DNA of 64,000 bases from Nemertoderma westbladi (taxonomy: Eukaryota; Animalia; Xenacoelomorpha), in assembly GCA_032718475.1 (NCBI GenBank), contig JAUCBJ010006887.1, forward strand, positions 62,001-126,000, read 5' to 3'. Below the pieces are notes generated by a model. The model searched no databases, was not told the DNA's origin, and saw nothing but the letters and a program-made list of their open reading frames with translations. The translations under genes were made by a program, and so were the position numbers. Each line of letters starts with the position of its first letter. Position 1 is the stretch's first letter. Positions 1 to 64,000 of the stretch are shown one piece after another.

Positions 1-757
1 TCCCCCCTCCCCTGGGTATATGTTATAACCTTTGGTGCTGTAGTCATACTGCTGCACTGGTACCGGTATAGGCCTATCAGCTTCTGGCCTACCTACCGGA
101 ATGTATTCCGCGACTTCCGGGTCTAATCCCGTTGTCCGCGCTATCCTATCGCCTACGGTGCTCCTGTCAGCATGGCCTACGGTATGTGCAGTAAGGCCTG
201 CAGTATGTCCTACAGTCTGTATGTGCTCGGAAACGAAGTTTATTCTTCTCGAATAGTCCTCCCCGCGGCTACCGTATTCTCGATCGGTAGGTACATCCCG
301 ACGGAAAGTTTCCCTTCGACCCCCTCTGTTGCTCTCTTCTTCGCGTCGGTACGTCACGTACCTCTCTCTCGGCGCGTAGTGCGCCTCGTCGGGTCGCGTC
401 TCTCCGGGACGACGGCAATCTCCCGTAGTTCGACCCCACCGACTCTCTTCTTCCATCTCAATCACCGACGGCTCACTATCCGTCCTCACTCTTCTATCGT
501 TCGCGGCGATGCTTCTCCTATCATCTTCTCCTCTTCTTCCCTCAGTGCAGTATTCCCGCTCGTGAGATCTCTCGTTGACCTCCCGGTTAAACTCCACTGT
601 TCTTCTTCTCTCTTCTGATCGGGCTTGACACTCCGTCCGCCCTCTCGCGGCGTCAACCTGCATCTCTCTGCTCGATCGCCAGCCGCTGGGGACACTCGCG
701 GTCCCCCTATTACTTTCCGTCGCCGTGTGTTGCGGTTTACCTACTTCGGCCCGCGCA

Positions 758-3163
758 TTATCCGCCGACGCCTGTGGGACACTCTCTGCCCCCCCCCCTC
801 TCGTCACTAACTTCTCGCGGTGGGGTGCTCGTAGCCCCCCCCCACCCGCCACTTCTAACTTCGGTACCTCTTACTACACTCCTGTACCCTTCTTGTGGGG
901 CGCTCTCCGCCCCCCCCTTCTCGCCGCTAATCTCTCGTGGTGGGGCGCTCGGAGCCCCCCCCCACTCGCCACATCTAACTTCACTATTTCCTACCTCGTC
1001 TCTACACTTTTTTCCCGTCGACACAACATTTACATTGGGGCTGGGTCCGCTTACCCCCGCCCCTCTCTCCACTACTACCTGGCCTACCAGGCCTACTTCG
1101 GGTTGTCTCAACCCCGCCGATTCCGGCCTACTAACTACGAGGCCTACCAGGCCCTCACCCGCCGGGCTATGTGCGTTGGACACGTCTACATTAATAATAC
1201 CACTGTGATTATCCTGCGCACCAAAGCTAGAAACAATATGTTGCGTTATAACAGTATTCGGATTATTTTGTAAAATCGAATTCGGGTTATTATTTAAATT
1301 ATTTGGATCATTTTGTGAAATCGAATTCGGATTATTACTTAAATTATTTGGACTATTCTGTATAACTACATCACTAGAATTACTCTGTACGTCAATATTA
1401 GAACCGTTCTGATTTAAAATAATATTATTACTATTAGGTAACGTATTTCCTGCAATAAAAATTTGGTTAGAGTCGTCCAATACAGTATTATTAATATTAG
1501 CGTTATCTACTGTATTAGTGTTATTACCCCCCCCGCTCGTACGATCACACCAGTTTCGTGTCCGTAGTGTGGTCCCTGTCAGTGGAGTATTAATAAACGT
1601 ATCCACGGCCCCCGGCTCCTCTGAAATGTTCGAGCCTGCCCCTCTCTCAGACACTCCTGCCCGCGCCCGTTCCACCTCGCGCGCGTGTACAGCCGTATAC
1701 TCTACGAATTTGTCTCGCTGTTTCTCTAACTCTATTCGGCCACTCTCCACTCTTGTTACTTTCTCCTTTGACTCTCGTTTTTCCTGCTCGATCAATTCCA
1801 GCTCTCTCCTAATCCCCTCTCTTCTTCTCGCCTTACGCTCTTTGCGTTCACTTTCCTCTCTCGCCTCACGTTTCTCGCGTTCACTTTCCTCTCTCGCCTC
1901 TCGTTTCTCGCGTTCCGCCTCGCGTTTCTCCTCGCGTTCCCTTCGTTCCCTTCTCTCTCTCGCCTCGCGTTCCTCGCGTTCTCTCTCGCGTTCCGCCTCG
2001 CGTTTCTCGCGTTCTGCTTCGCGTTTCTCGCGTTCTGCCTCGCGTTCTCTCTCGCGTTCCCTCTCTTCCCTCAACTCTATCTCCTCACACTCCCTAAGGT
2101 TCCTCGCGGCCCTTTCGCCCCTCTCCCTCAACTCTTTAATCGACACCGTTTCCCTCTCTAGCATCACTCTCCCCTCCTCTAGCCGTCTACCTAGTTCTCT
2201 ATTCGCCTCTACCACTACATTGAAACGGTGTCTAGCCTCTATCTCTCTCACCCGTCTTTCTTTTTCGGAGGATGTAACAGACTTATCGGTTGCGACGGAT
2301 TCCCTCCGCCTTCCCGACCCGCTGGCTCTCCCCCCCTTTCCGGAACTCCCTCCGACCGACGAGACCGAACCCGCGGGGTCAACCTCGGGTTCGCCCTCCT
2401 CTGGTCTGTTCCAACCTACTGTCTTTATACCCCGGGCATCGATTAAGTATGGCCCTAAGTACACTACCCTAGGTTCTATACTCCCATATCGCCATGAGTC
2501 ATACAGTTCCTCGGCGACCCAAGTCGCTCTCTCCTCGGCCAATCCTCTCTGCCCGAAGCGCACTAGATAATATAAATGTCTATTCGACTCACCTAGTCCT
2601 AGGTTCAGTTTTACCTCGTCTATCCTCTTCCCTTCTCTGGCCTCCTTTATCAGTCTCCGGGTCGCGTTGTAGGCCCGTCGAAGTCGCTCGGAAACCCCGA
2701 CGTCCTCGTCGCCGACCCCTCGTCCGTCTCTCCGGGTTCGACGTCGTACCGGCGGCCCCACCGTCGCCGTTCCGGTGGGCCGTGCGTCGCCCTCGGCCTG
2801 CGGTTGGCCGGCGACATCGGTGTCGACATCCCCGTCGTCTCTCCGGGTCCGGCGTCGTACCGTCAGCCCCACCGTCGCCGTCTCGGTGGGCCGTTCGTCG
2901 CCCTCGGCCTGTGGCTGGCCCGCGACGTCGGTATCGACATCCCCGCTGTGTGTCGACTCGTCTCTCTCTTCCTTGAGCCCGATCTCTCTATCCTCCGGCT
3001 CGATCTCTGGTTCCAGGCGGTCCCCCTCTACTCGAATCCCCGGTTCGCCCGGTACGGATGGCTCCGGTGTCGTGGGCGTATATCGCCTGGTCGCGGCCTC
3101 GCGGATCGTTAGATCGTCGTCGTCCGGGGTCCGCGTGGGTGTCACTTCACCCGACTCGCTCAT
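758..3163 (-). CDS. gag: Gag N-terminal region of E1 (R/E-rich coiled coil, N-rich tract, internal peptide repeats); reading frame resumes after a G10 run and stays open to position 1
   Basis: 801-aa ORF. Removing one base from the C10 run (789-798) gives ...ERGGAESVPQASADNARAEVG..., matching the upstream repeat EKGGAESAPQ, with no stop before the window edge. Confidence 0.7.
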   Translation of the reverse strand: MSESGEVTPTRTPDDDDLTIREAATRRYTPTTPEPSVPGEPGIRVEGDRLEPEIEPEDREIGLKEERDESTHSGDVDTDVAGQPQAEGDERPTETATVGLTVRRRTRRDDGDVDTDVAGQPQAEGDARPTGTATVGPPVRRRTRRDGRGVGDEDVGVSERLRRAYNATRRLIKEAREGKRIDEVKLNLGLGESNRHLYYLVRFGQRGLAEERATWVAEELYDSWRYGSIEPRVVYLGPYLIDARGIKTVGWNRPEEGEPEVDPAGSVSSVGGSSGKGGRASGSGRRRESVATDKSVTSSEKERRVREIEARHRFNVVVEANRELGRRLEEGRVMLERETVSIKELRERGERAARNLRECEEIELREEREREREREAEREKREAEREKREAEREREREEREARERRERREREEKREAEREKREAREESEREKREAREESERKERKARRREGIRRELELIEQEKRESKEKVTRVESGRIELEKQRDKFVEYTAVHAREVERARAGVSERGAGSNISEEPGAVDTFINTPLTGTTLRTRNWCDRTSGGGNNTNTVDNANINNTVLDDSNQIFIAGNTLPNSNNIILNQNGSNIDVQSNSSDVVIQNSPNNLSNNPNSISQNDPNNLNNNPNSILQNNPNTVITQHIVSSFGAQDNHSGIINVDVSNAHSPAGEGLVGLVVSRPESAGLRQPEVGLVGQVVVERGAGVSGPSPNVNVVSTGKKCRDEVGNSEVRCGEWGGAPSAPPREISGEKGGAESAPQEGYRSVVRGTEVRSGGWGGATSTPPREVSDERGGGRECPTGVGG

Positions 3164-3231
3164 CTTTTGTCTGTTGGTGGCTGGTGGTATCTGAGTCTAT
3201 TAGGCTAGGGCAGCAGTTGTTGTTTAGTTAC

Positions 3232-3768
3232 TGTGACGGGATCATCCGGAGATGAACCCGATTTATCCTGTTTTAGTTCACGCGTCCCCGCCGTGTGAAA
3301 GAGTGTAAGTTGAGGTTACTGTTGTTCGTTATATTGTGATCTTGAGACGCGATATAGATATAGATATAGATTGATGTTATACACTGACGTTCACAGGTTG
3401 ACGGGATGACGGTAACTAAAATCCCGGTAATCTGTAATTGTAACTTACTGTACCACCAGTAACACTGAGATAACTGAGGTAATGTGATTACTGCTTACTG
3501 GTTATATCGCACGGTGGCCTTATTGCTACTCAATCGGTGCCAGCCCCCCTCTGATTGGTTGCTACCCTTGTTGGCGCCCTTTGAGGTGTTCCCGTTCACC
3601 CCAGCTATTCTCTCCCTTGTCAGGATACTAACCCCTGACCCTTATTGTGTGCTTCTCCTTCCCATTCTGTTGGGGAGACACGAGTTGGTTTGGGACCTAA
3701 TCTCGTGTCCCCCAATATTGCTTATTGGCTTAACTTTGTGGAGTATTGGCGGGATTGATTCGCTAACA
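3232..3768 (-). repeat. Putative 5' LTR of E1 (~537 bp)
   Basis: Minus strand begins TGTTAGC at the satellite junction and ends GTCACA. Contains CCAAT (~3554-3558), TATAA (3506-3502) and initiator TCAGTT (A at 3475, 31 nt after TATA). Inner boundary is inferred because the partner LTR is outside the window. Confidence 0.6.
3470..3560 (-). promoter_or_regulatory. Pol II core promoter in the E1 LTR (CCAAT - TATA - Inr)
   Basis: AACCAATCAG, GATATAAC and TCAGTT on the minus strand with canonical TATA-Inr spacing of 31 nt. Confidence 0.5.
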
Positions 3769-6700
3769 GGGCTCCTAAAGTATCCTGCAGATTTTTACAG
3801 TAAGTATCCTGCAGATTTTTACAGTAAGTATCCCGCTGTCGAGCGGGCTCCTAAAGTATCCTGCAGATTTTTACAGTAAGTATCCTGCAGATTTTTACAG
3901 TAAGTATCCCGCTGTCGAGCGGGCTCCTAAAGTATCCTGCAGATTTTTACAGTAAGTATCCTGCAGATTTTTACAGTAAGTATCCCGCTGTCGAGCGGGC
4001 TCCTAAAGTATCCTGCAGATTTTTACAGTAAGTATCCTGCAGATTATTACAGTAAGTATCCCGCTGTCGAGCGGGCTCCTAAAGTATCCTGCAGATTTTT
4101 ACAGTTAGTATCCGCTGTCGAGCGGGCTCCTAAAGTATCCTGCAGATTTTTACAGTAAGTATCCGCTGTCGAGCGGGCTCCTAAAGTATCCTGCAGATTT
4201 TTACAGTAAGTATCCGCTGTCGAGCGGGCTCCTAAAGTATCCTGCAGATTTTTACAGTAAGTATCCGCTGTCGAGCGGGCTCCTAAAGTATCCTGCAGAT
4301 TTTTACAGTAAGTATCCTGCAGATTTTTACAGTAAGTATCCCGCTGTCGAGCGGGGTCCTAAAGTATCCTGCAGATTTTTACAGTAAGTATCCCGCTGTC
4401 GAGCGGGCTCCTAAAGTATCCTGCAGATTTTTACAGTAAGTATCCGCTGTCGAGCGGGCTCCTAAAGTATCCTGCAGATTTTTACAGTAAGTATCCCGCT
4501 GTCGAGCGGGCTCCTAAAGTATCCTGCAGATTTTTACAGTAAGTATCCGCTGTCGAGCGGGCTCCTAAAGTATCCTGCAGATTTTTACAGTAAGTATCCT
4601 GCTGTCGAGCGGGCTCCTAAAGTAACCTGCAGATTTTTACAGTTAGTATCCGCTGTCGAGCGGGCTCCTAAAGTATCCTGCAGATTTTTACAGTAAGTAT
4701 CCCGCTGTCGAGCGGGCTCCTAAAGTATCCTGCAGATTTTTACAGTAAGTATCCGCTGTCGAGCGGGCTCCTAAAGTATCCTGCAGATTTTTACAGTTAG
4801 TATCCGCTGTCGAGCGGGCTCCTAAAGTATCCTGCAGATTTTTACAGTAAGTATCCCGCTGTCGAGCGGGCTCCCAAAGTATCCTGCAGATTTTTACAGT
4901 TAGTATCCGCTGTCGAGCGGGCTCCTAAAGTATCCTGCAGATTTTTACAGTAAGTATCCGCTGTCGAGCGGGCTCCTAAAGTATCCTGCAGATTTTTACA
5001 GTTAGTATCCGCTGTCGAGCGGGCTCCTAAAGTATCCTGCAGATTTTTACAGTAAGTATCCGCTGTCGAGCGGGCTCCTAAAGTATCCTGCAGATTTTTA
5101 CAGTAAGTATCCCGCTGTCGAGCGGGCTCCTAAAGTATCCTGCAGATTTTTACAGTAAGTATCCTGCAGATTTTTACAGTAAATATCCCGCTGTCGAGCG
5201 GGCTCCTAAAGTATCCTGCAGATTTTTACAGTAAGTATCCGCTGTCGAGCGGGCTCCTAAAGTAACCTGCAGATTTTTACAGTAAGTATCCTGCAGATTT
5301 TTACAGTAAGTATCCCGCTGTCGAGCGGGGTCCTAAAGTATCCTGCAGATTTTTACAGTTAGTATCCGCTGTCGAGCGGGCTCCTAAAGTATCCTGCAGA
5401 TTTTTACAGTAAGTATCCTGCAGATTTTTACAGTAAGTATCCCGCTGTCGAGCGGGCTCCTAAAGTATCCTGCAGATTTTTACAGTAAGTATCCGCTGTC
5501 GAGCGGGCTCCTAAAGTAACCTGCAGATTTTTACAGTAAGTATCCGCTGTCGAGCGGGCTCCTAAAGTATCCTGCAGATTTTTACAGTAAGTATCCCGCT
5601 GTCGAGCGGGGTCCTAAAGTATCCTGCAGATTTTTACAGTAAGTATCCCGCTGTCGAGCGGGCTCCTAAAGTAACCTGCAGATTTTTACAGTAAGTATCC
5701 GCTGTCGAGCGGGCTCCTAAAGTATCCTGCAGATTTTTACAGTAAGTATCCCGCTGTCGAGCGGGCTCCTAAAGTATCCTGCAGATTTTTACAGTAAGTA
5801 TCCGCTGTCGAGCGGGCTCCTAAAGTATCCTGCAGATTTTTACAGTAAGTATCCCGCTGTCGAGCGGGCTCCTAAAGTATCCTGCAGATTTTTACAGTAA
5901 GTATCCGCTGTCGAGCGGGCTCCTAAAGTATCCTGCAGATTTTTACAGTAAGTATCCTGCAGATTTTTACAGTAAGTATCCCGCTGTCGAGCGGGCTCCT
6001 AAAGTAACCTGCAGATTTTTACAGTAAGTATCCCGCTGTCGAGCGGGCTCCTAAAGTATCCTGCAGATTTTTACAGTAAGTATCCCGCTGTCGAGCGGGC
6101 TCCTAAAGTAACCTGCAGATTTTTACAGTAAGTATCCCGCTGTCGAGCGGGCTCCTAAAGTATCCTGCAGATTTTTACAGTAAGTATCCCGCTGTCGAGC
6201 GGGCTCCTAAAGTATCCTGCAGATTTTTACAGTAAGTATCCGCTGTCGAGCGGGCTCCTAAAGTATCCTGCAGATTTTTACAGTAAGTATCCGCTGTCGA
6301 GCGGGCTCCTAAAGTATCCTGCAGATTTTTACAGTAAGTATCCTGCAGATTTTTACAGTAAGTATCCGCTGTCGAGCGGGCTCCTAAAGTATCCTGCAGA
6401 TTTTTACAGTAAGTATCCGCTGTCGAGCGGGCTCCTAAAGTATCCTGCAGATTTTTACAGTAAGTATCCCGCTGTCGAGCGGGCTCCTAAAGTAACCTGC
6501 AGATTTTTACAGTAAGTATCCGCTGTCGAGCGGGCTCCTAAAGTATCCTGCAGATTTTTACAGTAAGTATCCCGCTGTCGAGCGGGCTCCTAAAGTATCC
6601 TGCAGATTTTTACAGTAAGTATCCGCTGTCGAGCGGGCTCCTAAAGTATCCTGCAGATTTTTACAGTAAGTATCCTGCAGATTTTTACAGTAAGTATCCG

Positions 6701-9700
6701 CTGTCGAGCGGGCTCCTAAAGTATCCTGCAGATTTTTACAGTAAGTATCCTGCAGATTTTTACAGTAAGTATCCCGCTGTCGAGCGGGCTCCTAAAGTAT
6801 CCTGCAGATTTTTACAGTAAGTATCCCGCTGTCGAGCGGGCTCCTAAAGTATCCTGCAGATTTTTACAGTAAGTATCCGCTGTCGAGCGGGCTCCTAAAG
6901 TATCCTGCAGATTTTTACAGTAAGTATCCCGCTGTCGAGCGGGCTCCTAAAGTATCCTGCAGATTTTTACAGTAAGTATCCTGCAGATTTTTACAGTAAG
7001 TATCCTGCAGATTTTTACAGTAAGTATCCTGCAGATTTTTACAGTAAGTATCCGCTGTCGAGCGGGCTCCTAAAGTATCCTGCAGATTTTTACAGTAAGT
7101 ATCCACTGTCGAGCGGGCTCCTAAAGTATCCTGCAGATTTTTACAGTAAGTATCCGCTGTCGAGCGGGCTCCTAAAGTATCCTGCAGATTTTTACAGTAA
7201 GTAACCCGCTGTCGAGCGGGCTCCTAAAGTATCCTGCAGATTTTTACAGTAAGTATCCTGCAGATTTTTACAGTAAGTATCCGCTGTCGAGCGGGCTCCT
7301 AAAGTATCCTGCAGATTTTTACAGTAAGTATCCGCTGTCGAGCGGGCTCCTAAAGTATCCTGCAGATTTTTACAGTAAGTATCCCGCTGTCGAGCGGGCT
7401 CCTAAAGTAACCTGCAGATTTTTACAGTAAGTATCCGCTGTCGAGCGGGCTCCTAAAGTATCCTGCAGATTTTTACAGTAAGTATCCCGCTTTCGAGCGG
7501 GCTCCTAAAGTATCCTGCAGATTTTTACAGTAAGTATCCGCTGTCGAGCGGGCTCCTAAAGTATCCTGCAGATTTTTACAGTAAGTATCCTGCAGATTTT
7601 TACAGTAAGTATCCGCTGTCGAGCGGGCTCCTAAAGTATCCTGCAGATTTTTACAGTAAGTATCCGCTGTCGAGCGGGCTCCTAAAGTATCCTGCAGATT
7701 TTTACAGTAAGTATCCCGCTGTCGAGCGGGCTCCTAAAGTAACCTGCAGATTTTTACAGTAAGTATCCGCTGTCGAGCGGGCTCCTAAAGTATCCTGCAG
7801 ATTTTTACAGTAAGTATCCGCTGTCGAGCGGGCTCCTAAAGTATCCTGCAGATTTTTACAGTAAGTATCCTGCAGATTTTTACAGTAAGTATCCCGCTGT
7901 CGAGCGGGCTCCTAAAGTATCCTGCAGATTTTTACAGTAAGTATCCTGCAGATTTTTACAGTAAGTATCCCGCTGTCGAGCGGGCTCCTAAAGTATCCTG
8001 CAGATTTTTACAGTAAGTATCCTGCAGATTTTTACAGTAAGTATCCGCTGTCGAGCGGGCTCCTAAAGTATCCTGCAGATTTTTACAGTAAGTATCCCGC
8101 TGTCGAGCGGGCTCCTAAAGTATCCTGCAGATTTTTACAGTAAGTATCCGCTGTCGAGCGGGCTCCTGCGATTTTTACAGTAGATCCTGCAGATTTTTAC
8201 AGTAAGTATCCCGCTGTCGAGCGGGCTCCTAAAGTATCCTGCAGATTTTTACAGTAAGTATCCGCTGTCGAGCGGGCTCCTAAAGTATCCTGCAGATTTT
8301 TACAGTAAGTATCCGCTGTCGAGCGGGCTCCTAAAGTATCCTGCAGATTTTTACAGTAAGTATCCCGCTGTCGAGCGGGCTCCTAAAGTAACCTGCAGAT
8401 TTTTACAGTAAGTATCCGCTGTCGAGCGGGCTCCTAAAGTATCCTGCAGATTTTTACAGTAAGTATCCCGCTGTCGAGCGGGCTCCTAAAGTATCCTGCA
8501 GATTTTTACAGTAAGTATCCGCTGTCGAGCGGGCTCCTAAAGTATCCTGCAGATTTTTACAGTAAGTATCCTGCAGATTTTTACAGTAAGTATCCCGCTG
8601 TCGAGCGGGCTCCTAAAGTATCCTGCAGATTTTTACAGTAAGTATCCCGCTGTCGAGCGGGCTCCTAAAGTAACCTGCAGATTTTTACAGTAAGTATCCG
8701 CTGTCGAGCGGGCTCCTAAAGTATCCTGCAGATTTTTACAGTAAGTATCCCGCTGTCGAGCGGGCTCCTAAAGTATCCTGCAGATTTTTACAGTAAGTAT
8801 CCGCTGTCGAGCGGGCTCCTAAAGTATCCTGCAGATTTTTACAGTAAGTATCCCGCTGTCGAGCGGGCTCCTAAAGTATCCTGCAGATTTTTACAGTAAG
8901 TATCCGCTGTCGAGCGGGCTCCTAAAGTATCCTGCAGATTTTTACAGTAAGTATCCTGCAGATTTTTACAGTAAGTATCCCGCTGTCGAGCGGGCTCCTA
9001 AAGTATCCTGCAGATTTTTACAGTAAGTATCCCGCTGTCGAGCGGGCTCCTAAAGTATCCTGCAGATTTTTACAGTAAGTATCCGCTGTCGAGCGGGCTC
9101 CTAAAGTAACCTGCAGATTTTTACAGTAAGTATCCCGCTGTCGAGCGGGCTCCTAAAGTATCCTGCAGATTTTTACAGTAAGTATCCCGCTGTCGAGCGG
9201 GCTCCTAAAGTATCCTGCAGATTTTTACAGTAAGTATCCCGCTGTCGAGCGGGCTCCTAAAGTATCCTGCAGATTTTTACAGTAAGTATCCCGCTGTCGA
9301 GCGGGCTCCTAAAGTATCCTGCAGATTTTTACAGTAAGTATCCCGCTGTCGAGCGGGCTCCTAAAGTAACCTGCAGATTTTTACAGTAAGTATCCCGCTG
9401 TCGAGCGGGCTCCTAAAGTATCCTGCAGATTTTTACAGTAAGTATCCCGCTGTCGAGCGGGCTCCTAAAGTATCCTGCAGATTTTTACAGTAAGTATCCC
9501 GCTGTCGAGCGGGCTCCTAAAGTATCCTGCAGATTTTTACAGTAAGTATCCTGCTGTCGAGCGGGCTCCTAAAGTATCCTGCAGATTTTTACAGTAAGTA
9601 TCCCGCTGTCGAGCGGGCTCCTAAAGTATCCTGCAGATTTTTACAGTAAGTATCCCGCTGTCGAGCGGGCTCCTAAAGTATCCTGCAGATTTTTACAGTA

Positions 9701-12700
9701 AGTATCCCGCTGTCGAGCGGGCTCCTAAAGTATCCTGCAGATTTTTACAGTAAGTATCCTGCTGTCGAGCGGGCTCCTAAAGTATCCTGCAGATTTTTAC
9801 AGTAAGTATCCCACTGTCGAGCGGGCTCCTAAAGTAACCTGCAGATTTTTACAGTAAGTAACCCGCTGTCGAGCGGGCTCCTAAAGTATCCTGCAGATTT
9901 TTACAGTAAGTATCCCGCTGTCGAGCGGGCTCCTAAAGTATCCTGCAGATTTTTACAGTAAGTATCCCGCTGTCGAGCGGGCTCCTAAAGTAACCTGCAG
10001 ATTTTTACAGTAAGTATCCACTGTCGAGCGGGCTCCTAAAGTATCCTGCAGATTTTTACAGTAAGTATCCCGCTGTCGAGCGGGCTCCTAAAGTAACCTG
10101 CAGATTTTTACAGTAAGTATCCACTGTCGAGCGGGCTCCTAAAGTATCCTGCAGATTTTTACAGTAAGTATCCCGCTGTCGAGCGGGCTCCTAAAGTATC
10201 CTGCAGATTTTTACAGTAAGTATCCACTGTCGAGCGGGCTCCTAAAGTATCCTGCAGATTTTTACAGTAAGTATCCCGCTGTCGAGCGGGCTCCTAAAGT
10301 AACCTGCAGATTTTTACAGTAAGTATCCACTGTCGAGCGGGCTCCTAAAGTATCCTGCAGATTTTTACAGTAAGTATCCCGCTGTCGAGCGGGCTCCTAA
10401 AGTAACCTGCAGATTTTTACAGTAAGTATCCACTGTCGAGCGGGCTCCTAAAGTATCCTGCAGATTTTTACAGTAAGTATCCCGCTGTCGAGCGGGCTCC
10501 TAAAGTATCCTGCAGATTTTTACAGTAAGTATCCCGCTGTCGAGCGGGCTCCTAAAGTATCCTGCAGATTTTTACAGTAAGTATCCCGCTGTCGAGCGGG
10601 CTCCTAAAGTATCCTGCAGATTTTTACAGTAAGTATCCACTGTCGAGCGGGCTCCTAAAGTAACCTGCAGATTTTTACAGTAAGTAACCCGCTGTCGAGC
10701 GGGCTCCTAAAGTATCCTGCAGATTTTTACAGTAAGTATCCCGCTGTCGAGCGGGCTCCTAAAGTAACCTGCAGATTTTTACAGTAAGTATCCTGCAGAT
10801 TTTTACAGTAAGTATCCCGCTGTCGAGCGGGCTCCTAAAGTATCCTGCAGATTTTTACAGTAAGTATCCCGCTGTCGAGCGGGCTCCTAAAGTAACCTGC
10901 AGATTTTTACAGTAAGTATCCACTGTCGAGCGGGCTCCTAAAGTATCCTGCAGATTTTTACAGTAAGTATCCCGCTGTCGAGCGGGCTCCTAAAGTATCC
11001 TGCAGATTTTTACAGTAAGTATCCCGCTGTCGAGCGGGCTCCTAAAGTAACCTGCAGATTTTTACAGTAAGTATCCCGCTGTCGAGCGGGCTCCTAAAGT
11101 ATCCTGCAGATTTTTACAGTAAGTATCCCGCTGTCGAGCGGGCTCCTAAAGTATCCTGCAGATTTTTACAGTAAGTATCCACTGTCGAGCGGGCTCCTAA
11201 AGTAACCTGCAGATTTTTACAGTAAGTATCCTGCAGATTTTTACAGTAAGTAACCTGCAGATTTTTACAGTAAGAATCCTGCAGATTTTTACAGTAAGTA
11301 ACCCGCTGTCGAGCGGGCTCCTAAAGTAACCTGCAGATTTTTACAGTAAGTATCCTGCAGATTTTTACAGTAAGTAACCTGCAGATTTTTACAGTAAGAA
11401 TCCTGCAGATTTTTACAGTAAGTAACCCGCTGTCGAGCGGGTTCCTAAAGTAACCTGCAGATTTTTACAGTAAGTATCCCGCTGTCGAGCGGGCTCCTAA
11501 AGTAACCTGCAGATTTTTACAGTAAGTATCCCGCTGTCGAGCGGGCTCCTAAAGTAACCTGCAGATTTTTACAGTAAGTATCCTGCAGATTTTTACAGTA
11601 AGTATCCCGCTGTCGAGCGGGCTTCTAAAGTATCCTGCAGATTTTTACAGTAAGTATCCCGCTGTCGAGCGGGCTCCTAAAGTATCCTGCAGATTTTTAC
11701 AGTAAGTAACCTGCAGATTTTTACAGTAAGTAACCTGCAGATTTTTACAGTAAGTATCCCGCTGTCGAGCGGGCTCCTAAAGTATCCTGCAGATTTTTAC
11801 AGTAAGTATCCCGCTGTCGAGCGGGCTCCTAAAGTATCCTGCAGATTTTTACAGTAAGTATCCGCTGTCGAGCGGGCTCCTAAAGTAACCTGCAGATTTT
11901 TACAGTAAGTATCCACTGTCGAGCGGGCTCCTAAAGTATCCTGCAGATTTTTACAGTAAGTATCCACTGTCGAGCGGGCTCCTAAAGTATCCTGCAGATT
12001 TTTACAGTAAGTATCCCGCTGTCGAGCGGGCTCCTAAAGTATCCTGCAGATTTTTACAGTAAGTATCTTGCAGATTTTTACAGTAAGTATCCCGCTGTCG
12101 AGCGGGCTCCTAAAGTAACCTGCAGATTTTTACAGTAAGTATCCCGCTGTCGAGCGGGCTCCTAAAGTAACCTGCAGATTTTTACAGTAAGTATCCACTG
12201 TCGAGCGGGCTCCTAAAGTATCCTGCAGATTTTTACAGTAAGTATCCCGCTGTCGAGCGGGCTCCTAAAGTATCCTGCAGATTTTTACAGTAAGTATCCA
12301 CTGTCGAGCGGGCTCCTAAAGTATCCTGCAGATTTTTACAGTAAGTATCCCGCTGTCGAGCGGGCTCCTAAAGTATCCTGCAGATTTTTACAGTAAGTAT
12401 CCCGCTGTCGAGCGGGCTCCTAAAGTAACCTGCAGATTTTTACAGTAAGTATCCACTGTCGAGCGGGCTCCTAAAGTATCCTGCAGATTTTTACAGTAAG
12501 TATCCCGCTGTCGAGCGGGCTCCTAAAGTAACCTGCAGATTTTTACAGTAAGTATCCACTGTCGAGCGGGCTCCTAAAGTATCCTGCAGATTTTTACAGT
12601 AAGTATCCCGCTGTCGAGCGGGCTCCTAAAGTATCCTGCAGATTTTTACAGTAAGTATCCACTGTCGAGCGGGCTCCTAAAGTAACCTGCAGATTTTTAC

Positions 12701-15700
12701 AGTAAGTAACCCGCTGTCGAGCGGGCTCCTAAAGTATCCTGCAGATTTTTACAGTAAGTATCCCGCTGTCGAGCGGGCTCCTAAAGTAACCTGCAGATTT
12801 TTACAGTAAGTATCCACTGTCGAGCGGGCTCCTAAAGTATCCTGCAGATTTTTACAGTAAGTATCCCGCTGTCGAGCGGGCTCCTAAAGTATCCTGCAGA
12901 TTTTTACAGTAAGTATCCCGCTGTCGAGCGGGCTCCTAAAGTATCCTGCAGATTTTTACAGTAAGTATCCCGCTGTCGAGCGGGCTCCTAAAGTAACCTG
13001 CAGATTTTTACAGTAAGTATCCCGCTGTCGAGCGGGCTCCTAAAGTATCCTGCAGATTTTTACAGTAAGTATCCCGCTGTCGAGCGGGCTCCTAAAGTAA
13101 CCTGCAGATTTTTACAGTAAGTATCCACTGTCGAGCGGGCTCCTAAAGTATCCTGCAGATTTTTACAGTAAGTATCCCGCTGTCGAGCGGGCTCCTAAAG
13201 TATCCTGCAGATTTTTACAGTAAGTATCCCGCTGTCGAGCGGGCTCCTAAAGTAACCTGCAGATTTTTACAGTAAGTATCCCGCTGTCGAGCGGGCTCCT
13301 AAAGTATCCTGCAGATTTTTACAGTAAGTATCCCGCTGTCGAGCGGGCTCCTAAAGTATCCTGCAGATTTTTACAGTAAGTATCCACTGTCGAGCGGGCT
13401 CCTAAAGTAACCTGCAGATTTTTACAGTAAGTATCCTGCAGATTTTTACAGTAAGTAACCTGCAGATTTTTACAGTAAGAATCCTGCAGATTTTTACAGT
13501 AAGTAACCCGCTGTCGAGCGGGCTCCTAAAGTAACCTGCAGATTTTTACAGTAAGTATCCTGCAGATTTTTACAGTAAGTAACCTGCAGATTTTTACAGT
13601 AAGAATCCTGCAGATTTTTACAGTAAGTAACCCGCTGTCGAGCGGGTTCCTAAAGTAACCTGCAGATTTTTACAGTAAGTATCCCGCTGTCGAGCGGGCT
13701 CCTAAAGTAACCTGCAGATTTTTACAGTAAGTATCCCGCTGTCGAGCGGGCTCCTAAAGTAACCTGCAGATTTTTACAGTAAGTATCCTGCAGATTTTTA
13801 CAGTAAGTATCCCGCTGTCGAGCGGGCTTCTAAAGTATCCTGCAGATTTTTACAGTAAGTATCCCGCTGTCGAGCGGGCTCCTAAAGTATCCTGCAGATT
13901 TTTACAGTAAGTAACCTGCAGATTTTTACAGTAAGTAACCTGCAGATTTTTACAGTAAGTATCCTGCAGATTTTTACAGTAAGTATCCCGCTGTCGAGCG
14001 GGCTCCTAAAGTAACCTGCAGATTTTTACAGTAAGTATCCCGCTGTCGAGCGGGCTCCTAAAGTATCCTGCAGATTTTTACAGTAAGTATCCACTGTCGA
14101 GCGGGCTCCTAAAGTAACCTGCAGATTTTTACAGTAAGTATCCTGCAGATTTTTACAGTAAGTAACCTGCAGATTTTTACAGTAAGAATCCTGCAGATTT
14201 TTACAGTAAGTAACCCGCTGTCGAGCGGGCTCCTAAAGTAACCTGCAGATTTTTACAGTAAGTATCCTGCAGATTTTTACAGTAAGTAACCTGCAGATTT
14301 TTACAGTAAGAATCCTGCAGATTTTTACAGTAAGTAACCCGCTGTCGAGCGGGCTCCTAAAGTAACCTGCAGATTTTTACAGTAAGTATCCCGCTGTCGA
14401 GCGGGCTCCTAAAGTAACCTGCAGATTTTTACAGTAAGTATCCCGCTGTCGAGCAGGCTCCTAAAGTAACCTGCAGATTTTTACAGTAAGTATCCTGCAG
14501 ATTTTTACAGTAAGTATCCCGCTGTCGAGCGGGCTCCTAAAGTATCCTGCAGATTTTTACAGTAAGTATCCCGCTGTCGAGCGGGCTCCTAAAGTATCCT
14601 GCAGATTTTTACAGTAAGTAACCTGCAGATTTTTACAGTAAGTAACCTGCAGATTTTTACAGTAAGTAACCTGCAGATTTTTACAGTAAGTATCCTGCAG
14701 ATTTTTACAGTAAGTATCCCGCTGTCGAGCGGGCTCCTAAAGTAACCTGCAGATTTTTACAGTAAGTATCCCGCTGTCGAGCGGGCTCCTAAAGTATCCT
14801 GCAGATTTTTACAGTAAGTATCCTGCAGATTTTTACAGTAAGTATCCTGCAGATTTTTACAGTAAGTATCCCGCTGTCGAGCGGGCTCCTAAAGTATCCT
14901 GCAGATTTTTACAGTAAGTATCCTGCAGATTTTTACAGTAAGTATCCCGCTGTCGAGCGGGCTCCTAAAGTATCCTGCAGATTTTTACAGTAAGTATCCC
15001 GCTGTCGAGCGGGCTCCTAAAGTAACCTGCAGATTTTTACAGTAAGTATCCCGCTGTCGAGCGGGCTCCTAAAGTATCCTGCAGATTTTTACAGTAAGTA
15101 TCCGCTGTCGAGCGGGCTCCTAAAGTATCCTGCAGATTTTTACAGTAAGTATCCTGCAGATTTTTACAGTAAGTATCCTGCAGATTTTTACAGTAAGTAT
15201 CCTGCAGATTTTTACAGTAAGTATCCACTGTTGAGCGGGCTCCTAAAGTATCCTGCAGATTTTTACAGTAAGTATCCCGCTGTCGAGCGGGCTCCTAAAG
15301 TATCCTGCAGATTTTTACAGTAAGTATCCGCTGTCGAGCGGGCTCCTAAAGTATCCTGCAGATTTTTACAGTAAGTATCCGCTGTCGAGCGGGCTCCTAA
15401 AGTATCCTGCAGATTTTTACAGTAAGTATCCACTGTTGAGCGGGCTCCTAAAGTATCCTGCAGATTTTTACAGTAAGTATCCTGCAGATTTTTACAGTAA
15501 GTATCCCGCTGTCGAGCGGGCTCCTAAAGTAACCTGCAGATTTTTACAGTAAGTATCCCGCTGTCGAGCGGGCTCCTAAAGTAACCTGCAGATTTTTACA
15601 GTAAGTATCCCGCTGTCGAGCGGGCTCCTAAAGTATCCTGCAGATTTTTACAGTAAGTATCCCGCTGTCGAGCGGGCTCCTAAAGTATCCTGCAGATTTT

Positions 15701-18700
15701 TACAGTAAGTATCCCGCTGTCGAGCGGGCTCCTAAAGTATCCTGCAGATTTTTACAGTAAGTATCCGCTGTCGAGCGGGCTCCTAAAGTATCCTGCAGAT
15801 TTTTACAGTAAGTATCCACTGTTGAGCGGGCTCCTAAAGTATCCTGCAGATTTTTACAGTAAGTATCCGCTGTCGAGCGGGCTCCTAAAGTATCCTGCAG
15901 ATTTTTACAGTAAGTATCCGCTGTCGAGCGGGCTCCTAAAGTATCCTGCAGATTTTTACAGTAAGTATCCCGCTGTCGAGCGGGCTCCTAAAGTATCCTG
16001 CAGATTTTTACAGTAAGTATCCACTGTTGAGCGGGCTCCTAAAGTATCCTGCAGATTTTTACAGTAAGTATCCGCTGTCGAGCGGGCTCCTAAAGTATCC
16101 TGCAGATTTTTACAGTAAGTATCCCGCTGTCGAGCGGGCTCCTAAAGTATCCTGCAGATTTTTACAGTAAGTATCCGCTGTCGAGCGGGCTCCTAAAGTA
16201 TCCTGCAGATTTTTACAGTAAGTATCCACTGTTGAGCGGGCTCCTAAAGTATCCTGCAGATTTTTACGGTAAGTATCCTGCAGATTTTTACAGTAAGTAT
16301 CCCGCTGTCGAGCGGGCTCCTAAAGTATCCTGCAGATTTTTACAGTAAGTATCCCGCTGTCGAGCGGGCTCCTAAAGTATCCTGCAGATTTTTACAGTAA
16401 GTATCCTGCAGATTTTTACAGTAAGTATCCCGCTGTCGAGCGGGCTCCTAAAGTATCCCGCAGATTTTTACAGTAAGTATCCTGCAGATTTTTACAGTAA
16501 GTATCCCGCTGTCGAGCGGGCTCCTAAAGTATCCTGCAGATTTTTACAGTAAGTATCCTGCAGATTTTTACAGTAAGTATCCTGCAGATTTTTACAGTAA
16601 GTATCCCGCTGTCGAGCGGGCTCCTAAAGTATCCCGCAGATTTTTACAGTAAGTATCCGCTGTCGAGCGGGCTCCTAAAGTATCCTGCAGATTTTTACAG
16701 TAAGTATCCCGCTGTCGAGCGGGCTCCTAAAGTATCCTGCAGATTTTTACAGTAAGTATCCTGCAGATTTTTACAGTAAGTATCCCGCTGTCGAGCGGGC
16801 TCCTAAAGTATCCTGCAGATTTTTACAGTAAGTATCCCGCTGTCGAGCGGGCTCCTAAAGTAACCTGCAGATTTTTACAGTAAGTATCCACTGTTGAGCG
16901 GGCTCCTAAAGTATCCTGCAGATTTTTACAGTAAGTATCCTGCAGATTTTTACAGTAAGTATCCTGCAGATTTTTACAGTAAGTATCCCGCTGTCGAGCG
17001 GGCTCCTAAAGTAACCTGCAGATTTTTACAGTAAGTATCCCGCTGTCGAGCGGGCTCCTAAAGTATCCTGCAGATTTTTACAGTAAGTATCCCGCTGTCG
17101 AGCGGGCTCCTAAAGTATCCTGCAGATTTTTACAGTAAGTATCCCGCTGTCGAGCGGGCTCCTAAAGTATCCTGCAGATTTTTACAGTAAGTATCCCGCT
17201 GTCGAGCGGGCTCCTAAAGTATCCTGCAGATTTTTACAGTAAGTATCCCGCTGTCGAGCGGGCTCCTAAAGTATCCCGCAGATTTTTACAGTAAGTATCC
17301 GCTGTCGAGCGGGCTCCTAAAGTATCCTGCAGATTTTTACAGTAAGTATCCCGCTGTCGAGCGGGCTCCTAAAGTATCCTGCAGATTTTTACAGTAAGTA
17401 TCCTGCAGATTTTTACAGTAAGTATCCCGCTGTCGAGCGGGCTCCTAAAGTATCCTGCAGATTTTTACAGTAAGTATCCCGCTGTCGAGCGGGCTCCTAA
17501 AGTATCCTGCAGATTTTTACAGTAAGTATCCCGCTGTCGAGCGGGCTCCTAAAGTATCCTGCAGATTTTTACAGTAAGTATCCACTGTTGAGCGGGCTCC
17601 TAAAGTATCCTGCAGATTTTTACAGTAAGTATCCCGCTGTCGAGCGGGCTCCTAAAGTAACCTGCAGATTTTTACAGTAAGTATCCACTGTTGAGCGGGC
17701 TCCTAAAGTATCCTGCAGATTTTTACAGTAAGTATCCCGCTGTCGAGCGGGCTCCTAAAGTAACCTGCAGATTTTTACAGTAAGTATCCACTGTTGAGCG
17801 GGCTCCTAAAGTATCCTGCAGATTTTTACAGTAAGTATCCGCTGTCGAGCGGGCTCCTAAAGTATCCTGCAGATTTTTACAGTAAGTATCCCGCTGTCGA
17901 GCGGGCTCCTAAAGTATCCTGCAGATTTTTACAGTAAGTATCCCGCTGTCGAGCGGGCTCCTAAAGTATCCTGCAGATTTTTACAGTAAGTATCCCGCTG
18001 TCGATCGGGCTCCTAAAGTATCCTGCAGATTTTTACAGTAAGTATCCCGCTGTCGAGCGGGCTCCTAAAGTATCCCGCTGATTTTTACAGTAAGTATCCC
18101 GCTGTCGAGCGGGCTCCTAAAGTATCCTGCAGATTTTTACAGTAAGTATCCCGCTGTCGAGCGGGGTCCTAAAGTATCCCGCTGATTTTTACAGTAAGTA
18201 TCCCGCTGTCGAGCGGGCTCCTAAAGTATCCTGCAGATTTTTACAGTAAGTAACCTGCTGTCGAGCGGGCTCCTAAAGTATCCTGCAGATTTTTACAGTA
18301 AGTATCCCGCTGTCGAGCAGACTCCTAAAGTATCCCGCTGATTTTTACAGTAAGTATCCCGCTGTCGAGCGGGCTCCTAAAGTATCCTGCAGATTTTTAC
18401 AGTAAGTATCCCGCTGTCGAGCGGGCTCCTAAAGTATCCCGCTGATTTTTACAGTAAGTATCCCGCTGTCGAGCGGGCTCCTAAAGTAACCTGCAGATTT
18501 TTACAGTAAATAACCTGCAGATTTTTACAGTAAGTATCCCGCTGTCGAGCGGGCTCCTAAAGTATCCCGCTGATTTTTACAGTAAGTATCCCGCTGTCGA
18601 GCGGGCTCCTAAAGTATCCCGCTGATTTTTACAGTAAGTATCCCGCTGTCGAGCGGGCTCCTAAAGTATCCTGCAGATTTTTACAGTAAGTAACCTGCTG

Positions 18701-20196
18701 TCGAGCGGGCTCCTAAAGTATCCCGCTGATTTTTACAGTAAGTATCCTGCAGATTTTTACAGTAAGTATCCTGCAGATTTTTACAGTAAGTATCCTGCAG
18801 ATTTTTACAGTAAGTATCCGCTGTCGAGCGGGCTCCTAAAGTATCCTGCAGATTTTTACAGTAAGTATCCTGCAGATTTTTACAGTAAGTATCCTGCAGA
18901 TTTTTACAGTAAGTATCCTGCAGATTTTTACAGTAAGTATCCTGCAGATTTTTACAGTAAGTATCCGCTGTCGAGCGGGCTCCTAAAGTATCCTGCAGAT
19001 TTTTACAGTAAGTATCCGCTGTCGAGCGGGCTCCTAAAGTATCCTGCAGATTTTTACAGTAAGTATCCGCTGTCGAGCGGGCTCCTAAAGTAACCTGCAG
19101 ATTTTTACAGTAAGTATCCTGCAGATTTTTACAGTAAGTATCCTGCAGATTTTTACAGTAAGTATCCTGCAGATTTTTACAGTAAGTAACCTGCAGATTT
19201 TTACAGTAAGTAACCCGCTGTCGAGCGGGCTCCTAAAGTATCCTGCAGATTTTTACAGTAAGTATCCGCTGTCGAGCGGGCTCCTAAAGTATCCCGCTGA
19301 TTTTTACAGTAAGTATCCGCTGTCGAGCGGGCTCCTAAAGTATCCTGTAGATTTTTACAGTAAGTATCCGCTGTCGAGCGGGCTCCTAAAGTAACCTGCA
19401 GATTTTTACAGTAAGTATCCTGCAGATTTTTACAGTAAGTATCCTGCAGATTTTTACAGTAAGTATCCTGCAGATTTTTACAGTAAGTAACCTGCAGATT
19501 TTTACAGTAAGTAACCCGCTGTCGAGCGGGCTCCTAAAGTATCCTGCAGATTTTTACAGTAAGTATCCTGCAGATTTTTACAGTAAGTATCCGCTGTCGA
19601 GCGGGCTCCTAAAGTATCCTGCAGATTTTTACAGTAAGTATCCTGCAGATTTTTACAGTAAGTATCCTGCAGATTTTTACAGTAAGTATCCTGCAGATTT
19701 TTACAGTAAGTAACCTGCAGATTTTTACAGTAAGTAACCCGCTGTCGAGCGGGCTCCTAAAGTATCCTGCAGATTTTTACAGTAAGTATCCCGCTGTCGA
19801 GCGGGCTCCTAAAGTATCCCGCTGATTTTTACAGTAAGTATCCGCTGTCGAGCGGGCTCCTAAAGTATCCTGCAGATTTTTACAGTAAGTATCTTGCAGA
19901 TTTTTACAGTAAGTAACCTGCTGTCGAGCGGGCTCCTAAAGTATCCTGCAGATTTTTACAGTAAGTAACCCGCTGTCGAGCGGGCTCCTAAAGTATCCTG
20001 CAGATTTTTACAGTAAGTAACCCGCTGTCGAGCGGGCTCCTAAAGTATCCTGAGGATTTTTACAGTAAGTATCCTGCAGATTTTTACAGTAAGTATCCGC
20101 TGTCGAGCGGGCTCCTAAAGTATCCTGCAGATTTTTACAGTAAGTAACCCGCTGTCGAGTGGGCTCCTAAAGTATCCCGCTGATTTTTACAGTAAG
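3769..20196. repeat. Satellite array, left part (~16.4 kb): subunit A aagtatcctgcagatttttacagt (24 bp) and subunit B aagtatcc(c)gctgtcgagcgggctccta (27/28 bp)
   Basis: Hundreds of near-identical tandem copies with pattern B-A(1-5). Confidence 0.99.
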
Positions 20197-21420
20197 TGTA
20201 AAAGCTTCTGTGGGATATAACTGGCCCCTTTTGCTTCGCAATCCAGTTTCCCCCCAGGCGCTGGAATACTCTAAAAAGGTTCTCTAACTGTATATATATT
20301 CCCCTCGCCCGCAAGGTACCGTTACAGGTGTTTTAACGGACATAAAAGTCATTCTGCTATATACGTGTTTTGGCGGACATGGTAAGGCAAAAAACCTGCA
20401 ATGCACCAACTACCTTTCACAGCTTAGCCGTGATGATTCATATTACGACATCTAACAGCTGGTTGCTGACATGGAAACAGCCATTGGATGCATGGTTCTT
20501 TGTTTGGCTTGAGCCAATCAGAGCGTTTTTTCCTGTCGACGTGTAGCTTTTCGGCCGATCATAAGGAGAGTGTTCAGTCTTACTGTTTTTACTTGATACT
20601 TTGTTGTTATTGCTGTCTAAGCCAGAAACACCGGCTCTAAGAACTCTAGTAAAACTGCTTAGATTATAGAAAGTATAACTGTTACCGGCGGTGTTACCTC
20701 ACTTAATGCACTAATCATATTGTTTGTACTGCTATTTACCGTCAGTTATTAATTGTATCTATTTGTTGATGGAAATATTGCTCTTTGGAGAATACGGATA
20801 AATCACCCAAAATTCCCAATTTTCTTGATACACTACAGGTTAGAGAGGCGGGCTATATATAACAATTGCGATTTATATCAATGTGGTGTGTATTGAATCT
20901 AATGTTATTTAGTAGACACTACCTGAGTCAATTGCTGTTCTCTTTATGTGTGATCAAATATACTGACGGTCGGCAGAATAGTGTGCATGATTGTGAGTGT
21001 GATGTGACTGGTAACAAAGCATTTCCTAAAGAATGCGACTTATACTTTAATCATAAGCCTTATCGTTGCGTTTAGTATAAGTCCTAGCTCTGTGTAAATA
21101 GATAGAGCGCCACGTCCTAAAGGAACTGTTAATATTTCCCGAAAGTTAATAATATCTGTCAGAAATTACATTTTAGTGATCTATCGAATAATACAATAGG
21201 TTTACACTGCAACCTTACACTGCAATAATAAAATCTAAGCATCCGAATTCAGCCTCCCGGGTGTAGATCCATCGGGTGAATGATCGCGCATGGGCTGGCT
21301 TCGGCTAATGTTTTGTTTATTAGCATAAAATATTGTCGTATGCTAAAGGTGTGTTAATTAACTAAAAGACATATAAATTTTGGCAGGTTAAACTGCTAAA
21401 GGTCTTCAAAAGCGCGAACA
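20197..21420 (+). repeat. E2 5' LTR
   Basis: Direct repeat of 30846-32069 with TG...CA ends; the ORF track shows the same 69-aa translation in both copies. Confidence 0.97.
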
Positions 21421-21440
21421 GTAACAGTTATACTTTCTAT
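21421..21440 (+). promoter_or_regulatory. E2 primer-binding site, non-tRNA type, complementary to its own LTR
   Basis: gtaacagttatactttctat is the exact reverse complement of 20666-20685 (atagaaagtataactgttac); it does not start with TGG. Confidence 0.8.
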
Positions 21441-21784
21441 TGCAGTGTAAGCATTAAATACAGTTTAATACTGTTCTGTCGAACAGTAACAGTTATAATC
21501 TTATTGCAGTAGGCAATAAGGTTGCAAAATACCGTAGTGACTGGTAAAACTGAACCGGTACTCTGTAGGTCAGTAGGCCTAACTGTCATCACCGGTACCG
21601 GTACTGCTGTACAAGTACATTTAGTATTATTTCGATTGTGATCTATTGTATATTGTAGGCTGCCAGGGGAATAGGGATTGATCACCCCTCATTCTTTTGT
21701 ATAGTTTACTTATTTCTGTCGGTTTTATTTACTAGTAGGCTAATATTGAGCAGAAGGCGTGTGACCCTGCTCAGATTGTTCAGA

Positions 21785-22350
21785 TAATTGTAGGCTGAGC
21801 TGCTGTCTGACTGTTGTTGAGTTTGGAGAGATTGCGGTGTGTGTAGAGTTGGTCTGATAAAGTGCCGTTAGTAAGTTGGGGCAGCCATATGCTGAAGGTC
21901 AATCCCCTCTTAAAGAATAAGTCGTACTACCGTGTTAGAACGCATACTAACTAACAGTTTCAGAATCTGCATATACTGTAGTTTATTTAGGCTTGATTGT
22001 AGTCTGTCAGTGTTTTAGCCTGTGTTTGTTTGTGTGGTCTGTTCAGGTACCGTAATAGTTATTACTCAAATATTTGTAGGCTGGATTGTTGTCTAGCTAT
22101 TTTTAGGTCTGAAGGGATTGCTGCGTGTGTAGAGTTGGTCTGATAAAGTGCCGTTAGTAAGTTGGGGCAGCCATATGCTGAAGGTCAATCCCCTCTTAAA
22201 GAATAAGTCGTACTACCGTGTTAGAACGCATACTAACTAACAGTTTCAGAATCTGCACATACTGTAGTTTGTTTAGGCTTGATAGTAGTTTGCCAGCGTT
22301 TGGTTTGTATTTGTTTCAGTATTCTGTACGGGTAGCGTAATATTTATTAT
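21785..22350 (+). repeat. ~286-bp tandem duplication in the E2 5' leader with an identical ~132-bp core
   Basis: gtgtgtagagttggtctgataaag...cagaatctgca starts at 21839 and at 22125; flanks are diverged. Confidence 0.9.
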
Positions 22351-23279
22351 TCAGAGTTTATGCGATTATTCGCAACATTCATGTCCCCAAGTTTATTCCT
22401 ACAGTAATTGTGCTTGTTATACATACCGTTATAGTTAAACTAACCCCAGTACTACATCAGGGCTGCTCGGCGTAGGTAAAGACTGGAGATTTTGTGCTTC
22501 GGTCACTCCAGCAGATGCCGTGGTTCTTTTAACTGTTCAAGTATATTTAACTACTGATTATTTGTTATACCGGTACTTGTACCTAATTTAGGGTTTAGTG
22601 TACAGTGCTTCCGAAGTAATTAGTGTAGGCAGTATATTTGTGTTGTAAAGTGGTTGATAGGCACATTCGTTAGCTCTATTAGCTTCTGGGTAGGAACAAT
22701 CCGTGATACATAACGTAGTACCTATAGCGATACGGTTATAGGTCGTCAGGCGGTGGTATTTTCCTATCTGGACAGTACAATATATTTACTACTACTTATT
22801 ATTTAAATACCGTAGTACCCTGTCCTTTGTAATAACCAGAAATCTAACCCTTTGTTGGACTGGTTTGTAGACTTCCTGTAAAATTACCCTAAAAATTTTG
22901 TACGTAATATTTTGTTGTGTTTAATTAGAGAATTAATCTCACCCGTATCGTAAGTAATTTGTAGTATTAATTGTAACTTAGGTAAATTAGAATTATCAGT
23001 TTTAGTGTCAAATAAATAGCACTTCACTGAGAGGCGTTCAGCTTCTGTGTAGTGACTCCCCCAGAAATAATAACATTTATTTCAAATATTGACAAAAACC
23101 CATATAACGGGTATATAAATATTATAAATCAACTCAAACGATTTATAAATAGTAGGCCTGCCATACAACAACTAGGTCTCAATATCAGTTGGACTGCTGC
23201 TTAAATAACGGTAATAAAGTAAGTTAAAGTAACCAAGTAACCCTAAAATATTCAGAAATTCAATTATTCTAAAATAATT

Positions 23280-23535
23280 GACATACCGGTATTTACCATA
23301 GGCTTATTATATTTATTTCTATAAATTTGAGCTGAAATCATACCGGTATTCTGTAATTAATTCTAGTAATAATTATACTTATATATACTATAAGTGTCAG
23401 CTGTATACCGGTATTCACGATAGGCCTATTATATATTTATATATATTTGTGCTAAAATTATATACCGGTATTCTGTGACAAATCTAGTCTGTAATAATAC
23501 TTATATATATATTATAAGCATACCGGTATTCTAAT
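23280..23535 (+). repeat. Degenerate ~60-bp tandem repeat carrying palindromic TACCGGTA in the E2 leader
   Basis: ataccggtatt recurs five times at ~57-65 bp spacing. Confidence 0.7.
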
Positions 23536-23665
23536 ATATTATATATATATCACGCTACACTGAGTAGCAGTATCGGTAATTAATTATTAGGCTAACAGTG
23601 ATACTGAATTACTAGACTTGCTTTAACTGTAATATAGCAGTAGGCATTCAACTGTACAATCAAAC

Positions 23666-26600
23666 ATGGCTGACACAAGGCAAACTCTGTCAGATAGTCT
23701 CCTAGAAACAACAGCCTGTTTCTCAGATCAAAGTGTAGAGAATCCCAGACCGAGGTCTGAAACCCCTCATACTGTAAGAAGGGCAACCCCTGCAGTGGTT
23801 GTGTTAGAACCTAGGTTGGTAGAAAAGATTTCGCAATTTGCGAAGTTAGTGAAGCGCCGTTGGTCTGCCATAGGCACTCGGGCCCAAGTCAAGCGGGATC
23901 AAGAAGAAGCTATAAAACAGCAGCAACCTCCTAGCCAAGAACCGGGTCCTCAGTGGTCCGATAGCTCCAGTAGTTTGGATACTGTTGAGCGGACGCCAGA
24001 ACGCGGAGCGAAGATGGCGGATACGGTTTATGATGGGCGGCCAGCCTGTGGGGAATCAACCGACGCCACTTCTTCTCAAGTGGAAAGTGAGGTGGAAAGC
24101 GAAGTGGAAAGTGAGGTGGAAAGCGAAGTGGAAAGCGAGGTGGAAAGCGAAGTGGAAAGCGAATTAACATCAGCAGAGAAGCCGCGAACTAGAGACGCTA
24201 TCGACATTTATTTGTCCGACTATCAGCGATTCCTAGGAGACGAAGAGTTGAGGAGACGGCTGTCTGGACTTTCCCCTAATAGTGAAGGAACCAAGCTTGT
24301 GTTGGACGCAATCGATGCCGAAATGTTAGCTGCAAACCAAGCTGAATGTGATGAAAAACTCCGCCTCGTTAGAGTCCAAGAAGAACAAATAAAGAAAAGA
24401 AGGATAGAGGAACAAAAAACGGCGGCTATGGCGGAGGCTATAGCAGATGCAGAAGCAGAAAGAAAGGCAGCGGCGGCAGAAGTAGAAGCAGAAAGAAAAG
24501 CAGCAAAGGCGGCGGCTGCGGCAGATGCAGAAGCAGAAAGAAAGGTGGCAAAGGAAGTGAGAGAAGCAGAAAGAAGAGCATCTGAGCAGACTACCCAACT
24601 GGAGTTGGAGAATCTGCAAGAGACACAAGACAGTATAAATAAACAGTTTACTGCTAATCAAATGCAGATGATGAGTCGATCTACTCCCAAGCGCCAAGGA
24701 TACACATCATCGGAGGAAGGCGAGACCACCGATCCTGAAGGCGGAGGAAATAGATCTCGTCTAAGCAGGCGTAGAAAAACATCTCACCGTCATAAACTGC
24801 CTGATTTGCCCCCCGCTGTTAAAAGACAGCTAACTAGCACAGATTTAGGTAGTGCAGAACCCATAGAACAATTTATCCAGGTCAAAAGACTCCCTACTAT
24901 AGTCGATGAACCTGAAATAATTAGGCCTGTAGTTCCCAAAGTCACTTCTGTGCTAGAGACCCCTACACTTCCAGAGCTTAACTCTAAATTCCCTTTACAT
25001 AGCACTACACTGCCTGTACCCGGTGGAACAGTCCATGCAAATACCCCTGTCCAGATAGCAGAGAGAGAAATCAATAATTTGTCTCCCGTCGTCCCGCGTC
25101 AGCCCGCTACTATGTTGGCGACTCCCGCTTCGGCGGTTGAGTGGGTGGAGGAGGGACGGCGGGGGATGAATCTCCTGTTAGGACAGATGCAGGAGACTGT
25201 CCACCAACTTAAGGGAACGGTGAGGGAAAGTAGAGCAGAGTTGCAAGAAGTGCAGCAAAGTATCGCACTAGAACGCGATAAATTAGTCAATATACAAAAG
25301 GGCATACCAATACCCCCTGTAACATTGTGTCAACCTGTTAGGTCTGAAGTATTACATGCGCAAGGTGTGGAGCCTATACGCATCTATACTGCTAGTGAAG
25401 TTGAAACTCCTATAACAAACCCTATTAAGGGTGATTATAGACCTGTTATTAATGATATTCCCTATAGACCTGATAATGATCCTAGAAATTTATATACCGA
25501 TAATTCGATATTAAATAACACGATGGTCCAAGAAAGCTTTACGCGTCAGATGGCTAGAACAGAAGCCCGCCAAGCGGTCAAAGTTGGAGAGATCGTCAAA
25601 TTCAATGGAGATGAGATGAAATGGTTACCTTTCAACGAATATTACAAAGATAGCATACAGAACTCTGTACTATCTAACGGAGAGAAACTTAGATTCCTTA
25701 TCAAGTGCTTGGAAGGACCTCCCAAGTTAATGGCGTTAAAGTTTATTGGACATCCAGATGGATTAAGACAAGTTTGGGATACATTAAACATCAGGTATGG
25801 TAACAAGGATAACATAGCTAAGTATTTGTATACAAAATTAGTAGCCCCCCGACACTTCCTTAGTAGCGAGATTATAGAGTTTTCCGATGAGATTCAAGAG
25901 ATCTGTAGACAACTGGACTGGTTAGGTAAGTCGCATGAATATCAGAGTTCCATGGTCATTGGAGCCGTAGTCTCTACTTTACCAAAAGGTGGAGTATGTA
26001 CACGCTGGGACAAGAAAGTGTTGTACATGAATGAACAACAACGACGAAGTCCTACCATGGCTGATCTCATGTCTTTCTTAGATAGTGAAGTAAAATTACA
26101 ACTCATAAGGCAGGCCAGAGAGAAAACATCGGAAAATAAGGTAAGTGAGAAACCCGATTCTAGGAGAAGGATAATACCAGTGTGTTATACTGACGACGGC
26201 GAAAGCCAAGCTTCTCAAGAAGAGGACAGCGGGAAAGACACAGCAAAATCTTACTATAACAACAAGACCTATAAAGACGTAAGTAAATACAAGTCTCGAA
26301 CCAGTGACAGGAGAGAACAGGTAACAACAACTCCTCCTACGTCTCCTAAGAGAATTCACGGAAGAAAGCCCGAAGAAAGAACGAGAGTGCAGAACGTTAA
26401 CCAAGTTAAGGTGAGTAACATCAAACCAAAATGTGCGCTGTGCGACGGGCCCCACCGTTTGAGTGCGTGTGCAGAATTCCTAAAGAAATCCATGGCAGAT
26501 AGACGTGGAGTCCTGTGGGATAAGCGGTTATGTTATAACTGTCTCAGACGCGGACACCAGCGGCGAACCTGTTACTCTGACGCAAGGTGTGCTAAGTGCG

Positions 26601-27862
26601 GCGCGAAACATCATAGCTTGTTACACAGTGAGTTCGAACGAGACAACCCGAGTCAGGTAAGTGAGCCCAAATCACATGTCCAATTCAGTGATGTGAACGA
26701 CACTGACCAAAGTTCTGAGTGGGAAGGATTCTATACGGACGAATTCTCCGATGCCAACGAATCCTGTTATCTAATAAATACCGCAGTGTATCGAGCACTT
26801 ACTTACGAAAAAGACATCAACGATGAGTTTCCCCAAACTACTTTCGCCAAACAACCATCTTGGAAAGCTCCAGCTTCCAACGTAGGAATCAGAGAATTTC
26901 CTGTAGTTCAAGTAAGAGTTCACGGTCTTAACAAAAGCTACATAGTGAACGCCCTCCTTGACTCCGGCAGCACAGGAACATTCATCGATCAAGAACTAGC
27001 CGAAGATATCTTTGCTGGACAACCCAAGTTCCGGACTAAATTGAATATGTCAGGAATTATACAGGTTTGGAAATCTACCCTAACGGCAGATTACTATATA
27101 GGTGCGTTGTCCACCCCACAGGATAAATTAGGAGAACAAAGTATAAGGTCAGTAAAAATGGTAGCAATAAAGAACTTCGCTACTACCCAAGTAGCACCTT
27201 ATAACTGGGACGAGGACGAGAGCATCCAACATCTTGAGATACCTCGATTCCAAACCGATTATCCTGGAGTGCAAATCCTCATCGGCCAAAATGCGCATGA
27301 GGCGCTCGAGCCATTAGAGAAACGGCCTGCTCAACCGCAGCCACTACAAACCTATGCGGTAAGAACTAGAGTAGGTTGGTACTTCACTGGCCCTTCCCGT
27401 AGAACTCTCAAAGAGAGATTACCTCAACAACAGGTATACCAAGTAAAGGGGGAAGTGGAGAGCAGTGAAGTGGACGAACTAACTGAGGGAACACCATACT
27501 CCTCAGATAATGACGATATTAACTCCAATGAAGATCAATGGAGACATCGCCCCGAGATGATTAATCTAGCCGACATCGCTTCCAGAGGAGCGACTCCTCA
27601 AGAACGGATAGATACTCCCGGCTGGTTAGGTGGACCCGACTCCCTAAGTAAAGAAGAAGATGAATGGCCTCCCCACCTTAACCCGGCTGAGATTAGACAG
27701 GCCAAGGGAGCGGAGAAAGTAACACGACAACCCAATCACCCAGCTGGTCGTTTATGTTTACTGAAAAGAGACCAAAAACTGTCCGGAAACTATGGAAGGC
27801 AAGATACTCTTCCTACGACCACTTCCCTAATCCGACAAATATCTAGGGACTCCATAACGTAA
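23666..27862 (+). CDS. gag: E2 Gag-protease polyprotein (DUF1759-like capsid region, three zinc knuckles, aspartic protease) with short remnants of RNase H and integrase
   Basis: KFNGDEMKWLPF...EKLRFLIKCLEG; CALCDGPHRLSAC, CYNCLRRGHQRRTC, CAKCGAKHHSLLH; LLDSGS; GWYFTGP; WRH...NLADIASRG...WLGGP; no YVDD and no DDE core. Contains a 12-bp ESEV repeat at ~24077-24163. Confidence 0.92.
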   Translation: MADTRQTLSDSLLETTACFSDQSVENPRPRSETPHTVRRATPAVVVLEPRLVEKISQFAKLVKRRWSAIGTRAQVKRDQEEAIKQQQPPSQEPGPQWSDSSSSLDTVERTPERGAKMADTVYDGRPACGESTDATSSQVESEVESEVESEVESEVESEVESEVESELTSAEKPRTRDAIDIYLSDYQRFLGDEELRRRLSGLSPNSEGTKLVLDAIDAEMLAANQAECDEKLRLVRVQEEQIKKRRIEEQKTAAMAEAIADAEAERKAAAAEVEAERKAAKAAAAADAEAERKVAKEVREAERRASEQTTQLELENLQETQDSINKQFTANQMQMMSRSTPKRQGYTSSEEGETTDPEGGGNRSRLSRRRKTSHRHKLPDLPPAVKRQLTSTDLGSAEPIEQFIQVKRLPTIVDEPEIIRPVVPKVTSVLETPTLPELNSKFPLHSTTLPVPGGTVHANTPVQIAEREINNLSPVVPRQPATMLATPASAVEWVEEGRRGMNLLLGQMQETVHQLKGTVRESRAELQEVQQSIALERDKLVNIQKGIPIPPVTLCQPVRSEVLHAQGVEPIRIYTASEVETPITNPIKGDYRPVINDIPYRPDNDPRNLYTDNSILNNTMVQESFTRQMARTEARQAVKVGEIVKFNGDEMKWLPFNEYYKDSIQNSVLSNGEKLRFLIKCLEGPPKLMALKFIGHPDGLRQVWDTLNIRYGNKDNIAKYLYTKLVAPRHFLSSEIIEFSDEIQEICRQLDWLGKSHEYQSSMVIGAVVSTLPKGGVCTRWDKKVLYMNEQQRRSPTMADLMSFLDSEVKLQLIRQAREKTSENKVSEKPDSRRRIIPVCYTDDGESQASQEEDSGKDTAKSYYNNKTYKDVSKYKSRTSDRREQVTTTPPTSPKRIHGRKPEERTRVQNVNQVKVSNIKPKCALCDGPHRLSACAEFLKKSMADRRGVLWDKRLCYNCLRRGHQRRTCYSDARCAKCGAKHHSLLHSEFERDNPSQVSEPKSHVQFSDVNDTDQSSEWEGFYTDEFSDANESCYLINTAVYRALTYEKDINDEFPQTTFAKQPSWKAPASNVGIREFPVVQVRVHGLNKSYIVNALLDSGSTGTFIDQELAEDIFAGQPKFRTKLNMSGIIQVWKSTLTADYYIGALSTPQDKLGEQSIRSVKMVAIKNFATTQVAPYNWDEDESIQHLEIPRFQTDYPGVQILIGQNAHEALEPLEKRPAQPQPLQTYAVRTRVGWYFTGPSRRTLKERLPQQQVYQVKGEVESSEVDELTEGTPYSSDNDDINSNEDQWRHRPEMINLADIASRGATPQERIDTPGWLGGPDSLSKEEDEWPPHLNPAEIRQAKGAEKVTRQPNHPAGRLCLLKRDQKLSGNYGRQDTLPTTTSLIRQISRDSIT

Positions 27863-28394
27863 TAACATATGGAGTGGGTGTGTGACTATATCATTTTATA
27901 TTTGTTTTTTATTTTATATTTATGTATGTATTATTACGTAATTTTATTATAATCGTTTTCTTTAATTTTATTTAGTAGAATGTTATTTTAGCGATTATTT
28001 AGTAAATTAGTGCAATATATTAGTGTTTATTACGTACTTAATTACTTATAATATATTTAGTGCGACGGCAAGAAATAATTATTTTTCTCTTTCCTTACTG
28101 TCCGTATTATATTATAAATGCGAGACTATAGTAAGATGACATGTCAGTACTTATTAAAGTACAATAAAGCCACTACTATATTCAAGTATTATTGGTAGGC
28201 AGAGTATTAGGAATGCAAAGTTCAGATCCTCGAGTCTCGGCTAAACCAAGCTCTGGGTAGACCTTGGAAATGACTTGCCTCTTCACACTGACATTGCTTC
28301 GTGCGATATTGCTCTTCTACCTTATAACAAATAATACATATAGTAGCGTGATGTCCCTCTAACAGTAGCGTAAATCGCAAATAAATCTGTTAAA

Positions 28395-28680
28395 CTTTTT
28401 GACCATCTGTAATTCTAGTCGATTAAGATATCGTGGCACCCACCGATATACTTGAAAGACAAATTCTAGAATCAGTGGTTAACGTCCCCAGACAAGTTCT
28501 GGAATAAATCGGTGCCCATCCTAAATATTAATTTAATATTTTGTTAAAATCTGTAAAATCCCGATCCTTTAAAATTTCTAGTCAATTAAGATATCGCAGT
28601 ATTTACCGATATTCTTAGAAGGACTATTTTATAGAATTAAGGATCCTAAGTCCCCAGATATGCTCTGGAATAAAATTTAT
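28395..28680 (+). other. Two diverged copies of a stem-loop module in the E2 3' region
   Basis: Copies at ~28401-28508 and ~28563-28674 share stems (aagatatcg/cgatat-ctt; ccaga/tctgg) with different loops. Confidence 0.65.
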
Positions 28681-29488
28681 GTCAATTTAACATCAAATAA
28701 TAAAATTCACGGGAATAAATTTAAATTCATATTCAAATGAATTTCATAAATTGTCATTTGGTACAATTTATAACATTCCCAAAATTCCAGTAATTAATAG
28801 ATCATGGGAGCGGAGATTCATATTGAGTGTACTAGAGTGTGAGAATCTCCAATATATAGTCAATAGCCGATAAAATTTATAAAATCATGCATAAAGAGGA
28901 TATTGACAATTAAAGAATTACTATTAAATAACATCCCAGATCTGTATACATGAGAATTGCCCTAATTCTACCGCTAGTTTTCCATAATGTCACCATGGCA
29001 ACACCCACGCTAGAATTAGAAGCAAGTTAAAGTAACAATAAAAGGCTTGCCCCATTGCGTAGCATAAGAGTATACATAGCGCACTATTAGTATCCAAGGA
29101 TACATAGTAATAACGTGACATTCTGGAAGACACTGACTAACGGACAAATGGCATGCAGGTGTGCAGTAAGTAATGATTGTATGGAATTTGTGCGTTTATA
29201 GGTGAATGTTACTACTAAAGTGTGTTTACAGTAGCTAATCGCAATTGTAAAATAGCCCTAACTCTACCGAGATAACCTCAAGTGGATTCAAGCCTTTGGG
29301 ACGGACAGTGGTGGGACTTGTGCCGGTTATCGTTGTCGTGCTGTTGCTACATGTTGGCGTAAACACTGCGACAGCGGTACATCGGCGCTGAGAAACCCAC
29401 TGTCCGGGGGCAAAAGTCTAGTAGGCAGCGACGCCCGCTTGCCTAAAATATTAACTCATATTGATATTAATAAACTCAGATAGCAGAT

Positions 29489-29887
29489 ATGACGGAATTG
29501 ATAGAAGATGACCTTGATATTAGAGAGCGATATACTCTACCTTTACAAGCGTTTGTGGATAGCTTGATACGCGGTGAAGCCGATCCGACTATTACGGAGG
29601 ACGATGGTCGTTATATCGAACCGCTGATGTCCCAGGAACAACTTACGTGTGAATTGGACTATCGAAAATTAACCGCTCGTTATACGCATCGTAATGGTAC
29701 GTATATGGACTTCTTAACTACCGGCCATCCTATCGATTTACATGATACGGACGATGTAGACACCGAAAGGGAAATGGTTCTATTTAAATATCATACCCAG
29801 CGGCGTCGTAACGATAAACCGAGAATAGATCACGAAAATTCTATTCGTAACAGACTGGGAAGACGAACCAATATGTCTAGAATCTGA
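29489..29887 (+). CDS. E2 3' accessory ORF A (acidic N-terminus, unknown function)
   Basis: 132-aa ATG ORF preceded by a possible CAG acceptor; coding-like composition inside an AT-rich region. Confidence 0.5.
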   Translation: MTELIEDDLDIRERYTLPLQAFVDSLIRGEADPTITEDDGRYIEPLMSQEQLTCELDYRKLTARYTHRNGTYMDFLTTGHPIDLHDTDDVDTEREMVLFKYHTQRRRNDKPRIDHENSIRNRLGRRTNMSRI

Positions 29888-30468
29888 GGAGATTCAGCCT
29901 ATCGCGCTCGGAACAGCGACAACGATTATGGTATCAAGGTCCACAGTGTCTCACTGCGTACGATTATCGCCATGCCAACTATGTTTCTCGGCAACGTTGT
30001 CGGTTATGCGCATCGAGAGACCATGTTACGCCCATGGACACAAACGTCCGCTGTTCCTATTTCCACGAACAACCGGCGATGGAAATTTATTGCGCGTATT
30101 GCAGATTTAATAATTTGCACATTTTTGCCGTTTGCCCTCAATTTATGACTCAATGTCACCACTGTCCACTAAAGGGACACGCCAGTTTCGATTGCCCTTT
30201 TAATCGCGATTTGGAAAGCGTAGATGAAATGATCACACTACGTTACATTAGAGCTTGGGAAGCGAACGCTGATTTACATCGTGATTCGCGCCATCGCTAT
30301 TATCCTGGACGCGCTTACGAAGGAATTTATGCGTTCCATCCTTATCTATTCGCTTCTGTCGAACAGAAATCACGCATATCGAGTTACAGGAAGTATATCG
30401 ACGGCCTTACGAGTACCGAGCCCGCGAACGCGAGTTGGAAAGAACCATTAAACCAAGGAAGTTTCTAA
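29881..30468 (+). CDS. E2 3' accessory ORF B with three Cys/His zinc-knuckle-like motifs
   Basis: Frame is open from 29881 (ATG at 30034): CRLCASRDH...C, CAYCRFNNLHIFAVC, CHHCPLKGHASFDC. Confidence 0.6.
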   Translation, partial: NLRRFSLSRSEQRQRLWYQGPQCLTAYDYRHANYVSRQRCRLCASRDHVTPMDTNVRCSYFHEQPAMEIYCAYCRFNNLHIFAVCPQFMTQCHHCPLKGHASFDCPFNRDLESVDEMITLRYIRAWEANADLHRDSRHRYYPGRAYEGIYAFHPYLFASVEQKSRISSYRKYIDGLTSTEPANASWKEPLNQGSF

Positions 30469-30767
30469 CTACTTATGGTCCACCCACGGCCCTCGTGCAG
30501 ACCACTCGTACAGGACCCGTAAGAGCGGCTGTCTTGAAACGAGCTCTCAAAGCCGTTAGACCCCTCTCCCCGGACGTTGATGTCAATCAACCCGGTACTT
30601 CGACCGGCGGATATACCGATCGCAATCCCATACCTTCTGATGCAATCATATTGCACCCTTCACCCAGGAGTTATAGCCCTCCTCGTAAAGTGGCTCGCCC
30701 CAAAGAGAAAAAGACTCTTGCTAGCTTTAAAAAACTGCGTAAACGCCGTCCGCGCAAGAAAGACTAA
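30435..30767 (+). CDS. E2 3' accessory ORF C, basic, with an NLS-like C-terminus
   Basis: 110-aa frame overlapping ORF B in the -1 frame, ending KKLRKRRPRKKD just before the PPT; no ATG start. Confidence 0.4.
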   Translation: MERTIKPRKFLTTYGPPTALVQTTRTGPVRAAVLKRALKAVRPLSPDVDVNQPGTSTGGYTDRNPIPSDAIILHPSPRSYSPPRKVARPKEKKTLASFKKLRKRRPRKKD

Positions 30768-30845
30768 CTGTTTAGAGTATTTTTATATTTTAGAAACTGT
30801 GATTTTGTATATTTTATAGACTTAAATCCCATTTTCTGGGAGCGG

Positions 30846-32069
30846 TGTAAAAGCTTCTGTGGGATATAACTGGCCCCTTTTGCTTCGCAATCCAGTTTCC
30901 CCCCAGGCGCTGGAATACTCTAAAAAGGTTCTCTAACTGTATATATATTCCCCTCGCCCGCAAGGTACCGTTACAGGTGTTTTAACGGACATAAAAGTCA
31001 TTCTGCTATATACGTGTTTTGGCGGACATGGTAAGGCAAAAAACCTGCAATGCACCAACTACCTTTCACAGCTTAGCCGTGATGATTCATATTACGACAT
31101 CTAACAGCTGGTTGCTGACATGGAAACAGCCATTGGATGCATGGTTCTTTGTTTGGCTTGAGCCAATCAGAGCGTTTTTTCCTGTCGACGTGTAGCTTTT
31201 CGGCCGATCATAAGGAGAGTGTTCAGTCTTACTGTTTTTACTTGATACTTTGTTGTTATTGCTGTCTAAGCCAGAAACACCGGCTCTAAGAACTCTAGTA
31301 AAACTGCTTAGATTATAGAAAGTATAACTGTTACCGGCGGTGTTACCTCACTTAATGCACTAATCATATTGTTTGTACTGCTATTTACCGTCAGTTATTA
31401 ATTGTATCTATTTGTTGATGGAAATATTGCTCTTTGGAGAATACGGATAAATCACCCAAAATTCCCAATTTTCTTGATACACTACAGGTTAGAGAGGCGG
31501 GCTATATATAACAATTGCGATTTATATCAATGTGGTGTGTATTGAATCTAATGTTATTTAGTAGACACTACCTGAGTCAATTGCTGTTCTCTTTATGTGT
31601 GATCAAATATACTGACGGTCGGCAGAATAGTGTGCATGATTGTGAGTGTGATGTGACTGGTAACAAAGCATTTCCTAAAGAATGCGACTTATACTTTAAT
31701 CATAAGCCTTATCGTTGCGTTTAGTATAAGTCCTAGCTCTGTGTAAATAGATAGAGCGCCACGTCCTAAAGGAACTGTTAATATTTCCCGAAAGTTAATA
31801 ATATCTGTCAGAAATTACATTTTAGTGATCTATCGAATAATACAATAGGTTTACACTGCAACCTTACACTGCAATAATAAAATCTAAGCATCCGAATTCA
31901 GCCTCCCGGGTGTAGATCCATCGGGTGAATGATCGCGCATGGGCTGGCTTCGGCTAATGTTTTGTTTATTAGCATAAAATATTGTCGTATGCTAAAGGTG
32001 TGTTAATTAACTAAAAGACATATAAATTTTGGCAGGTTAAACTGCTAAAGGTCTTCAAAAGCGCGAACA
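30846..32069 (+). repeat. E2 3' LTR
   Basis: Direct repeat of 20197-21420, preceded by the PPT and followed by TSD GTAAG. Confidence 0.97.
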
Positions 32070-34573
32070 GTAAGTATCCGCTGTCGAGCGGGCTCCTAAA
32101 GTATCCTGCAGATTTTTACAGTAAGTATCCTGCAGATTTTTACAGTAAGTAACCTGCAGATTTTTACAGTAAGTAACCCGCTGTCGAGCGGGCTCCTAAA
32201 GTATCCTGCAGATTTTTACAGTAAGTATCCTGCAGATTTTTACAGTAAGTATCCTGCAGATTTTTACAGTAAGTATCCTGCAGATTTTTACAGTAAGTAT
32301 CCTGCAGATTTTTACAGTAAGTAACCTGCAGATTTTTACAGTAAGTAACCCGCTGTCGAGCGGGCTCCTAAAGTATCCTGCAGATTTTTACAGTAAGTAT
32401 CCCGCTGTCGAGCGGGCTCCTAAAGTATCCCGCTGATTTATACAGTAAGTATCCGCTGTCGAGCGGGCTCCTAAAGTATCCTGCAGATTTTTACAGTAAG
32501 TATCTTGCAGATTTTTACAGTAAGTAACCTGCTGTCGAGCGGGCTCCTAAAGTATCCTGCAGATTTTTACAGTAAGTATCTTGCAGATTTTTACAGTAAG
32601 TAACCTGCTGTCGAGCGGGCTCCTAAAGTATCCTGCAGATTTTTACAGTAAGTAACCCGCTGTCGAGCGGGCTCCTAAAGTATCCTGCAGATTTTTACAG
32701 TAAGTATCCCGCTGTCGAGCGGGCTCCTAAAGTATTCCGCTGATTTTTACAGTAAGTATCCGCTGTCGAGCGGGCTCCTAAAGTATCCTGCAGATTTTTA
32801 CAGTAAGTATCTTGCAGATTTTTACAGTAAGTAACCTGCTGTCGAGCGGGCTCCTAAAGTATCCCGCTGATTTTTACAGTAAGTATCCGCTGTCGAGCGG
32901 GCTCCTAAAGTATCCTGCAGATTTTTACAGTAAGTATCTTGCAGATTTTTACAGTAAGTAACCTGCTGTCGAGCGGGCTCCTAAAGTATCCTGCAGATTT
33001 TTACAGTAAGTATCCGCTGTCGAGCGGGCTCCTAAAGTATCCTGCAGATTTTTACAGTAAGTATCCTGCAGATTTTTACAGTAAGTATCTTGCAGATTTT
33101 TACAGTAAGTAACCTGCTGTCGAGCGGGCTCCTAAAGTATCCCGCTGATTTTTACAGTAAGTATCCGCTGTCGAGCGGGCTCCTAAAGTATCCTGCAGAT
33201 TTTTACAGTAAGTATCTTGCAGATTTTTACAGTAAGTAACCTGCTGTCGAGCGGGCTCCTAAAGTATCCTGCAGATTTTTACAGTAAGTAACCCGCTGTC
33301 GAGCGGGCTCCTAAAGTATCCTGCAGATTTTTACAGTAAGTATCCCGCTGTCGAGCGGGCTCCTAAAGTATCCCGCTGATTTTTACAGTAAGTATCCGCT
33401 GTCGAGCGGGCTCCTAAAGTATCCTGCAGATTTTTACAGTAAGTATCTTGCAGATTTTTACAGTAAGTAACCTGCTGTCGAGCGGGCTCCTAAAGTATCC
33501 CGCTGATTTTTACAGTAAGTATCCGCTGTCGAGCGGGCTCCTAAAGTATCCTGCAGATTTTTACAGTAAGTATCTTGCAGATTTTTACAGTAAGTAACCT
33601 GCTGTCGAGCGGGCTCCTAAAGTATCCTGCAGATTTTTACAGTAAGTATCCGCTGTCGAGCGGGCTCCTAAAGTATCCTGCAGATTTTTACAGTAAGTAT
33701 CCCGCTGTCGAGCGGGCTCCTAAAGTATCCTGCAGATTTTTACAGTAAGTATCTTGCAGATTTTTACAGTAAGTATCCTGCAGATTTTTACAGTAAGTAA
33801 CCTGCTGTCGAGCGGGCTCCTAAAGTATCCCGCTGATTTTTACAGTAAGTATCCGCTGTCGAGCGGGCTCCTAAAGTATCCTGCAGATTTTTACAGTAAG
33901 TATCTTGCAGATTTTTACAGTAAGTAACCTGCTGTCGAGCGGGCTCCTAAAGTATCCTGCAGATTTTTACAGTAAGTAACCCGCTGTCGAGCGGGCTCCT
34001 AAAGTATCCCGCTGATTTTTACAGTAAGTATCCGCTGTCGAGCGGGCTCCTAAAGTATCCTGCAGATTTTTACAGTAAGTATCCTGCAGATTTTTACAGT
34101 AAGTAACCTGCTGTCGAGCGGGCTCCTAAAGTATCCTGCAGATTTTTACAGTAAGTATCCGCTGTCGAGCGGGCTCCTAAAGTATCCTGCAGATTTTTAC
34201 AGTAAGTATCCTGCAGATTTTTACAGTAAGTATCCGCTGTCGAGCGGGCTCCTAAAGTATCCTGCAGATTTTTACAGTAAGTATCCCGCTGTCGAGCGGG
34301 CTCCTAAAGTAACCTGCAGATTTTTACAGTAAGTAACCCGCTGTCGAGCGGGCTCCTAAAGTATCCCGCTGATTTTTACAGTAAGTATCCCGCTGTCGAG
34401 CGGGCTCCTAAAGTATCCCGCTGATTTTTACAGTAAGTATCCCGCTGTCGAGCGGGCTCCTAAAGTATCCTGCAGATTTTTACAGTAAGTATCTTGCAGA
34501 TTTTTACAGTAAGTAACCTGCTGTCGAGCGGGCTCCTAAAGTATCCTGCAGATTTTTACAGTAAGTATCCCGC
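32070..34573. repeat. Satellite array, right part (~2.5 kb), same A/B subunits
   Basis: Resumes in register after E2 with the same local variants (cccgctgattttt, tatcttgcag) seen just left of E2. Confidence 0.99.
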
Positions 34574-35530
34574 TGTTGGGTTGGTGTAGTGGCGTAAATA
34601 TCACGTAATGATGAGTTCCCCACTGAACCGCCCAAATCAGGTAACCCGCCCGTCCGGTGGAAAGGAAACTGATAACTAAACGCTCCAGTGTGGTGTCTGT
34701 GCAGGCCGATCCCTACACAGCACCATAGTAATACAGAATATAGACAGAATATAAACAGATAACAAACAATAAATCAGATGCATTTACAAAAGATAAAATA
34801 ATATAAGTGAATACGTAAAATGAATAAGGAATCTGTACTACTAAAGAACTGTGCCATAAAACAACGATATCACCTTCCACTCTTGTCACCAAACCAACTG
34901 AACCAATATTGCTAATCTGTGTCTAATGTACCCCGGTAGCGCGGATGAATATTCCCTAGTAATGAGCCAGACTGGGGTTTAAGACCCCAGCCTGGCACCC
35001 GTACATAGCAAAACCCTAATTAAGTACATAATCCTACTACCTAAAACTAAAACCTACTGAAACCCCCCCAATATAACAATAAATACGTACTACATAATGT
35101 AGTACATATTGACCGCCTAATTGTACATTCCTATCTCTGGCAAGGCTAATATCCCATCTCCCTGCTACCTCTGTCTTGCTACAGGTGTGGCCTGGTGGCC
35201 AACCTGTTCCCGATCACGTGCTCTTTGTATACCTCGTTTGTAATCCACCTAGCCCCATGTCTGTATTGGTACCTTGAGAGTTGACTTGGTGGAAGGCGTA
35301 CGTAGTAACCTAATACTAATATTCCTGGAAATCACTGCAGCCCAGTCCCCCCCCCCCCCCCCCGTGTGCCCTGTAACTAGTCAGTTCCGTAGTCCTACCT
35401 ACACCTACAGTACAAACGCTACAGTAATTACCCCTACAGTACAAACATTAGGCTTGGGTGGGAAACCCGTGGTACTCGTATAATATAATGTGTGGATTTG
35501 GGAAGGGTAAGGTTCCGGTTGTCGGACACA
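34574..35530 (-). repeat. E3 3' LTR (957 bp)
   Basis: Minus strand TGTGTCC...CCCAACA; matches 46161-47120. Confidence 0.95.
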
Positions 35531-36844
35531 CTCCCCCTTGGGAGTGTAAATGATTTACACTCCCATATCTAAAGGCACGAGCCAGTAGACACCCTGTGAA
35601 CGTCAGGGAAGGTAGGCGACTCCTAAACAATCCGTCGGTTGTCGGTAAAAAAAAATTGTGGTAAAAAATGGATAAAAATAATGGTGGGTACTGTTGACCC
35701 GGAGTATGGTTTTAAAAACGGGAGTTGATAGTCCCTTTACCAATTCGCTGTGAGTCAGCACACTAGACGAGTTTCCGCTGACCCCACAGACGATTGACAT
35801 CAACACCCATCTGGGTGTTGATATCGTGAAACGGTTTAAGCCCCGTAACGCGCTGTTCAGTGCCATCCACTCTCGGATATAGGCAATGGTATCACACCAT
35901 AAAGGATTCATGATACGAAATAATGTAAATAAATTAATTAAAAAACACATTTTGTTCGTTGTGCCACGCACACACACTCATTCACTCGTATGTACTTTGG
36001 GTGACCCCTGCACCACTTATTGGTGATGGGCACACCCATGGACACCACATCGCTACGCTCTCTGACGTTTTTTACGATCCTTTGGGCACCCATTTAAATA
36101 TTTATAATCTCTCCGAACGCGCTATCGGTTACTTTCTCCAGGTCCGGCTCTATGGCACGGCGAGCCCCCAAATGTGGGATCGACCCCCTGCATCCTGGCG
36201 AACCCAGGGTGCTACCCATCCGCCCAGCTGCGCTCCAACCAGCTACTCTGTGTCATTCGTTAACTTCCAACTTACATTCTCATTCCTGTCTCAATCACTG
36301 CACACGGTGCTATCTCATTCCAAACAACCTCAAATTGTTGTGGCCGTCCGTATCGGGCCACCCCCAATGTGCGCACGTACCTGTGATAAGGTAGGTGGGC
36401 CCCATTGGTGGTACCTACTTGTTCGGTACCGTCAGTTGTGAATGGGAGCGTCCACAGCGACGAACCCCACTCGTGGGTGGCGTCTTCTGCTTCACCCACT
36501 GCTGTGTGACTGTTATACGTAACTTTCATACACACGTACGTACACACATACACTCTAAATACTAAGTTAACCAAATCACACCACTCTGTAAACTGTGTTG
36601 AACTATCCACCCGTAATAACGCATACACACTCGCACACCCCCCCCCCCCCCCCCCCCCCCCCTTTGAGCTCCCCGAAACAGCCAATGGTGGATACTTATA
36701 GACGGTTTACTCCATAAACATTGTAATCATTCAGTGGTGCGTACCTACATGGATCAAATGGAACAAAAAAAATGCAAGTATTGCATCGGGCATTGCAAGG
36801 TGTGGCTTGTAAATATGTACAGCGTGACGTATAGTCTCGGTTCT

Positions 36845-37116
36845 CTCGTGAGGTGCAGTCAAATAACTCTCGTAAAATACAGTTAAATCTCCCGTAAGGT
36901 GCAGTCAAATAACTCTCGTAAAAATGCAGTTAAATCTCCCGTAAGGTGCAGTCAAATAACTCTCGTAAAATGCAGTTAAATCTCCCGTAAGGTGCAGTCA
37001 AATAACTCTCGTAAAATGCAGTTAAATCTCCCGTAAGGTGCAGTCAAATAACTCTCGTAAAAATGCAGTTAAATCTCCCGTAAGGTGCAGTCAAATAACT
37101 CTCGTAACGTGCAGTC
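36845..37116. repeat. 46-47 bp two-subunit tandem repeat (~5.5 copies) in the E3 3' region
   Basis: tctcgtaaaatgcagttaaatctcccgtaaggtgcagtcaaataac repeated in tandem. Confidence 0.92.
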
Positions 37117-37935
37117 CTACTTGATTCGCCGTCTTTTACGGTCATTGATATCCTCCTCCTTCTGGTCCTCCACCTCCCTGTGGTATTTCACCACGTGTTC
37201 GAGGTAGTAGGTCCCGGTGTAGTCAGTCTCAGTCTGTCGAACCTGTGCATAAGCGACGTCTGCAGCTTATATCCCTGTTGGTCCGTGGATAGGCGCCGGA
37301 AAGATCTCGTTCCGGCCCAGAAGGTGTACGTGCCGCTGTCGTCCGACATGACGCTACTCGCGCACTAAGTGCCTGAAGAGGCAACGGAGTTTAGAGTTTG
37401 CTGGGTTGCTCAATTTCGAGGTTGCCAGCCGTATACTCTCGGTAGCCTTGGTCACGGCAGTATCTTCCACGTATACTAATATCGTATAATCAATAGATAT
37501 ATATATTGTTTCCTGTAAGAACAAGGTCTCAGTTGTACAGTAATTGTTATTACAGTTAGCTAGTAAAAGGTTGGGAGTTATACCTTTGTAATAAGTGTAT
37601 TGTACCACGAATTCCCCCTACATTACAAACTATCTAGGTTACATTTAGTATTTTAGGATATTACGTAATTATGGATGGTGCTGTGTGCTATCTATTATTA
37701 TTATTATTGAAATTACAAATTCGTGTGAGTGCACGGTAATCAATAAATCATTTACATATAAGTCTTACAGTTGTAGTAAGTAAGCCAACTAGGCCAATTT
37801 GATATAAAATAATATTATAAACACACTAAAGGTAAATAAGGTATTATCAGTTTATTACTTCACTGGTATTACTGCGAATCGCCTGACGCCACGTATTTAT
37901 AGTCGGGTCGTCGCGACTAAAGTCACGTTATTAGG

Positions 37936-40900
37936 TTAGTGTGCTGCTTCAAGGAGGCAACACTTGTTGACTGGTCGACGATAGACCTTCCCTGAAGCCT
38001 TCCGTAGACTCACGGTGCGAACGTGACCATCCTCACTGTCGTGGGTCCTAACCACACGAGCCATGTCCCAGTCTCCCTTCTGTAATGTGTCATCGGTCAC
38101 AATGACAAGGTCTCCCAACTGTAGATCGCGGTACTCTTTGTTCCACTTTCTCCTCTGTCTTAACGTGGGTAGGTACTCTCGTACCCAGCGGTTCCAATAC
38201 TCGTTCTTACACCGCTGAGCGACGATATATGGGTTGCGTAAGTCTCCCTCGCCGATCTCTCCCAACGGGTCTCGGACAGTTACTGGGCCTACACCCAACA
38301 AGTGGTTTGGCGTGAGGGCCTCCAGTGACTTCGGGTCATCGGTGGTAGCCACCAGGGGTCGTCCGTTAACAATGGTTTCGACCTCGGCGAAGATGGTTCT
38401 CATCGCGTCTTCTGTCACTACGTGTCCGTGTGTAACGGCCTGAATGTGGCGTTTCACCACGCCCACCATAGCCTCCCAAACACCGGACATATGAGGGGCA
38501 TAGGGTGTGTGAAACGACCACTCGATTCCCAGTTCTTGGGTCTTCTCCACCGTCCCCTTGACGAAGGCCTGTTGTGCTCCTTCTAGTTCGTGTTCAGCAC
38601 CGACGAAGTTGGTTCCGTTGTCCGAGGAGATCTTCTTCGGTTCACCTCGGCGCGCGATAAAGCGCCGCAATGCGTTGAGAAACGCCGCTGCTGAAGCATC
38701 TGGTACTAGTTCGAGTGCTATAGCCCGCGTGGCATAGCAGACGAATATTATTCCATACCCCTTTCGCATGGTCTTGAGTACTCGTCGAGTCCATCGAACG
38801 TATAAATCGATGGGGCCGAACATATCCACCCCTGTGTGGTGGAACGGTACGAGTCCCGCCGTTACCCTATCTTTCGGTAGCGGCGCCATCAGCTGTTCTA
38901 GCCGTCTATGCCATATCTTCTTACATTTAATGCAACCGCTGAGGATCTTCCTCACGGTTTGCCTGAGTCCAGTAGCGGTGAAGCGTTTACGCACCGCCAC
39001 TATCGTCGCATCCTTACCCCCATGCGCGATGTCACAGTGTGTCTGCCACACCACTTGGTTCAGGGCCGTGGAGCCCGCAGGTAATATCATGGGCTGGCTT
39101 GCCACTATGAAATCCTTGGCGTTTGCCAACCGGGCCACGGATGCTACCATGATACCACCCTCCAACTGGGGTGCTAACTTTCGTAGCGGACTGCTCTTCT
39201 GTACAGGCTTACCCTCCCTGAGCCTCCTCCACTCCTCAGGGTAAGCTCGGGCCTGTACGTAGGTCACTACCATCCTCTCTGCCTCCTGTATAGGCAACCT
39301 GATGGGTATGGTCTTGGTTATTCGGTACTTAGCTAAGGCTATGAACCAAGCCACCCTGTTGATCGTCCTCCTCCACGTTGAGGACTTGTCTATGATCCTG
39401 TCAATCCGGGGGTCTCTGACCGCCGGTGTGGTCACCATGGAGCACACCCGGACCTCCGGGTCCGCTTTCAGAAGCTCCGACGCATTGGCCTCTGGGAACA
39501 AAGGCCAGTCCTTCCTGTTGGGTAGGAAAGTCGGCCCGTGTTGCCACAGGTCCTCTTTCTGTTCGAAGGGGACCTCTAGGCTCCCCCTCGATACAAGGTC
39601 AGCTGGGTTCTGGTCAGTGGGGCAGTAGCCCCAATCACTAACCTCTGTTAGGGTGCGGATATAGTCCACCCGGTTGGCGACGAATACTTTGAATCGCCTA
39701 CTCGGGTGGCTGATGTATAGCACCACAGTGGTGGCATCAATCCAATATCTCACTAGTACGATGCACCCCAGGGCCCTTATAATGACCTGGGCCATCTGCA
39801 CGGCCAGTACCGACGCCATTAGTTCTAGGCGCGGTATGGTGGCCTGTGCTTTGGGTGCTACCCTTGCTTTGCTATAGACCAGACGTGGGCGGTATTTGGC
39901 TGACTGCTGGTGCAAGTAGGCAACTGCCCCATACCCCACGCTGGAGGCGTCCGCGAACACATGTAGCTCTACAGCTGCCATGTCCCCGTTTGGAAAGTAA
40001 GGCCGTGGGATAATGAGACGGGATATTTGTTCCAGGCTCATTAACCAGGCGTTCCACCTGTCGGCCATCCTGGCAGACACCGGAGCATCCCACGCTCCAT
40101 TGTCTAAAGTCACCTCCCTCAGAATCTGTTTTCCTACAAGTATGTTTGGTGCCACAAGGCCCAGTGGGTCATATATCCGTGAAATGAAAGACAAGTAGGC
40201 CCTCCTCGTATGTACCACCTGAAGAGGAGCCTTAAACTTGTATTCTAGTACGTCTGAGGCTTTCTCCCAGGAGATGCCCAGTACCCGAGAGTCTGGCTTA
40301 CTCGGGTCTGATGTTACCAGTGCCGAGGTGGTCTCCGGGTTGGCACAGTCTGGTGGGATGTATGAGGCCGGCTGCCCCATATCTCCCCCCAGGAGGTCGC
40401 CATTGTCATCGTCGGCGCTCGGGTCTGATACCTTTCCCTCTTCCTTGTCCATCGCATACATGAACTTGGGTGAGTTGGAGCGGAACTTGGTAAGGTTGAA
40501 ACCGCCCGTGGAAAGGCAGTCGCGGGCCGTGATGGCCAGCTGGATGAGGTCGGCTTCGGAGTTACCCGACTTCATCCCATCGTCAACATAAAAATCGTTT
40601 GTTATAAAGTCTCTCACGGGCGGAGCCACCGACTCACTCGCGGTAGTGCGTCGTAGTGCTGTGGTGGCCACACACGGGGAACACTTAGCCCCGAAGATAT
40701 GTACCAACATCTGGTACACCTCCGGCGCTGTGTCCAGCTGATCCCCACTATACCACAGGAAACGCTGGCTGTCCGCGTCGTCTTCATAAACGAAGACCTG
40801 GTGAAACATGGCCTCTACGTCACATGTGAAGGCGTAGAGGCCCATGCGGAACCTTAGCAGGATGTCAACCCCGCTATTGAAAACATTGGGTCCCTCTAAT

Positions 40901-43527
40901 AAGTAGTCATTAAGCGATTTACCCAAGTATTTCGCCGCTGCGTCGTTGACCAGTCGCAGCTTGGATGCCCCTTTGGTAACGTGTAGGGGCAGATAGTAAG
41001 TTCGAGGAGACTCGGGTGCCCCCGCCGTGAGTTTACGGGCCCACCCTTTGTCTATATACTTCTGAATCTGTTTCTCAACAAATTCGTGTTTGTCAGGGTG
41101 TTTAGTCAATGACCGTTTGAGTCGGTTGAGTCTCATCTCCGCCATGGTTCTATTGTTAACCAAGGGTACTGCTCGATCTTTCCAGAGCATTGGAGCTGAG
41201 TAATGCCCGCCGCTCAAGATCATCTCCCTGTTCAATACATCGGTCGATATCTTGTCCGCCTGTGAGGCGCCCACGGCTGGGTTATATAAGCCCTCGGTGT
41301 CTATGTCATAGAGCCTTTCTAGGTCGCGCCTGGTTTCTTCCTCTCGTTCTCGGACCTCCTCCAATGTGAGTTCCGAAGACTCGGTGGGGTGCCCTTTCCC
41401 GGCCACGGTGAAGACTGGTCTAGCCAGCCCTGCACTGTGTCTGTCGGGCTGCTCATCAATGTCCTTTACGGGTCCCGTCATACACCAACCATATGGGGTT
41501 AGCATGACCTGGGGGTCCCTTTCGGGGTCTGGTCCTTCGATGGAAGGCTGCAGTAGCCGGTGAGAACCTGGGCAATCTATACCAATGAGTACTGATACAT
41601 AGGGTACATCCAGGTCATTGGGTATGTTAAAGTTCAGTCCTCGGGCGTGTGTGTATTGTTGAATTTCATCGGCCGAGGGCCGGTCTGCCGGTACGTTGAG
41701 CTCGGGTAGAACCCGAGCCTCAACAAGGTCCGACTTATATTGGGAATATGTCACAATAGATTTGAATCGACATAGAATCAGGTCGTACTCTACGTCTCTG
41801 TCCGGGTTGGCGATGGTACAGAGTTGCATAAATGCCTTCCTTCGTTTAACTTGAAGGCGGTCTGCAACCACTCTGTCCATCATCGTTATCGCTGAACCTC
41901 CGTCTAAGAGCCCCAAAGTGGTTACCTGCTGGCCGCGGTTATCACATACCGCTAATGCAACAATCCTCAGGTACACATAGGGTTTAATCTTCGGTGGTTT
42001 CCGCAACCTCCGTCTCATGGGGAAGACAGGGAAGGCCACCTGCTTATCGGCCACCCTCTCCCCCGCTGTCCTACTATCCGCATGTTTATGCGCCTGCTGC
42101 TCGGTGGACTTACCGTCCCCCTCTGTGTTCTTACTATCGTATGGGCATGCCCGCCCAGAGTGCCCTGTTCGGGCACAAGTCCAACACAAGTGATGCTTCC
42201 TAGCATACGCCTTGTGTGTGTCGGCGTCCATCTTCTGCCAGTTTCTGCACTCAATCGTTCTGTGAGACGTTCCCCTATGGAACTGGCAATACCTTTCTTC
42301 GTTGAAAGGGAACTCCCCGATGTCTATATGGAAGACATCTTTCACCCATTGCCCACTTCCCCTGCTCGCTGTGGGTGGGGCGCTTCCGCTTTTAGATTCT
42401 TCGAAGCGGACCTGTCGATTGTTAGTTGGTGGGGTCGACCCGCCCCGACTGCTCTCCCGCGAAGGCGATCGGCCCGTCGCTCGATTATGCGCCGGTTCCG
42501 ACGGTCTACCCCTGTAGTTGTTGTCCCCAACGTTGTTACAGGCGAATTTTTGGGTATTGCTCGACTTCCAATTGGATTTGAAACGGCCCGTGGGGTATTC
42601 CCTTTTCCCACGGTCTCCTTGTTCCTGTCGACTTCGCCCTTTATCCTTGGGGTATTTTAAACAGCGCTGATTAGCGCTCGCTGCCTTGTACTCCATGAAG
42701 TCAGCAAATTCTCCTAGCGTTGCTCGGCGATGTTGCGTAGCTGTAATCTTTGTCACTTGCTGCGCCCAGCTGCGACGCAGATGTAGTGGTAGTACATCAA
42801 CCACTTGATTCAGCAGCCCGCCCGCCTTGAGATGGTAGGTCTCGCCCATCGTCTCGATGGAATTAATCAGCTGATTTATTCGATCGCTGTATTCGGTCAT
42901 CTCGTCTGGTGTTTCAACCCTCACCCCATCAGTGAGGTGAAATATGGCGTCATCAATGATCTGTTCCGGATCGCCATACCGATCCTCTATCGCCTTCCAG
43001 GCCTTCCTGAACCCATTCAACTGGCCCTGGAAACGATTAACGAGTTTCCTCGGGTCACCCGCTAGATAAGTCGCCAAATAGGTTAGTCGGCGGGTGTCTG
43101 ACATTTCCTTTGTTAGAATTTCGTTGGAAAACAGAGCCCGAAATTGTATGTATTCCTCGGGGTGTTTCCCATCGAATTTAAAGGCTAAGGATTTTGGCAG
43201 CTCATTCTGCTCACGTATAATGTGGAGCATTTTCGCTGTCGAAACCGCCTCGTTATCGTGGGTTGAGTTTGTGTCATTGTACACGCGCGGTGATGAGTCC
43301 GCCCGTGTTGACGTGGGCTCCTCCGACGGTCCGAAGGGGTCTATATACCGTCCGACCCCGTTGGTAGGGTACGCAAGCGGAGGTAGCTCAAACCCCGGTT
43401 CACCCAACCGACTTCCCGGACGTGGGTAATCCGGGTATTGTTCTCTACCTGGGGACTCGCCCGTTCGCCTCCCTGAAGGGGGAGGGTCTGGGTGAGTTGT
43501 ACTTTCATATATGGAATTCTGTTGGGG
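37936..43527 (-). CDS. pol: E3 Gag core-Pol polyprotein (capsid-like region, zinc knuckles, protease, RT, RNase H, integrase); frame open from the TGA at 43528-43530
   Basis: KFDGKHPEEY; CWTCARTGHSGRAC; LLDGGS; YLPLH...RLVNDAA; DVEAMFHQV; FYVDD; LHVFADAS, TIPRLEL, NPADLVSRG; H-H-C-C; GVDMFGP, SDNGTNF, GVWE; RRPVNKCCLL. Confidence 0.96.
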   Translation of the reverse strand, partial: PQQNSIYESTTHPDPPPSGRRTGESPGREQYPDYPRPGSRLGEPGFELPPLAYPTNGVGRYIDPFGPSEEPTSTRADSSPRVYNDTNSTHDNEAVSTAKMLHIIREQNELPKSLAFKFDGKHPEEYIQFRALFSNEILTKEMSDTRRLTYLATYLAGDPRKLVNRFQGQLNGFRKAWKAIEDRYGDPEQIIDDAIFHLTDGVRVETPDEMTEYSDRINQLINSIETMGETYHLKAGGLLNQVVDVLPLHLRRSWAQQVTKITATQHRRATLGEFADFMEYKAASANQRCLKYPKDKGRSRQEQGDRGKREYPTGRFKSNWKSSNTQKFACNNVGDNNYRGRPSEPAHNRATGRSPSRESSRGGSTPPTNNRQVRFEESKSGSAPPTASRGSGQWVKDVFHIDIGEFPFNEERYCQFHRGTSHRTIECRNWQKMDADTHKAYARKHHLCWTCARTGHSGRACPYDSKNTEGDGKSTEQQAHKHADSRTAGERVADKQVAFPVFPMRRRLRKPPKIKPYVYLRIVALAVCDNRGQQVTTLGLLDGGSAITMMDRVVADRLQVKRRKAFMQLCTIANPDRDVEYDLILCRFKSIVTYSQYKSDLVEARVLPELNVPADRPSADEIQQYTHARGLNFNIPNDLDVPYVSVLIGIDCPGSHRLLQPSIEGPDPERDPQVMLTPYGWCMTGPVKDIDEQPDRHSAGLARPVFTVAGKGHPTESSELTLEEVREREEETRRDLERLYDIDTEGLYNPAVGASQADKISTDVLNREMILSGGHYSAPMLWKDRAVPLVNNRTMAEMRLNRLKRSLTKHPDKHEFVEKQIQKYIDKGWARKLTAGAPESPRTYYLPLHVTKGASKLRLVNDAAAKYLGKSLNDYLLEGPNVFNSGVDILLRFRMGLYAFTCDVEAMFHQVFVYEDDADSQRFLWYSGDQLDTAPEVYQMLVHIFGAKCSPCVATTALRRTTASESVAPPVRDFITNDFYVDDGMKSGNSEADLIQLAITARDCLSTGGFNLTKFRSNSPKFMYAMDKEEGKVSDPSADDDNGDLLGGDMGQPASYIPPDCANPETTSALVTSDPSKPDSRVLGISWEKASDVLEYKFKAPLQVVHTRRAYLSFISRIYDPLGLVAPNILVGKQILREVTLDNGAWDAPVSARMADRWNAWLMSLEQISRLIIPRPYFPNGDMAAVELHVFADASSVGYGAVAYLHQQSAKYRPRLVYSKARVAPKAQATIPRLELMASVLAVQMAQVIIRALGCIVLVRYWIDATTVVLYISHPSRRFKVFVANRVDYIRTLTEVSDWGYCPTDQNPADLVSRGSLEVPFEQKEDLWQHGPTFLPNRKDWPLFPEANASELLKADPEVRVCSMVTTPAVRDPRIDRIIDKSSTWRRTINRVAWFIALAKYRITKTIPIRLPIQEAERMVVTYVQARAYPEEWRRLREGKPVQKSSPLRKLAPQLEGGIMVASVARLANAKDFIVASQPMILPAGSTALNQVVWQTHCDIAHGGKDATIVAVRKRFTATGLRQTVRKILSGCIKCKKIWHRRLEQLMAPLPKDRVTAGLVPFHHTGVDMFGPIDLYVRWTRRVLKTMRKGYGIIFVCYATRAIALELVPDASAAAFLNALRRFIARRGEPKKISSDNGTNFVGAEHELEGAQQAFVKGTVEKTQELGIEWSFHTPYAPHMSGVWEAMVGVVKRHIQAVTHGHVVTEDAMRTIFAEVETIVNGRPLVATTDDPKSLEALTPNHLLGVGPVTVRDPLGEIGEGDLRNPYIVAQRCKNEYWNRWVREYLPTLRQRRKWNKEYRDLQLGDLVIVTDDTLQKGDWDMARVVRTHDSEDGHVRTVSLRKASGKVYRRPVNKCCLLEAAH

Positions 43528-45972
43528 TCATTCAGAATTTCCAAATGAACGCATTGTTGTTCGTGGGGGGGGGGGGCTCGGTGAGCCCCCTTTTCTGCAG
43601 AGCTCCGCCAGATACCTCGACTCTGGCCTACTCCTGTGGGCGGTTGCGTCGGGCCTCTCGGAGGCTGACTCCCGTCCATCCCCTCTGTCCGTCTGCAGGT
43701 CCCCTGCTCGGGCTGCAGTCTCACTGATTGTCGGCACCGTCCGCGGGGCAAAGCCGACGGTCCCGCTCTGTCTGTTCACTCTCCCCCGGCTGGCGGTATT
43801 ATCTACCGCCGGCGCGAATTCTGGGGCCCCTACTCGAAGTCCCCTCGAGTTCGCCGTAGGGGAACTTCCCTGTTCCCCTTGCTCTGCGATAATTAACTTA
43901 CCAGTATTATCTTGCAGAAATTTGAGGGAGGTTAGCACTCTTAAGCCCTGGTGGTCCGCCTCCCTCGAGGCGTGGCTCTGTGCGTGTGTGGAGGCGGTGT
44001 CTACCTCCCCCTGTGTTACTCGGAACCCTAGTGCGGGCTCCCCCTGTCCAACCTGGAGCTGTCCTTCTCGCTCCCCCTGTGTCGCCTCCTCTGCTGGGAG
44101 CCCACCCCGATTCTGGGTGGGATAATACATTGCTGATCCTCTCGGTTCGTTTACCTCGTCGGTATCGACGACCACTACGGCCGGCGCTACCTGGGGAGGT
44201 TTCATGGCAGCCGGAGGCAGCTCCTGTATCGCTGTGATCCTGGCTGCGCCAGGCGGAGGCGGACCCGTAAAAATACCCGGGCCGCCCTTCCTGGTAGCAC
44301 CAGGCGGAGGCGGATCCGTAAAAATACCCGGGCCGCCGTAAAAACTCGTTCCTCTTATAACTGTGGGAATTATATTAGGTGTAGTGCTTATAGTAGGTGT
44401 AGTGGTGTGTGTAGTTACTACCGTAGGTACTACAACTATCGGTGGGGTGCTTACTGTGGGTGCTATAGTTGCTGCAGCTACTCCTACAGGTACTCCCCCT
44501 AATTCACCACTCCCTGTCACACTGGCTCCACCCGGCCCAACCGGTTGTTTTCTAGCCGGATGAGCTGGGCCCCTATGGAGCCCTATTACCGAGGCGGGTC
44601 TGCTCAGTTCACTAGTTCGTCGGCCCGGACTCGCTCTCGCTGAACGTACACTGTTATTGCTCACTCTGGACCCCACACTGCTACCCACAGTGGAGCCCCC
44701 TTTCACCCCGCGCGCTTGTGCCATCGCTAGCTTACGTATCGCTAATAAACGCGCCTCGTCTCTCACTTTATTATCAGCCCGCAATTTCTCTCTCGCTATC
44801 TCCTCGCTGTCCGCTCGTTGGGCCGCCTCAATCACTCTCTGGGCCGCCTCACGCGCAACCCTCTCACATTCAAGTTTTTGGTTCATTAATTCTCGCTCAA
44901 GAGTTTCCTCTCGGTCGAGCCTCTCCATCTCAAAGAGAGCCTCTTCATACTCCACTCGGTTTTGAATGGAGTCAGACGCGTTCGAATTTGAACCACGCGG
45001 CTGACTCGCACTGTCCCCAGGTTGTATCTCATCCTGGTCTCTGCCGTCACCGGCTAGGGTTATGCCAGTCCAGCCGTTTTGTGGCTGGCTGGGTATCCCT
45101 ATAAAAATGTTTCCCACCCTTACCTGTTGATTGAATAAACATTTATCAAACGCATCGTCCAATATTCCCCCGATGTCCGTCTCCCAGTGTTTGGCTTCCT
45201 CCTCGGCGCCTTGCTCTCCAAGAATCCTGAGGTAGTCGTTGACTACCTCTAGGGCTGCCGCCAGGTCGATATCCGGTCGTCCGGCAGTCGCCCAGGTCTC
45301 CAATCGTCTTCGCTGTAATCGAAACTGTCGCCCCGCTCGCTCGATCACCCCTGTGTCGAGCTGCGCTGGGGGCCGGTTGGGGTCCGAGGAAGAACGGAGC
45401 TTCCTCCGGTTCGTTGTCCCGTTGGGCCGTCCCATCGGGTTCGTCCGATCGCCTCTTTCTCGCGAGCGTCCTCGGGCTGGAAGTTTGGGTAGTGCTGGGA
45501 TTAATTGCGAGGGTTCCCGGTCTGGGTCCACCCCGCTTCCCTTGTCGTCGTCTATCGCCGGCTCCGGTCTGGAGGGAGGTGATCTCGATCTCTCCCGGCG
45601 TTGGTGTTCCTCTGGGAACCGTGCCGGACCGGCGGGAGGTGATGGCGGTTCTCCTCGTTGTGGTAACTCAGTCGGGAGTGACTGCGTCGTTGCCGTGATT
45701 AACTCGTCTATCCACGTCCGTGTTTCATCGGGTGTCGTGGTCCCGGCCGGCCGCCCGACGGATTCTTCCGTCGACGGGATAGGCGGGGATTCCCGGGAGC
45801 TCGGGCCCACGGGGCTGCCGCGCCCCGATACCGGGTTGCTCAAGTCCAAGAAGGGACTCGAGGCTGTAGCTGGGGCAGCCATTGCTGCCCCGCCAGTGGC
45901 GGGTTGAACCCCGGGTTCAACCTGGCCAGGTGCCGTCGCTGGCTGACTGCCAGAAAGTAGACTGTCTGACAT
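43528..45972 (-). CDS. gag: E3 Gag N-terminal region (814 aa), in the same frame as pol
   Basis: ATG ORF ~190 nt after the 5' LTR; DEIQPGDSASQ plus coiled coil; separated from the downstream ORF by a single TGA. Confidence 0.85.
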   Translation of the reverse strand: MSDSLLSGSQPATAPGQVEPGVQPATGGAAMAAPATASSPFLDLSNPVSGRGSPVGPSSRESPPIPSTEESVGRPAGTTTPDETRTWIDELITATTQSLPTELPQRGEPPSPPAGPARFPEEHQRRERSRSPPSRPEPAIDDDKGSGVDPDREPSQLIPALPKLPARGRSRERGDRTNPMGRPNGTTNRRKLRSSSDPNRPPAQLDTGVIERAGRQFRLQRRRLETWATAGRPDIDLAAALEVVNDYLRILGEQGAEEEAKHWETDIGGILDDAFDKCLFNQQVRVGNIFIGIPSQPQNGWTGITLAGDGRDQDEIQPGDSASQPRGSNSNASDSIQNRVEYEEALFEMERLDREETLERELMNQKLECERVAREAAQRVIEAAQRADSEEIAREKLRADNKVRDEARLLAIRKLAMAQARGVKGGSTVGSSVGSRVSNNSVRSARASPGRRTSELSRPASVIGLHRGPAHPARKQPVGPGGASVTGSGELGGVPVGVAAATIAPTVSTPPIVVVPTVVTTHTTTPTISTTPNIIPTVIRGTSFYGGPGIFTDPPPPGATRKGGPGIFTGPPPPGAARITAIQELPPAAMKPPQVAPAVVVVDTDEVNEPRGSAMYYPTQNRGGLPAEEATQGEREGQLQVGQGEPALGFRVTQGEVDTASTHAQSHASREADHQGLRVLTSLKFLQDNTGKLIIAEQGEQGSSPTANSRGLRVGAPEFAPAVDNTASRGRVNRQSGTVGFAPRTVPTISETAARAGDLQTDRGDGRESASERPDATAHRSRPESRYLAELCRKGGSPSPPPPRTTMRSFGNSE

Positions 45973-46149
45973 CCTAGGTACGGTAGCCTATGGAGGGACT
46001 GACAGGTCTGAGTTACGGAATAATGGAATACTTTTTTGGCCTATCTTACAGTTTTTTAAGGCCACTGCCGGTTCGCGGGAAGCCGCGTCGCGGGTCTTTG
46101 TCGTGTCGTTATCGAGGCTGTCGTTTTCTGAGACAGCCCCCACTCGTGA

Positions 46150-46160
46150 CGTTGTTTTAT
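46150..46160 (-). promoter_or_regulatory. E3 primer-binding site, non-tRNA type, complementary to its own LTR
   Basis: Transcript-sense ataaaacaacg directly follows the 5' LTR and is complementary to LTR 46443-46453 (transcript-sense cgttgttttat). Confidence 0.7.
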
Positions 46161-47120
46161 TTTTGGGTTGGTGTAGTGGCGTAAATATCACGTAATGATG
46201 AGTTCCCCACTGAACCGCCCAAATCAGGTAACCCGCCCGTCCGGTGGAAAGGAAACTGATAACTAAACGCTCCAGTGTGGTGTCTGTGCAGGCCGATCCC
46301 TACACAGCACCATAGTAATACAGAATATAGACAGAATATAAACAGATAACAAACAATAAATCAGATGCATTTACAAAAGATAAAATAATATAAGTGAATA
46401 CGTAAAATGAATAAGGAATCTGTACTACTAAAGAACTGTGCCATAAAACAACGATATCACCTTCCACTCTTGTCACCAAACCAACTGAACCAATATTGCT
46501 AATCTGTGTCTAATGTACCCCGGTAGCGCGGATGAATATTCCCTAGTAATGAGCCAGACTGGGGTTTAAGACCCCAGCCTGGCACCCGTACGTAGCAAAA
46601 ACCCTAATTAAGTACATAATCCTACTATCTAAAACTAAAACCTACTGAAACCCCCCCAATATAACAATAAATACGTACTACATAATGTAGTACATATTGA
46701 CCGCCTAATTGTACATTCCTATCTCTGGCAAGGCTAATATCCCATCTCCCTGCTACCTATGTCTTGCTACAGGTGTGGCCTGGCGGCCAACCTGTTCCCG
46801 ATCACGTGCTCTTTGTATACCTCGTTTGTAATCCACCTAGTCCCATGTCTGTATATTGATACCTTGAGAGTTGACTTGGTGGAAGGCGTACGTAGTAACC
46901 TAATACTAATATTCCTGGAAATCACTGCAGCCCAGTCCCCCCCCCCCCCCCCCCGTGTGCCCTGTAACTAGTCAGTTCCGTAGTCCTACCTACACCTACA
47001 GTACAAACGCTACAGTAATTACCCCTACAGTACAAACATTAGGCTTGGGTGGGAAACCCGTGGTACTCGTATAATATATGTGTGGGTTTGGGAAGGGTAA
47101 GGTTCCGGTTGTCGGACACA
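46161..47120 (-). repeat. E3 5' LTR (960 bp)
   Basis: Matches 34574-35530; its inner end reads CCCAAAA instead of CCCAACA. Confidence 0.95.
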
Positions 47121-47930
47121 GGTGCCGTACGTGGTACCGTACGTGGTACCGTGCGTGGAGCCGTACGTGGTACCGTACGTGGTACCGTACGTGGTACTGT
47201 ACGTGGTACCGTACGTGGTACCGTACGTGGTACCGTACGTGGTACCGTACGTGGTGCCGTACGTGGTACCGTATGTGGAGCCGTACGTGGTGCCGTACGT
47301 GGTGCCGTACGTGGTACTGTACGTGGTACCGTACGTGGTACTGTACGTGGTACCGTACGTGGTGCCGTACGTGGTACCGTACGTGGTGCCGTACGTGGTA
47401 CTGTACGTGGTACCGTACGTGGTGCCGTACGTGATGCCGTACGTAGTACCGTACGTGGTGCCGTACGTAGTACCGTACGTGGTGCCGTACGTAGTACCGT
47501 ACGTGGTACCGTACGTGGTGCCGTACGTGGTACCGTACGTGGTACCGTACGTGGTGCCGTACGTGGTGCCGTACGTGGTGCCGTACGTGGTACCGTACGT
47601 GGTGCCGTGCGTGGTGCCGTACGTGGTGCCGTACGTGGTACCGTACGTGGTGCCGTACGTGGTGCCGTACGTGGTGCCGTACGTGGTACCGTACGTGTTG
47701 CCGTACGTGGTGCCGTACGTGGTACCGTACGTGGTACCGTACGTGGTGCCGTACGTGGTGCCGTACGTGTTGCCGTACGTGGTACCGTACGTGGTGCCGT
47801 GCGTGGTGCCGTACGTGGTACCGTACGTGGTGCCGTACGTGGTGCCGTACGTGGTGCCGTACGTGGTACCGTACGTGGTGCCGTACGTGGTGCGTACGTG
47901 GTACCGTACGTGGGGGTACCGTACGTGGTG
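47121..47930. repeat. 12-bp satellite (ccgtacgtggtR)n, ~67 copies
   Basis: Direct tandem array rich in GTAC, GGTACC and CGTACG palindromes. Confidence 0.98.
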
Positions 47931-48235
47931 TGAAAGAAAGGCAACTTATTGGCCTAAAAATAGCGGGCATTTGTGTTCAAATACATTGGATGCATAAAAA
48001 CAGCTAAAAAGGCGGAATGCACCGCGAAAATGAAAGTAATATTGCCCCCTGCTATCGCAAATCATTACATTTCACTAACACCGGGAATATTTACCGGTAC
48101 CTTACTAATACTACAGTATAATCGGACTGATGCATTGGAACTGCACATTGAGATGCTAAGCCAGCTTAACAAAAACATTTTGTCACCACCAGCATTCCAC
48201 AATTGGCAATCACGATGCAGCTTGCATTAAGAATG

Positions 48236-48990
48236 CTATGCCGGCGTATCAACAAAGTTACACCGCCACAACTCCCTATCCCCCATGACTTTCGCGAGAT
48301 TAGCGGCATCTTCAAGGCCAGTGCCCTTTACGAGGCGTTTTACGAAAGTCCTGGGCTGTCCACCATGCTTATTCACTCCATGAGGCTGCCAAAGTACAAG
48401 ATTATGCACTGGCTGGTCCTCACGGCGAAAACAATGTCCTGCAAAGCGGAGGCGATTTTGTTCTAGTGTCAAGCTTAGGGGAACCAATGAGACACCTCCA
48501 ATGTTATATAGTGTCTGGTTGGAGATGTGGGCATCGTACTTGACACAGTGAACCCGGCGTAGCATTCTTGTGAATGTGCCATCCAGAGATTTGGTGTCCT
48601 CATAAGTTAGAGCCCAGCATGCACTCCCATAGAGGAGTACTGGAACTACTGCTGCCCTAAATAATCGGACCTTTAACCGATCAGAGATTTACTGAGGACT
48701 TTCAAAGTTAACTGTCAAAATTTTGGAGTTCTTTTTGGAGTTAACAGAAAGGCCAACTCTAGTGAGGCTCCCTCTAGTGATTCTGAGAGTACTCCTAAGT
48801 CATCAGCAGTCTAGATCAGTTAGGTACTTGGCAGGATTTCCTCGACTTCTGGAGCCAGTAGGTGGAGTTACCATCACCCCATCATCATTATGATGATCTA
48901 AGGACAAGCGTAGAACATAGTCAACCACAATTATGAACAAGAATGGTGCAAGTGTGTCTCCCTGAGGAGACTCTCTACATAACATTTCGA
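48236..48990 (-). pseudogene. Degenerate non-LTR retrotransposon (RTE-like) RT and C-terminal fragment
   Basis: QGDTLAPFLFIIVVDYVLR...TDLD; RLKVRLFRAAVVPVLLYG; RLRFAGHCFRREDQPVHNLVLW; broken by frameshifts and deletions. Confidence 0.85.
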
Positions 48991-49383
48991 ATTGTACTGC
49001 GCCACCGTCAACAGTAGACATGTTGTCGAACCATCGTATACTGATCTGATTGCTGGAATATTTCCAGAAATCCCATATAATGAAAGTATGCTGAGCGAGA
49101 GACTGAATCAAATGCCAAATTCCCCGAAAAGAACCATAGAGTGTTAGGTTGAATATTTACCGGTATCTTGAGCTTGATGTTAAATATAAGAACAAATAAT
49201 GGAATTTTCTGTAAACCAACGACGACTTATTTCACTATTTCGACTTTCTACGCAATGTAAAAAATATGAAGAGAAACCTTGTTACTTTATGACCCTTTTC
49301 TCATGTAATAAATAGCTGGCCTATCGGAAAAGGCATATTCTGTATCGTAATTTTGATTGATAAAATATGAGACCAGATATAAT

Positions 49384-50343
49384 TTAGGTTTTTAAAATAG
49401 TAAAACTTTCCCTCATTTCCTTGTAATTATGAAACCCCGAATTCGGTGTAACGAGTTTCTGCCATGCTTCATCTATTTTATTGGCAACGTTTTGGGAAAT
49501 ATTCGACTTCCCCTGACCAATGCCGCCGCCACTCAGCCGAACTTTGGGCGCCATAAATCTATCCAATTCTTCTGGTTTGCGTTTCATTACAGCGAGATGG
49601 AAGAGCGTCTGGGACGGGCGGTCATCAAACTTATCAACATTGGAACTCATATAATCGAAAGTCGATCTGCTCAGAACTAATTCCTTTAATTTACGAGTCA
49701 AAGGAACCCCAATAAACCCGGAGATCCTTTCGAGACATAGGTCAATGTCCTCATGTAAATCTTCGTAATGTAACCAGAGTAGATTAGGATTGGAATAACG
49801 AGGAATCCAAGAAGCCAAGTTTCCCCAGTAATCGAAAAATACCGCATCTCTGTAGTGCATAAGAACTGAATCGATAAAGTTTTCGAAATCTCGGTTGAAA
49901 TTATCTGTTTCTGTCCCCAACATGACTGAAAGGTACCGATACATAGAATACATGGTGTCTACCGGGTCGCGTATTATATAGATATATCGGCATCCTTTAG
50001 GTACCCAGTCGTAAGTATCGTGGTTCTTAAAACACCTCGGAAACCATTTCTGTTCGATATTAATATTGATATTGTAGTCGATCCATTGAGGGGCCAGATA
50101 CGGGATCACGGAATCGATCTCATCGAACTCGTCGTCCCCACCGGTTCTCAGCTGGTGGACAATCTGTTGGACCCACGTGGTTCCGGTTTTACCCGGAGAT
50201 ACGATGAGTGTGTCGGTATCTCGCGGCTCCCGCAGTCTCGGAGGCGGCGTCGGAGTTACATGAGTAGCGAAGTATTCCCGTATTGACGCGAAAGTGTCAA
50301 GGGGTTTGAAAGGGCCTCCCGGGAATTTAACTGGGTTTTCCAT
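49384..50343 (-). CDS. PAPS-dependent sulfotransferase (Sulfotransfer_1 family), intronless
   Basis: 5'-PSB loop SPGKTGTTW; KNH catalytic His position; 3'-PB RDPVDTMYS; LHYEDL; C-terminal KVR...GGGIG; 319 aa is full length for the family. Confidence 0.93.
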   Translation of the reverse strand: MENPVKFPGGPFKPLDTFASIREYFATHVTPTPPPRLREPRDTDTLIVSPGKTGTTWVQQIVHQLRTGGDDEFDEIDSVIPYLAPQWIDYNININIEQKWFPRCFKNHDTYDWVPKGCRYIYIIRDPVDTMYSMYRYLSVMLGTETDNFNRDFENFIDSVLMHYRDAVFFDYWGNLASWIPRYSNPNLLWLHYEDLHEDIDLCLERISGFIGVPLTRKLKELVLSRSTFDYMSSNVDKFDDRPSQTLFHLAVMKRKPEELDRFMAPKVRLSGGGIGQGKSNISQNVANKIDEAWQKLVTPNSGFHNYKEMRESFTILKT

Positions 50344-50817
50344 TTTACATATTTAATCAATTTAAATTTATTCAGTAATTAATTTCAAAAATCCAATTTA
50401 TAAAGGCATTTAATGACAAATAAATCACAATGCATTTATCGCATTCGATAATGTTTAAGTATATTTATCAATGCACACAGAGAAAAAGAAATAGGAGAAA
50501 TAGGCCTACGGTATAATAGTAATACTATTCATATAAATATTATAAAGTTGATAAACAATAAGCTAACAACAATATGTAGGAGTATACTGTATTGAGGCCT
50601 AAATAACACTGAGAAGGGGTTGGGGGGTGGCATGCCTGAGACTACAGTATATTGTTCTACATTGGTGTGGGGTTGGGGTCTGGACTAAACGTTAAGTAAC
50701 GCTAAAATTCTAAACAGGAAATTAATTTTTTTCAATTCAATTTCTAAACTAATTAATATAATTATATTAAATCGCATCAGGGATCCCATTAAGAGACTGC
50801 TACGCGGCTACAGTACG

Positions 50818-50956
50818 TTCCATAAAGGTCGTGGGACCATGGAGCCCATTTTAGCACTTGGAAGGATAATTGAAGAGTTATCAAAAAAGAAAGACAGCCA
50901 TATGGCCGTTATCTTTGTTGAATTATTCAAGGCTTTCTTCGATTCAGTCTCTCGAT
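50818..50956 (+). pseudogene. Short LINE (RTE-like) RT N-terminal fragment
   Basis: Manual translation FHKGRGTMEPILALGRIIEE...VIFVELFKAFFDSVSR resembles the GFRxxRST...FVDFxKAFDSV block of LINE RTs. Confidence 0.65.
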
Positions 50957-53437
50957 CACATACTGTATGTTACTGCATACCCATATGCTAAAGCTTCGCT
51001 CACTTCGTGGCTCGCCCCACAACGCAAACGCCAATTATATAACTAAGTTAGATAATGGTGCCTGCTGGACCCGAAACGTCGTATTTGTATTTACTGCCTG
51101 TAACATTTGTTGTGTATATATAATTAAAATGAAATTTAAATGGGTTGTAATTGCTATTGTTTTCTTAATTTCACTGCTAAGATTCCCCACCAATGAACCA
51201 CTAACTAAGTTAGTTTTCTTGCTGTTGTCTCTTTGTGGCACACATCGCCGGTGTTTTGGCCAGCTAAATTAAATTTAAATTTGCGATATGTTTTTTGGAT
51301 GCTGATCACGATTATGGAATAAAAATTTAACATAGTAGAAAATTTCTGGTAATTTGGTATGTGCACCCTAAGTCACGAAAAAACAAGTAGTGTGAATTGG
51401 ATAATAAAAAATCACCACCTTATCAACCGGATTTTATGAGCATCTGTGGACTGGGATGCTGAACACAACAACAAATATGGCACTTAAAAATATCGTTTCT
51501 GAATGATAATGGTTTCCCTTGGAGATGTATTGATTGCTTCACGGCCCCTGTGCTTCAAGTACAACACCCACCACCACCAGTCACGTACCTAAATTATCTA
51601 CAAATCTTAATGAGATTTTATGGTAGTTTGTTATTTTGGATTTAAATCTGGGGATGTTTTCATAATAATAATAATGCAGTAATCGCCATTTGTAACACAT
51701 CGAATTTTTATCGTGAAGGCCAGAATTTGTATTCAGGATTTCAAACGGTTATTGTTATGTTACAGTATATAAATCTATAAACTCAAAATAGTGGTTATTG
51801 TTTTTATTGCTTATTTGAATTCCCCTCTTTGCACAGACTGTTTGTTTATTGTTACAGTATAGTGAAAGTGTAAGTGTAGTATACACGTGTGTAAAATAAT
51901 GAAGGTCAGTTCCCAACATTTAGCAAACAAGTTTCTGCTACAAGAATGCCGGTATTTCTCTACATTATCTAGTTTGATTCTATTAAAAGTTTAGAACGCT
52001 AAGATCTGATGAGAAATTTAAACGTCGCTGTTAAATCAAATGCCAATTATGTTCATTCAATATATTATTAAAATCTGTGTAACAATAATATAACCACAGG
52101 GTACATCGTTACGTTAACAACCACAAACCGACTCAACCTCTAAATAATTTAGTAAGTTTACCTAGGGAAAAAATTATGTTAGCTAAAAATATAATATTAT
52201 TAGACTACTGTATGTAATATGTAATGGTTGGTAGCAACAGACCCATAAAATAAAATTATTAATTTAATATGAAAAAAACTGTGTACACAAAGTAAAATAA
52301 AGGCACATTGTTTAAAAATTAAAAAAAGTTAAATATTATTACAGGTAACAGCGCAAATGGAACAACGAGTTACGAATAATTATTAATCATACATAAAATG
52401 TTAAACATACAATTAAGAATTAACAATATTATAACCTACATGGCGACAGGTTTGACTCTCAAAAAATAATTAATTTTAAATAACGACCTACTTATAACTT
52501 ATGGTTTTCTGAACTTTTACGGGAAATGTTGTTTTCACCGGAAATGCAGCAGTATCACAAAAATAGGTAACTGTGGAACAAAGTAATATGCAGTCCAGAC
52601 GAAAAAACCTAAGGCACATTGGTATGAATAACTGTGACCTGTAAAATTCCCCTTTCACCAAAATATAATGCTGAATCGCTTTGAATCTCGCCTTCAAGAC
52701 AACTTAAATCCACAGCAAAAAACAAGAAATTAAATAAAAAAAATTCTTCCTTCCTAAGCAAGTTACAATAAAAGAACATATTATTAGTTGCTTGTGGTCA
52801 ATGTTTGGGTTAACGCCAGCATTAACCAATGTAGTTTAGTATAGTACCAAACTTACTCCCCTTAACCAACACAAAATAAACAAAAACCCTCCATGGTTTA
52901 ATGCTAAGCTATATTGCACGAATCTAATCTACGTTAAAGATACACTTAGAGATAATAATAATATATTGATAAAAAGAAAAATGATAATATTCACAAATTC
53001 ACAATAAATTAAATATTTAACAATAGAAAAAAGCATCGTGGGATTAGCACAGAATTACATGGAATTATTTCTAAGCGTTTCTGTATTTAATATTGTTACC
53101 CTACAATTAGTACATTAAATTATATAAAATTTAAATAATATCTACAGTTTCGTAGAATGTTTAGATAACATTTAAAGGCTAAATACCTAAGATAAAATGC
53201 TAAATAATTTAGTACTTTATAAGATGATAGTGCGAATCGGGAACTGTAAACCTATAAAGCGATATATTACGACTTGGAGTAAAAGTAATTTTATTCGAAA
53301 ATGGAAATAAATATTTATTATAAAAAGGTTATATTTCTTAACAATTTAATGTGCAAGACTACTCAGTATGTGGTTCTAGTTGATTGTAGCGAAAGTAAAC
53401 ATATGATGTTGCTTAATTAAACCAGAAATTAACCGGA

Positions 53438-53877
53438 AATTTTTAGACCTTAGAACATGTCTTAATTATCGATTATAACCAATTGGTTATTGATTATTGA
53501 CTTAATAAATATTACACATAGGAGATGGTTTAGCGCGAAATTCGAACTCAAATGTTTACCTGAATTTTTCTCAAATGGCCCTTTTTTTTTTTACTAAAAA
53601 TCGATCTCCTCCGCATTTCATAACGGATTTCGATTCTGTTTGGTGGACATTGTAGGTAAAGATTGTGTCTACAGAATAATGGGGCAGATTTTCAAAATTT
53701 TGCTGCAATTAAAAGCTATGACGTCACAAATGTCATTTTTTCATAAAATTTTGTTTTTAAAAAAATTGATGACATTGAATTTCGCGCTACTCCTATTGGT
53801 TAATATTTATTATGTCAATAATCAATAACCAATTGGTTATAATCGATAATTAAGACATGTTCTAAGGTCTAAAAATT
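53438..53877. mobile_element. MITE or non-autonomous DNA transposon with ~64-77 bp inverted repeats
   Basis: aatttttagaccttagaacatgtcttaattatcgattataaccaattggttattgattattgac from 53438, with its exact reverse complement ending at 53877. Confidence 0.75.
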
Positions 53878-54419
53878 ACGCTGAGTCCATTTCTGCAGTG
53901 ATTTAAATTAGTGGAATATTAAAATAGCTGTATCTCAAAAACTAAAAGTCGCATAACGATGCAGATTTTACCATTAAAATCACCGTAAAATTCTGTATTA
54001 GATAAAATTAAAAATAAAACTGTCCAAATTTTACCCTTCTCGGTGAACCCCCCACCCCCCCCCCCCCCCCCCTTCCGTATATCCCTTAAATATTATTCCT
54101 ATTTTCGAATAAAAACACTAAATATAATTTCGCGGAATCTACAAGTAAATTACTCGTACTAACTACAACCTGCGTTTGTTTAAGGCACTGGCTCAGATAG
54201 AGTGGAATATATTTTAGGATGAGCCCTAATATTGGCTGTGATCCGAGTTTACCAACACATTTACACACAATCGACCACCGACCTACTTATTAGGGATATT
54301 TGAAGACGTTATGTAGATTTTGATTAAATTATATGCCGTCGAACTTGAATAACAACAATGTAGACCTTGAATAAATAAATGTGCACAGCACATTAAGTGG
54401 TTAAATTAATCATAATTCT

Positions 54420-55045
54420 CAAGGTCTACACTACAATAATCCAAGGTCTACACTACAATAATCCAAGGTCTACACTACAATAATCCAAGGTCTACACTAC
54501 AATAATCCAAGGTCTTCACTACAATAATCCAAGGTCTACACTACAATAATCCAAGGTCTGCACTACAATAATCCAAGGTCTACACTACAATAATCCAAGG
54601 TCTACACTACAATAATCCAAGGTCTACACTACAATAATCCATGGTCTACACTACAATAATCCAAGGTCTACACTACAATAATCCAAGGTCTACACTACAA
54701 TAATCCAAGGTCTACACTACAATAATCCAAGGTCTACACTACAATAATCCAAGGTCTACACTACAATAATCCAAGGTCTACACTACAATAATCCAAGGTC
54801 TACACTACAATAATCCAAGGTCTACACTACAATAATCCAAGGTCTACACTACAATAATCCAAGGTCTACACTACAATAATCCAAGGTCTACACTACAATA
54901 ATCCAAGGTCTACACTACAATAATCCAAGGTCTACACTACAATAATCCAAGGTCTACACTACAATAATCCAAGGTCTACACTACAATAATCCAAGGTCTA
55001 CACTACAATAATCCAAGGTCTACACTACAATAATCCAAGGTCTAC
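54420..55045. repeat. 22-bp minisatellite (ccaaggtctacactacaataat)n, ~28 copies
   Basis: Near-perfect tandem array; an inverted partial unit (tgtagaccttgaa) lies at ~54360. Confidence 0.98.
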
Positions 55046-56642
55046 CATATTGAATCCAATCACATGTAAGGTTGTATACAGATAATAGTTTTATAAATTT
55101 ATTGTATTATTTTGGCAGTTCATCAGTAAAGTTTACAAAACCAATATATAACTAACTGTAATACATTTACTATTGTTGGCTGTATACAGCAATCAGTTTA
55201 AATACTCGTTCAAGGTCTATATTTTTCTACCTAGATCGAGAATTAGTTGTCAATAGACCCTCTCCACCCAGCGAAACTTTAATTAGGTGAACTGTATTCA
55301 GTTGTAATCCCGTTCGTTTAATAATAATTCAATAAATGGAAAAAGTGCCAGTGAAGTCAACATTGGAACTGTATTAATTAATTCACTTCGTCGCTCTACT
55401 GCTAACTACCCATTTATGTTGAGAAGTTTTATCGAGTAATTTAATTTGATATAAAAAGCAGCAAATTTTATTTTGGCGTTCATTAGATACAACCGTTTAA
55501 ACATTTTCGTATAAATTAATCACTCTATCTGAGTCAGTACCGTAAATATAACTATTATTAAAAAAATATATAAGAAATATTCCCAAACTAAAACTGCAAG
55601 AAACATCGAAAAATATTTTTTATTTTTTATTAAAAATAACCAGATAACTCAAAAAAACAAAATATAACATCATTGATAATAATTTTAAACATTACAGCTG
55701 GTTGTTATTCTGAATAAAAACAACATGTACAGTTTACATATAAACTCACAGCCGTCACAGGTTTACAATTCACACTTCTATCAAATTAAATGAAACGTTT
55801 CCACAACAATTCGTGAGAAATTGTTTTATTTCTTAAAATAGTCAATAAGTATAAGATACAGTCTATCTAAACGAATCCTTTATGGTGGGATAAATAGTAC
55901 CAGAAGTGAAAATATATAATACAAAAAATAAACACAATTACATTAATAAATTTACTTCAAACAGAGTAAATATAATATGGACAGAAATTTATGAAATTAA
56001 GTATTTCGATAAATTGTAATATTGTTTAATATTTACTAATATGTTGCAATAATAATATCAGGACTACGCACACATTAGACATGAGTTCTACCAGGTGGTT
56101 GGGAATGTAAACGCAATAGAATGTGTTTATTGAATGAGTGCATTAAGAAATAAACAACCCATGTAGACTGGTCCAAAAACTACAGTAATTTCAACTTTAC
56201 AGGTCTTCCCGGCTGGAAGTATTAATTTGGGCTTCAACATCGTTGTTGAGGTGAATCCGATTTGAAGAAAATCTAGTTAGCAACAATGACGTCACATGGA
56301 GGTAGTGCGACAGCGTCATAACTCACATAATTGCGATGACGAAGTGGTTGTACTTACATTGGGGGGACTCGACGCAAATCCTATCTCAGCGAATTAATAT
56401 CTCGCCTCAATGTTAAATCCCCAATATATGGAATGGAACAATATGTGGACAGATAATTGGAGTCAGCCGTGCAATAAATATCTCGATAGCTACATCATCT
56501 TCGCTTTTTGACCACGACAATGGGGGTTGTGAAGCTATCACATTACTATTACACATTGGAATTTTAGTTAGAATTTTGCACGTTAAATTTCAACAAATCG
56601 TTATAAACCCCAAACTAACGTGTGACTACAAAACAAAGACCC

Positions 56643-57295
56643 AATAGGGTTGGTGCGCGAAACAATTGTTGGGCTAGAAACAATTGAATAAGGGGAACAA
56701 GGTGGGTGCCCTGAATCGAGTGGCGGGTGTGTTTTTTTGTAAAAACACCCCGGGAAGCCAATTTTGAAAATCGGCTGTGATTGGCTGCTACATATTTGAC
56801 GTCATTACACAGTGCTCTGATAATTTCTTAACTTGTTTCTATGGAGAGAGATTTTCGATCGATTCAAATACATATTAAATCTCAATCATTTCACAAGTGG
56901 CTTATATCAATTGAAAGCGGAGAGTCTGGAAACGACATTATATCACCATGAATTTAATTAATTGTAGTGTCAAAAGACGCGCAAGACTCTCCGCTTTCAA
57001 TACATTGATATAAGCCACGTGTGAAATGATTGAGATTTAATATGTATTTGAATCGATCGAAAATCTCTATCCTTAGAATCCAAGATAATAAATTATCAGA
57101 GCACTGTGTATGTGTAATGACGTCAAATATGTAGCAGCCAATCACATTGGCTTCCCGGGCTTACTTAAACCCGCCATTTCGACCGTATCCTCGTGTTTTT
57201 ACAAAAAACACACCCCGCCACTCGATTCAGGGCACCTTGTTACCCCTTATTCAATTATTTCTAGCCCAACATTTTTTTCGCGCACCAATCCTATT
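56643..57295. mobile_element. Foldback element with ~285-bp imperfect inverted arms and a short spacer
   Basis: 56643-56927 is the reverse complement of ~56985-57295 (e.g. ggtgccctgaatcgagtggcggg / cccgccactcgattcagggcacc). Confidence 0.8.
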
Positions 57296-57317
57296 AAGTA
57301 ACCTGCATAATCTTGCA

Positions 57318-57914
57318 ACATGTGTTAATTTTCGTTTATTGTTTTGGTTCCCATAACACGGTTCTCTAACCTGCTCCTTTACTAATCTGCACCTTTAAAT
57401 GGCAATGGGACCTAACGCTCTTGGTGACCTGTACAAAACAAAGAGGTAAAGTTGCGTTAGGTCCCAAAGAACGTTAAGTTCTAAGAACGTGTGTCACAGT
57501 GTCCGAGTGGATACGGCGCCTGAACTGCTTACACAATAGTGTTTGGTGGCGCAGGTTCGAATCCGACTAAAGGCTGTAGAAATTTCGCACTGTTGTGTCC
57601 CTAGGCAAGACACTTTAGACATTAGTGCCTACGTCAACCCAGCGGTATAATGGGAACCTGGCTTTGCTGGGGTAATGATAATAAAAGCGCTTTGAGTATG
57701 CTGAGCGTAGAAAGGCGCTATATAAATAACCAATATTATTATTATTATTAAGTCCCAAAGAGCGTTAGGGCCCTAAGAGCGTTAGGGCCATAAGAGCGTT
57801 AGGGCCCTAAGAGCATTAGGTCCCATTGCCATTTAAAGGGGCAGGTTAGTAAAGGAGCAGGTTACAGAGGCGTGTTGGGGGAACTAAAACAATAAACGAA
57901 AGTTAACATATGTT
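57318..57914. mobile_element. MITE with ~105-bp inverted repeats and internal 19-bp subrepeats, interrupted by a SINE
   Basis: taacctgctcctttactaa...tttaaatggcaatgggacctaa on the left with its reverse complement on the right; related fragments at ~62115-62270. Confidence 0.75.
57493..57750 (+). mobile_element. tRNA-derived SINE with a CORE-like middle and an L2-like 3' tail
   Basis: A box TGTCCGAGTGG, B box GGTTCGAATCC, tgtgtccctaggcaagacactt...tcaacccagcggtataatggg, tail aagcgctttgag...aaggcgctatataaat(tta)n. Confidence 0.85.
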
Positions 57915-58111
57915 TTGTACAGGTCTTTATTCTTTGGGTCTTTGATTCGTAGTGAATGTAGACACTTCCAAATTAACACTAATAGACAGAACCAGTCATG
58001 GTAAATATTATTCTCATACAAATGAAGATAGGCAGTAGAGACACAGAGAACACATTGATCCAGAAAATATAATTGTCATAACAAAACTTAAAAATGTTTC
58101 AAATCTAAAAG

Positions 58112-61100
58112 CTAATAGTGTTCAACGGTAAATATTTGCTCGAGAAAAGCAAACTGGTAACTATCCGCTGAAACATTAAGCGGAAGGCAAAGCGAAAGTA
58201 AACAACACAGAAAAAAAGCCATCAAAATAATGCCAAGCAAATAGTAGACATATTTATTGAAGCGGAATACTCGCTCCCACAGAGGATCGGGGTAGGGCCA
58301 TCCCGGCTTGGGACGTTGCCAGAGAGACACTCGGGTATCTGGGGACACCGATTCTACCAGCTGCAACTGATTGGATGTTTGGGACAACGCAGTAGCGTCC
58401 TTAGACGTATCGCGGACCCAGAGATCGCGCGCCATCTCGGCGGGAGTGGCGCACTCTCGGTTGTACCAGGAGTGGCGACGAATCACTGAAGAGGAACGTC
58501 GACGGAGAGAGGGGAGGGGGGCGCCGCGGGTGGGGGCGTCGCTAAGGGTGCGACGTAGTGGTTCGGGAGGGAGCATCAGCGAGGTCGGGGAGGGGGCAGC
58601 TCGTTCGGGGTCAAGGGGGGAAACTGGGGGGGATTCCTCGAAGGCAAACACCGGGAGTGTGGGAGATTCATCCACCTGGAACACGGGAAGGGTGGGAGTG
58701 AGAGCGGGGGGAACGGCGTTGCTCGGAGTTATTGGAGCGGCGACTGCATCCACATCGACCGTGTCCAAGGACGCTTTCGTTACCGCAGCAACCAACGGCG
58801 ACGGGGGAGGGCCCGCAGCCAACGGGCTAGCAGGAATGTCGAGGGAGAGGGTTCGATTGGGCGAGCGATCGCGGAATAGCATCACAGTGCGGGGATCCTT
58901 CATAACGGCGTCGGCGACCGAAGCGAACCGCGAGCCGCGACAACGACTACATCGCGTCGTAGACTTCACGACTCCTGTCGCCACCGCCTTCTTTGAGTCC
59001 TCCAACTCGACCTTGAGTTCCTCGTACTCCCGTCTCAGATTCCGCACGTAATCCACAAGGAATCGCATCGCGTTCGCCAAGGTTTCCTCGAGACGGATGG
59101 CCCCGTACATAACCGAGTTGTTGAGAACCGTAGAAACCGAACTCAGTGTCGATTCTAGTCGGTTGATTAGATCGACTAGACTGTCCAGGACCGACGTGTC
59201 TTGGGATCTCGTCGTAATTCCCTCCATCCGACGTTTAATCTCGGCGATTTCATCGCTGAGCAGCGACTGCGAGGCGTCGAATCGACGCGAGACGATGTCT
59301 TTGCGACGAGCGAACGTCTCTCGGTCGGCCTGCCAACCGAGCGACATGGAGGCGAACTGTTCCTCCGACAGCTCGGCGGACTCGCCTACTTCCGTCGCCT
59401 CCTCCAGATGAACCGGGGAGTCGCGCTCGATGACCGCGGGTGAGACGATGTCCCGGAAGAGATTCCGACCGGTCTGGGTGTCCGCCGAGAATCCCAGCGA
59501 TTTATTCCGCGGTCTAACGGAGACCAGCGGTTTAACCGCATCCGGCCTCGACTTGGGAACCCCAGAGAACCCTCGACTCCTAAAGGAGGATGTCGGTGGG
59601 GATAGAGTGGCCGACTGAGTAGCGGATAAGGGAGGTTTAGCGGAAGTAGAGGAAAACGTCGGCGATTTAATCTTCCAGGTTCGTTTGTTGTACGAGATAA
59701 TCTTACTGGAATTGGGACTAATTGGTGACCTCGGCGTGTCTGGAACCCTCGGTCCACCATTCGGGGATCTCACCGACTGCGATTCGATTTTAATCGGTTT
59801 CGGAAGAAACTTCCTCTTGGCAACGGGTTTGTTATTCCTATCGGAATCCACCGAACCGCTGCGATGTACCGTCGCTCCCACCGACGCAGACCGCTTCACT
59901 TTCCCCGGTTCTATAGGTCCCGCTTTCCCGGGCTCCGTATTGACTCCTTTATCACTCTTCACTGTCGGCGGCTCAGTTTGGCTCTGCTTATCGCTCAGGA
60001 TTCTCTTTACACCGCGGCCGAACTCAGGAATATTCGGATCCGATTGGCAACGCGGAAACGAAACGGGAATCCCGCTGGTGAAATACTCGAAGGCCCTGCC
60101 ACCCGTCTCTAGATCGAGAGAGCGAACATGGGACGAACTACTGGTCATAAGTAGACAGACGGGAGACGTAGACACCTTGGCGCCTCTACCGGGGGATGTG
60201 AGCATCTCAACACGACAGGATTGCGGCAATATCTTAGTGAATTCCGCTAAAACCGAATTGTTGTTAACGTCTTCGCATATTAACTTAATTTCCTTGTTCT
60301 GGAACAGCAGCTGCATCTTCGCGTTGTTATCTATTATCCTAGAATGTTTATCCTTTAGTTCCTTCAACTCCCCGTTAACTTTTATATTAATCGTCTTTTG
60401 AATCTCCAACTGGGATGTCAGCGAATTAATCCGACTGTCTACAACGTCCATCATCGGATCACCCTGTCCGACTTCGTACGATACAGGCAGACCGCAGAGC
60501 GGCGAACGGCGGTCGCTGGTCGACTCCGAATGGATCTCCGAGAAAATACTGCCGCGGGATTCCGTGGGTGTGCGAGGAGAGACGCTCAAGACGAGTTCCT
60601 CGTTTCTATCGGAAATATCTCGTTCGATCCTGAGTTGAGCGATAGTTGAATCCTGCTCGGCTATAAACCGAGACAGATCCTCCACCTTAGAGGCCTTACT
60701 AGCGAGCTGAGCGACCAGGTCCCGTTGCACTGCTGATAGCTTCTCGTTCTGAATGATCATCTCCCGTCGCAAACGCGAATTGTCCTCGACGACGTTGGAT
60801 AGTTCGTCGTTTCTATCCTTCGTCTCCAACAGATTCCGACGGTTATCTGTCTCCGCTCGCTGTAACCTTGCCTCTAAATCTGCCGTTTTATCCGACTCAG
60901 CTGTTATCATCTCATATAATTCATCGTTTTGCTGCAAAACATTTTGATGTTTTTGTTGCGAAACCTTCAACTGTTTACCTAAATCATCGAGATCCCTCGC
61001 TTGAATCTGGTAACGATTTTGTACGTCGTTTCTTTGACTCTCAATCGATGAATAATCATCTTTAAGTTCGTTGTTAATGCGTTTGAGACGGTCCAATGCC

Positions 61101-61519
61101 GTTATCAACTGAAATTTATTCATATGAAGAAAAGATGTCTCGTTTTCGATAGGCGATGCATGCAATGAGTCCTTAGTACTCGCCATGGAAGAAGTTCTGC
61201 TGGAGAAACTGCTCGAATCCGAAAAACCATGAACCCACTCTTCGCCGCTAAGTATAAAGTCGTCTTTATTTGTTGCTTTAATGTTATTCAACCAGTCCGT
61301 GGCCACGGTAAGGTAAGTCGCATTATCGACTAGTCTATCAGTAGAATTTTCAGCTAAAGTAGAGCTAAACTGCTCCAAATATTGTCCTTGATTCAGTATA
61401 TTTATTTGTCTCAAATAGTCTATTAGCACATCTACGTTAACTTCACCGACTGCTTCGCGATCACAATCACTGAAAACAGATTGTAAAATGTCCCGTTCAT
61501 TGTAAGAAGATGGGTCCAT
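58112..61519 (-). CDS. LRMP: LRMP/IRAG(MRVI1)/KASH5 (Futile cycle-like) tail-anchored ER or nuclear-envelope protein, intronless; likely start MDPSS at 61519
   Basis: N-terminal EF-hand-like VFSDCDREAVGEVNVDVLIDYL and a long coiled coil; MRVI1-like EEQFASMSLGWQADRETFARR and YGAIRLEETLANAMRFLVDYVRNLRR; C-terminal TM helix with a ~23-aa tail. Family recognised from memory; orthology not tested. Confidence 0.8.
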   Translation of the reverse strand: MDPSSYNERDILQSVFSDCDREAVGEVNVDVLIDYLRQINILNQGQYLEQFSSTLAENSTDRLVDNATYLTVATDWLNNIKATNKDDFILSGEEWVHGFSDSSSFSSRTSSMASTKDSLHASPIENETSFLHMNKFQLITALDRLKRINNELKDDYSSIESQRNDVQNRYQIQARDLDDLGKQLKVSQQKHQNVLQQNDELYEMITAESDKTADLEARLQRAETDNRRNLLETKDRNDELSNVVEDNSRLRREMIIQNEKLSAVQRDLVAQLASKASKVEDLSRFIAEQDSTIAQLRIERDISDRNEELVLSVSPRTPTESRGSIFSEIHSESTSDRRSPLCGLPVSYEVGQGDPMMDVVDSRINSLTSQLEIQKTINIKVNGELKELKDKHSRIIDNNAKMQLLFQNKEIKLICEDVNNNSVLAEFTKILPQSCRVEMLTSPGRGAKVSTSPVCLLMTSSSSHVRSLDLETGGRAFEYFTSGIPVSFPRCQSDPNIPEFGRGVKRILSDKQSQTEPPTVKSDKGVNTEPGKAGPIEPGKVKRSASVGATVHRSGSVDSDRNNKPVAKRKFLPKPIKIESQSVRSPNGGPRVPDTPRSPISPNSSKIISYNKRTWKIKSPTFSSTSAKPPLSATQSATLSPPTSSFRSRGFSGVPKSRPDAVKPLVSVRPRNKSLGFSADTQTGRNLFRDIVSPAVIERDSPVHLEEATEVGESAELSEEQFASMSLGWQADRETFARRKDIVSRRFDASQSLLSDEIAEIKRRMEGITTRSQDTSVLDSLVDLINRLESTLSSVSTVLNNSVMYGAIRLEETLANAMRFLVDYVRNLRREYEELKVELEDSKKAVATGVVKSTTRCSRCRGSRFASVADAVMKDPRTVMLFRDRSPNRTLSLDIPASPLAAGPPPSPLVAAVTKASLDTVDVDAVAAPITPSNAVPPALTPTLPVFQVDESPTLPVFAFEESPPVSPLDPERAAPSPTSLMLPPEPLRRTLSDAPTRGAPLPSLRRRSSSVIRRHSWYNRECATPAEMARDLWVRDTSKDATALSQTSNQLQLVESVSPDTRVSLWQRPKPGWPYPDPLWERVFRFNKYVYYLLGIILMAFFLCCLLSLCLPLNVSADSYQFAFLEQIFTVEHY

Positions 61520-62399
61520 CCTCCATTTACCTGCAGTAATGCTTTGATATCTTCCGGTGATTAATATCGGTAGCAACAGCAGAACAGCGCGCTTCCAAAA
61601 CGAAGAACAGAATAAACATTTTGTTACTAAGTTCCCCTATGCCCTACAGGACAGCTGGCTGTAGCTGCACAGCAGCACAGCTATACCGGTACCAGTATAC
61701 CAGTATACAGACTGACAGATTTCACGATTTCAGACGGTAAGCCAAGCCCAGAAGCCCACGTCTTTAAGTCAACTTCAATAATCTGACTCACAGATGTCAG
61801 ACTGCTGCTTGTACTGCAGTAGGCTCTGAGGCTGGTAGCAGGGTAGGCCTACCAATACCCAGATCAGCAGATACCGGATTATTTTATCTGTATATTACAG
61901 TATTACAGTATTATTATTACTATTTTAATCTCTTGACAATAAAAATGTAGGCCTAAAAAGTAAACCTGCTCGCTCATCGCAAAACCACTTCAGCACTTCA
62001 ATGTATAGCATAGTCCTTCTGCGTTGTACTCTATGCAAATGAAATATGCTGTATAATGCTATATAATGCTATGAAATACCGGTAAAGGTAAATAATAAAA
62101 CCATAATTTTTCTAACCAAAACAATAAACGAGAAAATTAACAACAAAACTGGATTTCGATTTCGTAAAGTAATTTAATGGAAAGGAGCACGTTACTGTGG
62201 ATAAGTTTTTTAATGGAAAGGAGCAGGTTTCATGTTACAGTAGCAGCAGGCCTTTTCTAACCAAAACAAAAAAACGATAACCAAAGAACAGAGGTTACAG
62301 ACTTATTTTTACCGAAATATTCTCGTTTTATGGATAACGTCAACGGAGTTTTACTGATTTATCGGTTTATCATTTGTGATTTCCAAACAACTAGAGCCG

Positions 62400-63665
62400 G
62401 TATACAGTAGGTGAATAAACTTGTTTTACCACGTCCATTGGAGATAAACCTAAACTCATACAGAATGGTTGTATGCAGATATTACAGTCGCATGAAGTTT
62501 GAGTGTTATCTTACGTTCTACTAAATGCGGTCTAATTTGGTCCTTTGTAGTTCTAACCAACCTCTCAGCCATACATCACAGTGAGGGTGGTATGGACTAG
62601 TGACTCTATTGTTGATGTTTTGTTGACGACAAAAGTTGTTAAACTCATTTGAAATAAAGCATCGTCCGTGATCTCGATCTGTCAATATGCTATTTCTAGG
62701 GGCTTTTGACCTTTTCTAATCAACTTTGGGAAAGGGCCACAGAAATCCATAGCAACCCACTCATAAGGCCTTGTTACCACGGGTAAAGATTGCAGAGCAT
62801 TGGTGCTGGTGGTAAAACCTTTGCGCGAAAACACACCCAATTTGTTATGTACAGTAGGTCTTTAATTCGTTAGCCATGTTTGGCCAATAACATTATCTTT
62901 ATTATAACGAGAACGTTTTGTCATAACCAAGGTGCGCGCTCTCAGAAGCCTGAACGGATTTGAAAACTTTTGAACGTTCTTTGGGTACAGATAATGTGGA
63001 TATATAAATGTATATCCCTTCGGCTGTTTGTTGTAAATCGATAATTAATTCGGTCAAATTCACTATCAGTTTCTTGAAGTTGAGTGATTTCCTCATTCGA
63101 CATGTGTATGAATTTTTCTGTCATTTGATGGGTGTTTTCGGTATCGAAAGTTTATACCGGGGATTTCACATCTCCACTCTTGTCTGACAGAAACACATCC
63201 ATGTATGAACGAACTGTTATTGGGCAGCCTAGAGAGCGTATCTGCCACTTGATTAGAAGACCCCCTTTCATGTTTAATTGATTTTAAGCCATCAAACTCT
63301 AAAATACGTAATTGCCAACGTGCAAGTCTACCATTTGCTGTTTTATTATTAATTAGCCATTGTAATGGTACGAGATCAGACAAAACGTGTACTTCAGCAC
63401 CATAAGTGTAAGCCTGAAACCGTTCCAATGTGAAAATAACAGCCAATGCTTATTTTTCTATCGTGGAGTAATTATTTTCGCTTGTAGTAAGATTCCTACT
63501 GGCAAATGCTACTGGATGAAGTGCCCTATCATTATCCGTTTGACGTACTGTATGACGGCACCAATTCCAACATTAGATGCATCGCAATGAACAAAGAATG
63601 GTTCACCGCCTTTAGGGTGTACAAGAATTGGCGCAGTAATTAAGGCTTTCTTTAAACTCTCAAAG
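62400..63665 (-). pseudogene. Degenerate Ty3/Gypsy pol fragment (RNase H to integrase)
   Basis: LITAPILVHP...FFVHCDASNVGIGAV; GRLARWQLRILEFD...NQVADTLSR; HLGYDKT; YWPNM; PYEWVAMDFCGPFP; MAERLVRT; many stops and frameshifts. Confidence 0.88.
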
Positions 63666-64000
63666 GGGGATTCTTGGGGGAAGTTGTGCGCACAAGATAC
63701 TAAGTTGGTATTTATTGTTGTTTATTGTTTGTTGTTGGTACTTATAAACATTGAATTTATTAAATAGCTTAAACATAATCGAATCTGGTGTCATCAGCCA
63801 GTCTGTCAACAGCCAACAAGGCGACAGGAGTGCATCTGAACTGCATACCGGAATGAGTTGCTAATGACTGTCGGTGATTTTAAGATATTAGCTAGCGAAC
63901 CAACTATCTCTAGAGTAGCCTACATGAGAGTGTGAAACTTTGAGTCCAATAAATGCAGAAGGCCGATATATACTATTCGAAACATTCGTATAAGGGGCTC

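Follow-up and report, generated by a model that had tools for sequence, protein, structure and literature searches.

How is minus-strand synthesis primed in an LTR retrotransposon whose 5' LTR is not followed by a site for a host tRNA? The question is raised by E1, E2 and E3, three young retrotransposons in an animal genome, found in a 64,000-nucleotide stretch of Nemertoderma westbladi DNA (GCA_032718475.1, contig JAUCBJ010006887.1, positions 62,001 to 126,000 of the forward strand; this whole stretch is termed the window, and all coordinates are window positions). In none of the three does the primer site start with TGG, as the earlier note had stated. Each site is instead the exact reverse complement of a segment of the element's own LTR (20/20 in E2, 11/11 in E3 and 9/9 in E1), and all three matches begin at the first base 3' of the 5' LTR. 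The reading favoured here, held with slightly better than even confidence, is that minus-strand synthesis in E1–E3 would be primed by a 9–20 nt stretch of the element's own RNA, internal in R.

The elements and their primer sites

Table 1. Positions of the features of E1–E3 in the window.
Feature	Position	Strand	Remarks
E1 5' LTR	3232..3768	-	537 bp, TG...CA; inner end from contigs starting at 3232
E1 primer-binding site	3223..3231	-	no TGG; 9 nt complementary to 3412-3420
E1 candidate self-primer segment	3412..3420	-	from complementarity to site
E1 candidate promoter	3472..3558	-	motif scan: CCAAT 3558, TATA-like 3506, TCAGTT 3477
E1 R stretch	3451..3459	-	predicted pairing with leader 3189-3181, 9/9, pair probability 0.81-0.93
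E1 gag-like frames 3196-758 and 870-1	1..3196	-	frame broken at their overlap
E2 5' LTR	20197..21420	+	1224 bp, identical to 3' LTR
E2 3' LTR	30846..32069	+	identical to 5' LTR
E2 5-bp target duplication	20192-20196 and 32070-32074		LTR flanks
E2 candidate self-primer segment	20666..20685	+	predicted pair probability with site 0.94-1.0
E2 primer-binding site 1	21421..21440	+	20 nt complementary to 20666-20685
E2 leader stretch	21438..21451	+	14/14 complementary to LTR 21214-21227
E2 second copy of LTR end and primer site	21481..21512	+	site 2 starts 21486
E2 gag and protease-like ORF	23633..27862	+	1409 aa, DUF1759
E3 5' LTR	46161..47120	-	960 bp; ends AA
E3 3' LTR	34574..35530	-	preceded by polypurine tract; ends CA
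E3 primer-binding site	46150..46160	-	11 nt complementary to 46443-46453
E3 candidate self-primer segment	46443..46453	-	letters identical in both LTRs
E3 gag-pol	37936..45987	-	single frame, one in-frame stop at 43528-43530

The matches claimed by the earlier note were confirmed at full length and exceed chance. Dinucleotide shuffles of each element's own LTR (3000 per element) gave a match at least as long as that observed in 2/3000 cases for E1, 0/3000 for E2 and 3/3000 for E3, and an equal or longer LTR match was found at 5/3201 internal positions in E1, 1/9395 in E2 and 6/10600 in E3, the primer site included. Offset 0 yielded the longest self-match in every element (offsets -4 to +7 scanned), and the six cross-pairings of leaders with the LTRs of the other elements reached 4–7 nt. 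The companion claim that the pairing is conserved while the sequence is not stood as to the pairing but only partly as to the sequence, the first five site letters being identical in E1 and E2 and the site starting with GT in nearly all relatives. A primer assembled across a splice junction was rejected for E1–E3, in which spliced scores of 8, 19 and 8 brought no gain over contiguous scores of 9, 20 and 11 (the 19 of E2 being mostly the contiguous stretch); the three elements represent the intron-free form of the putative self-primer.

The assignment of all three to BEL/Pao was borne out to differing degrees. It is firm for E3, whose predicted product has Pfam matches to DUF1759, Peptidase_A17, RNase H, integrase (rve) and DUF5641 with the motif order PR-RT-RH-IN; its best Pol relatives are 30–40% identical, and no close relative was found. 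The LTR pair of E3 is 98.7% alike, and because the 5' LTR ends in AA and there is no target duplication, the element may have arisen by recombination or from a misjoin. For E2 the assignment, made from its predicted Gag, is good (DUF1759 Pfam match, E 1.8e-12; E2 Gag versus E3 by blastp, E 2.6e-20). The LTRs of E2 have TG...CA ends and a flanking target duplication, and the element appears to be a non-autonomous gag-protease-only derivative, its pol being limited to the protease with no Pfam match to RT, RNase H or integrase. The placement of E1 in BEL/Pao is weak and would follow from a slight Gag likeness: a hand-picked segment aligned with the N-terminus of E3 Gag at a score of 62, as high as which 0/1000 shuffles came, while its frames gave no BEL/Pao Pfam match and one restricted search for database relatives gave no match. 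The pol of E1 lies outside the window, as does its second LTR, beyond the left end, leaving one LTR in view.

The inner boundary of the E1 LTR, which had previously been drawn in part from the match itself, was independently confirmed, since high-depth contigs from two runs of one sample, X2 and X3, have precisely 3232 as their first position, the pattern that a fork of the assembly graph at an LTR end is expected to give. No variant is listed for the E1 site among the contigs compared, whereas positions 3211–3222 vary, and one X1-run contig covers both site and segment, both unchanged. Contigs of related subfamilies diverge from E1 at 3444–3446. The remark that a TCAGT initiator-like motif lies upstream of each segment is apt for E1, which alone among the three has canonical CCAAT/TATA-like/TCAGT spacing and whose promoter motifs suggest a transcription start ~55 nt upstream of the stretch; the motif is otherwise common in these LTRs (3 copies in E1, 2 in E2 and 4 in E3 by motif scan).

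In E2, the second primer site matches the LTR over 12 nt, and the 4 nt that come next find their match 9 nt further upstream in it. A 4–5 nt insert distinguishes the two copies of the site, and each of the inserts is matched by LTR sequence, as re-templating of the site from the primer would predict.

Primer sites in related elements

A total of 102 relative loci were fetched, 21 of which were scored with LTR ends fixed by LTR pairs (those of L008, L056 and L062 set partly by eye) and 18 with ends judged by eye. The remainder went unscored: L077 is without an LTR part, and 62 loci are mostly without a readable 5' LTR end. TGG sites are seen in L035, L065 and L066 among these 62.

Eleven of the 21 pair-defined relatives have a TGG site, and their best self-match is 7 nt or less in every case. 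Nine of the ten non-TGG relatives (eight families) match their own LTR over 11–12 nt, one contiguously and eight only when a putative GT-AG intron is taken out; the tenth, L095, scores 8 and by eye pairs at 10/11 positions with one mismatch. Matches of at least 11 nt arose in 542 cross-family pairings once contiguously and four times spliced. The complementarity which the earlier note had proposed to seek in further families was thus recovered in 9/10 non-TGG relatives and 0/11 TGG relatives, and the self-match trait is widespread. Where ends were judged by eye, 9/18 loci lack a match of at least 10 nt, their LTRs often being cut by the contig end; L012 retains much of its LTR yet matches only 7 nt. 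Among the relatives as a whole, L071 (with a 5' LTR of another form) matches its 3' LTR only, and the splice donor of L089 is weak. Viral contigs yielded 0 loci by single-protein search and 1 distant locus by alignment search.

The paired length is usually 10–12 nt, with a mode of 11 nt, and the suggestion of a primer longer than the 11 nt of Tf1 had to be given up, since only the unpaired 5' part would be longer. An 'AG' preceding the segments of many relatives was considered as a start site and proved splice-acceptor-like, with a matching donor. Families of the junction type include L076, L087 and L091. Junction primers draw merely 3–9 nt from the upstream exon, which would make the primer stretch internal unless the first exon is equally short, and in L071 a TATA box lies ~125 nt upstream of the stretch.

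Sister families change site and LTR in step, at two positions in L082/L087 and likewise in L039/L048 and L015/L072. The covariation looked for is present, with complementarity kept, and such compensatory changes argue against a single host tRNA primer. In unrooted trees, E3 adjoins the TGG group by FastTree and falls inside it by a quick IQ-TREE run, while the tree in which 19 self-type rows were separated from 11 TGG rows stood 6.8 log units higher (p-AU 0.64). A single origin of the self-type elements would be compatible with these trees, which neither reject nor establish it.

A candidate mechanism and its rivals

That the primer is self-supplied is well supported, in that matches occur in E1–E3 and in 9/10 non-TGG relatives with pair-defined ends, never in the 11 TGG relatives, and covary in sister families. 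For an internal position of the primer segment, 3' of the start site, there is indirect support from the relatives of the splice-junction kind and from the spacing of promoter motifs in E1 and L071. Transcription would start ~45–110 nt upstream of the 3' end of the stretch, the 5' copy of which would pair with the primer site. The RNA would be cut just 3' of the stretch by a nuclease that, on the analogy of Tf1, is most likely the RT/RNase H of the element, and the 3' OH so formed would face the first base beyond the LTR. RT would then copy U5 and R back to the cut and jump to the 3' R, with everything upstream of the cut being taken from the 3' LTR copy; the retention of the intron in the LTR despite a spliced primer is what such copying would predict. 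Plus-strand synthesis would copy the primer back into the site, so that site and primer would stay matched while drifting. In many relatives the same primer would arise once an intron in R is spliced out, and E2 would depend on RT from a partner element.

Folding bears on this proposal in both directions. The duplex is predicted at a mean probability of at least 0.7 for at least one 5' start in 11/13 relatives, and strongly in E2 (Table 1), but is not favoured in E1 or E3, where its pair probability is ~0 at all 5' starts tried and forcing it costs 4.7 kcal/mol and 0.2–7.4 kcal/mol, respectively. An alternative 6-nt site in E1 (3441–3446) was set aside, being costlier to form than that of Table 1. 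The long unpaired 5' arm, with no obvious stop for plus-strand copying, also counts against the proposal, as does convincing promoter spacing in E1 only.

A rather unlikely alternative is a primer acting in trans. Here a short transcript of the LTR, made from the 5' LTR or from solo LTRs, would lose its intron where it has one, end at the poly(A) signal close by and be packaged; it would then anneal to the site of the unspliced genomic RNA and be trimmed to the duplex edge. A(A/T)TAAA lies 0–31 nt after the stretch in 7/7 relatives scanned with a located stretch, and the signal falls within the stretch in L031, so that short spliced RNAs would be made. Such a primer would account for intron retention equally well and would need no cis fold, in keeping with the weak pairing predicted for E1 and E3. 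It would require, however, precise 3' trimming with no citable precedent, and cis pairing is predicted in most relatives and in E2. Unlike in the relatives, neither AATAAA nor ATTAAA occurs downstream of the stretch in E1 and E3, and the nearest signal in E2 is ~540 nt away, which tells against the trans primer and the proposed cis route alike. The pairing might instead be purely structural, serving packaging, dimerisation or translation control, while priming falls to a host RNA, for instance a fragment of a tRNA. Nearly all sites do start with GT(A), and BEL/Pao elements are described as tRNA-primed (PMC8742986), yet this is improbable: beyond the first letters the sites differ by family, each tracking its own LTR, the pairing reaches the LTR end, the necessary starting point of priming, or stops no more than 8 nt from it, and the self-match is absent from TGG elements. 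Neither a tRNA gene in the window nor an Rfam match in 20100–48000 was found, which speaks against an element-encoded tRNA as well.

More doubtful still is the exact Tf1 mechanism, with transcription starting at the first base of the stretch and the first 9–20 nt of the RNA as primer. The modal paired length equals the 11 nt reported for Tf1 (PMC7175516), plus-strand copying would have a natural stop, and the U5-leader duplex of E2 is like that of Tf1 (PMC10085805); but junction-type relatives would need first exons of 3–9 nt, and the promoter motifs of E1 and L071 imply starts well upstream of the stretch. Least probable of all, the 3' LTR copy near the poly(A) tail would pair with the site, circularise the RNA and prime after the tail is cut off. 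The stretch would be present in the 3' copy regardless of the start site, and in relatives it lies near the poly(A) signal. Against this, junction types would need a spliced 3' copy and an unspliced 5' copy to retain the intron, a cut there would remove part of the strand-transfer landing site, and no precedent was found. The internal primer is retained in a broader form, for which the balance tips modestly in favour: a large and mostly aquatic branch of BEL/Pao would have dropped tRNA priming for an internal, often spliced primer in R, with E1–E3 as intron-free members whose site would be rewritten in each cycle.

Comparison with known priming systems

Cer7 of C. elegans, a BEL-type element, is said to encode its own tRNA-like primer; the primer is thus supplied by the element, as proposed here, but is of tRNA type. 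The tRNA-primed Belpaoviridae (BEL, Pao, Tas and others) share with E3 the Gag-protease-RT-RNase H-integrase order and a polypurine tract, and with E2 TG...CA LTRs and a 5-bp target duplication. The ICTV profile assigns the family a site of 18 nt complementary to the 3' ends of host tRNA-Arg or tRNA-Gly (PMC8742986), and a TGG site of this kind is present in the 11 fetched relatives but not in E1–E3. Such a site is a described trait of the family, whose membership is decided by proteins.

No prior report of BEL/Pao self-priming was found in the literature searched, and BEL/Pao replication has been called poorly understood (PMC8742986). If the proposal is true, it adds a further origin of self-priming to those of the Tf1/sushi group and of the TAR lineage in plants. 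Its geometry would differ from theirs, the primer being internal and, in relatives, made by splicing, so that host splicing gates reverse transcription in intron-bearing families. It would account for the many aquatic BEL/Pao elements without a recognisable primer site, supply a rule for annotation tools, and permit direct tests of how an RT locates and cleaves its own primer and of which came earlier in LTR elements, tRNA priming or self-priming.

Fungal GalEa copia elements and bivalve TRIMs without a PBS also lack a canonical tRNA site, but have a short local hairpin inside the internal domain and not an LTR match at the LTR end (PMC6934838). For the TAR lineage of plant Ty1/copia (Houba, Osr-1) and the Tcn1 clade, self-priming was likewise predicted from PBS-LTR complementarity alone, by a criterion of at least 10 nt starting 0–5 nt after the LTR (PMC6317226). 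By that measure E2 and E3 qualify and E1, at 9 nt, is just short. These elements are copia or gypsy rather than BEL/Pao, and the portion of the report at hand does not mention a splice-made primer (PMC6317226).

The closest parallel is the Tf1/sushi group, including Tf1 and Tf2 of Schizosaccharomyces pombe, Tj1 and Tosmo1-3, which have like E1–E3 an own-LTR-complementary site of ~11 nt and no tRNA, and like E2 flanking duplexes (PMC7175516, PMC10085805, PMC4600332, PMC5341516). The group consists of Ty3/gypsy chromoviruses, whereas the Pfam set of E3 is that of BEL/Pao with no chromodomain match. In Tf1, RNase H cleaves after the 11-nt self-primer (PMC7175516), with which the RNA begins, while the primer here is apparently internal and in many relatives would exist only after splicing. 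Of the three-duplex 'pretzel' of Tf1, the predicted folds of E1 and E3 lack the central duplex; E2 has a predicted central duplex together with the 14-nt leader-LTR complement, which resembles the U5-leader duplex of the Tf1 structure.

Self-complementary primer sites of E1, E2 and E3

In each of the three LTR elements (E1, E2 and E3), the site directly adjoining the 5′ LTR is complementary to a segment of the element's own LTR, and this self-complementarity is a real feature. The complements claimed in the earlier note are all exact, begin with the base next to the LTR and match a contiguous (unbroken) LTR stretch. Shuffled LTRs attained the observed match length in two (E1), none (E2) and three (E3) of 3000 trials, and the six cross-pairings among the elements gave 4-7 nt. 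The LTRs otherwise look unrelated, as had been noted, with no significant mutual similarity (best E 0.22).

The inner boundary of E1, which had partly been inferred from the match itself, is independent of it, because high-depth contigs of sequencing runs X2 and X3, which represent one sample, start exactly at 3232. Both site and segment are spanned by one X1 contig, and no variants were listed at 3223-3231 or at 3412-3420, the segment being covered by the contigs of one family only; seven variable positions lie within 3211-3222, beside the site. One X5 contig follows E1 only through the initial four letters of the site, pointing to a subfamily with another site. In E2, the leader-LTR complement is 14 nt, and the LTR end and site are present as a second copy 65 nt downstream. 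The two site copies have 12 nt in common and differ in a short insert, both inserts matching the LTR, in register for the first copy and at a point 9 nt further upstream for the second, a pattern that would be expected as the trace of a site rewritten from its primer.

Priming by tRNA-Arg or tRNA-Gly is given for Belpaoviridae in the ICTV profile (PMC8742986). Tf1/sushi elements are described as self-priming, and the same is predicted of plant Tcn1 and TAR, in the available parts of PMC7175516, PMC6317226, PMC10085805, PMC4600332 and PMC5341516; the Tf1 cDNA 3′ end bears the primer site as single-stranded DNA (available part of PMC11042837). The primer-site terms searched for do not occur in the main text of the BEL/Pao surveys PMC554778, PMC3118150 and PMC6238403, and BEL/Pao self-priming is not reported in the accessible portions of PMC8220671, PMC3601003 and PMC6934838. 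A search of the accessible literature found no paper on it, though subscription papers, supplements, Repbase or GyDB may hold a remark. The proposed self-priming would be a variation on a known sort, here in a family described as primed by tRNA.

Relatives, covariation and trees

With an alignment of the E3 Pol and 20 relatives as query, 78 loci were fetched from metagenome contigs and 23 BEL/Pao pol loci (L080-L102) from bacterial genome bins, the latter most likely being animal host DNA. Contiguous matches and those spliced across a GT-AG junction in the LTR were scored at offsets 0-8. The LTR end was set by comparing two LTR copies in 21 loci, 11 of which carry TGG, the hallmark of a tRNA primer site, 1-7 nt past the LTR and have a best self-match of at most 7 nt. 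TGG is absent from the other ten (eight families), nine of which have a self-match of 11-12 nt, contiguous in L071 and across a junction in L076, L078, L082, L087, L089, L091, L100 and L101; L095 scores 8. The complementarity first noted in the window is thereby extended to other families. A cross-family control of 542 pairings reached at least 11 nt once contiguously and four times spliced, and at least 9 nt contiguously 22 times. In 18 more loci, whose ends were judged by eye and whose scores are hence partly circular, nine matched over 10-16 nt (contiguous: L015, L049, L072; spliced: L031, L039, L048, L059, L069, L085), L058 scored 8 and eight gave no match. The leaders of L012 (122-150), L020 (56-80), L021 (16-40) and L051 (64-90) start with CA, then TT(T)CG or TTAG; neither TGG nor a self-match was found in them, and they may carry primer sites of a third kind, unless their partners were cut off by contig ends.

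Covariation, for which the earlier note proposed a test, was found in sister families, site and LTR being altered together in L082/L087, L039/L048 and L015/L072. The sites of E3 and L071 are identical in 9 of 11 letters, both differences being mirrored in the respective LTRs. The predicted LTR introns of L039 (337-374) and L048 (181-217) are just 37-38 nt, and primer changes are compensated between these two.

In unrooted trees, whose rows include no named clade references, one branch of the FastTree (84 rows) separates all TGG-labelled loci on one side, with E3 beside them, and a quick IQ-TREE (44 rows) nests E3 among the TGG loci. A constrained tree uniting all self-type rows scored higher (p-AU 0.64). 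E3 is a long branch with at most 41% identity to any row; one single origin of the self-type elements is possible rather than shown.

Probable position of the stretch in the RNA and proposed priming mechanism

The junction primers use 3-9 nt of the upstream exon and 3-8 of the downstream one, the sum being near 11. Unless first exons measure just a few bases, the stretch would therefore hold an internal position in the RNA, with transcription starts, splicing and cleavage all being predictions from sequence. In L071 a TATA box lies some 125 nt upstream of the stretch. A TCAGT initiator-like motif had been claimed upstream of each segment; in E1, CCAAT, TATA-like and TCAGT motifs lie about 55 nt upstream with canonical promoter spacing, and E2 and E3 have only TCAGT or CCAAT motifs. 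A poly(A) signal lies 0-31 nt past the stretch in seven relatives and was not found at that distance in E1-E3. The predicted 16-nt spliced primer of L031 (83-89 and 118-133) contains AATAAA, which immediately follows the primer in L082 and L087. Predicted folds contain the duplex in E2 and, with one or more of the 5′ starts tried, in 11 of 13 relatives, but not in E1 or E3.

A self-supplied primer of some kind, all forms summed, is highly probable. On their letters, all these sites could not pair with one single host RNA, and a host primer with the pairing merely structural is improbable. The most likely reading, held at slightly better than even, is that the 5′ copy of the stretch would pair with the site in cis, be cut at its 3′ edge and then prime. 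Priming in trans by a short LTR transcript is rather unlikely. The exact Tf1 form, to be set beside a stretch apparently internal to the RNA, is a shade less credible than a host primer, and use of the 3′ copy of the stretch, which in seven relatives has the poly(A) signal close by, is the least probable.

Under cis priming from the 5′ copy, strong-stop DNA would end at the cut, so that all sequence upstream of it, intron included, would be supplied by the 3′ LTR; contiguous forms like E1-E3 would arise by intron loss in cases where splicing affects the 3′ copy as well. One contig of L071 joins an acceptor-type 5′ LTR to an intron-free 3′ LTR, mixed forms that may reflect a misjoin.

The elements and their surroundings

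E2 encodes Gag and a protease-like region; reverse transcriptase, RNase H and integrase were not found in it, and it is a non-autonomous element. E3, having a 12-bp satellite on its other flank and no target duplication, may therefore be a recombinant of two insertions joining two satellite domains, or a misjoin. The assignment of E1 to BEL/Pao is weak because it has no relevant Pfam match and no match in one restricted database search, its likeness to E3 being confined to a hand-picked Gag segment whose alignment outscored all 1000 shuffles. The E1 family is high-copy, and runs X1-X3 contain many relatives at 80-95%; these have the U3 and gag parts of window 1-3775 in common, most of R-U5 (3306-3443) being family-specific.

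Features of the window and their coordinates
Feature	Coordinates	Strand	Remarks
52-bp satellite	about 3770-20196; 32070-34573		adjoined by E1, E2 and E3, each at a different unit position
12-bp satellite	47121-47929		other flank of E3
E1	LTR 3768-3232	-	single LTR; gag-like frames continue past left end of window
E1 site; segment	3223-3231; 3412-3420		9 nt
E2		+	1224-bp LTRs, both identical; 5-bp target duplication
E2 site; segment	21421-21440; 20666-20685		20 nt
E2 internal part	21421-30845		AT-rich 2.2-kb leader with 286-bp tandem duplication (21780-22353)
E2 small zinc-knuckle ORF	29881-30468		upstream of 3′ LTR; otherwise gag-protease only
E3		-	LTRs 98.7% alike; complete BEL/Pao domain set in one frame, one in-frame stop
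E3 site; segment	46150-46160; 46443-46453		11 nt
Apparent decayed non-LTR reverse transcriptase fragment	48200-49100	-	judged by eye; beside sulfotransferase ORF
Sulfotransferase ORF	49384-50352	-
Long inverted-repeat elements	53438-53877; 56640-57300; 57317-57914		probably miniature DNA transposons (middle one by eye)
Tandem array	54420-55045		22-bp unit
IRAG2/Lrmp-like ORF	58112-61636	-	1174 aa; EF-hand, MRVI1

The lack of interruption in the IRAG2/Lrmp-like frame is unusual for a gene that is usually multi-exon; it is possibly intron-poor or retrocopied.
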